Shown here: positions 1 through 64,000 of the stretch, one piece after another
Numbering within the stretch: position 1 is the first letter of the stretch
Layout: every line of letters begins with the position of its first letter
Origin: Leucoraja ocellata
Lineage: Eukaryota
Reading direction: 5' to 3'
DNA length: 64,000 bases
Assembly (NCBI GenBank): GCA_036785375.1
Contig: JAWMAR010000283.1
Location: 620,001 to 684,000 of the forward strand
Notes under the pieces: generated by a model
Database searches by the model: none
The model's input: the letters and a program-made list of their open reading frames with translations, nothing else
Told to the model about the DNA's origin: nothing
Translations under genes and position numbers: made by a program

Positions 1-574
1 AGGCAGAGGAACTATGTGTATTCATCCAAAGTTGGATAAGGTCAAAAACTAAACATATTGAGTGGAATAATTAGATTATTCCTTCATCCTTTAAGAGCAG
101 AGTGTTAAATATAAGAAAATGTTGAGCTTGAAGTACCCAGTGGATATACACAGGTTTGGGCAAATAGCTTTGCTAATGGGCATTGTGTTCATTTTTCACA
201 CTCTATATCCAGAGAATGGGCAGGCCGGCTTTTTTAGAAACCCACAGATAATTCTGCCAGCCATAATGAGGCAGTGTATCTTTTATATTTATGGCAATAT
301 ATTCATCACTGGCATGGAATATCTTGATATGCTGTGTCCAGCTATAAGACATGACAAATATTTGTAATGATGGAAAAAATTTAAAAATTGTCACCGTCAA
401 TCATAGTTGTCACTGAATTGCAGTCTCAATATAAAATATATGTATTTCAAGATGGCAGCAGATGAAGGAGAGGACCGGTGCTACCAGGGCAACGGGCCTT
501 TAAGGCCAAGATAAGATTGTTTTCTTAAAAACTTTGGCACCAAAAACGTGGTGACTCTTTGTGTACTACCTCGG

Positions 575-720
575 TGAAGTCTACTATTACACTACAATTA
601 TTGTACTTTTGTACTTATCTATGATTCTGCTTATCTATTGTATGATTTTACTAGATTGTATGCAAAACAAAAAATTTCACCATACATGGGTACATGTGAC
701 AATAAAGTATCATCATCATC
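575..720 (+). mobile_element. 3' tail of a non-LTR retrotransposon (Rex1/Babar-like)
   Basis: TTTCACCATACATGGGTACATGTGACAATAAA followed by a (TCA)n tail; same motif as the Rex1/Babar 3' end at 62070-62115. Confidence 0.55.
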
Positions 721-3072
721 AAAAGTCATACTACTTTTTGTGCGTTGGGCTCTTTCTCAGCATCAGCCCAATATTGCCCAATGAATACCATTGTGTGAGA
801 ACATTTAGACTGTGTAGCTGGCAATGCTTGAACGGATGGAATACTTCCAGTAAATCACTGGGGAAAAAACAGCATAATATGATCTGCAAAATTCATGTTT
901 TGGCACATATTCTCAAGAATACCTCTGTCAGATTAAAGCCATGCTACCAATGCCACTGATTTACAGGTTAAGAAATTCAGTAATCTCCTTCTCATTGTTA
1001 GTTCTCAGGATTTAAGAAATGATGTTGTGACGTTTGAAGCCATTTTGGTTGTCTCCCATTATTATTAAACCAAACAGCGCATATATCGAGAACACTTATT
1101 TGTGGATTTCCTGTTTTTATTTTCAGCATTTTGTAGGGTGCTTGTCACAGATATGTTGAAAGCACCATTGGAAAAAGCCACAGTGCACTGTTGCTTTTTG
1201 TTAAATGATTAAGATCTTATAATCATGTTTTTGAAGATGCATTACATGCAATGCTGTTAAAAGCAATATAATGGACCAGACAGATGGTCACTGTACTGAC
1301 TAACACCTGTGTGTATAAACTGCTAAGAGTCAAAAAATCATTGTGATTTCAAGAAAGCTAGAATGTAAACAAAGCTGGTTAAAGTAAATCAACCAGGACC
1401 CTCATATTCATAGGTGATGACAAACAGCAGCTGCCGAAAATTTGTAGGCAGTCGCATCCAACACATTTTACTATAAAAGTGTAACGTTAAAACAGATCAG
1501 TTTTTGCTCTTCCCAGCTGCCCATGTTCCAATATTATTCTGTGCCATTATGGAATAAAATGCTTTTGTTTCTGTTTATTCAGTTAACTTTGTCAGTGTAC
1601 CTAAAGGTTCTTTATGTTTTGCTAAAAGATTAATGATATGTATTTTGGGGAGTAATTAAAATGTTATGTACCTTTTTAGTTCTCCTATTCCTCGAGTCAA
1701 TATCTGTCCTTCATCTCAATAGAAAGATTGTATGGTTAACATGAAGGATTCTTCTCCAGATGCCTCTGTGAATTCTTGGCTCACCGACAAGAAACTGTGT
1801 TTGAAGACTTGTTAAGCAGTTTTCCTGTTCAAAAAAGTTTGTACATGTTGGTAAAATGCATCCTCTAGTGGAAAATAAAATAATCGTGTCAGCAGAAAGC
1901 TAATTCAAGCCAAGTCTTTCCAGATATACTTGACTGGCGTTACCAGGCAATCTATATTTCTGACTTGCATTTTGGCAAACTTGACTGGACTAAAACAATT
2001 TATGGGACACAGATTTCTTTTTCAGTGAAACACAAGCAAAATTGAATTTAGCTTTAGATAGGTAATTAAAATAACAAACTGAAAATGTTGAACTCGTAAT
2101 GCAGATTTATAGGCCAAACAGTGCAAAGAGAGCTATTTTTATTCGTTCGTAAAATTGAAAATAAAGTTTGAATAGGTTTTTACGAGGCTAGTCAATAACT
2201 GATGGCCTTGCCAGCAATGGTCACATCTCGAAAATGACTTAACAAAATTGCCCAAAATTTTTTGAGATTTACATTTAAGTTGCCAGAGTTATAATTTATT
2301 TATCCAGCTAATTTATTACTACTATTATATGAGGCCTGTAGTGTTTAGTTTAATTAAAATAAAGACAAGTTCTGTACTAGTAGGATCTGGATTGTACTAC
2401 TTTAATGTCATGTCAGATCTGCATGAATCGTGCACCACTATCAAGGCCTTCTCCTGACCTGAATTGGGCAATAAATGGAGAGGTCTGAGCTTGTCTCGCT
2501 GTGTTTATTCATTCAGTAGTCATTCAAATGGACTGCTTTAACCAGCAGTTTTGTATCCCTTATTGGTGTTACACTAACAGTTGGGAGTTCGCTTCTACCC
2601 AGTAGCCCCCGGCTCATTGGTTGTATGTGCATCTAATGCTTCAGTAGGAAAACCAACAACTGTAGGCATTCGGCAAAGATAAAGATTTATTGGTTAAGAT
2701 GCATGGCAGGTCGAGCAACTGATGCTGAATCCCGCTAAATTAAAAGTAAACATTTCTCTATGAAGGATTGAATGTCCAAACAAACACTCTTTTACTTCTG
2801 TCCTTTATTCCCATTTTTAATGGGATGAGAACAGATAGACGGGACTTGAAAACAGGAAGAGATTCCAAGATGAGCTGTCGTGGGGCAATTATTCAATTCA
2901 TGTTTCTTTTATTATATTCATATTGTTTGTTACATTTCAGTTTTAAGCAATTGAGCTGTGAGAGCAGGGATGCAAATAACCTGACAGCCAATATTATGTT
3001 TCACTTATTTCACTTACATTTTAAATTTGGAAATCAATGTCCCTGAAAAGAAGTTAATTCCTAAACAAATGC

Positions 3073-3165
3073 TTGACCTATAAACACTGACTGTCCGCGG
3101 TTGGCCCTGGCCCACTGAGTTCCTCCAGCTGTTTTTTTTTTGCTCTAGATTCCACCATCTGCAGA
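3073..3165 (+). mobile_element. Degenerate Penelope-derived 3' terminal repeat
   Basis: CTGAGTTCCTCCAGC...CCATCTGCAG matches the family defined at 11803-11890 and 24747-24880. Confidence 0.55.
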
Positions 3166-3470
3166 TGTTTGAGGCTCCAAAAGTCAAATGCTAACATCTA
3201 CCACATTTGCCAATTGTTCAGACAACTGCCTGCTGCTAATGTACGCTGAGGTTTACGGTTAATGAGCTAAACGTCGCCAGCAGGTTCAAGGCATTATTTT
3301 GATCAATTGCCTATTAGCTACAAGTTATATCTTTTTTCCCGGGGGCAGGGTGAGTGGGGGGTGGTGATTTCAAAATCTGTAAGAACTTTCAACAAACTTT
3401 ATATGCCTTGGCACTTTAAAAAATATTCTCTCGTCTGTTTCCTATCCTTTTATCCCCTGTGGTTTTGTAG

Positions 3471-3485
3471 CTTAAAAGCTTGCAG
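3471..3485 (+). other. Candidate 15-nt microexon (LKSLQ if phase 0)
   Basis: Pyrimidine-rich tract 3426-3467, TTGTAG acceptor, CTTAAAAGCTTGCAG, then CAG|GTAAGG donor; frame-preserving; host gene not identifiable. Confidence 0.35.
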
Positions 3486-4732
3486 GTAAGGTGCTACATT
3501 GCAAGTTATTACTGAGCTTTAATGATGTGATTGGCCCACACACAGGGCAATTATGTAATCAGCCTTAATTTTGGAGCCTAGTTTGAGCTTGTATAACGAA
3601 TGGGAGGAAGGATTACTGTACAAATCAAGCCTACATTTTGCTGCTAATAAATTAGCAATGCCAAGAATGTTTTCATTAAAGCAGCAGGAGAGAACAAAGT
3701 TTGAACTAAGCCTTTCGAACAGGAGCACAGAATTATGGGGACTTGCAGCCGTTTCAGTTGACTTTATACATCTTAAAGGATCACCCATCCTTCCTTCGAC
3801 ATTACTTCCACCCACTATATATACGGAAAGCATTCAATATTTAAGTTACCAAGAGAATATCAAAGGTGAATGAAGCATAGCTCCAGTCTGTTCCTTTGCT
3901 TAGATCGACCCTGCCCTCTGCCTACCAATCTCCAGCACCTCCCTCACCACCCTGCTGTCTGATTTCCATAATGCTAGTCTCCTCTCTTCTCCAGAGCTAG
4001 GGTGGTGAATCCACTGGACCCTATGTTAGTTCTTCCCTTATTATACTCTACTCCTTGGTCCTAGTTTCTGAACCCATGAGATTATATGGGGATTTGTAAT
4101 ATTTAACCTCACCTTCCAATATCTTCAGGGCTGTTCCTCCCCTTTCCTGCTTCTAAACTGGGATTTGGTATGTCTGTTTGTATGAAAGATTAAACCATTA
4201 CACACTCCAGTTGATTCAAATTGCTTACTTCTGTTTTATTGCTATGGGAAAACTCTTGCACGGTATCGAGGAAAAATCATGTCATGCTCTGTATCTTCCA
4301 CAAATGATGGGCATTGACCCCATCATTGTCTACACTTCCAACTCCATCTAAGTCTTAGTGTGAAGTTGTCAAATTGTTCACTGAAGTCAGTTTCTCTCCA
4401 CCTTAAATTCATCACCATGACCATTTCTTTCACCTCCAAAGAATGTTTCTATTTACTATTCCACGAGTTCCGTCAAAACTTAAATCTATATTATTTTTAT
4501 TTTGGGTATCTCAGTTCTAACTGTCTCTATTTTGGATGACATGTCTAATTTCTTGTCAGCATAACAGTCTGCAACCTGCTCCTTTTGTCTTCAGTATTCT
4601 TCTCCCTTTATAATTTCTTCCCAACTATGCAATGTCCTATATTCATGTCCCATCATACATCCTTTCTTTCTTTTACTTATTTCTTTTGCTCCCACGTTAG
4701 AGGTGGTTGCAAACATTCTTCGCCTATCTTTC

Positions 4733-4816
4733 TCTCGACCCGAAAGTCACCCATTCCTTCTCTCCAGAGATACTGCCTGTGCCGCTGAGTTACTTCAGCT
4801 TTTTGTGTCGATCTTC
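4733..4816 (+). mobile_element. Penelope-derived short insert, 5'-truncated within the hammerhead motif
   Basis: TCTCGACCCGAAAGTCACCCATTCCTTCTCTCCAGAGATACTGCC...GAGTTACTTCAGC. Confidence 0.8.
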
Positions 4817-5500
4817 CAAAATTATTTCCCTGAATCAAAGCCTCCTAAGTGCAGTAATTTTGATTTTAAGTTTTTCACCTTTCTGTTCTTTTCTCCCCTC
4901 TGTTCAGTGAAATAGTGTTAATTACTCCCTAGATCAGGAGTGTTTTGGAAAAAAACAGATGTGCTCTTTTAAAAATGATTTTTACACAATAAGGTTCCTT
5001 GCTGTAAGACTGAGAATCTGCAAGCAGAACGGATGCTCCATTTCTTGCACAGCACAGATGAGATGCCATTTTTAGGATAAGGTAGTAAGCCAAACTGTGT
5101 GTCGGTTTGCTTGGGTGAATGTAAAATATCTGGGACATCAATTTTCTGACTCGCTCAAGTGTTTGTTTATGTGTCATTACCAAGATTGTGTTACTTGTTT
5201 GTCACAAACAGGATTCCAATACTGGCATTGTCATGCATGCAAACTATCTGAAACTATTTTTGTTCTATGTACAACAAATAACATAGTTATGGCTGTTTGT
5301 TGTATATCTAACAATGTGAAGATAAATAGTAATGAAAGATGGTCTCTACAGAAATTTGCGCTCATTTTGTATGCTGATAGTAGAATTTCATTGTCATATT
5401 GACACTTTTAAATTGCGTGAATTTATATCAGAGCTATCCAGCTAGCTAAGGACTGAAGAGAATGGCAGGGCATCATGAAGCAGATGGCACCACTCAACCC

Positions 5501-5670
5501 NNNNNNNNNNNNNNNNNNNNNNNNNNNNNNNNNNNNNNNNNNNNNNNNNNNNNNNNNNNNNNNNNNNNNNNNNNNNNNNNNNNNNNNNNNNNNNNNNNNN
5601 NNNNNNNNNNNNNNNNNNNNNNNNNNNNNNNNNNNNNNNNNNNNNNNNNNNNNNNNNNNNNNNNNNNNNN
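5501..5670. other. Assembly gap
   Basis: Run of N. Confidence 1.
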
Positions 5671-6219
5671 ATCCTAGCAGAGACATTTTGTGCATGATGT
5701 AATTGAATTTTACTATAGATTGGTCAAAAAATGTATTGGGGACCTTATAGTGCGAATTATGAACATTTAAAGTCCAAGTGAAGTGGAATTAGTTTCTATA
5801 CATGCAATAAACAGTCACAAGGTGGGCTGCACTTGAAAATAAATCTGAACTTCAGAGATGGTGGGAGTTGAATGCCTGATTACTTGCACCATTTCCTCCA
5901 AGTGACTGACCATGACTTGGTTGTAGATTGTCAATTCCCTTCCAGTTATTTGCCACCTTCTTTTGTTTAGGTGCTAGATGAGTCTCATAGACTGTGTGTA
6001 CGTGATCTCTTATTGTAGTTAAATAGTTCTGTGTGTATGTATTGGTTTGCAATGTCTCTATGTAGTGATGCATATGTTGGCTTGTGAGATTTATTCCAGA
6101 AATGCTGAACATGCTGCAAAGTCATTAAACTTTTTGTGGCTTTAGGACCAAGATATTGGGTCTTTGCTGCAGGCATTGATCTTTCTGGTTATTTCACTAA
6201 ATAAGCTCCGAATTGCATA

Positions 6220-6386
6220 GACTTGGCGGCATTATTTTTTTGTCATGGCACTATTATTGTTTTTTTAAATATATCTACTGAACTATTTTGTTTTTTGTGC
6301 TTTACAGAGTACTATGTTTACATATCTGTGGAGCTGTTGTAAGTAAGAATTTCATTATTTACATTTTTTGGATATATGACAATAAA
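6220..6386 (+). mobile_element. Non-LTR retrotransposon 3' tail (Rex1/Babar-like)
   Basis: GTAAGTAAGAATTTCATT...ATGACAATAAA; resembles the reverse complement of 58912-58991. Confidence 0.5.
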
Positions 6387-6689
6387 TATCATATATATTT
6401 ATTGTCTCTCACTCTTGGCTGTTTCCTCCCCCCTTCTCCCCCCCCTCCCGCAGCATATAGAAACCCTTGGATGCCATCTCAGAGGATATCAGGATTAGTG
6501 AGAGTGGATGCAATGTCTGCTCCCTATTGTTAATTCAAGTGATCTCTAAATAGAGTTGTTGGAATCTCTGAGGACGTCCTTTTCTCAGAGGTACAGGCAT
6601 GACCTCGGTTACCTGCTGATTGGTTTCAGCTGTCTTGAAGGACTTCTGAAATATTCATAGTTAATATGTTTCAGTGGGGAGAACGTCCA

Positions 6690-6990
6690 TGCAGACGGCT
6701 GTGGATGCCAAGTCATTGGATATTTTTTAATGCGGAGGTTGACAAATACCTGATTGGTAAGAGTCTCAAGAGTTATGGGGAGAGGCAGGATAATGGAGTT
6801 GAAGGGGAAACTTAGATCAGCCACAAATGAATGGTGGAGCAGACTGAAGAAGGGTCTCGACCCGAAACATCACCAATTCCTTCCCTCCATAGATGCTGTC
6901 TCACCCGCTGAGTTTCTCTAGCATTTTTTGTCTACCGATGGAGTAGACTCGATGGGCCAAATGGCCTAACACTGCTCCTATCTTATGAAC
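6690..6990 (+). mobile_element. CR1 LINE 3' end, interrupted by a Penelope-derived insert
   Basis: GGCTGTGGATGCCAAGTCATTGGATATTTTTTAATGCGGAGGTTGAC...GAATGGTGGAGCAGACT/CGATGGGCCAAATGGCCT...GCTCCTAT; typical CR1 ORF2 end and 3' UTR. Confidence 0.8.
6844..6936 (+). mobile_element. Penelope-derived short insert with hammerhead motif
   Basis: CTGAAGAAGGGTCTCGACCCGAAACATCACC; TSD TGGAG(C/T)AGACT at 6835-6845 and 6939-6949. Confidence 0.85.
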
Positions 6991-8353
6991 ATGAATATTG
7001 CACACTATTGGCAGAGAGACAAAGCAGCACAGGTTCCCTGCTGAGCATCTTCATGGAAGTTTCTGCATGTGAATGAATTTCTAGGCCCAATATTATCTCA
7101 GGCACAGCAATGTCTGTACAGACTGAAGGCCAGGACCGAGGCTGAGACCAACATTGTTCTGCAACCTGATGACAACCCCTCCTCCCACACGCACACCTCG
7201 GCTTGGTCATTTTGCTTCCTTCTCACTCAATCGTAACAGACTGTTGTCATTCAGGAAGTCAACTACCTTCACATTCATTGAAGTCCGCAATCATTCTTAA
7301 TAACAACAGAGTGACAATTGGTAGGTGACTTCCACACCTGCATCAAGTGATGGAGGTGCTACTCACTTCATAAGGGATTAAATTATTTAAAAAGCACTTA
7401 ATCCTGTGAATGCAGATGGATTGTGTCAGAATCCAGGAACTATTACAATAATTATCGCAAACTCATAACCCATGTCTCTATGGCAATGATTTAAAGTAGA
7501 TCGTCTAGTGAAAACAATGAAGCAAAATAATCAGCTGCAAAAAAAATCTAACTTGTTCACAAATGCTCAGAGGCAAAATATTTGATACATCTATTTGGGA
7601 CAGATTTGAAGTTGGTAAGATTTCAATCAAAAATTAAACAAACATATGAATGCCTGTTAATACACCAACCACATCCTTTCACTAATATGTAAATATATAT
7701 TTTTTTATTTTTGGCCAAGATGAATGAGAAATAGATTTTTTTTCCTCACAAATAATTGCTTTTATAGATTTAATGATAGCAATTTATTAATAACATCAAA
7801 ACTTACTATCACGTGAGCTTTATCATCAATGCATATAATCATCTTTAATTGAAAATAATCTGCAGGATTAATATTAATACATGAAAGAAATCAACTAGAC
7901 AACTGTGGGATTCTCAAATTAAATAACATATACGGGAAATTCTTCATGATGGAAGTTCATTGACCTGAAATGTTAACTGCTTTTCTTTCTGTTCTCTGAA
8001 CTACTATTTCCAGCATTTTTTTGTTTATATTTTAAGCATTCCAAAGCATGTTTCTTTCACATTTAACAAGACTTCTCTGACCGACTCCAGACTGGAAGCA
8101 TTGAAACTTGGAAATAATTAAAGGAACAGACTACTCGTGCAGCGAGTTGTGTATTGCATACTCCTACCCATCAAGAGTCTGATAATCTGGAAAGGCATAA
8201 AGCCAGATTTTATCAGCAAAGAATATTAGGCAGATTGGAGGGGAAATTTTTTTTTATCTGACTACTTTTGGTGACTAAAGCAAGTCAGTGATTCCTGCTT
8301 TGTTATTGAGTCAATGGACCATTGTGGGTTCCACATTTACTTGATTATTGTTG

Positions 8354-8526
8354 CTTTCTGCATATCTTCCATCCATTGTCCTAAGCACTGTATATATCTC
8401 TTGTTCCCCTTTCTCCTGACCCTCCGTCTGAAGAAGGGTCTCGATCTGAAACGTCACCTGTTCCTTTTTCCCCCCAGAGATGCTGCCTGACTCACTGAGT
8501 TACTCCAGTATTTTGTGTCTGTCTTC
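8354..8526 (+). mobile_element. Penelope-derived 3' terminal fragment
   Basis: Pyrimidine-rich leader, hammerhead motif, then GATGCTGCCTGACTCACTGAGTTACTCCAG. Confidence 0.85.
8426..8457 (+). ncRNA. Minimal type I hammerhead ribozyme motif (core intact)
   Basis: GT-CTGAAGA-A-GGGTC-TC-GATCT-GAAAC-GTC-AC: CUGANGA box, stem II, GAAA box, GUC cleavage triplet; activity untested. Confidence 0.65.
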
Positions 8527-9010
8527 ATGCATGAAATTGTTGTGTTTATGACAAGAAACGGGTTATTCGGAAGTAGTTTTACATTTCAATCATTTACTTT
8601 ACAATAATTGAATACAAATTTTATTGAGGATGGTCAACATAAAATTGTGATTGCACATGATGTTACAATTTGCTGCTGAAGATATTCTCTCAGCAAATAT
8701 TATGAAATATCTTCTGTTTTTAAACTCTAAGGTACCTCCAGCTGATTTTCTTGCTCTCTGTATTCACAAATAACAGTTGGTAATTCAGTTAAAAAAATGT
8801 TTTTGGATTATTCTTACAATTCTGAAAAATTAGATTTATGAGAAAATGGCTTTGTACAGTGCAATAGAAACTTAAAAAGGGACCCTGAAATATATTTATT
8901 GTGACATGAACAGACTGAAACTTAGTCCATGCAATGGTAATGGCCAAATTATTGAATTAATTGATTGGTTTATAATGTCACAGGCTCATTTTAGACATTT
9001 GAATTTGGAT

Positions 9011-9145
9011 TGTGTAGGAAAGAACTGCAGATGCTGGTTTAAATTGAAGGTAGACAAAAAATGCTGGAGTAACTCAGCAGGACAGGCAGCATCTCTGGAG
9101 AGAAGGAATGGGTGACATTTCGGGTCGAGACCCTTCTTCAGACTG
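9011..9145 (-). mobile_element. Penelope-derived short insert with hammerhead motif
   Basis: Minus strand reads AGTCTGAAGAAGGGTCTCGACCCGAAATGTCACC...CAGCATCTGCAGTTCTTTCCTACACA; TSD ATTT(G/C)GATTGT at 9003-9013 and 9146-9156. Confidence 0.88.
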
Positions 9146-10314
9146 ATTTCGATTGTTTGAATCAATTGCATTTGATTTAGTGGGATTTATTTTTCTTCCT
9201 CAGTCGGGCACATATAGGCAGAAAAGTTAAAGATCAAATATACTCTACTGTTTATGTGTGTCCATTGGGATATTTGAAATGGGAATATATGGAGTGGTCT
9301 GTGGTGCCTTAAATGTTATCCACCAATGTGGCTGTAGTTGTTTCAATAGTTTCCCTTGATTACATGTGGGAATATTGTTTTGAAAAAAAATGTTTCAGAG
9401 GATTGAATTTCTGAATGGTTTTCTATATAGGATATTTGAATGAAGTATTTGCTGATTGATTAACATTTCTATGTGGTTTTTCGAGTTTGTTATGTATAAA
9501 TCTGACTCAATCGAGTAAGTAATAGATTAAACATTCATTAGCATTTTGTTTTTAAAATGCTGTTAATTTGAAGCAGCTCATGCATGTAAAATGTTTAGTG
9601 TTATTATATGTGGCAAGAATTGTCGTCCTCTTAATTAGTATCACATTTCAATCCCGTGTTTTATTTGAGAACAATTTAATACAATTATTTTTTTTAAGAA
9701 TCTGTCATTTACAACATATGATTATGAATATCCTATCATTGAGTAAAGCCTGCAACTGTAGGTAGAGTAAATGCTCATACCTTGGAATCCCCAGCTAAAT
9801 ATAAAACCAAAATTCCAATTCAATTGTAAGCCAAGCTAAGGTTTCCAAGTAATTTGTCATCATTACTTAAACAGCTCATTATTTATTGCATTCTCTTGGC
9901 CCAAAAGAGTTTTAATGGTAAATAATCTCTGAAAGTTTGGTAATGAATTTAGGATTCTTTCTCAGTGAGTTTTTGGACAAAGGAAGCCCTTGCATACATG
10001 AGTTATGGAAGACCTGATTTATTGAAATTCAACTTCAGGAATTTCTCCCATAAATCTTTGAAAACATTTTCAAGGTGGGAAAGTTATGGAATAGGGTCAG
10101 CAGCTACTTGCTTCAAAAAACTATTGTTCTTCAAAAATAACTGTTTGCAGGGGGAAATCATTAAAAGATTTACTTTAGAAACTGACATGGCAACCCCTTC
10201 TATTGACAATTGTAAAATACTTTATCAAACAATGTAACATCCATTAATACTTTAAGGTTATTGAAACTGGCCATTGGATGTGGGACATTCTAATTCAGAA
10301 ATGGAACTCCCAAT

Positions 10315-11890
10315 CAGTTTCCCTCTACTAACACTCTCCCTCTGCCTGGCGGAACTTGTCCTCACCCTCAACAACTTCTCTTTTGACTCCGCTCACTTAC
10401 TTCAAGTTAAATGTTTCGTCATGGTCACTCGCATGGGCACCAGCTATGCCTGCCTTTTTGTTAGTTACGTTGAACAGTCTTTGTTCCAAATGTACATTGA
10501 TACCATCCCCCAACTCTTTCTCCACTACATTGATGACTGCATTGGGGCTGCCGCCTGCACCCGTGCTGAACTTGTTGATTTCATTAACTTTACCACTAAT
10601 TTCCACTCTGCCCACAAATTCACAGACTAACTCTGGCATCTCTCTCATCTTTCTTGATTTCTCTGTCTCCATCACAACTGTCATTGACTACAAATCCACC
10701 TTCTCCCACAGTTATTGGACTACACGTCCTCCCACCCTGCCTCTTGCATAGATGCCATCCCCTATTCTCAATCTCTCTGTCCCCAACTACATCTGCTTCC
10801 AAGATTAGCCTTTTCTTTCTCGGACATCTGAGATGTCTTCTTTCTATAGTAAACGTGGTTTCCCTCCTGCTGTCGTAGTTGGATCACCTTAGCCGCATGT
10901 TATCTATCTCCCTCCTCCGCCACCCAGACTGAACAAGGATAGAGTTACCCTGCACCTGATCTTTTACCCCATCATTCTCAGCCATTTCCGGCACCTTCAA
11001 CCTGATCCCACCACCAGTCACGCCTTGCCATCCCCATCCCTTTCCACCTTCTGCATAGTATACTCCCTCCTCAACTCCTTGGTCCACTCATCCATTCCCT
11101 CCCAAGCCATCCCCTCTCCAGGTACTTTCCCCAGCAACCGGAGGAGATGGAATGCCTATCCCTCTACCCCCTCCCATGTATTCATCCAGTGACATCGGCC
11201 GTCCTTCCAGGTGAGACAGAGGTAAATGTGCACATCCTTAGACCTCATCTACTGCATTCAGTGTTCCCAATGTGGCCTCCTTTACATCAGCGAGACCCAG
11301 CGTAGATTATGTGACCCTTTTGCCGAACATTTGGGTCTGCAGAATTTCCCGGTTGCAAGCCATTTCCACTCCCCTTTCCATTCTCATAATGCCCTTGCTA
11401 TCCTCGGCCTCTTCTGTTGACACAGTAAGGCCACATACAAACTAGAGGAATAGCACCTCATATTCCGCTTTGATAGCTTACAACCTAATGGCATGGACAT
11501 TGAAATCTCCAATTTTTACAACCACCTCCCCCCCCCCACTTTTGCCCTCTTTTTCCTGTGCCCCACCTGAATCCCTCCCCCCGCCCCCCACACCTCCCCC
11601 AGTCCAGTTCCATCTATGTTCCTTTCTCTGCCTTCACAATTCGTGTCTCTTCTATCTGTATCTCACACTTTTTGTCTTTTAATATCTGGCCTTTGTCCAA
11701 TCCTCTACCAATCAAAAAAAACCCCCATCACCTATTACTTGTTTGACTTTTCCAGCTTTCTCCACGCACCCCCCCCCCCCCCCCCACCACCACCACAATT
11801 TGCATGAAGAATGGTCCCAACCTGAAATGTCGCCTTTCAATGTTCTCCATGGATACTGCCTGGCCCGCTGAGTTACTCCAGCACTTTTTT
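10315..11890 (+). mobile_element. Penelope-like retroelement, 5'-truncated and decayed (RT + GIY-YIG + 3' terminal repeat)
   Basis: Peptides LAELVLTLNNFSF..MGTSYACLF..FLHYIDD (PLE-type RT), FLDFSVS, CTSLDLIYCIQCSQCGLLYISETQRRL..FAEH..PVASHF (GIY-YIG); stops and frameshifts; decayed hammerhead repeat at 11803-11890. Confidence 0.92.
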
Positions 11891-14800
11891 TAAATCAGAA
11901 ATCTTACATATCTGGGGACTGTTGATACCTTCTGTTACTCATAGTCTATTGAACAAAGTATATTGAGATATTTCCTCTAATAAAACTAATCTCTGCTCAT
12001 GTTTTATGGAATAATGTAACTTAAAGTGTCCACCTTGTTGACATCTCTAATCCAGGAGTACAATTTGTTTGAAAAGTGTTGCTCTGCTGGTGGCAAGTAG
12101 CAAGGTGTTAAGAATACAGGAGGTGGTGTTAATGTGAAACGTACTTAAGTATTGCATCTGTGAAATAGTGGGTGATGTATTTTTGTTCTCGTATCACATT
12201 TGTAGCCTGCTGTTTACAAAATAAAATTAAAATGTGACTCCCATTTGCAAGCTAGTTTAATAGCAAGCAATACTGCAGTTTGATTTTGAATACTAGTTTC
12301 CAAAGCTTAAATTGTGCAAATAACAAAGCAAAAGTCTGGCCTTTGTTAAAATTAAGTTGAGCATCACCGTAGGTTCTCACTTGACTAATACAATGTATGT
12401 AAAGGTGGCTAACTATATGTGCACACCTTTTAAAAGCTTTGCAAAACTATTTGGCTAAGCCTGCAATCAAACGCTGTCAGTATATACTTTCTGGCTTGGC
12501 ACCTACATACCTGTGTTTTTATGTAAAGCAAAAAGAGAGGACGTGTGGAAGAGATGTTGCCTTGTACAACACAGCCTATGATTGTGCATGATTTGCATTA
12601 GAAACCACAATTTTTGCAAGAATATCAGAGGTTTCACAGAATTCATCCTAGAGTACAAGATGGAGACTATATTTTCAATTAAATTTGACATATAAATCAG
12701 AGAAAATTGCAAAACTGAAAGCTTAATGGGGATGGTTATTAATCGTAGTCCTTGTTGATAAACGTAGTCATCACTGATAAGTCCCTTTCTGACTTAAGCC
12801 CTATCAATATAATGCAGAACCAGGCAGGGGTGGCTAGCGGGGTAACCAAAATCTGGGTCAAATAAGTGGGTTTGGAGAAAATTTTTAAAGGGATCATGTT
12901 TGTGCATTTAACAGTAAGTGAGCCTTCATTGAATACTATATCTTACTTAACCATTTGTACTCACCTCAAGTTGTATTGCAATTAATTCCATCATTTTTGC
13001 AGAATGTCACGTTACTTGTCATTACATATGTGAGATAATTTTTATGCTCCGTGGGGGGATTTGTCAGTGACACAGTTGAAGACAACTTGCTGACACCAAA
13101 CAAAACTAAAATTAAACTTCATATATCTGTTTTTTTGCTTGTATAAGTTTTACGGCTTCATGATTTTTTTCTAAGCTCCATTAAAGATTCTGTCACTCTG
13201 TTCCATATAACATTCTCATTCTGCAATCTGTCATATCGAGGTGTATAAATTTCATACTGTTGGAGCATGTAGCATGTGTTATGACAGCAATTCCATTCTG
13301 TCAAGCTTTAAAACAATAATAAATTCATATTGTTGTGTGAATATGGGTACAAAGAAGAAAATGCTATTTTTTCCCCAAAGCTAACGTATATGTTTTATTA
13401 TAGAATTGTGATGGCACAACATGATTAATAACTCCTGTATTTAGTATTCCATAAAACTTCCCTTTGTTTGGATTCTATAGTCACCATCTAAAATTAACCT
13501 AATAAATACAACACCAAAGGTATAAAGAATGAACATTGAATCTCCTCTGCTGCTGATATCACATTTTCTACCTTGGGTGCAGCATGTAGACGGCATCATT
13601 CCTATTTACTGTGGTTTACCTTGTTTTAGATTGCATAATTTTCATATGTCAGATATTTAGCACCAAACTAATTCAAATGAAAATGACTCAAAATGCACAG
13701 GGAAATATTTTCTAAAGTAGTATTAATTCTCCACTGACTCCTAGTTCAACCAACTAGGTCAGGGTGGAGGTGAGTTATATTACCTCGTCGGCCTGACCCT
13801 CTCATTCCTCCCACTTACACACAGACTAATATAACTACACGTCATGCCTTTGGGAGGCAAAACATTGGTTCTGATACAGAAAATACCAAATGATATTGCT
13901 TCTATTTGCCTCTTGATACTCTGTACACAATTTTAAAAGCATTTGGTGCAGTAGAAAGTTATTTTGCACATAAAAATAAATTTATCTCTGTAAGTTAGCG
14001 ACAAGTCCCTTGAAGTTGATCCGTGGAGAATCATTACTTCCTGCTGCGGCTCGCCTTCAGCACCAAGACTGCTTCACGTCCTAGTAGATTCCCATACTTC
14101 TTTTCTCGTTGCGCTCACATCTCAGACGGACCTGCCATCCAGTTGTGTCCCAATCAAAATGAATTCCATTACAAAGGGAACTATTCAAAGAGCCTCACCT
14201 GCCAATCATAAACCTCCCAGATTGTACTGAAGTTCTGTTGGGATAAAAAGCTAACCATGTAATTCAGATAATGAGCGAGCTGCCATTTCCCAGAGGCCAT
14301 AACTTGTTTATTGCATCTGGCAGCAAATTAAGTATAGTAAAAGAAATTAAACCCCAGGCAGCACACAACATTGTGCTTCTGCTTGACTAGGCTCTGGATA
14401 TGTGAGCTGTATCTTAGATTTTAACTGATGCTTATCAGAGATGGGGACCATAAGAAAAACTATGGCCCAATTAAAACATCCACCTTCTAAAAGCCCCTTG
14501 GGTCATGCAAGTTACTGTACTCTTCGCTGGTTTGTTCCTCATTGATGTGATTATATTTGATTATATTTGTACATTAATCCAACAATATGATTTAAATTGA
14601 ATGACAGTATTTTCATTTTTAAATAATTTGCAAGTTCTAGTTCGGTAGGTACTTACTATTTTATTACAGGTGAGGCTCTTTGGTTTTTATTACTGTGAAT
14701 GGAAGTTATAGTATGATTGGTTTTGTTAAATGAAAATCTAATACATTAAAGACCATCTTGGAAATAGATTAGATGGAAAAATCAACATTGTTCTTTTCAT

Positions 14801-16112
14801 GTACTTGTTGACCATTTCCATTTACTTTCATAATTAGTAAACTAAGAAAGCAACTTAATGTTGCATAAATAATCTTGGTTTATCATCCTATTACCACTTG
14901 ATTAAATCAAGGGGGTAATCACCAAATTTTGTTCTAATTGTTCATGTAAAAACTATATACCCTTTTTAAAACTAACTTTTTGAATCAAAAATAATCCAAA
15001 AATCTTGTGATCAATTCATCATGATTTTAATTAGTAAAAGTAGTCCATCATGTAGGGTTTCTGCATTTTCTTCAAAGCCAAATAGTTCCACAATATTGAT
15101 GTATTGAATAATATTTCCTATAACCAATTAAAAGTGGTGTTTCCGTTTTTGTGATCAACCTTGCGTGCTTGCACGGTTTATGTTTACTTTTAAAAAAAAG
15201 TTTCAACATGAACAACATGTGCTAATTTAGCTCAAATGGGAATTTTCCACAATTGTGTTAATGGTTGCTCTAAAATTAGCCCTGCATGCATTTAAACCCC
15301 GTTGAACATGAAGAAAGGAAGTCCATTAAATATCTACTCCTGATGTATTTCCTTTTTTAGATTTTTTTTTTTTTTTTTTAAATATTTACTTGTAATTTAA
15401 TCATTACAGCTTTACTGCTATTTCGCGGGGAATTTTATCTGAAAATGTCAGTGCTTTTTTTTGCTTTCCTTTCTCATTTGAGTTGACCTACCGTGCTTAC
15501 TGGAGTGTAATAGTGACGCACTGTGTTGTGTGCTGCGTGAAACATAGACTGTAGCTTTTCTGTGAAGCTTGTGAAGGAATGCTGTAACATAAACAAAGAA
15601 TGACACTGAATTGTATTTCTTCAATTGTTGCACCACGTTTTCAAGATCGCCGAGCAGTGAGATATCCTAATATGGAAGCATTGTGCAGTTCTTGGCGAGA
15701 AGCTTCACAGTTGTCCTAATTTGTCCTTGCAGAACTGCTGCTTGGGGAAACACAATGCCAATAGGAGCATCTGAGAGCAGTGAGAAGTAAATTGTGATCA
15801 CCGTCTTGGGATTAATAGAGAAACCGGTGTAAGATTGAGGAAGTTTTAAATTATTTATTTCACTGTTATATTGCTGGCTACAGTCTCATTTGCAAATTTA
15901 AAGTGATGTCAGGATTCTGGGAATGGAGTCCTCTTCCCGGATATAGAAAACTGTATCAATGACTTAGTGAATGCGAGGTTGAAGGTCAATGCCAATAACA
16001 CGTGAAGTAATAAAGTTTGCACAAGACTGGAGAAAACACAGGGTAAGTGAGGAAAGGCCCCAGATTCATAAAAAAAAGCGGAACAGATAAGTAAATAATA
16101 ACGTAATAACAA

Positions 16113-16200
16113 TGAGCTGCAGATGCTGGTTTACCAAAGAAAGACAAAAAATGCTGGAATAACTCAGCGGGTTAGGCAGCATCTCTGGAGAACATGGATG
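16113..16200 (-). mobile_element. Penelope-derived short insert (lacks the hammerhead part)
   Basis: CTGCAGATGCTGGTTTAC...TGCTGGAATAACTCAGCGGGTTAGGCAGCATCTCTGGAG. Confidence 0.8.
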
Positions 16201-16764
16201 TTGTAAGATTTTAAACCATAAGTAGATGGATGGGGAGTCAATTTCAACCCCACTTTCCAGTGGGCAGCTGAAATGACCTGTATGAATATCTACTGATTTC
16301 CTGCTTGCTTTTCTCCAATCAGGAATCGGTGAGGACAACTGTGCTTTTAGCTCAGGTGTGAGTGGCTTTTGTGGCAACCTGAAACAAGTCAGAGAATGGA
16401 GAATCTCTGAAGGATGCATTGTTCTCTTATAAGGCAAGGAGGAGCAGCATGCTTTTCTGGGCTGCGCAAGTAAACTTTAAGCCCCTTCTATCATTTGCTC
16501 ATTTTACTCCCTGCTGGCTGGGGAAGGATCCAATGATGGTCAATTTCACCAGCAACAGTTTCCTGGCTGTCGCAGCGACATGGTAATGCCTTACAGTTAA
16601 GGTTACCGGGGGCTCATACTACTGACACATGGCCAAACAATTAATTCCCCAGCCTGGCTTTCCATAGGAAATGTGCTAAGGTATAGAAATTATTCCAATG
16701 TATGAAATAGAATGAAGAGTCTGGATCATAGGATGCTGATAAAATATATTTTATATTGAGACAA

Positions 16765-17035
16765 AAATCCCTCATCCCTATTCTCGCCATAACCTGTGAT
16801 GCCCTTAAAAATGCCCTTACAAGAACCTATCTATCTCTGCTTTAAAAATACCCAAAGACTTGGCCACCACATCTGCCTCTGACAATGAATTCTCCACATT
16901 CACCACACTGGCTAAATAAATTCCTCCTCATCTCCATTGTAGAGGTATATCCATTTATTCAGAGGCTGTGCCCTCTGGTCCCGGACGCTACCACTTCTGG
17001 TAACATCCTCTCCACATCCGCTCTATCTAGGCCTT
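16765..17035 (-). mobile_element. CR1 LINE 3' fragment
   Basis: Reverse complement resembles 6690-6790 (GGCCAAGTCTTTGGGTATTTTTAAAGCAGAGATAGATAGGTTCTTG; GAGATGAGGAGGAATTTATTTAGCCAG). Confidence 0.8.
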
Positions 17036-17689
17036 AGATCTTTTCCAGTTTCTCTCATTCATCTTCTACTGTCGCATTGAGCATCTCGCAGCTGCCTTCC
17101 ATGGTATACTGTCTCACTTGTTCATCCTCCTTTCTGATCCCACGATTCCCCTCGGTAACTGTCTCCCAGAACTACGCCTCAGCGCCTCTCTTCTTTCTTC
17201 CCTCCACAATCTTCTCCCCATCCTCCTTGTCCCTTTAATTCTTTCTAGCCTCCAATGACTTTTCCTTCAGGTCCCCCCTCCCTGTCCTTTTCTTGGCCCA
17301 CCCCGAACTTGGCTCCAACCTTTCCCATCACCCCCCCCCAGGTGTTGGCCAGTCGGGAGGGAGATGAAAAGTTTCTTCTATGTTGGCGTATGTTGGTGAA
17401 TTTTTCAACCAAGAGGACGATGCCATCTCAGTCACTGGGTCTATTCAATAAAGACAATTCATCAAAGGGTGTGGGATTAGTGCAGGTCAGTGGTGCTGAA
17501 ACAATGATTAATGCAATAGTAATGAGGAACTGAATGGCCCATTTCTGCCTTTTGAGCTTTTGATTTAATGTTGATAAAATTGATACTCCTGAAATTTAAC
17601 TGTTGGTCCCTCGCATATGAAAATAACATAATATTTAGCCAAACTTTTGGTTTTCATTTGTCTAGTTTGCCATTCAATTACCTATGCTA

Positions 17690-18200
17690 CAGTCCCATTA
17701 AGCTGTTTTATCAAATGCCTTTTCAAAGCCTAAATCTATAATATTCACTAGATTACCTTCACCCAATAATTACTTTCTATAACAGCCTTGGGAAAAAATG
17801 TAGAATGCTTGTATGGTTTGATCCAACATGTCTGAAACGGCAGAGACCTTCCATTAATCATATTATGCTCAACAGAAGATCCTGATTGCATTCATCATAA
17901 TTGCCCAGACGACTTTTTAAAATAATTTTAGGGAGAAATCTACCACTTTGTTATGTAATGTATCTTTTTACTGACATTGTAAGCAATATATCTTTCTTTA
18001 TTTGAGAATGGCATGATGACATATTCCTTAAAACAAATTGGTTTCCCGGGTCTACTCCCTGATCACAGATTTGATTGCATTGTAAGCCCAATAAATTGAA
18101 TATAGTTGGTTTGTGGGTCAGGAATTGGAGGAAGGTGGAGAGATATGTTATTAAGGGGAAGTTATAAGTGTCCAATATTTTCATATTCTTTGTACTTATC
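17690..18200 (-). mobile_element. Highly decayed CR1 ORF2 fragment
   Basis: TTATCAAATGCCTTTTCAAAG reads F-E-K-A-F-D-K on the minus strand (CR1 DFxKAFD motif); remainder very degenerate. Confidence 0.45.
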
Positions 18201-18779
18201 AAATTAGCCCTCACCTTAGATTCCTTTCTAATTGTCATTGACTACTCCAACATATACTCAGGGTGGAAACATTTGTTTTTTTTAACCAAAGACAAGTCAA
18301 TTTTTGCAACATATAGAGTACTTTCATTCTCTAACAATGTTTGAAGTACACATCTGTGCTAAAAGCAAAGTAGCATAAAACATCATCTATTCTAACGTGT
18401 TCTCTGAGATGTTTGCTATGGACTGTTGGTCATTAATGGGTGATTAACTATATAGACTGCAGGACAAAAAGGGTGCAAGGTGACCTTAGATCACTGAAAT
18501 GCTTACACAGCAGTGAAAAAAATGTCTTGTTTATAAGTGAAACCAGCTTTCTGGAAAGGAATGCAGTTCAAAGAATTAAAGGGCAAATCCTACATTTAAT
18601 CAAATGGGATTTGAATTTACTAAATATATTAAAAGTATGTCAATTCAGGTACATCGCCCTCTTGAATTTAAAAAAGATTCTTTGTGTATTTCTGAAAATC
18701 ACCAAAAATGTTGGCATTATCCTTATATCTAGTGTTCAATTCTCCCCCGAGCAGAAAGGAAAAAAATGACCGGCATTGA

Positions 18780-18990
18780 TGTAACGCCATTTGCAACATC
18801 GATCACTAAACATTTACACCAGTGAAGGAACTTGAGGTGTAGTCATTTTGTAATGAAAGCATGATACCACGTCGGCCACACTAAGCTTTCACAAGTGTGA
18901 TCTGAGCTGCAAAAGTATGTTCCTCAAACCTGGAAATGCAAAATGTTCTGGCTTCTCTCTCAGTATTCCCCCAATGCACTCCATTGGCTG
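18780..18990 (-). mobile_element. Decayed DeuSINE-like fragment
   Basis: TTGAGGTGTAGTCATTTTGTAATG resembles the Deu-domain region of chondrichthyan DeuSINEs; similar head remnant at 20040-20170. Confidence 0.4.
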
Positions 18991-19206
18991 AGTTTGAACG
19001 TGGAGAAATTCCATAACACTCACACCTGTCTATCACAATATAGGCACAGTGTTGAGTAATTTAGCTTTTTTTAAATTTTGAATTAACAGTTCTCAACTGC
19101 TTTAATTATTTACTGGATGTTGTTTGTAGATCTTAAATAGTTTATCAGCTGGAAGAGTGGCTGTTAGATTTGTCAGCCATTTTGTGGTCAGGGTTGATTC
19201 TGCACT

Positions 19207-19931
19207 GAAGGACACAAAGTGTTAGAGTAAAGGGCCTGTCCCATTTGTCTGTAATTTGCGAGTCACTTAAGCGACAGTCCGGTAGTGACTGTCACGTGAA
19301 AATCATCTAGCAGTACGACAGTCGCGTGCTTTTTTTCTTGAGGACTCTGCTACTTTTGGGACCCATTGCGATGTCGTTCGTACTGTACTGTTATTTTAGT
19401 CCGATCTCCGTGGCAAGGATTTTCCCAGTGAAAAAATTTCAGAACTCGGCGCGCTTTATACACGGGTGAGCATGTGGTGCGGCGCTCAAATGACGCGAAA
19501 ATGGTGCGCCAACGGCGTACGCGGCGACGCATGGTTACGGACGTTGACGCACGTGACGCATAATAAATTAGCATAGGCAATGTTTGTGCATCACCATGCG
19601 TAACCATGTGTCACCCTGCACTACACGCACGCCATCAGTACGTCAGCGTATGCCATCAGTACGTTAGCAAGGAATACGTCACGCAGGTGCCGCACGAGGA
19701 TTTTGAACATTCCAAAAACCTGGGGCGATAGGGAAGCATCGCGCATTACCACGGGTCACAGCATACGCCACCACGCCTCACCGCGCACCATGATGCGCCA
19801 ACCAATTTTTAGGATGTCGCATAAATGACTCACAAATGACGCCCAAGTGGGACAGGCCCTTAACTCAGCGGGTCAGGCAGCAACTCTGGAGAACAGGGAT
19901 AGGTTTCAGGTTGAGACCATTCTTCAGGCTG
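19207..19931 (-). mobile_element. Penelope-derived short insert split by a MITE
   Basis: GACACAAAGTGTTAGAGTAA | CTCAGCGGGTCAGGCAGC...CCATTCTTCAGGCT rejoins seamlessly when the MITE and one TAA are removed. Confidence 0.85.
19231..19860. mobile_element. Non-autonomous PIF/Harbinger-type DNA transposon (MITE), 630 bp
   Basis: TIR AGGGCCTGTCCCA(T/C)TTG, imperfect out to about 45 bp; TAA TSD at 19228-19230 and 19861-19863; CpG-rich, no transposase. Confidence 0.9.
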
Positions 19932-22900
19932 CACACTCATGCCCCAGTGCCCACCCTCATTAACATGACTGCAATATATCACTCAAATATATTACCCGGG
20001 TGCTGCCACCACCTTTGAAATGTGTCGTTGTATTCTTAAATTAGGCAAGGGCCCTGGTTTATGTAACACTTATGGCACTGCAGTATTCCCTCCACTCCGC
20101 AAGGGATTCAACCTCGATTTTTATGTTCAACTTATGAAGAGGGATTTGATTCTAGAGACACAAATGCTGAATCTCATTTAAATGCAACACATGTAAATAT
20201 TGATGCTGGAGTTGATAATGGTGATATCTGAAAGTGGCAGTGTATCTAGAGCCAATTTACTTTTCATTATTATCTTGAAATGTAAGAAAAATTATATAAT
20301 GAACTGAAAGTAGGATGCCATTGAAAGCCCTCACACCAACAGCTTCAAAGTAAATGTAGCTTCGAAAAGTGATAATTAATGGTTTGAAATCTTGGTTATT
20401 CAAGAAGAAAGTTGATTGATTTCTGTTAACTCAGAAAAAAAGGTTGATTATGATATTAGAAGTTTAATAGGAATTGAGATTGGAGAAATAGGATAAGTAT
20501 TATTTTGCTGAGATTTAAAATGTACAGTAGTTGCAATTCAAAAGGGTGTGTCGAGTACAGTTCCATTATGATCAACAGATGTTTGATGTTCATTGTTTAT
20601 TTGTGAGGTTCCACTCCAAATATTGAAGGGTTCCAGGCCTTCTCGAGCAAAAATCTACACAATGACAGCAGTAACTGAGTATTTTCTATTTTGCCAGTAT
20701 ATGATAAGTCTATTGAAGTTCTATTTCAAATACATTTGCATCTCCAGCTTTCAGTTGAAATTAAAAGAAAATAAATATTTGAGTCAAAAGAAATCAATAC
20801 CACAGGTGAAGTAGCAATATTAACTTGGGCCATATAATGGTTTGCAAACATTCAACTCTCCTGCGATTTCTTTGGAGAAAATTTCTTTTTTTTTCCTGGA
20901 ATTCCAGCAATGAGTCTGATGAAGTGCTTCCACAGTTAAATTTTACATTACTAAGAAAACTATATTCAATGAAAATTTACTTGGCATTTGCCATGTGAGA
21001 CGTATTTATAACAGGGTCAAAGAAAGGTGAGAACAAACATTAAAATATATTTAAACTAATACCAGAATGTCAGAAAAAGCTCCAGAAGTTCAATCTGAGA
21101 TAATCGCAAGATCTGGAATTTACAATAACAAACTCTTAATAAATCTACCTGTCACCAGTCTTCCTCTGAGGGAGGAACAAAAGGTCACATAAATGGCTAC
21201 ATTCCATCATAAAAAAAACTCAAAGTTAAAATGAGGTGCCTGGAGACTAAAATGAGAGCTTTAAGCAGCTGTAGTCCTTAAATTAGGTAAAAGTAATTTT
21301 AAAACTATTTGCTTTACCTTGCTAAATGAGTAGAGATAATGATCTCGGCTTCACAGAGGAAAAGTGATAAATGCAATGAATCAAGTTTTGTGAGTGGTTG
21401 AAATAAAATCCTCAACGTTTGCCCGTGTTTCCAAATGTATAGAGCAATGCAGGTAATGTATTCTTGATAGAGAAATAAGTTTACTCAGGTAATCATTTCT
21501 GTCCCCAATGCCCCATGGAGATACTACCATGGTGTATAACAATCCAAAAGGACAATGTGCTGTTGAAAATGGTTTCCTGTTTAGGTACCGAAAAATGATG
21601 GATGGATGCATCCATACCCAATGCATTTGTGATGGTTTAATAGGTGACAAAATGCCACCACAATGTGTGTGTGTATGTGGAAAGTTAAAATGCATGTGGT
21701 TTAATTATATATTTTAAGAAGGATTAAGGGGAAAATGAATATCATTATCAGTGATAATATTGCTGCAGTTTGAACTGTTACTGAGACTGATGACACATCA
21801 AGTTGTTTATGTTACTACAGGTTGTCACTTAATAATAATAATTGATTTTCATAAAGGAAAGCCAAATTTATTTAGTTGTTTTTAAAGTTTATTTTTGGTA
21901 AGCTAGCTGTTTACGTTAATACAATTTGAATTTATAAATGGCTTTTAATATAGGAAAACATGCCAACGATCATATATCCACAATAGTGGACAATCAACAA
22001 GGGAATGAGAGGTTAGGATGAGTAACTTGCCTTTGTTTTGTTTAAGTTGTTAATAGTGTTAGTCGCAAGTTTCATTTAAAGCTTTGTGGAAGTGATCAAA
22101 TTGCAGTGCGCTGTTGTGCTTTAGATATTCAGGTCACTTAACTTCTACATTTTACTTCTTATTTAGTGCATCTTTAGTTTTTCTGAAGTTGGAAAGAGGA
22201 ATCTCTTCTTTTGGGTAGGGATGAGTGTTTTTTTTACAAGATCTTGTTGATTATCTTTTTGGGGTTTAAGAAAGCTACTCTAAAAGCATGGATATTTTAG
22301 TCCCAGATTACACTTAGCTACATTACGAACCCTAAAGGCAACCCTTCACTGTCACTTGGTCCTGGATGCTTTGCTCAGCAAACAGTAATTAACTTTGACA
22401 GATAATTATTGTGGTTTTGATGACAAAAATCCTTTTCTTTAAAGCCTCTTACTTTTATGAGATATATTCCACAAAGCTTGGATGGACATGAATTGAAGTT
22501 TTTATTCGGCTCCAAGTTTGATCCTTAGAGATGGGGGTTTGCGGGAGGGGAGGGGGAAAGAAAGTTAAATATCACAGCAATGATCTCAGGCAAACAGGAA
22601 AAGAAAGCCTTTGACTGTAGAGTGCATACAAAACTGAGAGCTGCCATTTGCTCCAAATGTGCCAGATCTTTGATAGGAAAGGTGCAATTGTTAATGTTCA
22701 TAACGAACAGAGATTGTGCAAATTTGCAATAACTGCGTGAATAAGCTCTAATTCCACCTAATGGTCATAACTTGGAAAAGGCAGGGAACCCTGTGTCAAT
22801 TCAGGCAGCAGGCCTGGATGAACAGCTTTGCACAACCCTTAACTATTCACCCTCTCCCCCCCCCCCCCCCCCCCCCTATTTCCCTCCCCACCATACAGCT

Positions 22901-24126
22901 CCCCTCCTCTCCCTGACTGATGAAAATCAGGAATATCATATTTCTGGAGCCTGAGGTTATTATGTTATTTGGGCAGGCTGAGGAACTGGCACAGTTCCAA
23001 CTTACCTGCAGCTGTGTGCTGAGTCGCCTCAGTTAAGTTGCAACACTTTTTTATACCATAAAATAAGAACATCTGTTTTTTGGGGGGGAAAAAAAAGCTG
23101 AAAACAGAGCGACCTTTTAATAATGGGAACACTTGGCTCATTTTAACATTTGCTACTTTTTTTATTGTTTGAAAACAGAGTTCTGACTCTTGTATGTTGG
23201 GAAAGCATTGGGCTAAATGTGGGCATGGAGGAAGCGTTGTGATTGTTACCCACGGGACTGTTTCTTTTGGAAAAACAAATCCCATAGGCATTAAAACAAT
23301 GACTATTTGAGAGAACAGAGCTATTTTTAGTCCCGTTTATTCTTGGAGTTGTGTGGTGTGTGCTAAATTAGGGGACGATAATCCATTTATAGATTGGCGT
23401 TCTATGGGGAGATAAGGACGCTGGTATCGACTGTTTGCTATTCTCAAAACTTCTGTTTCCTCTTCACTCCAAAATTATCTGTTGAGGCTCAGTTGACTCA
23501 TTAGTCTTGCAGTGTTTGTTCTTGCTGCTCGAATGACTACAGCGATCTATACTCCACAGGCATGCAGAGTGAAGCAAAATTTGTCCAGTCTGTCAGAGCA
23601 ACTTTTGCCTTTTGCCTTGGGCGAAATAGTGGGTGAAGTTTGTCTTGAAAATCTGTTAAATGGGATGTAGCCAACCGCTGCCACTCAATTCCTTTTTATT
23701 ATATGCTGCAAAATGATTTGACTTAAATGTTTCCAACTGTGCTCCTGCACTTTTCCTTGTGACTTGGTCCCGCACAAAAGCAGCAATCAATATATGTTTG
23801 ATTTGCTTGCATTCAATCTCAGTTTGAAAGATTGAATATGATTGTGAGTTATATGTAATGTCGGAGAATGAGGAACATCTGGACTTAGTGATATCAAGAC
23901 CACCAACTCTTATGCCATATCCTACAAGACTTTGTGCATGAATTGAGGGGCATTAAAGCTGACCATTAATTCTGACATTGCTTTAATAAAAACAATATTA
24001 TTGGATTACATTATTTCAAGATTATTTCATCATCTGGTTTACTCATTCCTATCAGGATAGGAAATCTCCTGTCTTAACTCAATCTACCCTCCATCGAACT
24101 CTGAATCGATCACAACATCAGAATCA

Positions 24127-24401
24127 GGGACGGCACAGTGGCGCAGCGGTAAAGTTGGTGCCTCACAGTTCGATCCTGTCCTTAGCTGCTGCCTGCGCAG
24201 AGTTTGCATGTTCTTTCTGTGACTGCATGGGTTTCCTCCGGTTTCCCCCCACATCCCAAAGACGTGCATGCTTGTAGGTTAATTGGCTTCTGTAAATTGT
24301 CCCCAGTGTGAAGGATAGAACTAGTGCAAATAGATGATCTCGGGTCGGTGCGGACTTGGTGGGCCAAAGGGCCTGTTTTCACGCTGTATGTCTAAACTAA
24401 A
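24127..24401 (+). mobile_element. tRNA-derived V-SINE (HE1-like)
   Basis: A box TGGCGCAGCGG, B box GTTCGATCC, V-domain GAGTTTGCATGTTCT..TGCATGGGTTTCCTCCGG, CR1-like tail GGGCCAAAGGGCCTGTTTTC, (CTAAA)n end. Confidence 0.9.
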
Positions 24402-24746
24402 TGGTTAATTCTCATCTGGCCTCACTAATAATCCAACAAACTATTTAGTTGGGGGCGGGGGGGTGGAGGTAATCAAGAAAATGGACAATAAATGCTTCAA
24501 TTTCATATCCACTGGCTGAATAAATAAGAAAACAAAATCACCAACTTAATTTCAAATGTTCAAGCTTTTTGAAGCTTAAAACACTGCAAGGATTGCACAT
24601 GCCATTGGATTTTATTTTGCTGCTTGCAGCAGGAATTACATTCTTGTGTAAAATAAATAAATAAAACATACACTCGGATATAACAGCAGTTACAGGGCTA
24701 GCTTTTATTCATTATCATTGCACCATTATGTCTTTAGTACATTATG

Positions 24747-24880
24747 AGTCTGAGGAAGGGTCTCGACCTGAAACGTCACCCATCCCATCTCTCCAGAGAT
24801 GCTGCCTGTCCCGCTGAGTTACTCCAGATTTTTGTGCATATCTTCGGTTTAAACCAGCATCTGCAGTTACTTCTTACACA
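24747..24880 (+). mobile_element. Penelope-derived short insert in the Tc1 3' end
   Basis: Full unit AGTCTGAGGAAGGGTCTCGACCTGAAACGTCACC...CAGCATCTGCAGTTACTTCTTACACA flanked by TATG on both sides. Confidence 0.88.
24748..24779 (+). ncRNA. Minimal type I hammerhead ribozyme motif (core intact)
   Basis: GT-CTGAGGA-A-GGGTC-TC-GACCT-GAAAC-GTC-AC. Confidence 0.65.
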
Positions 24881-26169
24881 TATGTCCACCAGTGTTCTTT
24901 ATCAAGTATTTTTCATGATTTGGCATGGAACATCTAACAGTTTCCGAGAATTTTTTAATCTCAATACCACAATGAATCATGAATTATAGCCCCTGAGCTG
25001 AGTCTCGAAGTACGGTCCTTTCCTTTCAGTGTCATCTTGATAATTGACCACAAATTCTCAATCGGGTTCAGGCCAGGTGAGTTACCAGGACAGGTCATTA
25101 CCTTTGATATGTGGCATGGTGCAAGGTCTTTGCTAGAATATCCAAGATCCATCTGGAAAAATCTTCACCATCTCTTCTCTGCAATACGTTGATATATTGC
25201 AGAGATCCCATCATACCATTAACTGGGTGAAGTGAACCAATGCTGTAATAGCTGCAACAACCCCACAACATCACCTTTTCAGGATGTTTTACAAACTAGT
25301 CAATGTGGCATTTACTCAACGGTTCTCTGTCTTATCTCAAATCATGTTGGCTACATTGGCCCTGAACCAGGAAAAGGCTTTTGTCACTAAATAACACCTT
25401 TCTCCAGTCATCGTGTGTCAAATCTTTACATTTTAATGCCCACTTCGCAGTTGCTTCTTCACAGGTCTTCTGGCTATAGGACCGACTTCAATGAGGTGTC
25501 AGCACATGATACTTGAGCTTATTGGACTCCTGCTGCCTTCAAATCTTTTCTCATTGTATCACTTGTCTTTCTCAGAACCTCCTTACTTTCCCGAATCAGT
25601 AACTTTCATCCCTCTGAGTCGTCTTGCTTTTGCGGCCGCACCTGCTCGTCCTCTTGGTCGACAATGAACCGGCTTCGGACCCTTACTTAACAACCCTGGA
25701 CACACAAGCTTGGCTCATCCTTGCAAACTTTGCCATCTCTCGCTGTGACCGAGCAATGTTGATACAAGGTTATAATCTTTGCTTCCTTGGAGTGATATCT
25801 ATTTTATGAATTTCTCCCGGGTTCTTCTCAAATTATGGTAAAACAGTGGGCGGATGATGGCAATACTGACACAATGTTGGTGTAATGTTGGTAGTTTTGG
25901 TAATTTTTGTCTGAAATTTGAGTAAAGAAAATTACAAAGAAATGGAGAAAGGGTTTGCCCAAGTGGAATGGGCAAATTGATTAGCAGGATAATAGATAAG
26001 CAGTGATAGATATTTTAAGAACATTTGAGAATCATTAAAAAAAATCATAATGATGAAGAAAAGGTAGGCGGGGAGTGGATCAACCAATGTTAAGGAGGGT
26101 ACGAAGCGGAGATCAAAATTAGTGGTAAGTCTGAATATTATGATAAATTCCAGGTGAACTAAAACAAAT

Positions 26170-27895
26170 CAAGGGGAAAATAAACAGACAAACTAGCTGA
26201 GATTTTTTTTAATGACAATAAGAACCTGTTTAAGTGCAAGAAAAAGCAAGATGTCAGTAAACTTGGGTCACAGAGACTAAGGCTGGGGCAATAGTTCTGA
26301 ACACAAGGAAATGGCAGAGAATTTATACAGATATTTTGCACCAGTCTTTAAGGTAGAAAACATTATGGACATGCCATTTATGCAAAGATTTATAGGGGGT
26401 AATTAAATATAACCGTTATTGATAGAGAATTAGTATGAGGGAAATTTAAAGGTTGGGGCTAAAGGTTGAAATGTTCTCTGGATCTGATGGTTTGTATTGT
26501 AGGATTCTAAAAGAACTGGCCTTGGAGATGGTAGAGGTAATCGCTGTGATTTTCCAAAACTCATTACAATCTGGAGAGGAACCAAAGGATTGAAATGCCT
26601 CCAGTTAAATACCCTTACATCAAAAGTGTCTGCAAGCAACTTGGGCTTGTTGGCCGAATGCCTGATATTGCTAATAATTGATTAATAATTAATAAGAAAA
26701 CCAGCTGAGCATTTAACAGTTGTAACCAGATCATGAGGAGACAGCGTTGATTCATGAAGGGAAAATCAGGTCTGACAAATTTGAGTGCCATGAGGGGATA
26801 TTGGCCAGACTTGAAAGATGCATCAGTAGTAAATGTAACATGTTTGGATTTTCAAAAGGAATTTGGCTAGGTTCCCAATCAAAAGGTTACATTGCTACAG
26901 ATGAACTCATGGTGTTTGGGGATAATGTATCAGCAGAAACAGAGGATTAGCTGAAGAGTAGAAAACGTGGATATAGGGGCCATTATCAGGATGAACAGCC
27001 TACTGCCCTTGTGCTGCTTCGGGTTCAGTACTGGGATCACACCACATATCTTGTAATGATTTAAAGGAAGCAAATGTATTATAGCCAAGCATGTGGCCAA
27101 TCAATACCAAAATGAAGAGCTTGCAAACAGTGGACAAAGAGATTTGGCTAGATTACGTGAATGGGAAAATTAGAAGTTGTTCACTTTGGAATGAAGAATA
27201 ATAAAATAGATTATAATTTAAATGGAGAAGACTGCAGAAACCACCAGGATCTAAGGATTTGGGTATCCTTGAATGTGAAACAAAATGCTAGCAGGTAATT
27301 GGGAATGCTTTTATTTCAAAGAGATTGGAGTACAAAAGTAGGACAGACTGACTACAACTACATGAGAGCACAGCTTGAGTGCAATGCAGAGTTTTTGGTC
27401 ATCTTATTCATGTAAAGGTATCACTGTAGACATCTCAGAATGATCCACTCAGATTATCTTGGATATGGAAGGTTTATGTTTGGAGGGAAAGGTGAACAAG
27501 TCGCATCTATAATTATTGAAGTTCAGAAGAATGAGGGGTCAACTTACTATATTAGATTTCTGGGATTAATTTAATAGGATAAACGGTGGGATGACATTTC
27601 TTTCATGGAATTAGGGAGTGCCCATTGCAAACTGAGATGAGGAAGCATTTCTCCTCACACAATGTTGCATGGAACTTGCTTTAGCGGGGTTGTGTCTTTG
27701 AATAAATTCAAAGCTGTGATGAATCGATTCTTAATTGATAAGAGCATCCAGGGCTCTGAGGAAGTGGATGAGAGGGTGGATTTGAAAAAAGTTGAATAGC
27801 TATGAAAAGTTGAGCAGCTATGAACTTATTGAATGGTGGAAGGAGCTAGAGGGGCCAAAAATGGCTTTCCTTTGTTCCTCTGTTTATGTTCTTAT
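26170..27895 (+). mobile_element. Old CR1 LINE (ORF2 remnant and 3' end)
   Basis: AAGGAAATGGCAGAG..TATTTTGCACCAGTCTTTA, GGATTTTCAAAAGG, GGTTCAGTACTGGGA, CACTTTGG, TTCAGAAGAATGAGGGG and a CR1 tail, in the expected order. Confidence 0.8.
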
Positions 27896-28490
27896 GGAGG
27901 GGTTTCAAAATGTGACTTCTCAGCAACTTCATTGCTATAAAATGAATGGCCATTTCAATAATAATCACTGATTTTAACTGGCCTCTCCAGCATGGTTTGG
28001 AGCTTTGGCCTTCATTATGAATCTTTGACTGTGGACTGAGTCTCTACCAGTACCTTGCGATGGATGAAAATCTCCAGCTTTCTCCAATGGGTTTTCCACC
28101 AACACAGAAACGTGGCATTTCAAGTCCAAATGTCAGTTTTTATGTTCTCAAAATTTAACAACTCTTTCAACATACAAACTCATTGGATAAGGTGCAATCC
28201 AAAAAAGAATCAAAGTTGCAAAGCAAGTTTAAAGTCTTTAATGAAATAATGTGCGCATATATTGTCTTTACTACTTGTATCTCCGTTCCCCAATCTCAAA
28301 CCTTTCAGCTGTTTTTTATGGCTTCAGATTAAAGAGAGTTACCAGTTTTTTCACAGCTTTTAGGCAAGGTCTTTTTTGCTTTATGTGGCACGAGATTTCG
28401 TCAGCACGCCATTCGCTTCCAACAAGCTCAGGAATTTCTTATTTTACACTCCTGTATCATGTTATTTTGGACACTCGGAAGATTGCCTTC

Positions 28491-28828
28491 TCTTTAGACT
28501 TGAGATACAGTGTTGAAACAGGCCCTTCAGTGCATCAAGTCCACACCAACTAGCGATCACCCCGTAAGATAACACTAATGTGGATACTGCCTGAACTGCT
28601 GAGTTACTCCAGCAGTTTGTGTCTATCTTTTAGGATATTGTTTGTTTTAAAGAACAGAACCATTCATTTGATATGTGAGCAGAATGGTTTACAAGCTCAC
28701 TCCACATGCTAACTCACGTGAAATAGTTAGTCAGGGTAACCAAACTCACTGCAGACCGTGATCGGGATCAAAGCCGGGACACTGGCATTGTGAGGCAGCA
28801 ACTCTACCACTGCACCACTGTGTCGTCC
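28491..28828 (-). mobile_element. V-SINE (HE1-like) with its middle replaced by a Penelope-derived piece (28580-28630) and other sequence
   Basis: Tail at 28491-28577 (AAACAGGCCCTTC); tRNA head at 28745-28828 (GAGGCAGCAACTCTACCACTGCACCACTGTG). Confidence 0.7.
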
Positions 28829-29322
28829 TAGTTTAGAAGACTTAAGAAAGAATGAGGGATTAATTGAGCAGGGGAATATAGTTAACTTCATCAGGAACAT
28901 AAAACTTGACTATAAAAGCCTCAATAGATATGAGAAGACAAAATCATTGCCGAAGATGAATGTAGTCAGAAAAGGAACATTTATAATGGAGATCAAAGAC
29001 ATGGGACCAATTACCCAAATTCTTTGGGTCAGTCTTCACAAAAAAGATCACAAATTATGTCCGAGAAATGTTAAATCAACCGAGGGTACAGTGAAAGGGA
29101 GGAACTGAGGAAAATGTGTATTAACGGGTGTGGTGCTTGAGAAATTGATGAGATTGAAGACAGATTGATGTACAGGGCCTGATAGTTGGCATCGCAGAGT
29201 ATCTGAACAAGTGAGCCTGGAGAAAGCGGATTTTCCAACATTCTTTATTAGTTCTTATGCGTTGGAAGGGAGCAGGCGCATACCCAGTGCAGGATTATAG
29301 ACTGATTGGTCTAATTTTGGGA

Positions 29323-29460
29323 GATCATAAGGTCAAAAGGAATAGGAGTAGAATTAGGCTATTCGGCCCATCAAGTATACTCCACCATTCAATCATGGCT
29401 GGTCTATCTCTCCCCATTCTCCTGCTTTCTCCCCATAACCTCTAACACCTGTACTAATAG
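29323..29460 (-). mobile_element. Younger CR1 3' end inserted in the older CR1
   Basis: AGGAGTAGAATTAGGCTATTCGGCCCATCAAG..CCATTCAATCATGGCTG..CTTTCTCCCCATAACC. Confidence 0.85.
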
Positions 29461-30491
29461 CAGGTGGCAGATGCCAAATTAAAAGATGTGATAACAGAGC
29501 ACTTGGAAGTCAATGACAGAATCAGTCACAATTACTATTAGTCACAAATTGGAATATTTTGTGGATGTAGTGGAAAATGGATGGGGGAGAGCCAGTAGAT
29601 TAAATATATTTGAACATCAACAAGGTATGATTTAAGAGATTTGTGATGTACAAAATTAAGGTTCATAGGATTAGGTTTAATGAGATTGTGATATGTGCTG
29701 AGAGCAGGTGATAAAAACTTAAAAATAAGGGATTATTTTCCAGTTGGCTAGTGAGGTCCTGCCGGGATCAGTGCCTGGGCTCGCAATTTATTAATAATAT
29801 AACTGTGAGAATTAAATTAATATCTCCCAGTCTGTGGACAACATATAACTTAAGGGTGAGTAATTTGAGTAGTGAGGTAGATGCTGTGAGGCACCAGAGT
29901 GATTTTGGTAGATTGCTTTGATGGCCAAATGCATGGCAGATACCATGTAATGTGGGAAAATGTGGGATTATCCACTAAAGTGGCTAAAAACAGGACAGTA
30001 GATTATTGCCTAAAGGTTGATGGATTGGCAAAGCAGGTCGCACGCAGTGAGCCCTTAGTTTGTTGTGCACAAGCTGATGAAAACAAGCATGCAGGTGGAA
30101 TTGACAATCAAGAAAGCAAGTGGTATGTTGGCCTTACGAGCATAAAGAATTGAGTACAGGAGCAAGGTTGCTTTACTGGAAATGTACAGGACCTTGGTAG
30201 AGCTACACCCTGAGTATTGAGCAAAGTTTTAGTCTCCTTATCTGAGGATAATTGTTGTTGTTATGGAGGGAGTGTGATAAAAGTTCACCCAGACCGATTC
30301 GAGAACTGGCAACACTGACTATTCTCTGACTAAAATAAATGAACAGGCTTGGGTAAATTATCTACAGTTTAGAAGAATGAGAGAGGTCCTCATTGAAACC
30401 TATAAATTCCTAATGGAACTAGGCAGGCTAGATGCAGGAAAGATATTTCCACTGATTTTCAAAATGATGAACTTCATCCTCAGGATACAAG

Positions 30492-30617
30492 CTACCATCA
30501 AGAGGTCCACCCTGTTTCAACTAATGTAATCAACCCGACGTGCACAAAGAAGATCAAATAGAACAAGTTGACCTACAACTTTAGGCTGTCCGTGCCATAC
30601 GCAAGAAGAAGAAGGAA
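30492..30617 (+). mobile_element. Short retroposed insert with (GAA)n tail
   Basis: Ends GCCATACGCAAGAAGAAGAAG; perfect 8-bp TSD GATACAAG at 30484-30491 and 30618-30625. Confidence 0.7.
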
Positions 30618-31254
30618 GATACAAGATAGTCTATTTAAATTGGGATGGGTAATAATTTCTTCACTCTACGAACTTGGTGAACTTGTGAAGTTCTCCACCA
30701 CAGACGGCAGCAAAGGCCAAATCATTGTTTCTTCGTAAAGGAGATGGATATCTTACCAAAGGCTAATGAAATCAAGGAATAAGAGGATAAAGCAGGAAGA
30801 TAATTATGAGTCAGTGCCATTGTGTGTTATTTCAAAGTTGGTCAACTAAATTTCATGATTCAGACATGGCGTCTTGTTAGAGTGCCATCTGGCATGCACA
30901 CAGCAGCATCCTGTGTCAGATGAACATCTGTTCCTGAATCCGGTCAGTGTAATTACTGCAGAAAAGAAAATATTTCCACATACTACATTGAAAGTTAGGC
31001 AGCTATAGTTTGTGAGATTGCTGTCTTTCAACCCCATAGTCTAACATGAGGATGGAAACAAAAATAAAAAAAAGGTCAATGATGTTAACTCAAGTTAATG
31101 ACATACTGTTGAAAATTCTGAATGGACATAATGCTAATTCTGATTTTGCCCTAAATCATATTTCACTTTCATAATTTCTCCACAAATTATTTAATCTTCG
31201 TCTCAAGCTTCCAGGTAGATCAATTTATAGGTTGATATAATGTAGTGTGATTTA

Positions 31255-31332
31255 TAGTATAGGACTAGTGTATATGGGGCATGTTGGTCTGCGTGGGCAA
31301 GTTGGGCTGAAAGGCCTGTTTCCATGCTGTAG
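31255..31332 (+). mobile_element. V-SINE/CR1 shared 3' tail fragment
   Basis: GTTGGGCTGAAAGGCCTGTTTCCATGCTGTA. Confidence 0.65.
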
Positions 31333-31434
31333 GATACTATTACTTATTTTTCCACCCGATTCTTCACTTTCTTTCTCTTCCACTATCACAGTCTTGCGAA
31401 TTACCGACCGGCACCAGCCCATGTCAACAGATGG

Positions 31435-31645
31435 TGGTGAATCTTTAGAACTCTACCATGGAGGGATGTGGCGGCTGGATCTTTGGGGATGCTTAAAGAG
31501 GAAATAGAATCATTTTTGAGTAACCAGGGAATTGAGAGCTCTGGGGGACTGGCATGGAAGAAGAGACAAGGCCTGGGGGAAATAAGCATGTTGATGAATA
31601 GAGTGCAGGCTTGAGGGGCTGAGTAGCCTACTCCTACTATCATTT
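31435..31645 (+). mobile_element. CR1 3' end
   Basis: GAATAGAGTGCAGGCTTGAGGGGCTGAGTAGCCTACTCCT tail. Confidence 0.7.
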
Positions 31646-31716
31646 CCTTCACTTGGGCTGGATTGTGCTGTGTTTACTTTTCTTCAACCCTTTCAGTTAG
31701 AATCGCCGGTGTTATT

Positions 31717-32005
31717 TTAGTTTAGTTTGGAAACAGGCCCTTTGGCCCACCGAGTCTGCACTGACCAGTGATCTCTGTACACTAGCACTATCCTACACAC
31801 CAGGGACAATTTACTATATTTACTGAAGCCAATTAACCTACAAACCCGTAGGTCTTTGGAGTGTGGGGGAAAACCAGAGCACCCAGGGAAAATCCATTCG
31901 GTCACGGGAAGAACATACAAACTCTTTGCAGACAGCATCCGCGGTAAGGATCGATCTCTGGTGCTGTAAGGCAGCAACTCTACCGCTGCGCCACTGTGCC
32001 ACCCC
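31717..32005 (-). mobile_element. Full-length V-SINE (HE1-like)
   Basis: Head GGGGTGGCACAGTGGCGCAGCGGTAGAG, V-domain, tail and (CTAAA)n; TTATT on both flanks (31712-31716, 32006-32010). Confidence 0.92.
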
Positions 32006-32857
32006 TTATTGTTAGAGATTGTTGGCCTATGGATAAGTAGGCAATGGGGATGTGTTACCCTTCTAACAGTCTTGTTTTAGTTTAATAGTTTTAATTTTTA
32101 TAGCAGCTTTTATGTGATTCTAATTAAAAAATATTTCAAACCATATCAATCAGTTTTAATTAGGTAATTCATTTTAATAGTGTTTAAATGTCTCCAAATG
32201 TCTATGCCTTTCGCAAATTAATAAAATCAAACACAGCTGTCCTAAGTTGACCTTCCATAAGCATTTGTAGGTAAGGCCTCTTCGATTTGCTTTGTGGAGG
32301 CCAGTCACTGGTATTTCTTTCCTCCTTGACCCCACAGGTTTTATCCAAACATTCTTAATGTTTTTTGTTTATGATGAAAATCATCAGCATGCAATGCTGC
32401 TTTGATCTCCTCGGAAGCTGCTCAATGTTCTAAATAGGTGCATCATTTTCTATTTTTGTTTCAGTTTTTTATGTTTTATTCCAGCAGTATTGTTCTTTGA
32501 CAAATTACAAGACCACCCCACCCTCTGTTTCTCCAGGAATCTTCTCTTTGGCAGCCATTTAGAAAGCATACGTCACATGAATTAAGACACAAAAGGATGA
32601 TGTGCCCAGGACAAAATAGAAACATATTGAATCAGCAACATGGATGGCTGGGATAAGATTTTGTCTTTATCATTCAATTGGCAACCAAACAAAAAGAATA
32701 ATTTTAAATAAATCAGTTTGGACTTGGTCTAGAATAGCATTGAGGTTGTTTCAATTGCTTATGACAACCAAATTGATTTTGAACTGTTTTGTCTTTCTGT
32801 CTTTAGCATAATTCTCCTTGCGGACATTATAAACAAATTAATAATTTAACATGACAT

Positions 32858-33520
32858 GCATAAATGCCGTAAATGTAGACGGGTTGGTTGGTAAGTTTGT
32901 AGATGACACCAAGATTGCTGGGGTCGTGTACTGTGAGGAAGGCTGTCAAAGTGTACAGCAGGACATAGATCAGCAACAGAAATGGGTGGACAAATGGCAG
33001 ATGGTCTAATCTGAGCAAGTGTGAGGTGTGGCACTTTGGGAGGTCAAATGTAAGGGGAAAATATACAATTAATGGCATGACCCTTCACAGCATTGATACA
33101 CAGAGGGATTTTGGGGTCCAAGCCCATGACACCCTGAAAGTGGTAACCCAAGTAGATATGCTGGTTTTACAGGGCTTTGGTTGGGCAGCATCTAGAGTAT
33201 TGTGGTTGCCCCATTACAGGAAGGATGTGGAGGCTTTGGAAAGAGTGCTGAGGTGGTTTACCAGAATGATGCCTGGATTAGGGGTGGTAGCGACAGGGAG
33301 AGGTTGGAACAGATTTGGATTGTTTTCTCTGGAGGTTTTTTACATAGAGGGTGATGAGCGCCTGCAACACACTGTTGGGGATTGTGGTTGAGGCGGATAC
33401 GATAGTGGCATTTAAATGATTTTCAGGTAGGCAAATGGAGATGCAAGGAATAAAGGGACATGGATTATGTACAGGGAGATAAGAGTTGGGTTTGACATCA
33501 TGTTCGGGCCAGACATTGAG
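32858..33520 (+). mobile_element. CR1 LINE RT and 3' fragment with internal deletions
   Basis: KFVDDTKIAG, KCEVWHFGRSN, WLPHYRKDVEALERV..FTRMMPG. Confidence 0.9.
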
Positions 33521-33750
33521 AAAGATATTTCTATTCATTCATTGCTAGATGTAGGGAAAGTATTATTCTTATACAGAGATAGTGAAGGGGATGAGGGAGA
33601 TAGTGGGCAATTAGATCTGGGCATCAATCTCATACATGTGGACCCCAGGTCAGTGAATCTCAGGAATTCTCTGTGGCTCTTTGTGTTCCCCATAAAATTG
33701 AATGCAGTCAGTCCAGCAGAATCTTTCAATACTACAACATCATACCATAT

Positions 33751-34070
33751 GTCAGCACAGTGGCACAGTTGGTAGAGCTGCTGCCTCATAGTGCCAGAGA
33801 TCTGGGTTTAATACTAACCTCAGTTGCTGTCTGTGTGGAGTTTGCACATTCTAGCTGTGACCATGTGGGTTTCCTACAGGTGCTCTTGTTTCCCCACACA
33901 TCCCATAGATGTGCAGGTTTGAAGGTTAATTGGCCACTTTAAATTGCCCAGAGTGGGTAGAGAGTGGATGCAAAGGTGGGATAACATAGAACTAGTGTTA
34001 ATGGGTGATCGATTGTCAACATGCACTTGGTGGGCTGAAGGGTCTGTTCCCATGCAATATCTTTTAATCA
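33751..34070 (+). mobile_element. V-SINE (HE1-like), older subfamily
   Basis: tRNA head, V-domain TGTGTGGAGTTTGCACATTCT, tail GGTGGGCTGAAGGGTCTGTT. Confidence 0.88.
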
Positions 34071-34132
34071 ATTAATACATCAATTGTAAACAACGGAAGA
34101 AAGAATGACATGCTGACCCCCAATTATTTATT

Positions 34133-34400
34133 GGGCGGCACAGTGGTACAGCGTCAGAGACCCAGGTTCGATCCTGACTACGGGTGCTGTCTGTATGGAG
34201 TTTGTGTGTTCTCCCTGTGACCACGTGGGTTTTCTCTGGGTGCGTCGGTTTTCTCCCACACTCCAAAGATTTACAGGTTTCTTGGTTAATTGTCTTTGGT
34301 AGGTTGTAAACTTGTCCCTAGTGCTAGTGTATTGTCGCTGGTCAGTACAGACTCGGTGGGCCGAAGGGCCTGTTTCTGCACTGCATGTCTAAAGTCTAAA
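34133..34400 (+). mobile_element. V-SINE (HE1-like)
   Basis: GGGCGGCACAGTGG..GGTTCGATCC..V-domain..GGGCCGAAGGGCCTGTTTCTG..TCTAAAGTCTAAA. Confidence 0.9.
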
Positions 34401-34502
34401 AGTTTAAAGAAGGCTGGTTCTTAGATAGTCGGAACATGATTATTTTTTTTTCTCATTCAATTTCTGTACGTAGATTTCAAGGCAGTTTATTGCATTGTGA
34501 AA

Positions 34503-34725
34503 ATAGACACAAAAAGCTGGGGTAACTCAGTGGGCCAAGCAGCATCTCTGGAGAGGAATGAGGGAGGTTTCGGTTGGAGACCCTTCTTCAGACTGGTCTC
34601 CACCAGTTCAGACTCGCACCTGTCTGAAGAAGGGCCTCGACCCAAAACATCACCCAGACTAGTCTGAAAAAGGGTCTCGACCCGAAACGTCACCAATTCC
34701 TTCTCTGCAGAAATGCTGCCTGTCC
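34503..34725. mobile_element. Penelope-derived compound insert: one inverted plus two tandem hammerhead motifs
   Basis: Minus copy 34503-34594; plus-strand motifs 34622-34654 and 34662-34694. Confidence 0.85.
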
Positions 34726-34970
34726 AGGACCCATATGCTAATCCAGTAGCTTCTCAGCCAGTCTGGTGGGGACTATCGTGTTGAAGGCTGAACTGAAGTC
34801 TATGAACAGCATCCTCACGTAGCCCCCCCTTCTGGCTGTCAAGATGAGAGAGAGAGCGGTGTGCAGAACCTGGGAGACCGCATCATCCATGGATCTGTTC
34901 GGACGGTATGCGAATTGTAACGGGTCCATGTTGCGAGGGAGGAAGGCGCAGATGTGTTTCTTCACCAGCC
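34726..34970 (-). mobile_element. Rex1/Babar LINE RT fragment
   Basis: [49 protein letters not shown]. Confidence 0.92.
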
Positions 34971-35367
34971 TCTTAGTTCCTTCTTACATATTGCATTGTG
35001 AAGGTGGATTTCTGATTGTTTTGCTGCCAATAGATTCAATACAACTACGTTGCTTCTCCATCACTGCAGGGGGCAGTTTAGAGTCCAACATTTTGGTCAG
35101 GAGCTCACCCAGACCAGGTGGATACAAAATATCCTTCTCTAAAGTACATAACTGGATCAGCTGATTTTTATAATGAACTGGCAACTTATTTTTGCTGAAG
35201 CCAACTTTCTATTTTTATGAGTTTATTTTTAGACGTACTGATGCAGATGCCACCCTTGACTTCACAAAATTGAGGCAGAGGCTACAGAAATAAAGTGTAT
35301 GCTTTGAACCAGTAAAAGGAACACTGATTCAATTCTTCCAGCAACTGCAGTTCTTTCTTAAACAACT

Positions 35368-35990
35368 GATTCAATTCTGGTCACCACACTTTAGGAAGGA
35401 TGTAAGAGCCCAAGAGAGAGTACAGGGAAGATCTGCTAAAGATCTCGTTCCAGGGATGTGGGAGCTTCAACTCTGATGTTAACCTGGTAAAACTAGGCTT
35501 GTTCTCCATTGAAGAAGAGGGTACAAGGAGATTTGATAGAGAATAAGAATATTACTGGGATAGAGATGGTAAAAAGAGTGAAATGCATTCCCTGCAGTGA
35601 ATGCTGCAAGAACCAGAGATACAAAACTAAAGTGTAGAGCAAAAAAAAAACCCAACATGGAGGTGAAGAGCAAGCTTCTAATTCTGAGTATTTAAGAAGG
35701 AACTGCAGATGCTGGAAAATCGAAGGTACACAAAAAAGCTGGAGAAACTCAGCGGGTGCAGCGGCATCTATGGAGCGAAGGAAATAGGCAACTTTTAGGG
35801 CCGAAACCCTTCTTCAGACTAATTCTGAATAGTTCTGATATAGAACTTATTGCCTGGAATCTTGCTTCTCCAACGGGAATGAGTAAGCACTAGGAGGAAA
35901 ATTAGTTCCAGGGCCATGGGGAATGAGATGGGGATTGGATTCCTTTACAAAGAGCCACCATGAGCCAGATGGGCCAAATGTCCTTAACTA
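35368..35990 (+). mobile_element. CR1 3' fragment with nested Penelope insert
   Basis: CAATTCTGGTCACCACACTTTAGGAAGGATGT (QFWSPHFRKDV), GGCTTGTTCTCC, GATGGGCCAAATG tail. Confidence 0.78.
35694..35820 (-). mobile_element. Penelope-derived short insert with hammerhead motif
   Basis: Minus strand AGTCTGAAGAAGGGTTTCGGCCCTAAAAGTTGCC; TSD CTAATTCTGA(G/A)TA at 35678-35690 and 35819-35831. Confidence 0.85.
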
Positions 35991-37097
35991 TTGCAATGTG
36001 TTGACAATTTAATTCCTAGTTCACAATTGTCTAAAAGATAAATAGAATACTGCAGCCCTTCAATAAGCTGGCAATATTCTTTTTATATTTATTCATGAAT
36101 GCTTTTCTGATTCTAATTAAGATTTTAAAGCCAGCTGGAGAATAGATGAAGGATTTATAAAGACAATTAAGTATCATTTTGATTCAAGATTAATGTAATA
36201 GCTACAATGTAAACAGTCAATAAAAAAAAAACAAGGTACTAAATGAAACAATTTAACTACAATTAACTCATTCTTCCCTTCCAAACGCAATATATCAGGC
36301 AGTTTCTGAGGAATAGTTCCTGAACGGCTGGTTTATTTTGTGTTCCACTCTGCACAACCTAACTTTTAAGCAACGTGGAATTATGAATTAAAACATTTAA
36401 TGGAACTGAAATTTAGTAGAGTGGAAATGTAACTGAAATTACCCACATTTATTCAAGATACCCAAGGGAATTTTTAAAATTTTCCACTCGGTCAGATATT
36501 TACTGATCTCTCCACAGATGATAGAGATTCTTGGCTGAGTTTTAGATATGCATTAAGGTTTCGTAATCCTGCTTCAGGCAGTAGCAGTAAAGTTAAACAA
36601 TCACTGATTGACTTTTATTACCTCTGATTTTTCAGCCTGATAATATCAGGCACGCAGCTTGATGGACAGGTTTTTGTCGCATGTCCAAGTTATAGCCTTT
36701 GTAGATGGCAAACATGGCAAGCAACTGAAGTGATTCTGTTGGGCGTTTGCTTGTGTGTTTTCATAATATTTGTTGTCTTTGTAATGGTAACCAGCTAACT
36801 TTAAAGATCCTGACTGGAAAAAAAGATGTCTGTTTGCATGACTGTTTAAATTTATTTCGGACATCTTTTTGAGCAGCTGACGTAATTATTTTAAAGTGCA
36901 AAATTACAAATAAAACATTCAACACAATGCCAATCATCCAGTGTCATTCACAGGATTTATTTAAGTGTGTCCTTTGTAACTTTTCTATAGTTTTGCTGTT
37001 GTTACTGTTAATGCAGCCTGCTGGGTGAAGACAGAAATGATTATAGATGGGCTGATTTAAGCAGATTGTAATTCCGCAAAAGACAGCTGATAAGATA

Positions 37098-37969
37098 CAG
37101 TAGGCGGCGCGACTCTGGTCAGCAGCGGCCTCTGCAGCCCGTCCGCGTTTTTATTATTTTCTGTCTATGTTTCTATGTAGTTTTTCTTATTTTATGTTGG
37201 GGTGTGTGTGTGGGGGGGTGGGGGTGGGGTGGGAGGGAGGGTGCAACTTTTGAATCTCTCCCTGCACGGGAGACCCAACCTTTTCTTGCCGGGTCTCCGT
37301 TGTCGTTGGGGCTGCAACGAGGAGCGGCCTCCAACAGAAGAAGCCGGGGACTCTGGTGCCAACGACTCACCGTCACCGTCGTGGAGCTGGCCGAGTCCGG
37401 AGCGGGTGGAGCGGTGGTGGAGCGCTGCTGCTGCTGCTGCTGCTGCGGCCCGACCTCCGGAGATTGGGAGGCTGCTACTGCGGGTCTGCGGACGGCGGCA
37501 CCGGGAGCCCGCGGATCCCTGGAGGGAGACCGCCTTTCAGGGCTCCTGCAACGGCGACTTCTCCCGCCCGAGTTGCGGGGTCGAAGAGCTCCTGTAGCGG
37601 GGCCTAACATCACCGCCCTGCGCGGCTTGGAATGGCCGCGGGACTCTGCGAGCGCACGCCGGGGCTCCAACACCAAGACCCGGTATGCGACCTTGCACCA
37701 CCCGGCGTGGCTTTAATGGCCACGGGACAATCGCCATCGCCAGCCGGGGCTTGACTTTGACTCTGACATCGGGGGGGGGAGAGTGCAGTGGAGAGATAAG
37801 TTTTTTTTGGCCTTCCATCACAGCAATGTGATGGATGTTTATGTAAAATGTAAATTATGTTGTGTCTGGGGTCTATTTGTCTGTAATGTATGGCTGCAGA
37901 AACGGCATTTCGTTTGGACTTCAAGGGGTCCAAATGACAATTATATTGACTATTGACTATTGACTATTG
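37098..37969 (+). mobile_element. Young GC-rich non-autonomous retroelement with a Rex1/Babar-type tail
   Basis: Abrupt GC/CpG-rich block; 3' stem-loop CATTTCGTTTGGAC..GTCCAAATGACAAT then (TATTGAC)3; internal (CTG)7; no RT motifs in its ORFs. Confidence 0.7.
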
Positions 37970-38399
37970 CATGTTAGATTGTCATCAAGATTTAAAGATA
38001 ACTGGTGCCACATAAATGTATCTAGAAATTGAAGTCAGCATAAATTACTTCTCGCTGTAATTGTTACTGGATACCAATACCATTGCCCAGAGACCAGGTC
38101 ACCTAGTTCTTGTGTTTTAACCTCTAAGCAATTAAACTCCAATGTTTTTGTGACTTATAAGATGTGACTGCACCTGGCAATGAGCAGTGTGATACACGCA
38201 TTTAAACAGCAACGCATTTGTGTTGCTGAGAGGTGCTGAGGTAGTGAGGAGTCTAAGAGGTTAGAGGTCTTCCAAACATCTTTTCGATTCGGGGGAGGTC
38301 CCTGAGGTTTGAAAGATTGCAAATCCCACATCTTGCTGAAAAAGAGAGCAGCTATAAATCAAATTACTATAAACCAATCAGTTTAAACTTAATGATGGA

Positions 38400-39330
38400 G
38401 CAAGTTCAAGAAACCATGATCTTGGACAAAATTAGCAGTGACATTCAAATACAGATTAATTTAAGAAAACCAGCATGGATTTGTTGAAATAATGTGGAGG
38501 GTTGATGAGGGAGATGCAGTTAATATATAGACTTTCAAAGGGCGGTTGATTAGGTATTGTGTGTTAGATTGTCATCAAGATTTAACTTCTTGGAGTAAAA
38601 GGGATTTAGCAGCATGGACAAAAATTTGGTGAAGTAACTGAAAACAGAGTAGAAGTGAAACATTTTTTTCAGTTTGAAGTGAATGCCGGTGTCTGATCAG
38701 TTAGTACTTGAGCCATTTATTTTATTAATGCATAGAAATAATTTGGACAAGTGTATAGATGGACAGACTGGTGGTTTTGACAGATAGATGGCAGGTGAAA
38801 TTTTACACTGAGAATTGCAAGGCGTTATATTTTGGCAGAGACAATGAAAAGAGGTAATTTATACTGGAAGGCACCATTCTAAATGAATTACAGGAGCAGA
38901 GAGATCATAAAATGTGCAACTATGGTTCACTGAAAGTAGTGGAGTCAGTGGAGAAAATCGTATAAAAAGCTATGGAAACTGGGGCAATGAGTACGTGAGC
39001 AAGGAAGTCATGACAAACTTCTGTAAGACTTTGGTTTGGTTTGGCCAGAATTGAAGTAATGTATCTAGTTCTGGGAATTATACTTTTGGAAAGATGTAAA
39101 TATTCTCGGAGAGGGTGCTAAAGACTTTTATGAAAATTATTCTGGGGATAAGGGATATTTGTTAAGTGAATAGACCAGGAGAGGCTGTTGTTATTCTCCA
39201 GGGAACAGAGGAGATTGTGAGGGAAGTTGACTGGGATCTTTCAAATTAGAAAGGTTAGAGAGAAAGTTAATAAAAATATAGTTTCCATTGGGGGAGGTCT
39301 CAAGAACCAAGTTGCATAAAATGAAGGTGC
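38400..39330 (+). mobile_element. Old CR1 ORF2 remnant
   Basis: CAGCATGGATTTGTT (QHGFV), GACTTTCAAAGGGCG, TGGCAGGTGAAATTT, TTCTGGGAATTATACTTTTGGAAAGATGT. Confidence 0.75.
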
Positions 39331-40274
39331 ATGGTGGGTGTAACTTGTGTGGCCTTCTGGATTACGCCTTTTCAGGAGGGGATGTGCTTTGTATCAAGCA
39401 AAATTTGAATGTTTGCAAGAACATAATGTTTTTGCCAGTGAATTGTTTTCCATGCAGGATCTAAGTGCATATCAGCTGCTTGGTGTTGACAGGTTTGTGT
39501 TTCAGTTAGAGACAGGAAAATGATTCAAAAATGGATGAAAATTATACCAGAAACAAAGAACAAAGCAGGAAATGAACATCACTTAGGCTGAGTCTTAAAA
39601 AAATGTTACGGGACGTTTCAAATGAAAAATAATACACTAAGTGCGCCTTAGTGTAGGCAGGACAGAGATTCTCATAGAATTGCTTCCAGGCATCATAATT
39701 GGCAGTACATGGTGGAAGATGTCAATCTGGCCTGAGTGTCCAGGTGTCTCATTCATCCTGTCCTATGTTTGTGTGTTCTCGGAGAGACCTAGTTGCATTC
39801 ATAGGTCCAGGTGCCAGATGGGCTGGAGTCGATCTTTCATACCCCAAAACCTTAGCTTTAGGTTGAGAAATGTAATATTTTTCTCATCATTTATATTTTA
39901 TTATCTGCATCCCTTTTATAAATGATGCACCTTTGTTAAAAACTTTACACCAATATGAGATAAGCAAGTTCTGGAAAGGCAAGTACTTTTGCTGGCCATT
40001 CCCAATGTGAAGCAGCAACAGATTCTTACGGTATAGAGATAACAGGCAGGTAAACCATTGAAATGAAATCAGCAGCTATCCCTTGGGGAATTAAATAACA
40101 ATTCCTGCAGGTAGAGTGAAAGTGAACACTATAACCCCAGATTAAAATATTGAACCACATTTTGAAACATTGAAAAGCGTACATATAAAATTAACGTTTT
40201 GTTGTGAAATGGTTTGCAAGGCAATGATCAAACATCTGATGCTATTGCAAACTCTTTTGTTTTGAATATATTTC

Positions 40275-40880
40275 AGGATCTGAACATTGACAGCAAGGCT
40301 AGAGCTTATTGCGTATCTCTATTTGCTTCGTGAAGGTGGTGGTGAGCCACGGACTTAAATTAGAGCAGTAATTCTGGAGAATGTACTCCTGGAGCTGTTG
40401 TGTTCCAGGTGTTAGATCCAGTGAATAAGCAGGAATGAGGATTTATTTCCAAATCACAATGGGGTGATCTGTAGGTAGTTTTCTCATGCACCTGCTGTTT
40501 TTGTCAGAGATCATGAGTTTGGGATATGCTGTTGGACGAGTCTGGGTGAATTACTTATATGCATTTTGTTAACTATACCCAATGCAGCCACCTGTACGGT
40601 GCAGCCAAACATGCACTGATAGTCCAAGGAATGAATTTAGGCTGGTAGATGTGTGCCAATGAAGTAGGCTAGTTTGCCCTGGATGGCATCACGTTTGTTG
40701 ATAGTTGCTGGAGCAGGACTCATACAGCTGATTAGAGAATTACCATTGCATTCTTGACCTGTGCCTTGTAGATGGTGGAGAGGTCTTAAAATGTCAATAG
40801 TCAATTGTTGCAAATTACCCTCTTCTAACCTGCTCCCACAGCTGTGGTATTAATGTGGCTAATCCGTGTGAGTTTCTTAT
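40275..40880 (-). mobile_element. Decayed CR1-clade LINE 3' region (second family)
   Basis: AAGGTGGTGGTGAGCC..GTTGCTGGAGCAGGACTCAT..TTGACCTGTGCCTTGTAGATGGTGG; similar to 61440-61600. Confidence 0.6.
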
Positions 40881-40959
40881 ATGGGCAGACATATACTTCA
40901 AACAGAAACTACAAGGCTGTGGCTGAACATTTATAAGTTTTTGTGAGAGTTTAAGACCT

Positions 40960-42420
40960 TAATTTTCCTGCATTGCTTTCAGAAGGCCAGAGGCTCTGCT
41001 GGTGCACTGGAGGCAACGGCGAATTTCATCACTGATTTCTGCTTCAGTACGAGGTGGATCCTGAGAATGGGAAGCATCCGTACTTCCAGGGTCTCATCAT
41101 AAACCTTTATGGTTGGATGGATGCTGTTACAGAGTGGGGGCACGTTGGCATGGAAAGTTAATTCTATGGAAGTGCACGGTCATTCTCTTATCTGCTAAGT
41201 AGATGATAACTTTAAACTTGGCTCCAAATATATGCATGCACAAGTGTCACCCACATATTACAGCTCAACGACTGAAGCTTGATTCTGGATTGGAGGCAGC
41301 ATGGATAGAACAGTCTCCCATTTGTTCTATACATTAGCTTTACTCCAAAGCAGACTTGTTAGAGGTGAGGAACAGCATTTCAGCAAAGATTGTGAAAAGT
41401 GTTGGAGCATTGATGTAGCCTTTCTTGACACCAGTCTGTCCTGAGATTGAACCGGTTGTGGACATGTTGCTTACGATCACTGCGTACAGGCCATCAGGTG
41501 GCGTCATGTGGGCGCCATCATGTGGGCGGCACAGTGGCACAGAGGTAGTGTTGCAGCAACAGAGACCCTGGTTCGATTCTGACTATGGGTGCTGTCTGAA
41601 CGGAGATTTTGTGTTCTCCCTGTGACCATGTGGGTTTTCAACGGGTGCTCCCGTATTCCTCCCACACCTCAAAGATGCAGAGATTTGTAGGTTAATTGAC
41701 ATTGGTAAAATTGTCTAGTGTGTAGGATAGTGTTAGTGTACGTGATCATTGGTCGGCAAGGAATGGTGGGTTGAAGGGCTTGTTTCGGTGCCGTATCTCT
41801 AAAAAAAAAGTAACCTATAAAATGAAATAGAATTTATTCTAATTTGAGTCTCTCTCAATAGATGGTGTCAAAAGCTCTTTTGAGGTTAAAAATGGCCAAG
41901 CATAGTGGCTGGTGATGTTCCTTCCATTGCTCCTGGAGTTAGCGTATGGTGAAGGCCATGTCTACTCTGGCTCGAGATGGACAAATCCACACGGTGGTGT
42001 GGGAAGGAATTTTGGCCACGGTTAGGAGATTATTGAAGATGATGGCACTGACCACCAATGTCTTATGTTTGAAAATCACCATGATACCATGTTTCTGAGG
42101 TTCTCTAGTGCATTGTCCATGGCTCTGATATGCAAGATGTGGTCGTGATGTTGCCACAAATTTCTCCGCACCAAGTTTAGAAACTCAGCAGGGCCACCAT
42201 CTGTTCCCAGACTTTGCTGATTTTCAATTGGCCTTTTCAACTTTGTGCTGTCAGAGGAGCAGGTGAGGCTGCATTTTGCTGTGTGCTGTATTATGGAGTC
42301 AAGGACAGGCATGTCCGGAATATGGCACAGAAAAAGGCAGCCACTCAGCGGATCAGAAATCTTTTGGCAGATTCAAAGGAGTTTAGAGGCAATGACAAGA
42401 AATAATGGAATAATGCAGTG
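40960..42420 (-). mobile_element. Decayed RTE-clade LINE RT fragment split by a SINE
   Basis: DMAFTIR*LQEQWKEHHQPLCLAIFNLKRAFDTI and TGVKKGYINAPTLFTIF match RTE RT motifs. Confidence 0.8.
41524..41809 (+). mobile_element. V-SINE (HE1-like)
   Basis: GGGCGGCACAGTGGCACAG..GGTTCGATTC..V-domain..tail. Confidence 0.88.
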
Positions 42421-42729
42421 ATTCTGTGCAAATGCCAAACCTGAGGGGAAAGGGAAAGCGTGTCAGCAGTGAATGGTGGCCATGCTTATGCCAAGAGATT
42501 AGGTTTATATGAGAAATGACCCAGACTTTCACAACCAGGGATCAGGGACACAATAATCTCAAAGAATAAAAATCACAATTGAATTCGTACAAAGTGAGCG
42601 AAATATTATGGATTGTTGAGTGTATTCCTCTGAGACTGATACTGTCTTGCCTGAAGCTTGCAAGTTCTCCTGTTTGTCTGAATACCCCAAGCTTTTATCA
42701 GGGTACTAATGTCAAATCCATACTTCAAA

Positions 42730-42973
42730 CCTGACTACCGGTGCGGTCTGTACAAAGTTTGTATGTTCTGTCTGGGACCGCGTGAGGTTTCTACGGGAGC
42801 TCCGTTTCCTCCCACACTTCAAAGACGTACATGTTTGTAAATTAATTGCCTTCAGTAAAAATTGTAAATTGCACATAGTGTGTAGAATAGTGCTCGTGTA
42901 CGAGGTGATTGCTGGTCGGTGCGTACCTGTTGGGCTGAATGGCCTGTTTCTGCGCTGTATCTCTAAAGTCTAA
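42730..42973 (+). mobile_element. 5'-truncated V-SINE
   Basis: V-domain and tail GGGCTGAATGGCCTGTTTCTGCGCTGTATCTCTAAAGTCTAA. Confidence 0.85.
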
Positions 42974-43080
42974 TGAAGAGTATCTGTGCTTAAAATGTCA
43001 TATTCATCACATTATTTGGAAGTGCTAATGTGGAAAGTGTGCGGTCAGCTCACATTTCTGTGTTGCCTTTAACAGTTTAA

Positions 43081-43514
43081 AGGGCACGTTCCACTTAGGT
43101 TATTTTTAGGCGACTGTCATAGTCATAGTAAGTCGCCGAAAAGCCGGCGACTGGATCCCCTTTTGACATAAAATTTGAAATTGAATCATTACTTTAACAA
43201 CACCAAAAAAAATGAAGTCAGCACCGGCGACAACCTACGTCACCCGGCGACAACCTACGTTAACCTGGCGACAACTACGACAGCACCTACATCAGGAGAA
43301 GTCAAGCTATGCTCATTGGCGTCAAACCCACTGTCACCGACTGTTTCAAAAAAAATTTCAACATGTTGAAAATCCAGCTCGACCAGAAAGACGCTAAGAC
43401 TCTTTGGGCGACTGAGGAGACTATTTACCACCATACAGGCGACACCCCGGCGACCATGTGGCGACAGCCTAGTTGCCTGTAGTCAACTAAAAAATAGCTT
43501 GTGGGACAGGCCCT
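43081..43514. mobile_element. Non-autonomous PIF/Harbinger-type MITE, 434 bp
   Basis: Ends AGGGCACGTTCCAC / GTGGGACAGGCCCT; TAA TSD at 43078-43080 and 43515-43517; internal GGCGACAACCTACGT repeats. Confidence 0.85.
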
Positions 43515-43818
43515 TAAATGATCCATTTTTAAGTATCAAAGAAAATTTCACGATGGTGACGGCAGAGTAAGTCTGATAATGCAGATACATGTTGCTGTAT
43601 AATGTTACATCAGACAAAGGGTTTAAATCAATTCTTAAAAGCAAGAGGAATGGGTCTTACAAATAAATCAGTGCATGTTTCACTCAATGTCACAGTTGGT
43701 GTAGATTCTTTGCTTTTGTATAACTAAAGTGATCATAACGAGGGATATATTTGATTATTGTTCTAAATACCATGCTGCATTCCTAACTGTCATAACTGGT
43801 CAAACTTAAAAGCTGGAT

Positions 43819-43943
43819 ACAAGGAACTGCAGATGCTAGTTTATTTTAAAAATGACACAAAGTGTTGGATTAACTCAGCAGGTCAGGCAGTATCTCTGGT
43901 GAACATGGATAGGTGATGTTTTGGGTCGGGTTCTTTCTTCAGA
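43819..43943 (-). mobile_element. Penelope-derived short insert
   Basis: GGAACTGCAGATGCT..TAACTCAGCAGGTCAGGCAG..GGTGATGTTTTGGGTCGGGTTCTTTCTTCAGA. Confidence 0.82.
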
Positions 43944-45990
43944 AGCTATTTTAAAGCTATTTACTCATTAGCAAATGTACCTTCATTATGAAGTATATAA
44001 TATTTGACCTTTATTATGTTTATCTACTGATATAGTTTAATTAATTATTAAAATATATTCTACAGTTTCATGAATTCTTCAGTTTTGTGTAAAACTTAAG
44101 TGCATGGTAAGTCTTTTCTATGATATGCAACTGAAAATAATTGTGCAATAGTTTTCAGGCCATTGGTGATTTTGTTAATCTCATGTAAGGAAGATATGGG
44201 CCAGAGGTGGTCAGCTATTATGCAGCTGGGTAAGGGGTCTAAACTCAACCATGATATGTACTGCTTAATGCTATCTGGAAATCTCTCATGAATTTACATG
44301 TGAGAACATCCAGTGAGGATAGGATTACATTTTGAGCTGTGAAGCCCTGCAGAGGCTATTATGCCACATGCATTCACTTATAAAGCATTTATTTATACCC
44401 ATGACGTGGATGCATTGGCAAAACCAGCATTTGTTGCCCATCTCATTGACTTCAATGGCACCGAATGTGAAGAGGTGAGTATGACTAAGCTGGGAATCTT
44501 ACATGCATTTAGCACCAAGGAACAAAGAAGAACTTTTCTTTTGTGGGGAATAAGTTGGATTTCTCATCATTCACACAAGGCATCTACTTCCAAAACTTAT
44601 CAGGATTCATCCTTTGATTCATTTCACCTAGATTCCCCTGCACCAGTTCCTCTTGGATAGCTACCTCCACATTGCACTCAGTAGTATTTATTTGTCCTGT
44701 TCCAGCTAGGTAACCTGGCCTTTTCAAGGCCGGGACCACAACACAGTTGACAGCAGGGTTCTATTAGTCCGCACTTGCTCTATTTTATTAATGATGGGTC
44801 CCGCTATTCAATGCTGAAGGACTTTCCCATGTACTTAGAATCAAAACTGTCAATTGTCTTTAATATTTTATCTTCTTCCATTCCAGCTACATGGTATGCC
44901 CATTTGATGTGTCTACTACACACTGTAGTTTAAAATGGGATTCTTTTGTCCCACTCGTGCACCATCTCGTTAGTGATGCAGCCCTGCTATTTGCCACTCA
45001 AGATCCTTCTCAAGTCCTTAGTATCAAAGCTGTCAATCTATAATATTCAGTTAGAGTCCAATTCCCTGTTCCACATTTCCCCACCAACAGTAGCACAGTC
45101 GTGGAAAAATCACAATGTGTTTCCGTCTGTAATACAGAATAAACAACCATTTGAAGACTACAATTTAAGGATATAGTGATAGCACCTCCCATCGTCGCAA
45201 ATGGACAAATAAAAAATCTAATTATAAAAAGCTAACTTTTCTCTTTAAGAATAGATTTTATTTCCTCGGTGCAATCTTGTTTCTAATTGTTACAGTGCAG
45301 CTTTTTTTAATTCACGTATTTTATTTGTGTTTTGCTCAATTTCTTTCAGTTTCATGTATAACATACAATTTCACACGCCAACAAATTTAGAGCTTGCCAA
45401 ACCTAAAGGGTTCAGAATGCTAGTGCACACTTTCAATAATTTTTCTTTTACTTGCCAACTCAATGCAAAAGGTCAGGGAAATCTACACTAAGCATTAAAC
45501 CCCAAACCACATACTGAGAGCTTTCCTCCCAGGTCAACATTACTAGTTTTTGCTGACTCTGTTGGTGAATGCAGGGTCTTTACATTTACTCTGTGCGTTA
45601 CAAGTTATTTTTCCATGTTGAATATCTAATTTTCTCAGAAACCTATGACTGAATTTGCCATTTATAGTGATTAAAATGAGTTGTTCAGTCAGAGAAATAG
45701 ATATTTTTATTAAAATTGCTTAGTTCTTGTGAGAAATACAATTTCAGTTATATTCATAGAATTTTACCAGGAGACTTCCACTTATGAAGACATCAACAAC
45801 TGCTTTTGTCAAGAAGAAAGAATAATTACTAGTATTCAAATGTGCTATGAGATTAAGTTTATTGGAGATTTTAAATTGAGGTTTTGGCAATTTGAATTAT
45901 ATTCCGATCACTATGATTTCGGGTACACTTTTCGGATAAACCCTCTATCCCAATATATTGAGCTACGAATTAGCACATTTTGCAGAATCT

Positions 45991-46068
45991 AATTATTAGT
46001 TATAATAGATTAGAATAATTACAGTTAGAATAATTTATTAGTTATAATCTATTAGTTATAATAGATTA
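45991..46068. repeat. AT-rich local duplications
   Basis: TATTAGTTATAAT x3 and TTAGAATAATT x2. Confidence 0.7.
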
Positions 46069-46530
46069 AAGGTCAAAACTTTTCTTGTTGGGCTGCAGGT
46101 CTTTCATCAAAAAATGATCAAGTTTTGAGTTGTATTTCTGCTCATTTTGTTTTCATATGAAGGAATTTGATGCCATTTTTCTACAGTGTTCTCCAGCCAA
46201 GAGGCATTGCACCTGTTAATGCTTATAGTGTATGTATCATTACCTAATGTGTTCACATTTGTCCAAAGTCATGTGTCTTATGACCTTTCCTCTGTGTGGC
46301 AAAATCTTGACCTTCCAAAGAGGAACCCAAGAACAAGAACTTGCCGATCGTGCATCTTCAGTATGCTGACAAAACAGCTACATAGAAAGGGAAAAAGGGA
46401 AAAAGAAAACTCTAGCTGTTAGCTAGAGTTCAAAGGTAGAATAGTGACAGATTATAAAGCACAAATAAGGATGGTAGATGGACAAATGAAATGCTAAGAT
46501 TTCTCAAGACTCTCTGGATGTTAACCCTTT

Positions 46531-46629
46531 CAGTCTGAAGAAGGGTCTCGACCTGAAACATCTGCCATTCCTCCTCTACTGAGATGCTACCTGTCCCCCA
46601 GAGTTACTCCAGCATTTTGCGTCTATCTC
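46531..46629 (+). mobile_element. Penelope-derived short insert with decayed hammerhead motif
   Basis: CAGTCTGAAGAAGGGTCTCGACCTGAAACATCT..GAGTTACTCCAGCATTTTG. Confidence 0.85.
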
Positions 46630-46669
46630 TGTGAGTTAAACCCGAATACTGACAGATGTGAGAAACTTT

Positions 46670-47015
46670 CAATATGCAATTTTACCACATGCAATCTTAC
46701 TATATGCAATTTCTGTACCAACCACAGAAAACGTCACTTGCAGCGTGAGGAAGAGGGCAAGCAGATGCATTGTGACGTCATCAGCGAAAGACAGTTGTTT
46801 TTAAATTCAAAATTTTGTTAGATTATTGAACATTTACATTAATAACTCGAGAAATAAAGCATGACATTTTCAGATAAGGTGATTTCGGACTCCAGGGGAA
46901 AAATGTCTACTGGAATATGTCAAAGTTTTACCGTTACCGCGTCATTTTTTCGTGAAGATGTGATTACACACAGACACACAAAAATAAATACACATCCAAG
47001 ATCAGTGTTTTGTAG
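46670..47015 (-). mobile_element. Probable partial non-autonomous Helitron (5' part)
   Basis: Ends CCAAGATCAGTGTTTTGTAGT, matching the subterminal motif at about 48190 and 49622; no CTAG end found. Confidence 0.45.
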
Positions 47016-47229
47016 TCCCACTAGACTAAGTGGGACTCGTTGAGTCCCATGTTCACACGGGAGGGCTGGTCCCCCAACGCAATATTCCACCTCTCTACCA
47101 ATTCCTATATATTTGTGGCCAGTAGGAGGGGGGGGGGGGGGCTTTCTGGAGTGCTAGTATGGGTGTTGTCAGCCGAAGGGGCTGGTTTCCAGAGGGCTAG
47201 TATGGACATTGTAGGCCAAATGGATTCTT

Positions 47230-47340
47230 GGGCTGGCAGCTCAGTCACTCAGGCCTGGTGGGCTAGCAGCTCAGTCACTCTGACCTGGTGGGCTGGCAGC
47301 TCAGTCATTCAGGGCTGGTGGGCTGGCAGTTCACTCACAG
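47230..47340. repeat. Minisatellite, 30-bp unit x about 4
   Basis: TGGGCTGGCAGCTCAGTCACTCAGGCCTGG. Confidence 0.95.
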
Positions 47341-47356
47341 CTATTCCTTGAAATCC

Positions 47357-47621
47357 CATTTCAAGCAGAGTACAGGCCACCAATTCCAAATGCAATTTCA
47401 TACCATTTCAAGCAGAGTGCAGGCTACCAAATCCAAATGCAATTTCAAGCAGAGTGCAGGCCACCAAATCCAAATGCAATTTCATACCATTTTAAGCCGA
47501 GTGCAGGCCACCAAATCCAAATGCATTTTCATACCATTTCAAGCAGAGTGCAGGCCACCAAACCAAAATCAATTTCATACCATTTCAAGCAGAGTGGAGG
47601 TCAAAATGCAATTTCATACCA
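47357..47621. repeat. Minisatellite, about 47-bp unit x about 6
   Basis: CATTTCAAGCAGAGTGCAGGCCACCAAATCCAAATGCAATTTCATAC. Confidence 0.95.
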
Positions 47622-48290
47622 TCTGGGCTTCATACTCCTGGCCCTCCCAGAAGGGGTGTTATCTTTATTATGGCGATTGACAGGCGAGAGGACCAATCAG
47701 CTGATCTCAAGATTTTTTAAACATTCATAACTTTTTTAATTTTCATCGATCAATAAAATCCTCGGGTCTGCTGCAGCAGAGGAGAACTGCGAGTAAGATG
47801 ACCAAAATTCATAGTGATATATATGGTAGCATATTTTCTTTAGTGATATATAGCATTTAGCAGTTTAGCATTTCCAAACCAAAGGCAACACAGCTTTAAC
47901 ATTTCCAAACTATGTTTCAATCCACATTAAGGGCACTGACAGGTCAGTAAAACCACTCACAGTTTAGTAGACATGTGTTCAGTGTTATTCACAGCTCAGA
48001 CTGAGAGACGTAACCCTCTCGATCCCCCATTTTGCAGAGGCTGACTGAGGCATAACACTTGCAGGTTTTATAGTCCCTCCGGAAAGGGCATGGCTTTCAG
48101 GAGAGAGAATCTCAACATTTTTTAAACACTAATAACTTTTATTTTCTGAGTAAGATGGCCAAATCAATATACATAACAACAGGAAGTGGCCAAGATCAGA
48201 CTTCTAGTTATATATATATAACACACACTAGACTAAGTGGGACCCGCTGTGTCCCAGCTTCACATGGGAGGGCTGGTCCGCCAATTCCAC

Positions 48291-48448
48291 NNNNNNNNNN
48301 NNNNNNNNNNNNNNNNNNNNNNNNNNNNNNNNNNNNNNNNNNNNNNNNNNNNNNNNNNNNNNNNNNNNNNNNNNNNNNNNNNNNNNNNNNNNNNNNNNNN
48401 NNNNNNNNNNNNNNNNNNNNNNNNNNNNNNNNNNNNNNNNNNNNNNNN
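48291..48448. other. Assembly gap
   Basis: Run of N. Confidence 1.
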
Positions 48449-48547
48449 GTACACTGACAATGACAATTATAGTTGAATCTGACACACACACACACGCACA
48501 CACACACACTGCATTTTGTTGTCTCTGTACTGTACACTGACAATTAC

Positions 48548-48836
48548 NNNNNNNNNNNNNNNNNNNNNNNNNNNNNNNNNNNNNNNNNNNNNNNNNNNNN
48601 NNNNNNNNNNNNNNNNNNNNNNNNNNNNNNNNNNNNNNNNNNNNNNNNNNNNNNNNNNNNNNNNNNNNNNNNNNNNNNNNNNNNNNNNNNNNNNNNNNNN
48701 NNNNNNNNNNNNNNNNNNNNNNNNNNNNNNNNNNNNNNNNNNNNNNNNNNNNNNNNNNNNNNNNNNNNNNNNNNNNNNNNNNNNNNNNNNNNNNNNNNNN
48801 NNNNNNNNNNNNNNNNNNNNNNNNNNNNNNNNNNNN
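48548..48836. other. Assembly gap
   Basis: Run of N. Confidence 1.
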
Positions 48837-48839
48837 ACT

Positions 48840-48945
48840 TCCGCAATCAGCGTGACCTCTGCACTTACCGGAAATTACGCAATCAGCATGACATCTGCAC
48901 TCTTTGGAAATGACGCAATCAGCGCAACCTGTCCACTAAGCGGAA
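48840..48945. repeat. Minisatellite, about 36-bp unit x3
   Basis: CGCAATCAGCGTGACCTCTGCACTTACCGGAAATTA. Confidence 0.85.
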
Positions 48946-48973
48946 GTCACGAAATGGGCGGGACTTTTGGACT

Positions 48974-49106
48974 AAACACAGTCGGACCTAATAAAGCATT
49001 TATTCCTTCCAAACACAGTTGGACCTAATAAAGCATTTATTCCTTCCAAGCCCAGACAGACATAATAAATCATTTATTCCTTCCGAACACAGTCGGACCT
49101 AATAAA
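48974..49106. repeat. Minisatellite, 37-bp unit x about 3.5
   Basis: AACACAGTCGGACCTAATAAAGCATTTATTCCTTCCA. Confidence 0.92.
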
Positions 49107-52100
49107 TTGCAGTTTCAAGCACAGGAGGGGCAGCAGGCCAAACAACTCATGGCATTGTCATTTCATTTCATTTCATTTCCAATTAAGCATTGCACTTTCA
49201 AGCACAGGCAGGGCTGCAGGCCAAACAACTCATGGCATTCTCATTAAGGGCTAACAAAACATTTATTGCAAGTGCATTACAGACTCGCAGTTCTGTTGAT
49301 TCACAGCTTAAAATAGCAGTCGTGGCCTCTCCCTCGCGATCTTGCAGAGTGACTGACTCACGTCCAGACATCCGGGGTTTTATAGTCCTGCCCCCCTCTC
49401 AGGAAGGGGCGTTACCTTCATCGCGGTGATTGACAGGTGAGAGGACCATTCAGCTCATCTCAAGGTTTTTTAAACACTCATAACTTTTTAATTTTTCATC
49501 GATGGGAAAAATCCTCAGGGCTGGCTCAGCGAAAGAGGACTGTGAGTAAGATGGCCAAAAATCACAGTGATAAAGGGCAGCGTTTTTTCTAAAATCAATA
49601 TACAGCGCAGACAGGAAGTGGTCAAGATGAGACTTTTAATTATATAGATATATGCATGTATGTATATATGTATGTATATGTGTGTGTGTACTTCCCAGTA
49701 ATGCCACTGTAAGGGTTCAAGGTTTTCAAAAAATATCCTTGAATAACACACAGACAAATCTTCACAAAGCAACATGTAATCATTTTGTGGCTCCAGTCCT
49801 TCCTCATTTTAAAATGCAGAATGTTATACTTTTTTTCTCTGTAGCATTTATTTCTAGCTAACAATATTTTCTCTTTGGGTAATTTGTGAGCACCGGCTAC
49901 TTCAGGAGTGGCAATTTGATAGCTGTGGCACAGGATAATGTATGCTGTGGCCACTGAAAGCAGGAAATGCTTGTCCTCGTTAATATGAGGTTTTGCATCT
50001 CACTAACTATTATTTCAAAATGACTATGTATGGTAATAATAAATCAACCACATGGCTGTAATTTGCTGGAAAAACAGAAAAAGGGGATTTAAAGATTCTT
50101 GTCCCTTTCAAGGTAATAGCATGAAACTGGCTCAAATAAGATAGAATGCATGAAATAAGGATACTCCTCAACATCGGTCTGGCCCCTGCAGTAATTTCTC
50201 GCTTCAGTGTGCCATCTATTTGTTCAGCTCAGTACAACAGAATTTGTTCAAAACTTCTGGATGGGAAAGTATGAAAATCACACTTGGGTGAAGGACAAGC
50301 TTAAATAAACCTGACTCAGTGTCCATTTGAACACCTGTTATTACCAAGGTAAAATGAGGATGCTATTTTAAAATTATGTGCTTCATGTAACCCATTTGTA
50401 AGTTTAATTTAGGTTACAAATTCATCATGCACATGAAGGGCGAGTTTAAATACAGTATACTCGGTGCCAACTCAAACGTTGTTTTTTTAACCAAGGAAAA
50501 GTAGGGATATTATTTTAAAAGGACAGTCATTGAATGCAACACATTTGTATGGTCAGAATATATGTTGTAGCTTTTCACAAATTTGAAAACGTATAAATGA
50601 TCTTGTATCATTACATCAAAAATGCCATGATTTAGTAAAAGCTAGATCGGACAGAACATGAAAACTTTGACTTGTCCACTGATATTTGACCGCTTTCTTT
50701 GGCCTGAAAGCCTTTATTTCAATAAAGAGTTTCACTGCTTTTAGCTCAAAGGTTTCAAACATTATTTGCCATTCCCCTGGCATTTGTTGGAAAGGGTTAA
50801 TGTCCCGAGAATTCCGGTGTGTGTATTTTTCTGATGGGTTGACTGGCTGTAGAAAAATCACCATGTGACTCGAACAGCACTGTAGAATGAAACCCAAATT
50901 AACTTCAGCACCTTGGGGAGATATCAGAGGGTCTTCAGCATTACATGCTGTACTGACAAGCACCACTTAAGCCAGCCTAGGATTCCCAAACAAGTATTTA
51001 ATCTCCTCATTAAAGATATATGAAGCTGGAAATCGATGTGCACATCAACCATTCTATTGCTGGTTAGAATCTTTTTTTTTCTGGTCTAACTTATTGCACC
51101 TCTCTAACCTTAGAGATTTTGTTTGGGATGGAGGTTTATGGCATTTCTGGAATGTATTTTCAAAGTATAGCAATTGCACTGAAGATATTTTCTTCGACAT
51201 TGAGCCTATGAAAAAGTATCTGATGCATTAGTTCATATGTTTTTTAAAGATACTACTGGAGCTGTCTTTTGAACCATTACTTCCCTGTAAATACCAACAA
51301 ATTATTTTCATTTCATAGTAAAATATATCAATATGATTTTAAGATTCATGTCGACTGATTTTTAATACTTTTTGGTGGTTCTTTGTACAATTTAACATTT
51401 TGTCTCCACTTTAAGAAGTAAGAATGAGCTTGCCTGGGCATTATTTTCCCACAAACAGTGTCTGTCTCTATAAGCTATTTTTAATATAATCACAATGGAG
51501 ATGCCTCATTCCTGGGACATACTTTATTTGCCATCTTAAGTCCCTGCACTGTCTTGATGAATTTACACAGTACATCACCCTTGGTTGTTGCCCCAGGCAT
51601 GAAACAACTTCTAAATTAGTACAGGGCTATGTTTACCTTATGGACATCTTGTAGAATGCGAAAAAACTGTAAACTGAATGGCCTTGACGTTAGGACTGAG
51701 TCCCACCAGTTGGAGCTTGTTAGGATTTGCAGGAAAGGATAGTTTTCTGAACTGCAATATTATCTTCTCCTCGGAAATGTGATTGGCATTGGGGGTCGAG
51801 GGAAATTGTGAACATTGTAAACGAAGACTGTTTCTGGAACATAATATACAAGTGATCATTAGGAATGGACGTTTGAATTTCCATAGGGGAATTGAAAGTT
51901 CCAATGAGCAAGAATAACTTTACTTTTGAGATGCCCTTTGCCCTTTCAAAAGCAACAGTGCAGTTTGCTCAGCATGCTTTGTTTTCAGACATCCAACTTG
52001 ATGGCAACTTTTAGAATTATATTCCCTCAATAATATTTTTACTTCCTGATGTTTACTCAATACGTGGATGGATTACAGGTTCATAAAAGCTCTTGTCCCT

Positions 52101-52265
52101 GAATATCTTGGGGGTTATTCATGTGAGATTGTTGGCAGATCTTCTAACTGAACAATACCACTGCAAGGTCTGATCTAGTCCTTACCCAGCCTCTATACAT
52201 CTGCATTCTTAAACCTCATGGAGTGACCAGCACCTGAACACATGGACAATCTCCCTTTTCCTTAA

Positions 52266-52467
52266 ATGTGAAGAAGGTAACTGCAGGTGCTGGTTTATAC
52301 CAAAGATAGACACAAAGTGCTGGAGTAACTCAGTGGGTCAGGCAGCATATCTGGAGAAAAAGAATAGGTGACGCTTTGGGTTAGAACCATTCTTCAGACC
52401 ACTTCAGATCCTTTTCTCCAGAGATGCTGCCTGACCTGCTGCGCTCCTCCAGCATCTTGTGTCTATC
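52266..52467. mobile_element. Penelope-derived fold-back insert
   Basis: Minus copy 52270-52399 then plus copy 52409-52467; TSD CCCTTT(T/C)CCTTA at 52253-52264 and 52468-52479. Confidence 0.85.
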
Positions 52468-53287
52468 CCCTTTCCCTTACCCAAGAGAACTATTTTAAAT
52501 AAAGAAGGCTTCCACAAACGCAGACATTGAAGGCAACAAATTTTGAAGAGTTGGGAATTAAACTAAAGCCCTGCATGAATTGAAGTTGCCATTTAAAGTA
52601 TCAACAAACTGCATTATTTGCACAAATGAGTTTGAGACATCACTGACTTTTTTTTGAGTGACATTTTTGTGACTGGAGAAATTATTTTAATATTTGTCAA
52701 ACATGAATCATTTTTGTACCCTGGACATGAAAAACTGAAGGTTGTAAAATATATTCAGTAATTGTTTTGAGACTTTTGTAAATTGGAAAAAGAATATTGC
52801 AGAAGGTTGCAATTGTGTTGAATTACTTCAATGTTTGAACTTAGAATAGTTCAGTGTCAACCGTTTCCTTTGACGGGAACATGGTTGGGGTCTGCCAGGC
52901 TTGTAAGTCGGTAGTTAGTAAATACTCATGGTATTATTAGTGCTCTTTTTGACATCCATCGTTGTTACTCTGAAGATGATGTTGCTCCAGCTCTTTCCCC
53001 CTTACCCATGTTTACGCATTGCAAGCTCGACTCACTGCTTTATCCTTCCAATGTAAAGCTGCCATTTTGCTTTTGTCCTAATAGCTGATTGTTACCTGAT
53101 GTACATTCATGAGATGGAAACCTTACTGTCAGCATAGCATTGTACCCTGTCCAGCTTTCTAAGCACGTCTGCACAACCAAACGCAAATTTAACCTTAGGA
53201 GAATGCCCATTGGATGTCGATTCTCACCCAAGAATGAAATTATTTAAAAAAATTGGCAGGTGTTGCAATCAAATATTGTAATTCAAG

Positions 53288-53588
53288 AACATAGAACGGT
53301 ACAGTACAGCAACGGGCTCTTTGGCCTACAATGTTTGTGCTGAATATGATGTTTAGCTGAACTTTCATTTGCCTGCAAATGATCCATATCCCTCTATTCT
53401 CTGCACTTACATGCGCCTATCCAAAAGCTTCTTAAACGCCACTATCGCATCTGCCTCCACCACCCCCCTGGCAGTGATTTCCAAGCCCCCACCACCATCA
53501 GTGTTTACAAAAAACCATTCACCCTCTCACTCTATAACCATGCCCTATAGTGTTGGACATTTCCACACTGGGAAAAAGGTTCTGGCTG
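53288..53588 (-). mobile_element. CR1 3' end
   Basis: AACATAGAAC..GATCCATATCCCTC..TTAAACGCCACTATCGCATCTGCCTCCACCACC; reverse complement resembles 33380-33470. Confidence 0.82.
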
Positions 53589-53591
53589 CCT

Positions 53592-53830
53592 TTTTGTTAT
53601 TGTCCTGTGGACCGAGATACAGTGAAAAGCTTTTGATTATATATTATCCAGTCTGATATTATATATGAATACATTCAACTCAAACTCATTCATTCATGCA
53701 TTAATTCATCTATTCATACACGTCAACAGGTAGTCCACAGAGCAAAATACCAGAGTGCAGTGTTGGAGCATTTCAGTTATAGAGAAAGTGCAGATATAAA
53801 AGGTGCTAGGCCACAATGAGACAGGTTGGA
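53592..53830 (-). mobile_element. Rex1/Babar-like 3' tail
   Basis: TTATTGTCCTGTGGACCGAGATACAGTGAAAAGCTTTTG; reverse complement resembles 62070-62110. Confidence 0.65.
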
Positions 53831-54012
53831 TGATTGGGACTACACCCTAGTGAGGCATCAAGATGTTGGAGTAAATATTGCAGAGGACCTAGGCATGTTG
53901 TTAAGTTGTCTAATGTGTGTGCAGCATACAAAGGACTATGGAATAGAGAGACAACCCCCTCCCCCTCCCCCTCCCCCTCCCCCTCCCTCCCCCCCCACCC
54001 CCCCTCCTCCCA

Positions 54013-54626
54013 AGGGTACTTCTTTCAGTGTTCACAATGTGATCTCCTAGATGTTGGGGTACTAAACCCAGATGAAGTGAACATTTTATGGAGCGCATGC
54101 AGGAGGAGCCTGAGCTTCCCATTTCCTACAACTTCCATTCCCGCACCCCATTCTCAGTCTGACCTGCCTCTCTGTGGCCTCCTGATATCTTGGGCCTTGC
54201 AAGCTATTCAAAGAACATTTTATCTTCCATCAGTGCTGATTGCAGCCTCGGAGATTATGGAGTTGGCCAACTTTTACTCATTCGTCCTTTTTTACAGTAT
54301 CACAACTGGCCATTTCTGCCTGTTATCATTTTGGCTTAGATTTTTTTCTTTTTTGTATATAGACTAGCCTGCTGGGTACGACCACAGATACATCATGAGC
54401 AGCACATTACGCAGACCGAGATGATTAATATGATTTTATCTACCACACAGTCTTCTCCCCTCAGAGATGATCACTCTGTTCTATTAATCCCACCCCAACC
54501 TTCTCTGCCTCCCAAAAAATAATTTATTTTCTCTCTTTCCTAGTTATGAAATGTTAAATGTTTCACTTTTCATAGATGCTACCTGAATTGCTGAGTTTAT
54601 TTCAGATTTCTAGCATCTGCAGTTTT
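54013..54626 (+). mobile_element. Old Penelope-like fragment (GIY-YIG remnant and terminal repeat)
   Basis: YFFQCSQCDLLDVG; CATTCTCAGTCTGACCTGCCTCTCTGTGGCCTCCT parallels 11379-11415; ends GAAATGTTAA..GATGCTACCTGA..AGCATCTGCAG. Confidence 0.7.
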
Positions 54627-54765
54627 TAAATATTTTACCCTGCTTATTCACAGTGCTGTATTGGAGAGGTACCTGGCTAGAAGCCATTTATTTCCTCTTG
54701 GAGGCAGGGAAACATAATGCTACTACCTTCCAGTCAGTAATGAGATGAAGGGGCAGGATTACAAT

Positions 54766-54938
54766 CTTCGAAAAATCATTTTAGACTGGAGTAATTCAGT
54801 AGGTTAGGGAGCATCTCTGGATAACATGGTTAGGGGAAGTTTCATGTCAGGACCCTTCTACAGACTGATTTAGTTGAGTTATTCCAGCATTTTGTGTCTA
54901 TCCTTGGTAAACCAGCATCTACAGTTCCTTGTTCCTAT
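54766..54938. mobile_element. Penelope-derived fold-back insert
   Basis: Minus piece 54787-54867 then plus piece 54875-54938; perfect TSD AGGATTACAAT at 54755-54765 and 54939-54949. Confidence 0.85.
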
Positions 54939-56942
54939 AGGATTACAATTTAGCTTGCTTTGTTCATTGGGAAATTGGAATCACTGGAAAAGCAAATGAG
55001 TCTTAGTTGGTTATGAATCATCACAGGAGGACCAAGAAATGGAATAATACATTCAATGTTCCATTGCACTACAGAAGCAAATATCCCTAACCTGAGGACT
55101 TTGATCGAGATGAAGAGATCCATTTTTTGCTAAAAACTCTGATGGTCTGGAATATGAAGCTTGAAAGGGTGATAGAAGCAAAAGGTATCTAAAAGATACT
55201 AAGAAGCACCCAGGTAGAATGGTTAACCCAGACCACCCAGGGTAAATAGTGTCCATTGCATTAATGCAAAATTGTACAATCTAGGCATAGACATTACATC
55301 TATTTAATGTACTGTCTGTCAAATGAGCTAAGGTCTGTGAGGTCTAGGAAAAGTAATTTAAATGAGCATGTCAAACTCGCAAAACATGAAGCAAGGAAAA
55401 TGGGCCCAGTAAACAAAATGAGCATCGAACACCACAGGTATTGAGTGAAAAGGAAAATCTGCCAGAGCTGATTCAATATTAGCTACTCAATGTCAGAACT
55501 CCTGTAGTTAATGATATATATTTGATTGAATATAAAAATGTTTTTGCTTTGGATATGTATGTAGCAAAACCTGGTGAAATCCTAGACTGCCATTAATTGT
55601 CATGGGTAGGGTGGTTTGTTGTATAAATGTTCCAGATGTGATTTCAGGAATAACAAAATAAGTTAATACACATTTATTACAACATCGTTTCTGTATTGGT
55701 GGAACTAAGAAAGGATATGGTTTATCGTAAGGTTTTACAAGGACATTAATGTGATGGCAGTAGAATTATAACAGAATTGGTTTAATGACAAATCAGATCG
55801 AAATAGTTTATTTTGAGAAAATTAAGATTTAAATAAAGAATTTGCATTGTTAACAAGCTATAAAATATGAATCCATTCATCAACCGGTTTAATCACTTCT
55901 GTTTGTCTGGATCATTTTGCGAATGCAATGTATTGGTGCATGCACAGCAGAGCACATTTCCTTCAAACCTATATGACAAAAGACAATCGACTAGTGTCTC
56001 AAAAAGACCCTTGTGTTTGACAGAAAAAAATATGAATTGTTAATTACTTAATCTTCTGCAGCAAAACCTTCATTCTGCACCAGAATGAAAATAATCCCTT
56101 GATAGATGGTCGAGCATGGCAGAAGCAGATTAAAGCTCTTCCAAACAATTAGTTATTGTTGAAGTGTAGTCAGGTAGATAACCATAGCAGGCTACAGGAT
56201 GTCTCAAACAACAATGACTACCCAATGAAACCGTTCTTCGTTGTGGAAGGAACACCGGCCAAAATCACTGGCATGCTTTCTACTTTTCTTCTGTTAGCAC
56301 GAGCTGGGGTTTATCATGCAACGGATCATTGGGACAGGGAAGTGTCTCAGTCAATGGATTTGTGTTGTAGCACTCACAATTAACTCAGGATTACTTTTAA
56401 TGGCTGATTGTGGCTTTAATTTTCATGAATAAACTATAATTTCAGCTTAAAATTGAAAACATACTTAAGCCATAAAACTGCTCTGAGACAACTGTAATTT
56501 AGTGCAACTACACATCCATCCTAGTCCCTTGATTGTACAGTACGTTTGCTGAGTAGGTACCTGACATATATGTCCACTCATCTGAATATTGACAGAGATG
56601 CAAATATTGGCTTCAGTGCACGCAATAGTAAGTGTAAATCTTTTCTTTTAAATCTCTGATTTTGCTACCAGGTTGCCTCCAGGAAGCGTGTGTCGGTAAT
56701 GGGAAGAGAAATCAGCGTGGTGCCCAGCTGCAGTGCTCCCTTTGGTAAAATAGGTGGCCAGGGCTTATATATAATTAATAGCCAGAGGGTGATTGACATG
56801 GAACCTCATCATAGTAAGTACCTGTTGTGGGAGAAATTGGTAAGAAAAAAGATCCAAATATTTGAGAAGCTAATAAATGTTTGAATCTTTTCTGCTTCCC
56901 ACAATAACGTATTATTTGTTAAATGTCTGTATGCTTTCTATG

Positions 56943-57064
56943 GTTTAGTTTAGTTGAGAGATGCAGTGTGAAAGGCCTTTCGGCCCATCGAGTCCATGCC
57001 GACCAATATATTATCCATACTCTTGTGTCTTGTTCTATCCAGCACACTCGAAACAACTTACAGA
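56943..57064 (-). mobile_element. V-SINE 3' fragment
   Basis: GTTTAGTTTAG..AGGCCTTTCGGCCCATCGAGTCCATGCCGACC. Confidence 0.8.
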
Positions 57065-58552
57065 ATTCTCTTCCATTTAAAAAATATATATTTTCTACAT
57101 TTCCTTTAGATTTTTTTTGTGAGCCGATCAAACCCTACACAATTATTCTCTGCTGCAAGATCTCCATCATCATTGATCTTCATTGGAACACAAGAAATTC
57201 TCTGTCATTCATTCTCTTTTTCTGCCTCTCTCTGTAATGAGATTCAGACTTGTACGCCTGATAATGTGGCATATCTTCCACAGAGGAGCATGTCCCATGG
57301 TCAATTCTTACTGCTTGTATGTTTCTTTCTTTCATTGGGGAGTTTGATGCTCCCTTCTATCATGTTCCAACTATATATTTCTTAACATCAGCGAAAATTT
57401 AAAAGCATATTAGCTTACCGTAAAAACTTTTGATCCGGACAGCAAATTGAAATAATTTTGAAGAATTTTTAATGTAGTTCCAAGTTTAGCAGTTTTCCAG
57501 AAGGTTTCCAATATTGTTTTGTATAATTAATGAGCACTAATACATTATTTTGCACTTTTTAAACATTGCCTATAAAGAGAGAGAATCCTGTATGCTGTAA
57601 CTTCTTGTTAATAATATCAATTTAAAACTGATACCTCATTTTGTATCAAGAATACTCAAACCAAAATGTAATTGTACGCATTATATGGTTCACTTTATGA
57701 GTATATTATGTCCCTACTGCATTATCAGATGCACTGGTGCAATTATACTGTACATCCTATACGTACTTGAATCCCTTTCTACATTCAGCAAATCTAAGTG
57801 AATTTAATGTCATAGGGGAATTCTGAAGGTTATATTACACAAATCAACTGAAAATAAATGCACTAGTGAGACCTGATCAGCAAGTTTTAAAATTAATATT
57901 AGAAAAATATAGATGACAAAATGCAATTTATGTAACATGAGCATTTAATTCAATCCTGAATCCAGAAGCACTTCTGTAATTGTGAATTATGTGCTGCTTA
58001 ACAAATGGCACTTAAATATTAGGTGTTTACGTTTTAATTCTCTTTATTGAAGTTAAGGAATAAAATGTTTCTGCACATAGAACTGACAAGATTTTGATGA
58101 ATCACTTTGACACTGTATGAAATTAAAATCTGAATTTAACCATCACTGAAACATGACCTTTTTAAACAAATTAGGCTGTTATTAGGATAATTTGACCTTA
58201 TCCACTTAAATAAGTCTTGGTTGCTGACTGTTCAACAGGGGTTCAAAGATAATGAGACCACAAAGATTGCTGGATTATTGAATAGGAAGCTCTCAAATTT
58301 TAAATTTGCTATCAAGATGAGTTTCTGATAAGATTCTGCTATTGAATACAAAGTAATAATATTATTATTGAATATCTTATTTTAAAAGGTTGAACTAAAG
58401 AGATTAAGCTTGATTGTTAGCAGCAAAGGATATTATTTCTTTCTTGGTGAAATATCTTAATCAATAGACCTAATTACTCTCTAGTTTCCAATGTGGATAC
58501 CAAATGGCATTTTCAGCTGAAGAGGGAAGGAAAATGATTTACTTTATTTGCC

Positions 58553-58861
58553 AGAAGGAGACTATCCAGCCCATCAGGTTCATGTTGGCTCCCCACTGAA
58601 CTATCCCATCAATTCCATTTCCCATTTTATTTCCTTGTAATCTCTTCTCTCATCAACTCCTCCCTGAATCTTCTATCATTCATTGACACCAGAGGTAATT
58701 AACGATTGCCAATTAACCTCCCAGGATGACTTTGAAATGTGGGAGGAGACCAGATACCAGGGCCCCAGTGGAAACTATATACCTGCATGCAAAATCCACA
58801 CAGATGGCACCAGAGATCAGGGTCAAACCTGGGAACAGTGAATCTGTTGTGCCACTGTGTC
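58553..58861 (-). mobile_element. Old, diverged V-SINE
   Basis: GCCAATTAACCT..TGTGGGAGGAGACCAGA..TCCACACAGATGGCACC..GTGCCACTGTG. Confidence 0.65.
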
Positions 58862-58991
58862 AGTTAAAAAGTCCAAGAACTCCATTCCCTCTCCAGGAGG
58901 AAGCTCGTTGGGTCAAGTCAAGTTGTGTTTATTGTCATGTGCACATGCATGGTATGGTACAGGTACAATGATAATCTTGCTCGCAGCAGCA

Positions 58992-59389
58992 GGAGGCTGA
59001 GAGGTGACCTTATTAAGGTGTACAAGATCACGAGGAGCCTAGTAAAGGTGAACGCTCATGGCCTTTTCCCCAGGGTAGAGGATTAAAAATATTGGACAGC
59101 ATAGGCTTAAGTAAGAGGCGAGAGAATTAAAAGGGACCTCGGACAATGTTTTCACTTGTAAGGTAGACAGCATTTGGAATGTGCTGTCTGAGGAAGCAAG
59201 AGAAGCAGATACAATTACAACTTCAAAAAGACATTTGGACACATATATGGATAGGAAAGATTTAGAGGGCTATGGGCCATATGCAGGCAAATGAACCAAC
59301 TTGATCAGCATGGACAAGGTGGGCCAAGGGGCTTATTTCTGTGCTTGCAGTCGATGCTTCTTTTGACTATACCTGTATAACTCTCTGAC
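58992..59389 (+). mobile_element. CR1 3' end
   Basis: RLRGDLIKVYKI; tail GGACAAGGTGGGCCAAGGGGCTTATTTCTGTGCT. Confidence 0.88.
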
Positions 59390-59487
59390 CATAAAACAGG
59401 CATAGGCAACCAAAAAACCTTAAATTGTCCATATATTTTACAAAAAAACAAGATATTAGCATGAAAATACATAATTAGAAAGTCCAT

Positions 59488-59899
59488 GGTTCATTCTTGA
59501 CCTCACGTGTTGTCTGTACGGAGTTTGTACGTTTTCCGTGTTCCCGCTTGGGTTTTTTCCGTGTGCTCCCGTTTCCTCTCATGCTCCAAAGACATACAAG
59601 TTTGTAGGTTAATTATCTTCTGTAAATTGTAAATTCAAGAGAGAGTTAGATATAGCTCTTAGGGCTAACGGAATAAAGGGATATGGGGAGAAAGGAGGAA
59701 CAAGGTACTGATTCTGGATAATCAACCATCATCATATTGAATGGCAGTGCTGGCTCGGAGGGATGAATGGCTTACTCCTGCACCCATTTTCTATGGCCCA
59801 AGTGATAGTGCTAGTGTACGGCGTGATCAGTGGTCAGTGCGAACTCCGTGGGCTGAATAGCCTGTTTCCACACTGTATCTCTAAAGTCTAAGTCTAAAG
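59488..59899 (+). mobile_element. V-SINE interrupted by a CR1 3' end (about 59636-59795)
   Basis: V-domain 59510-59635; CR1 tail GAATGGCAGTGCTGGCTCGGAGGGATGAATGGCTTACTCCTGC; SINE tail resumes at about 59796. Confidence 0.85.
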
Positions 59900-60420
59900 C
59901 TGTTCCTGAACTGAATGGTGTGGAAATTCCAGCTTCTGTACTGCCTGTCGAACAGTAGTAGGGAGAAGAGGGCCATGGATGATGAGGATCCTTGATGATA
60001 GATGACACCTTCTTGAGGCAACAGCTCATGTAGATGCTTTTGATGATGCGAGGGTTGTGCCCATGATGAACTGAGCTGAGCTCAAAACTCTCTGCAATCT
60101 CTTGTGTTCTTTTGTGTTGGAATTGACATGTCAAGCTGTGATGCAACAAGTCAAGGTACTTTCTACTGTGCAGCTGTCAAAATGTGTTGGAGTATTTGGT
60201 GTCATGCCGAATTGCTGAACTTCTATGAAAGTAGATGTGCCGGTGAGCCTTCTTCATGGCCACATCTATGTGCAGGACCCAGTACAAGTCATCTAAGATG
60301 TTCCTGCCCAGAAGTTCCTGCCCAGAAGTTTGAAGCTGCTAGCTCTCTCCAGCTCCGATCTTTTAATGAAAACTGGCATGTGATTTTTGTCTGCGAGCAG
60401 TAGCTCCACTCAACAGCCAA

Positions 60421-60603
60421 AAGTCTGTAGCCTCTTTTTACTTTGGTACTTTATTTTCACATGATTAAATTATAATGTTTTATTTTTAATTGTCTGCTGT
60501 ACAGTATATCGTGTTTTTATCCCTTTGCGAACAAAGCACCAAGGCAAATTCCTTTGTGTATACATACTTGGCCAATAAATGTTATTCATTCGTTCACTCA
60601 TTT
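60421..60603 (+). mobile_element. Short LINE-tail insert
   Basis: CAAATTCCTTTGTGTATACATACTTGGCCAATAAA then (TTCA)n; GCCAA on both flanks. Confidence 0.65.
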
Positions 60604-61399
60604 GGCCAACAATAGTTGGTGAACTTATAGATGGCACTGGAGCTGGGTTTAGCCATACAGTCACAGTGTAATGAGAATAGAACAGGGGGATAAGCAAGCA
60701 CTCTTGAAATGCACCTGTATTGATGGTTAATAAGGAGGAGATGTGGTTCCCAATCCACACTGATTGAGGGCTGCTGGTGAGGACCCTGTTGCAAAGGGTA
60801 TTGTGGAAGTCTAGGTTTTGGAGCTTGGTACTTAGTTTAGAGGAGATGATAGTGTTGAACGATGAACAATAGCCTGACATATGTGTTCCTGTTATCCAGG
60901 TAGTCCAGATCAGTGTTGAGTGCCAGTGAGATAGCACTGTTGTTGATCTGTTGTGGTGAAAGTCATAGTAAAGGGATCCCAGTCATCTCTGAGGCATGAT
61001 TTGATTTGCGCCATAACCAATCTCTCAAAACACTTAATTATAGTCGAAATAATGCTATTTATTGTCCGTCATCAAGGCAGGTCATAATACTCCTCGTGCA
61101 TAGGCATGATAGAGGCCATTTTGAAGCAGTTGTGAGCCTCAGACGACAGAAGTGCGAGTGAAGATATTCTTGAGCACTCCAGCCAGTTGGTCTGCGCAGG
61201 TCTTTAGTACTCGGACAGGTATGCCACCTGCAAAGGATATGTTTAGCCGTTTCACCCTCTTGAAGGTTTCTCTGATATCGGCATTTGAGACTGTGATCAT
61301 AAGGGCATCGGGCTGTGGGGATCTTGTGTTGGTGTGTTATTGTTCTTGCTTTCAAGGTTTGCATGAAAGGTATTGAGCTCATCTGGAAGTTGTGAGCAT

Positions 61400-62640
61400 T
61401 TTGTAAATGCCACATACTGCACTGAAATGTGGATAGAGTAAATGCTTCAGGTGTTGCTAGTCTAGTGGGTGGTTTATCTTGGATAGTGTTTCGCTTCTTG
61501 AATGTTGTTGGAGCTGCACTCATCCAGGCGAATGACCAGAATTCAATGACACTCTTGACATGCCCTATAGATAATCAAAAGCCTTTGGTGTGGCAGAGAC
61601 AGCCTTGATGCACAGTGTAGAGAATCTGGGCAATTTTGTTCCATTCCAGTCCAATGAAGTTTTTTGGTCAATGATGAGGGGTTTAGTGTTGTTGACATGT
61701 TTTCTACTACTTGTCCATTAATTCACAGCAGCTTCTATAATCAAAGACTTGCCCCAACCCCATTCATTCCTTCTTCTCCCTGCTCTTATCTGGCAGAAAG
61801 TACAGAAGTTTGAAAGTGTGCTCCCTCAGATGCGGGAATAGCTTCCTCTTCATTATCAAACTTCTGAATGGTCTTTCCATTATCTGGGGCACTGTTCGAT
61901 TCACCTCTACCCTATTGAGGACTTTGGAGTTTATGTAAGGAACCGATGCGCTACAATGCTGAGAATCATAGACTGCATTCTGTATCTTCCCCTTTGATAT
62001 ATCTATTGTGCTCATTTGAACTGATTGCATCTATGGATGGTATATCGGATCTGATTGGATAGTATCCAAAACAAAGCTTTTCTCTATACCTCAGTGTAAG
62101 TGACAATAATAAACATAAAACTATTTTTTTACCAGAGTTCAAGATTTCATACTTGGTCAAATGTTGCCTCCATGTCAAAGGCAGTCACCCTTGCATCACC
62201 TCTGGAACTTAGCTCTTTGGTTCATGTTTAGACTGAAATGGTGATGAGCTCTTGGCTGGAGTGATCCTGCAGAAGCCAAACTGCTTTTTCACTCCAAAAT
62301 CAGGCATCTGAATGGTCCTTCCATAAGCTGGGGTACTGTCCGATTCACCTCTACTCTATTTAGGAATTTGGACTTGACAAAGTCTTCAGTGAACAGATTA
62401 TTGGTGAACAAGAAGTGCATTTTGACAATCATCAATGGTCTTCTGTTACTTTGACAATAATTGAGAATGGATTGAATGGACAATGGATTGATTGGGCCAG
62501 GTCAAACGTATCCTTCATTTTATTGATGGGATATACCTGGTCATTTTGTTCACATTGTTTGCTAGTAACTAACATTGTAAGTGTATTTAAACAGCTTAAT
62601 TGGACCTATGGCTGGTTCATGGAGTACTTACCATACTGAA
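61400..62640 (-). mobile_element. Decayed CR1-clade LINE (same family as 40275-40880) with nested Rex1 pieces
   Basis: CTTCTTGAATGTTGTTGGAGCTGCACTCATCCAGGC; GGTCAAATGTTGCCTCCATGTCAAAGGCAGTCAC (RT motif, minus strand). Confidence 0.55.
61725..62121 (+). mobile_element. Rex1/Babar 3' end
   Basis: IIKD..HSFFSLLLSGRKYRSLK..RCGNSF, 3' UTR, GTGACAATAATAAAC; a second partial copy at 62298-62373. Confidence 0.82.
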
Positions 62641-64000
62641 GATATTGTGTGGTCTCATAGACATTGCTGGTGTTTTAGTAATTTCCTGATAGCACATCCT
62701 AAAGAACCAAATTAGCTGAAACCTGTGATGAGCCTGGTGAGAACTATTTTAAGGGAATAACTGATTAGAGCAAGTTATTACCACTTGCAAATACATCTGT
62801 TCATGACAGCACTTGGAGGCATGATGAAAAAGTGAAGACAAAGTCAAACTTTCCCAAAGAGAGCATCATCTATCGTGGCACAACCACTATGCTATGTGGG
62901 ATGGAGTAAGAGCTGGCTGAGGACTCACAACTGAGAATCTATGAGGCAGGATGGATGTGCATCAACAATATTGAACTTCAACACAGATTTGCAGTCATGT
63001 GGATAAGGTGCATGTGCGGGAAATCATGCCAAAAATTCAGTGGCTGATAATGTCAATCAATTACACATGGAAAGTTTCCACTAGCTAATTCAGAAACTTG
63101 TAGCAGTTCAGTCTGTTTTGAATGGACTCAAATCCACAAAATAAACATAGAAGTGACCATGATTTGGTTTCAATTGTTATTAACTTGGCAATCTCACTCC
63201 TTAAAGCGGAAAGGATAGTTTGCATGAAAACCTGGACACCATAGCAGTACAGCAATGAGATCATGATGAGGATGGGTTGGAACGGAATAATGCCATAGGA
63301 GAAAGATTGGAAAAAGACCAGGACTGGATTACTTAACTGTGAAATGTAGTAAAACCAACTGTGCCTGGTTATGTTTATAGACTTAAACATCAGAATCAAC
63401 ATTTAATTGTATTTTCAATTGAAGATCTATTTCTATATTTTCTGGTATTTTCTGATAATGCTTAAGGAAGATCTGTTTATGGTTCTCCTTTTCAAATCAG
63501 TATATCTTTTGATTGCAGGCCAATGTGATCACATTCCAAGGAGAAGGTGATTGCTAAATTATTGCATTTTGTAGCATTATCTACTGACCATAACTGTACT
63601 CTAATTTAGGTAGGAACCTCATTGTCAGACGTGGTACAATTAAAATGTGACTTCAATGGTCCAAAGCCTTGGTTGATAAGGGTGGCACAGTTTTAGATTG
63701 ATCTATACTTTGAATCCATTACCAATTGAAAGTAACATATACTCACAAGCAGAATAATTTCAGATGGGTCAGTGATGGCCATTTATTCTCCAAAGACATT
63801 GACAAACTAATTGTATTCATCTTATTTATTGGGCCATACACGGCACATCTATTGTGTGGGCATGCTTACCTGACCTTCTATAACAGGATTATGGCTGACA
63901 GGCAAATAATAGTTGAGATAATAAGGTATATCACAAATTTCCACATGACCTTTACTTGCTGCCATCCTATCAAATAAAATCCTATCAACTCTTCCCTTGA

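Follow-up and report, generated by a model that had tools for sequence, protein, structure and literature searches.

How a short repeat carrying a hammerhead ribozyme came to be scattered through the 64,000 nucleotides of Leucoraja ocellata DNA analysed here (the window), and what part the ribozyme played in this, is the question raised by the locus.

The hammerhead-bearing repeat and its copies in the window

The initial annotation had described a dispersed family of at least 14 copies. A profile search covered all 14 of these positions and found 21 fragments in the window, three of them (3106-3171, 28583..28630 and 54571-54623) new; a reversed-sequence control gave 0 matches, against 278. 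Searching with a descriptor of the loop-less hammerhead, as had been suggested, yielded 190 matches, against 2 in shuffled DNA. Exact copies of the two core variants number 34,079 genome-wide, and the family as a whole is extrapolated to about 1.4 million fragments. Solo and paired stumps of ~95-135 nt predominate; among 862 matches there are 39 tandem adjacencies as against 135 head-to-head pairs. The copies in the window are as follows.

4733..4817, plus strand: copy starting within stem II, without a CUGA box
6841..6937, plus strand: short copy of the short 3' type with a mutated helix III (ACAU), flanked by an 11-nt repeat, 1 mismatch
8354..8526, plus strand: copy with ~70 nt of element 3' UTR; core at 8426, two G-U pairs in stem II
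9011..9146, minus strand: short, long-tailed copy with a mutated helix III (AUGU), flanked by an 11-nt repeat, 1 mismatch
10315..11890, plus strand: 5'-truncated, broken Penelope-like element with reverse transcriptase (RT) and GIY-YIG remnants (tblastn, translation)
16107..16200, minus strand: 3' domain and tail only, without hammerhead core
19207..19931, minus strand: copy split by a later insertion of ~630 bp (~19231-19860) that has terminal inverted repeats and a TAA duplication; the piece listed at 19207 is the split 3' end of the copy 19861-19931
24744..24880, plus strand: best-preserved short copy, with GAGT-CUGA box at 24750, stem II, GAAA-CGUC-AC, 3' domain and long tail; passes a permissive core test with a G-U at the base of stem II
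28583..28630, plus strand: 3' fragment
34500..34725, both strands: cluster in which two plus cores in tandem face a single minus copy head-to-head, every core broken
35692..35823, minus strand: short copy, UUCG/GUU variant, starting at AGT-CUGA; 13-nt target-site duplication (TSD), 1 mismatch
43812..43944, minus strand: older short copy with long tail, core broken
46528..46628, plus strand: short copy, helix III broken
52266..52468, both strands: head-to-head pair, minus arm long-tailed and plus arm short; 12-nt TSD, 1 mismatch
54766..54934, both strands: head-to-head pair, core broken; 13-nt TSD, 1 mismatch

The parent element and the hammerhead core

The unit is almost certainly the pLTR plus tail of a young Neptune-type Penelope-like retrotransposon (PLE). 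Long RT/GIY-YIG frames have it behind their stop codon, and where copies are in tandem it comes ahead of the next start codon; at 18 of 20 loci, which had been picked for long PLE frames, it starts ~116 nt past the printed frame end or overlaps the frame, and at the other two (L132, L140) it lies ~200 nt or more off or the long frame is on the opposite strand. At tandem loci it is continuous with the 5' end of the ORF, and since the ATG comes ~40 nt after the tail the unit is non-coding. The single ORF, an open frame of 1163 aa, contains an RT plus, C-terminally, a GIY-YIG domain (RVT_1, E=2.9e-6; GIY-YIG, E=0.01; both weak, just below the Pfam curated cut-offs), the latter preceded by a C-x4-C-x2-C linker. 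The Zn-finger-like linker of the Neptune clade is C-x2-5-C-x2-C, and Nematis has the same (PMC8557442); the clade label is putative. Partial tandem pLTRs, an inverted 5' pLTR (with a 16-nt TSD at locus L128) and an optional tail of 30-40 nt complete the anatomy of an EN+ PLE. The element at 10315..11890 does end in the unit, as first annotated: its remnants, 56% and 48% identical to the 1163-aa frame (tblastn), are followed by a pyrimidine-rich 3' UTR, a decayed and broken hammerhead at ~11805 and a short-type 3' end, and its flanking repeat is 12 nt with 1 mismatch.

The motif is a Penelope-type minimal type I hammerhead. Its loop-less palindromic helix III and 2-bp stem I were correctly described at the outset, and because of them cleavage would need a partner. 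Both young variants have CUGANGA, one extra base, the G10.1-C11.1 pair, GAAA, no loop 3, a palindromic helix III and a NUH site (GUC or GUU); the loop-less form is not new, being the 'min-HHR' already defined (PMC4209133). Stem II had been drawn longer; it is limited to 4 bp, with a CUCG or UUCG tetraloop, because a fifth pair would leave a 2-nt loop. Rfam returned 3 matches at E≤1, no hammerhead family among them. A lack of stem II covariation, named at the outset as a refuting observation, is seen in part: the differences between the two main variants in stems I and II are U-A/U-G swaps, all of them one-sided, and few copies have both members of a pair changed (at the first pair of stem II, 9 of 342 have A-U).

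Copies decay neutrally. Core bases change at the same pace as their neighbours, and 43 of 342 copies pass the permissive core test; CpG sites vary by ~20% and most other core sites by ~5-10%, in keeping with the CpG decay to which most variants had been attributed. The two cores thought to be intact, at 8426 and 24747, fail unless G-U wobble is permitted; each has a G-U at G10.1-C11.1. Folding predicts stem II pairing with a probability of 0-0.14, the hammerhead not being the predicted ground state, and makes the dimer in its active-like form 17-19 kcal/mol less favourable than the dimer minimum.

Copy ends and the making of short copies

5' breakpoints are non-random and pile up near the CUGA box. 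The boundary proposed initially is thus real for the family, though not for every copy: those at 4733 and 16107 lack the box, and those at 8426 and 11805 keep sequence upstream of it. Of the non-inverted copies, 247 extend as far as the box; 146 of these end only a few bases from it and 101 pass this wall, at which the truncation rate is 7-10 times that on either side (0.072 per base, against 0.0097 inside and 0.0069 upstream). The wall is sharp (-1 to -5), base fractions in 165 short copies, a class into which old copies with a UTR type absent from the sample could have been misplaced, being 0.76 for T-1, 0.70 for G-2, 0.61 for A-3 and 0.39 for C-4, with background from -6. Of 150 short copies, 20 have a TSD lying no more than 12 nt from the wall (0 of 300 in the null). 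In a set of 41 young, non-inverted copies, chosen for a non-template base at -3 or -4 and hence selected on its 5' base, 26 have one no more than 17 nt away. Where found, they mostly adjoin the wall (26/27 within 17 nt in the young set; 20/29 within 12 nt). Since they carry TSDs, solo copies are direct insertions and not recombination relics.

At the other end, copies terminate in two clusters, model columns ~91-105 and 127-136, which agree with a PLE tail of 30-40 nt and with the pair of internal RT start sites given in PMC11167929. One long and one short arm make up 77 of the 98 head-to-head pairs with both ends scorable, and 29 of these 98 have a TSD score of at least 10, against 1 of 300 in the null.

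The basis seen, then, is a unit comprising element end and leader, with two 3' classes, a wall, TSDs, head-to-head pairs and neutral decay. We consider it probable that the stumps arise by internal RT start and run-off at the RNA 5' end, the hammerhead not being needed. RT would begin at one of two sites within the RNA leader, by internal priming as in the anole element, and run off the RNA 5' end just ahead of the CUGA box; a protein dimer priming both target strands would give the long-plus-short pairs; and the hammerhead would cleave solely as a dimer, with protein help, and be unneeded for making copies. That the wall itself reflects run-off, with transcription presumably starting at the A of TCAGTC, we hold with less assurance, as somewhat favoured. 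Junction fillers re-copy the first template bases (GAAG...) in 7 of 16 cases, as expected if RT slips at the end of its template. Among 101 short copies with a base other than C at -4, G is present in 33 (p=0.08; no clear copied-cap G) and T is depleted (18; p=7e-5), which plain truncation does not predict and purine-rich fillers (70%) may explain.

It is rather unlikely that the wall of this same element is instead a hot spot of RT stopping or template switching on an RNA that reaches further upstream, due either to the hammerhead, when folded or bound by protein, or to the near-palindrome TCAG(T/A)CTGA. Many head-to-head joints do lie at this near-palindrome or at the stem II palindrome, self-priming on the antisense template has been suggested for palindromes at pLTR 5' ends (PMC3846280), and the 101 copies that pass the wall fit such a view; but solo copies with a TSD adjoining the wall require no partner arm, weak pairing is predicted for the sequence at the wall, which lies ~10 nt beyond stem II, and the low predicted stem II pairing speaks against a folded obstacle. 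A splice acceptor at the wall (polypyrimidine tract, then YAG|UCUGA), with a host or element exon spliced onto the hammerhead, is highly improbable. The pyrimidine-rich stretch of long copies does end in YAG (C 0.78, T 0.11 at -4), and the -4 to -2 profile of short copies resembles the exon-end consensus. In D. virilis, moreover, the intron ends at hammerhead helix I (PMC4209133). The position of the TSDs, adjoining the wall and leaving no space for a carried exon, nevertheless largely refutes this reading, and there is no splice-type skip among the 15 of 100 RNA joints listed.

We give as little credence to hammerhead cleavage defining the unit, or to the copies being functional cleavage sites in host pre-mRNA, for all the abundance of exact young cores, the weak in vitro cleavage by min-HHR dimers (PMC4209133) and the protein-assisted cleavage by the anole ribozyme reported in PMC11167929. 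Of 792 5' ends, 25 lie in the five columns at the GUC cut site, and the bins of five columns to either side hold 13 and 31; a role for cleavage in making the copies is not supported. RNA ends, which the initial annotation had proposed seeking there, do not pile up in the RNA reads, and read depth in the oligo-dT run peaks across the site. Neutral core decay, the few cores passing even a permissive test and the predicted cost of the active-like dimer count against cleavage as well, as does the usual opposite-strand arrangement of neighbours, which leaves one sense core per transcript.

Returning to run-off at the RNA 5' end, we raise tentatively the possibility that the hammerhead doubles as the element's RNA polymerase II core promoter. 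Its putative parts would be TCAGTC at the wall, which fits the initiator consensus, and, beneath stem II, GAAA and the ACGT palindrome, bases that resemble an MTE/DPE. Counted from the A of TCAGTC, 8-9 of 12 positions at +18 to +29 match the MTE consensus of PMC8384218 (chance 0.005-0.023, post hoc), the MTE/DPE match being partly forced by the hammerhead's GAAA. PLE promoters are located within the pLTR (PMC2377424, PMC6765202); in D. virilis an intron separates the hammerhead from the start, which lies ~120 nt upstream (PMC2377424, PMC4209133), and a start at the hammerhead is therefore not universal. For oligo-dT RNA a single upstream loose end is listed close to the wall, at A-3 (852 reads). 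Capped 5' ends were not seen, and the RNA reads show no start pile-up, in libraries that are mostly read-through (0.75-0.95 run on into unrelated flanks), perhaps from a related species, and unsuited to start mapping. If the promoter reading is true, stem I would be 2 bp because the RNA begins three bases before CUGA; the million-odd stumps would be a genome-wide, base-resolution record of the transcription start and two RT start sites; and each would be a complete promoter-plus-priming cassette, open to re-copying.

The initial annotation had seen in the short copies a SINE-like non-autonomous unit. On a tree (97 columns, low resolution) the short copies are intermingled with the long ones, and a separate SINE lineage is therefore not supported. 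Subfamilies are common to both (short/long 91/63, 11/13 and 18/18), as is each of the five motif classes, and within the largest of these the two show no majority difference; nearest-neighbour label concordance is 0.531 against 0.509 shuffled (p=0.12), and the 65 label changes on the tree, against 74.9 shuffled (2 of 500 shuffles as low), indicate mild clustering. Defined ends and TSDs, as of a SINE, are present and equally expected of stumps from autonomous RNA. A self-propagating SINE- or retrozyme-like element, with its own internal promoter and PLE protein in trans, seems to us quite improbable. In its favour, the short unit would contain a putative promoter plus RT start sites, solo copies are TSD-flanked insertions, one tree branch has 12 short copies out of 14, and a 2026 preprint derives animal retrozymes from PLE pLTRs (10.64898/2026.07.22.740005); against it stand the shared motif classes, the few tandem adjacencies, the read-through of most RNA reads into unrelated flanks and the short copies, in which no common 3' read-through sequence was noticed.

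The motif itself adds little; the mechanistic part is useful. It bears on the role of the PLE hammerhead and on the origin of tails, inverted pLTRs and solo pLTRs (PMC8557442, PMC11167929): the large number of genomic copies supports, for a second PLE clade, both a pair of internal RT start sites, each serving one target strand, and the insertion of RNA that had not been cleaved. The family also yields a sharp prediction of the element's transcription start. Descriptor scans of such genomes will report very many 'ribozymes', mostly neutral debris.

Comparison with known systems

Cervera and De la Pena (2014; PMC4209133) described the min-HHR in pLTRs of metazoan PLEs, including fish Xena, Poseidon and Neptune, with dispersed single copies and opposite-strand pairs. 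Ours shares the lack of a helix III loop, the palindromic 15.2-16.2, the extra base between 9 and 10.1, the G10.1-C11.1 pair, the pLTR location, mostly single dispersed copies, opposite-strand pairs and the predicted dimer requirement. Its stems II and I (4 and 2 bp) are shorter than in schistosomes (7-8 and 4-5 bp), the 2-bp stem I being as in D. virilis, and its extrapolated copy number compares with thousands in that study, in two of whose supplement files no shark or ray term occurs.

In the Poseidon element of Anolis carolinensis (Frangieh et al. 2024, PMC11167929), too, the hammerhead lies where pLTR and ORF meet, the optional tail results from a pair of RT start sites spaced 30-40 nt, both target strands are extended, insertion does not need cleavage, and RNA reads do not end at the cut site. 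The anole ORF begins inside the hammerhead and itself contains the RT start, whereas here the ATG lies beyond the tail; our protein has the Neptune/Nematis-type Zn linker; and a 5' wall is not described in the portion of that paper covered here. With EN+ PLEs in general (PMC8557442, PMC3846280) the family shares partial tandems, an inverted 5'-truncated pLTR, a one-end tail, TSDs of 8-10 bp or longer and solo pLTRs, but differs in the predominance of solo or paired stumps and in solos with TSDs.

Animal non-LTR retrozymes (PMC7229834; bioRxiv 10.64898/2026.07.22.740005) are likewise short and non-coding, with a type I hammerhead and PLE pLTR kinship. They are defined as tandem repeats with a hammerhead in every unit, whereas our copies are mostly solo or head-to-head and do not start at the cut site, and the counts of tandem and head-to-head neighbours and the lack of a cut-site boundary do not fit this assignment. 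In the available portion of PMC3383444, Pr77/L1TcRz of Trypanosoma cruzi L1Tc joins internal promoter and ribozyme in one short 5' sequence, with function shown, as the putative dual role would do here; that ribozyme is HDV-like and in a LINE, ours a hammerhead in a PLE.

Identity, abundance and neighbours of the unit

The profile built from the window copies finds 21 fragments in the window, among them all 14 positions listed by the initial annotation. A second profile gives 278 matches, and none on reversed sequence, in a 664-kb sample (the window with 120 kb of flanking sequence, plus 48 stretches of 10 kb at arbitrary positions); the density in this not strictly random sample is about 0.42 per kb, which extrapolates to roughly 1.4 million fragments in the whole 3.44-Gb assembly. 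Two young core variants, named by stem II tetraloop and cut-site triplet, are present as 12,191 (CUCG/GUC) and 21,888 (UUCG/GUU) exact cores genome-wide; reversed controls gave 0 for each.

The window element at 10315-11890 retains RT and GIY-YIG coding remnants, and searching the genome with its RT piece recovered many long frames; Pfam returned no match for the two window fragments. One 1163-aa frame contains RT, a C-x4-C-x2-C linker and GIY-YIG, and is bounded by an inverted pLTR together with a target duplication of 16 nt. At 20 loci with long frames the unit typically begins about 116 nt past the stop codon; in many of 30 loci retaining the 5' part of the ORF, UTR, hammerhead and tail lead straight into it, with an ATG about 40 nt beyond the tail, and locus L167 begins at the CUGA box itself. 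Because the unit both follows stop codons and precedes the ORF start, it is the 3' end of a Penelope-like element (PLE) and also its 5' leader. A crude exon scan of the window for a host gene showed nothing convincing.

Short copies (stumps) end at a wall, a pile-up of 5' ends just before the CUGA box; long copies keep element UTR upstream of it. Several other arrangements were seen in passing. One locus (L002, G000:C36) matches window 10315-11900 full-length at 95% identity, the element being otherwise about 70%-diverged, pointing to either a segmental duplication of the window region or its second haplotype. Five near-identical loci (L149-L153) join a CUCG-type head-to-head stump to a UUCG-type tail and ORF start, a chimeric leader amplified along with its flanks. 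An insertion of about 630 bp (window ~19231-19860) splits one copy; it comes with a TAA duplication and terminal inverted repeats that begin AGGGCCTGTCCCA, and resembles a PIF/Harbinger-type MITE. Window 47336-47603, 48842-49106, 47650-47819 and 49403-49572 hold two direct repeats of 170 bp and, between them, short tandem arrays with units of 47, 36 and 37 bp, and bystander long frames at L132, L135 and L145 resemble, by eye, LTR-retrotransposon and tyrosine-recombinase-element proteins. A second dispersed family (D2, D5, D7, D9, D16), resembling V-SINE/HE1-type elements of sharks and rays, lies at:

24168-24402, second dispersed family
31259-31961, second dispersed family
33782-34399, second dispersed family
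41547-41803, second dispersed family
42699-42973, second dispersed family
59465-59891, second dispersed family

Young PLE stumps at four loci (L279, L281, L283, L320) occupy one shared spot in this family, with TSDs beginning CAGGT, hinting at a preferred target within the repeat.

Hammerhead structure and decay

The motif comprises a stem II of 4 bp with a tetraloop, a loop-less helix III, ACGU, and a stem I of 2 bp, where pairing is 0.68 and 0.73 at the first two pairs, falling to 0.18 and 0.27. The loop-less form is not new: it is the min-HHR of PMC4209133, defined by a helix III without a loop and found mostly as single copies and opposite-strand pairs. An Rfam scan of the window matched no hammerhead family. 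The check proposed on stem II covariation gave wobble swaps only between the two variants; a second family with a different stem II was sought as a source of true covariation, and among 190 descriptor matches such families appeared as single examples only. The attribution of most variants to CpG decay holds up, variation being about 20% at CpG positions and 5-10% at most others, and by copy variation the catalytic core shows no protection beyond its neighbours. A core test permitting G-U pairs is passed by 43 of 342 ungapped copies and by 2 of the 14 in the window.

The active shape is not favoured by folding predictions: in context, the pairs of stem II have probabilities of 0-0.14, and active-like dimers reach -4.2 and -10.2 kcal/mol where the dimer minima are -22.7 and -27.2. 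An extra 8-bp stem is predicted only in the presence of the long tail. So poor a predicted fold fits the protein-assisted hammerhead cleavage reported in PMC11167929.

Ends of the copies

Sampling was enlarged to 1.264 Mb (862 matches), of which 600 kb was picked around exact copies; setting aside those exact copies left 792 for unbiased counts. Among these, 414 copies reach the CUGA box with enough flank, and upstream of it carry an inverted partner (143), a direct partner (24), element UTR (101, scored above the null maximum of 10.5) or none of these (146). Truncation per base reaches 0.072 at the wall, against 0.0097 within the unit and 0.0069 farther upstream, so that the boundary is indeed non-random, as the initial annotation had proposed. 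Counting upstream from the box, the match to template bases fades from -3 to -5: of the 12,191 exact cores, 2,763 lack A-3, a further 2,383 lack C-4, and 5,605 have TCA. A small 5' peak at model column 25 may come from arrays such as those at L127 (1140-1443 and 8836-9049), tandem repeats of a 66-bp sub-unit (columns 25-91) without the CUGA box.

TSDs adjoin the wall in 20 of 150 copies, against 0 of 300 in the null. In a young set chosen to have a 5' base that departs from the template (60 loci, 55 of them distinct, with 14 inverted ones set aside), 27 of the 41 non-inverted copies have a TSD of at least 9 bases, 26 of these within 17 nt. Purines make up 70% of the filler at the junction, and the first template bases recur in 7 of 16 fillers. 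A copied cap G at the junction was rejected, the G excess not being significant; G occupies -3 in 64 of the first 100 non-A cases listed (counted by eye), but G can also come from A-to-G transitions and, at inverted joints, from GTC microhomology.

The further proposal of a separate SINE-like unit fared less well. In 232 copies (133 short, 99 long; 97 columns, hence low resolution) the two kinds interleave: nearest-neighbour concordance of the labels is 0.531 against 0.509 (p=0.12), and each of the five motif classes contains both. Label changes on the tree number 65 against 74.9 shuffled, with 2 of 500 shuffles as low, a mild clustering that may stem from near-duplicate loci and from old copies wrongly counted as short. 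The sequences do not support a distinct SINE lineage; stumps may occasionally be re-copied.

In the enlarged sample 3' ends form two groups about 35 nt apart, and neighbours are arranged as 135 head-to-head pairs, 22 tail-to-tail pairs and 39 tandem adjacencies. Where both ends could be scored (98 head-to-head pairs), 77 join an arm with the long 3' end to one with the short 3' end, 12 have two long arms and 9 two short ones, with a TSD in 29 against 1 of 300 in the null. The two 3' groups and the long-plus-short pairs correspond to the tail signature described for Penelope-like elements in PMC8557442. Two RT start sites, one on each opposite target strand, would produce such pairs, to judge from PMC11167929.

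Candidate origins of the wall

The wall coincides with TCAGTC, a match to the initiator consensus; counting from its A, 4 of 5 positions of the DPE consensus match, as do 8-9 of 12 MTE positions (consensus from PMC8384218; chance 0.005-0.023), both comparisons being post hoc. Internal pLTR promoters drive PLE transcription (PMC2377424, PMC6765202). RNA starting at A-3, with reverse transcription primed internally, would leave exactly such stumps, and a putative start there would account for the 2-bp stem I. An RT stop or template switch at the near-palindrome, for which PMC3846280 can be cited, is a live alternative to this start site.

Three RNA runs from two studies, possibly of another species, were aligned at 88% likeness to a young junction. 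They gave 13,596-22,490 reads per run, 75-95% of which continue into unrelated sequence; the single-cell runs have an apparent strand bias of about 4-5 to 1. In none of the three is there a start or end pile-up at the junction, and depth peaks across the cut site. Genomic 5' ends at the cut site, 25 against 13 and 31 in flanking bins, show no excess. On these counts and reads, ends defined by hammerhead cleavage were rejected, and a role for cleavage in making the copies is not supported.

Splicing of a host exon onto the hammerhead would also place a boundary here, and the base profile fits an acceptor, but the TSD positions do not, and it was rejected as the wall's cause on that ground. Separately, the element 3' UTR at L175:1127-1245 may hold an intron of about 115 nt similar to that in the pLTR of D. 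virilis: a donor-like GTTAGT lies at the ORF stop, and there is a long stretch of pyrimidines, with CAG immediately preceding the hammerhead. The RNA joints listed include none that is spliced in this way.

In the literature consulted we found no paper on this PLE end family, nor one that locates a start site at the edge of the hammerhead. The family is real, very abundant and an ordinary PLE end family with a ribozyme of a type already known; the quantified 5' wall, with its candidate explanation, is the one point that goes beyond that literature.
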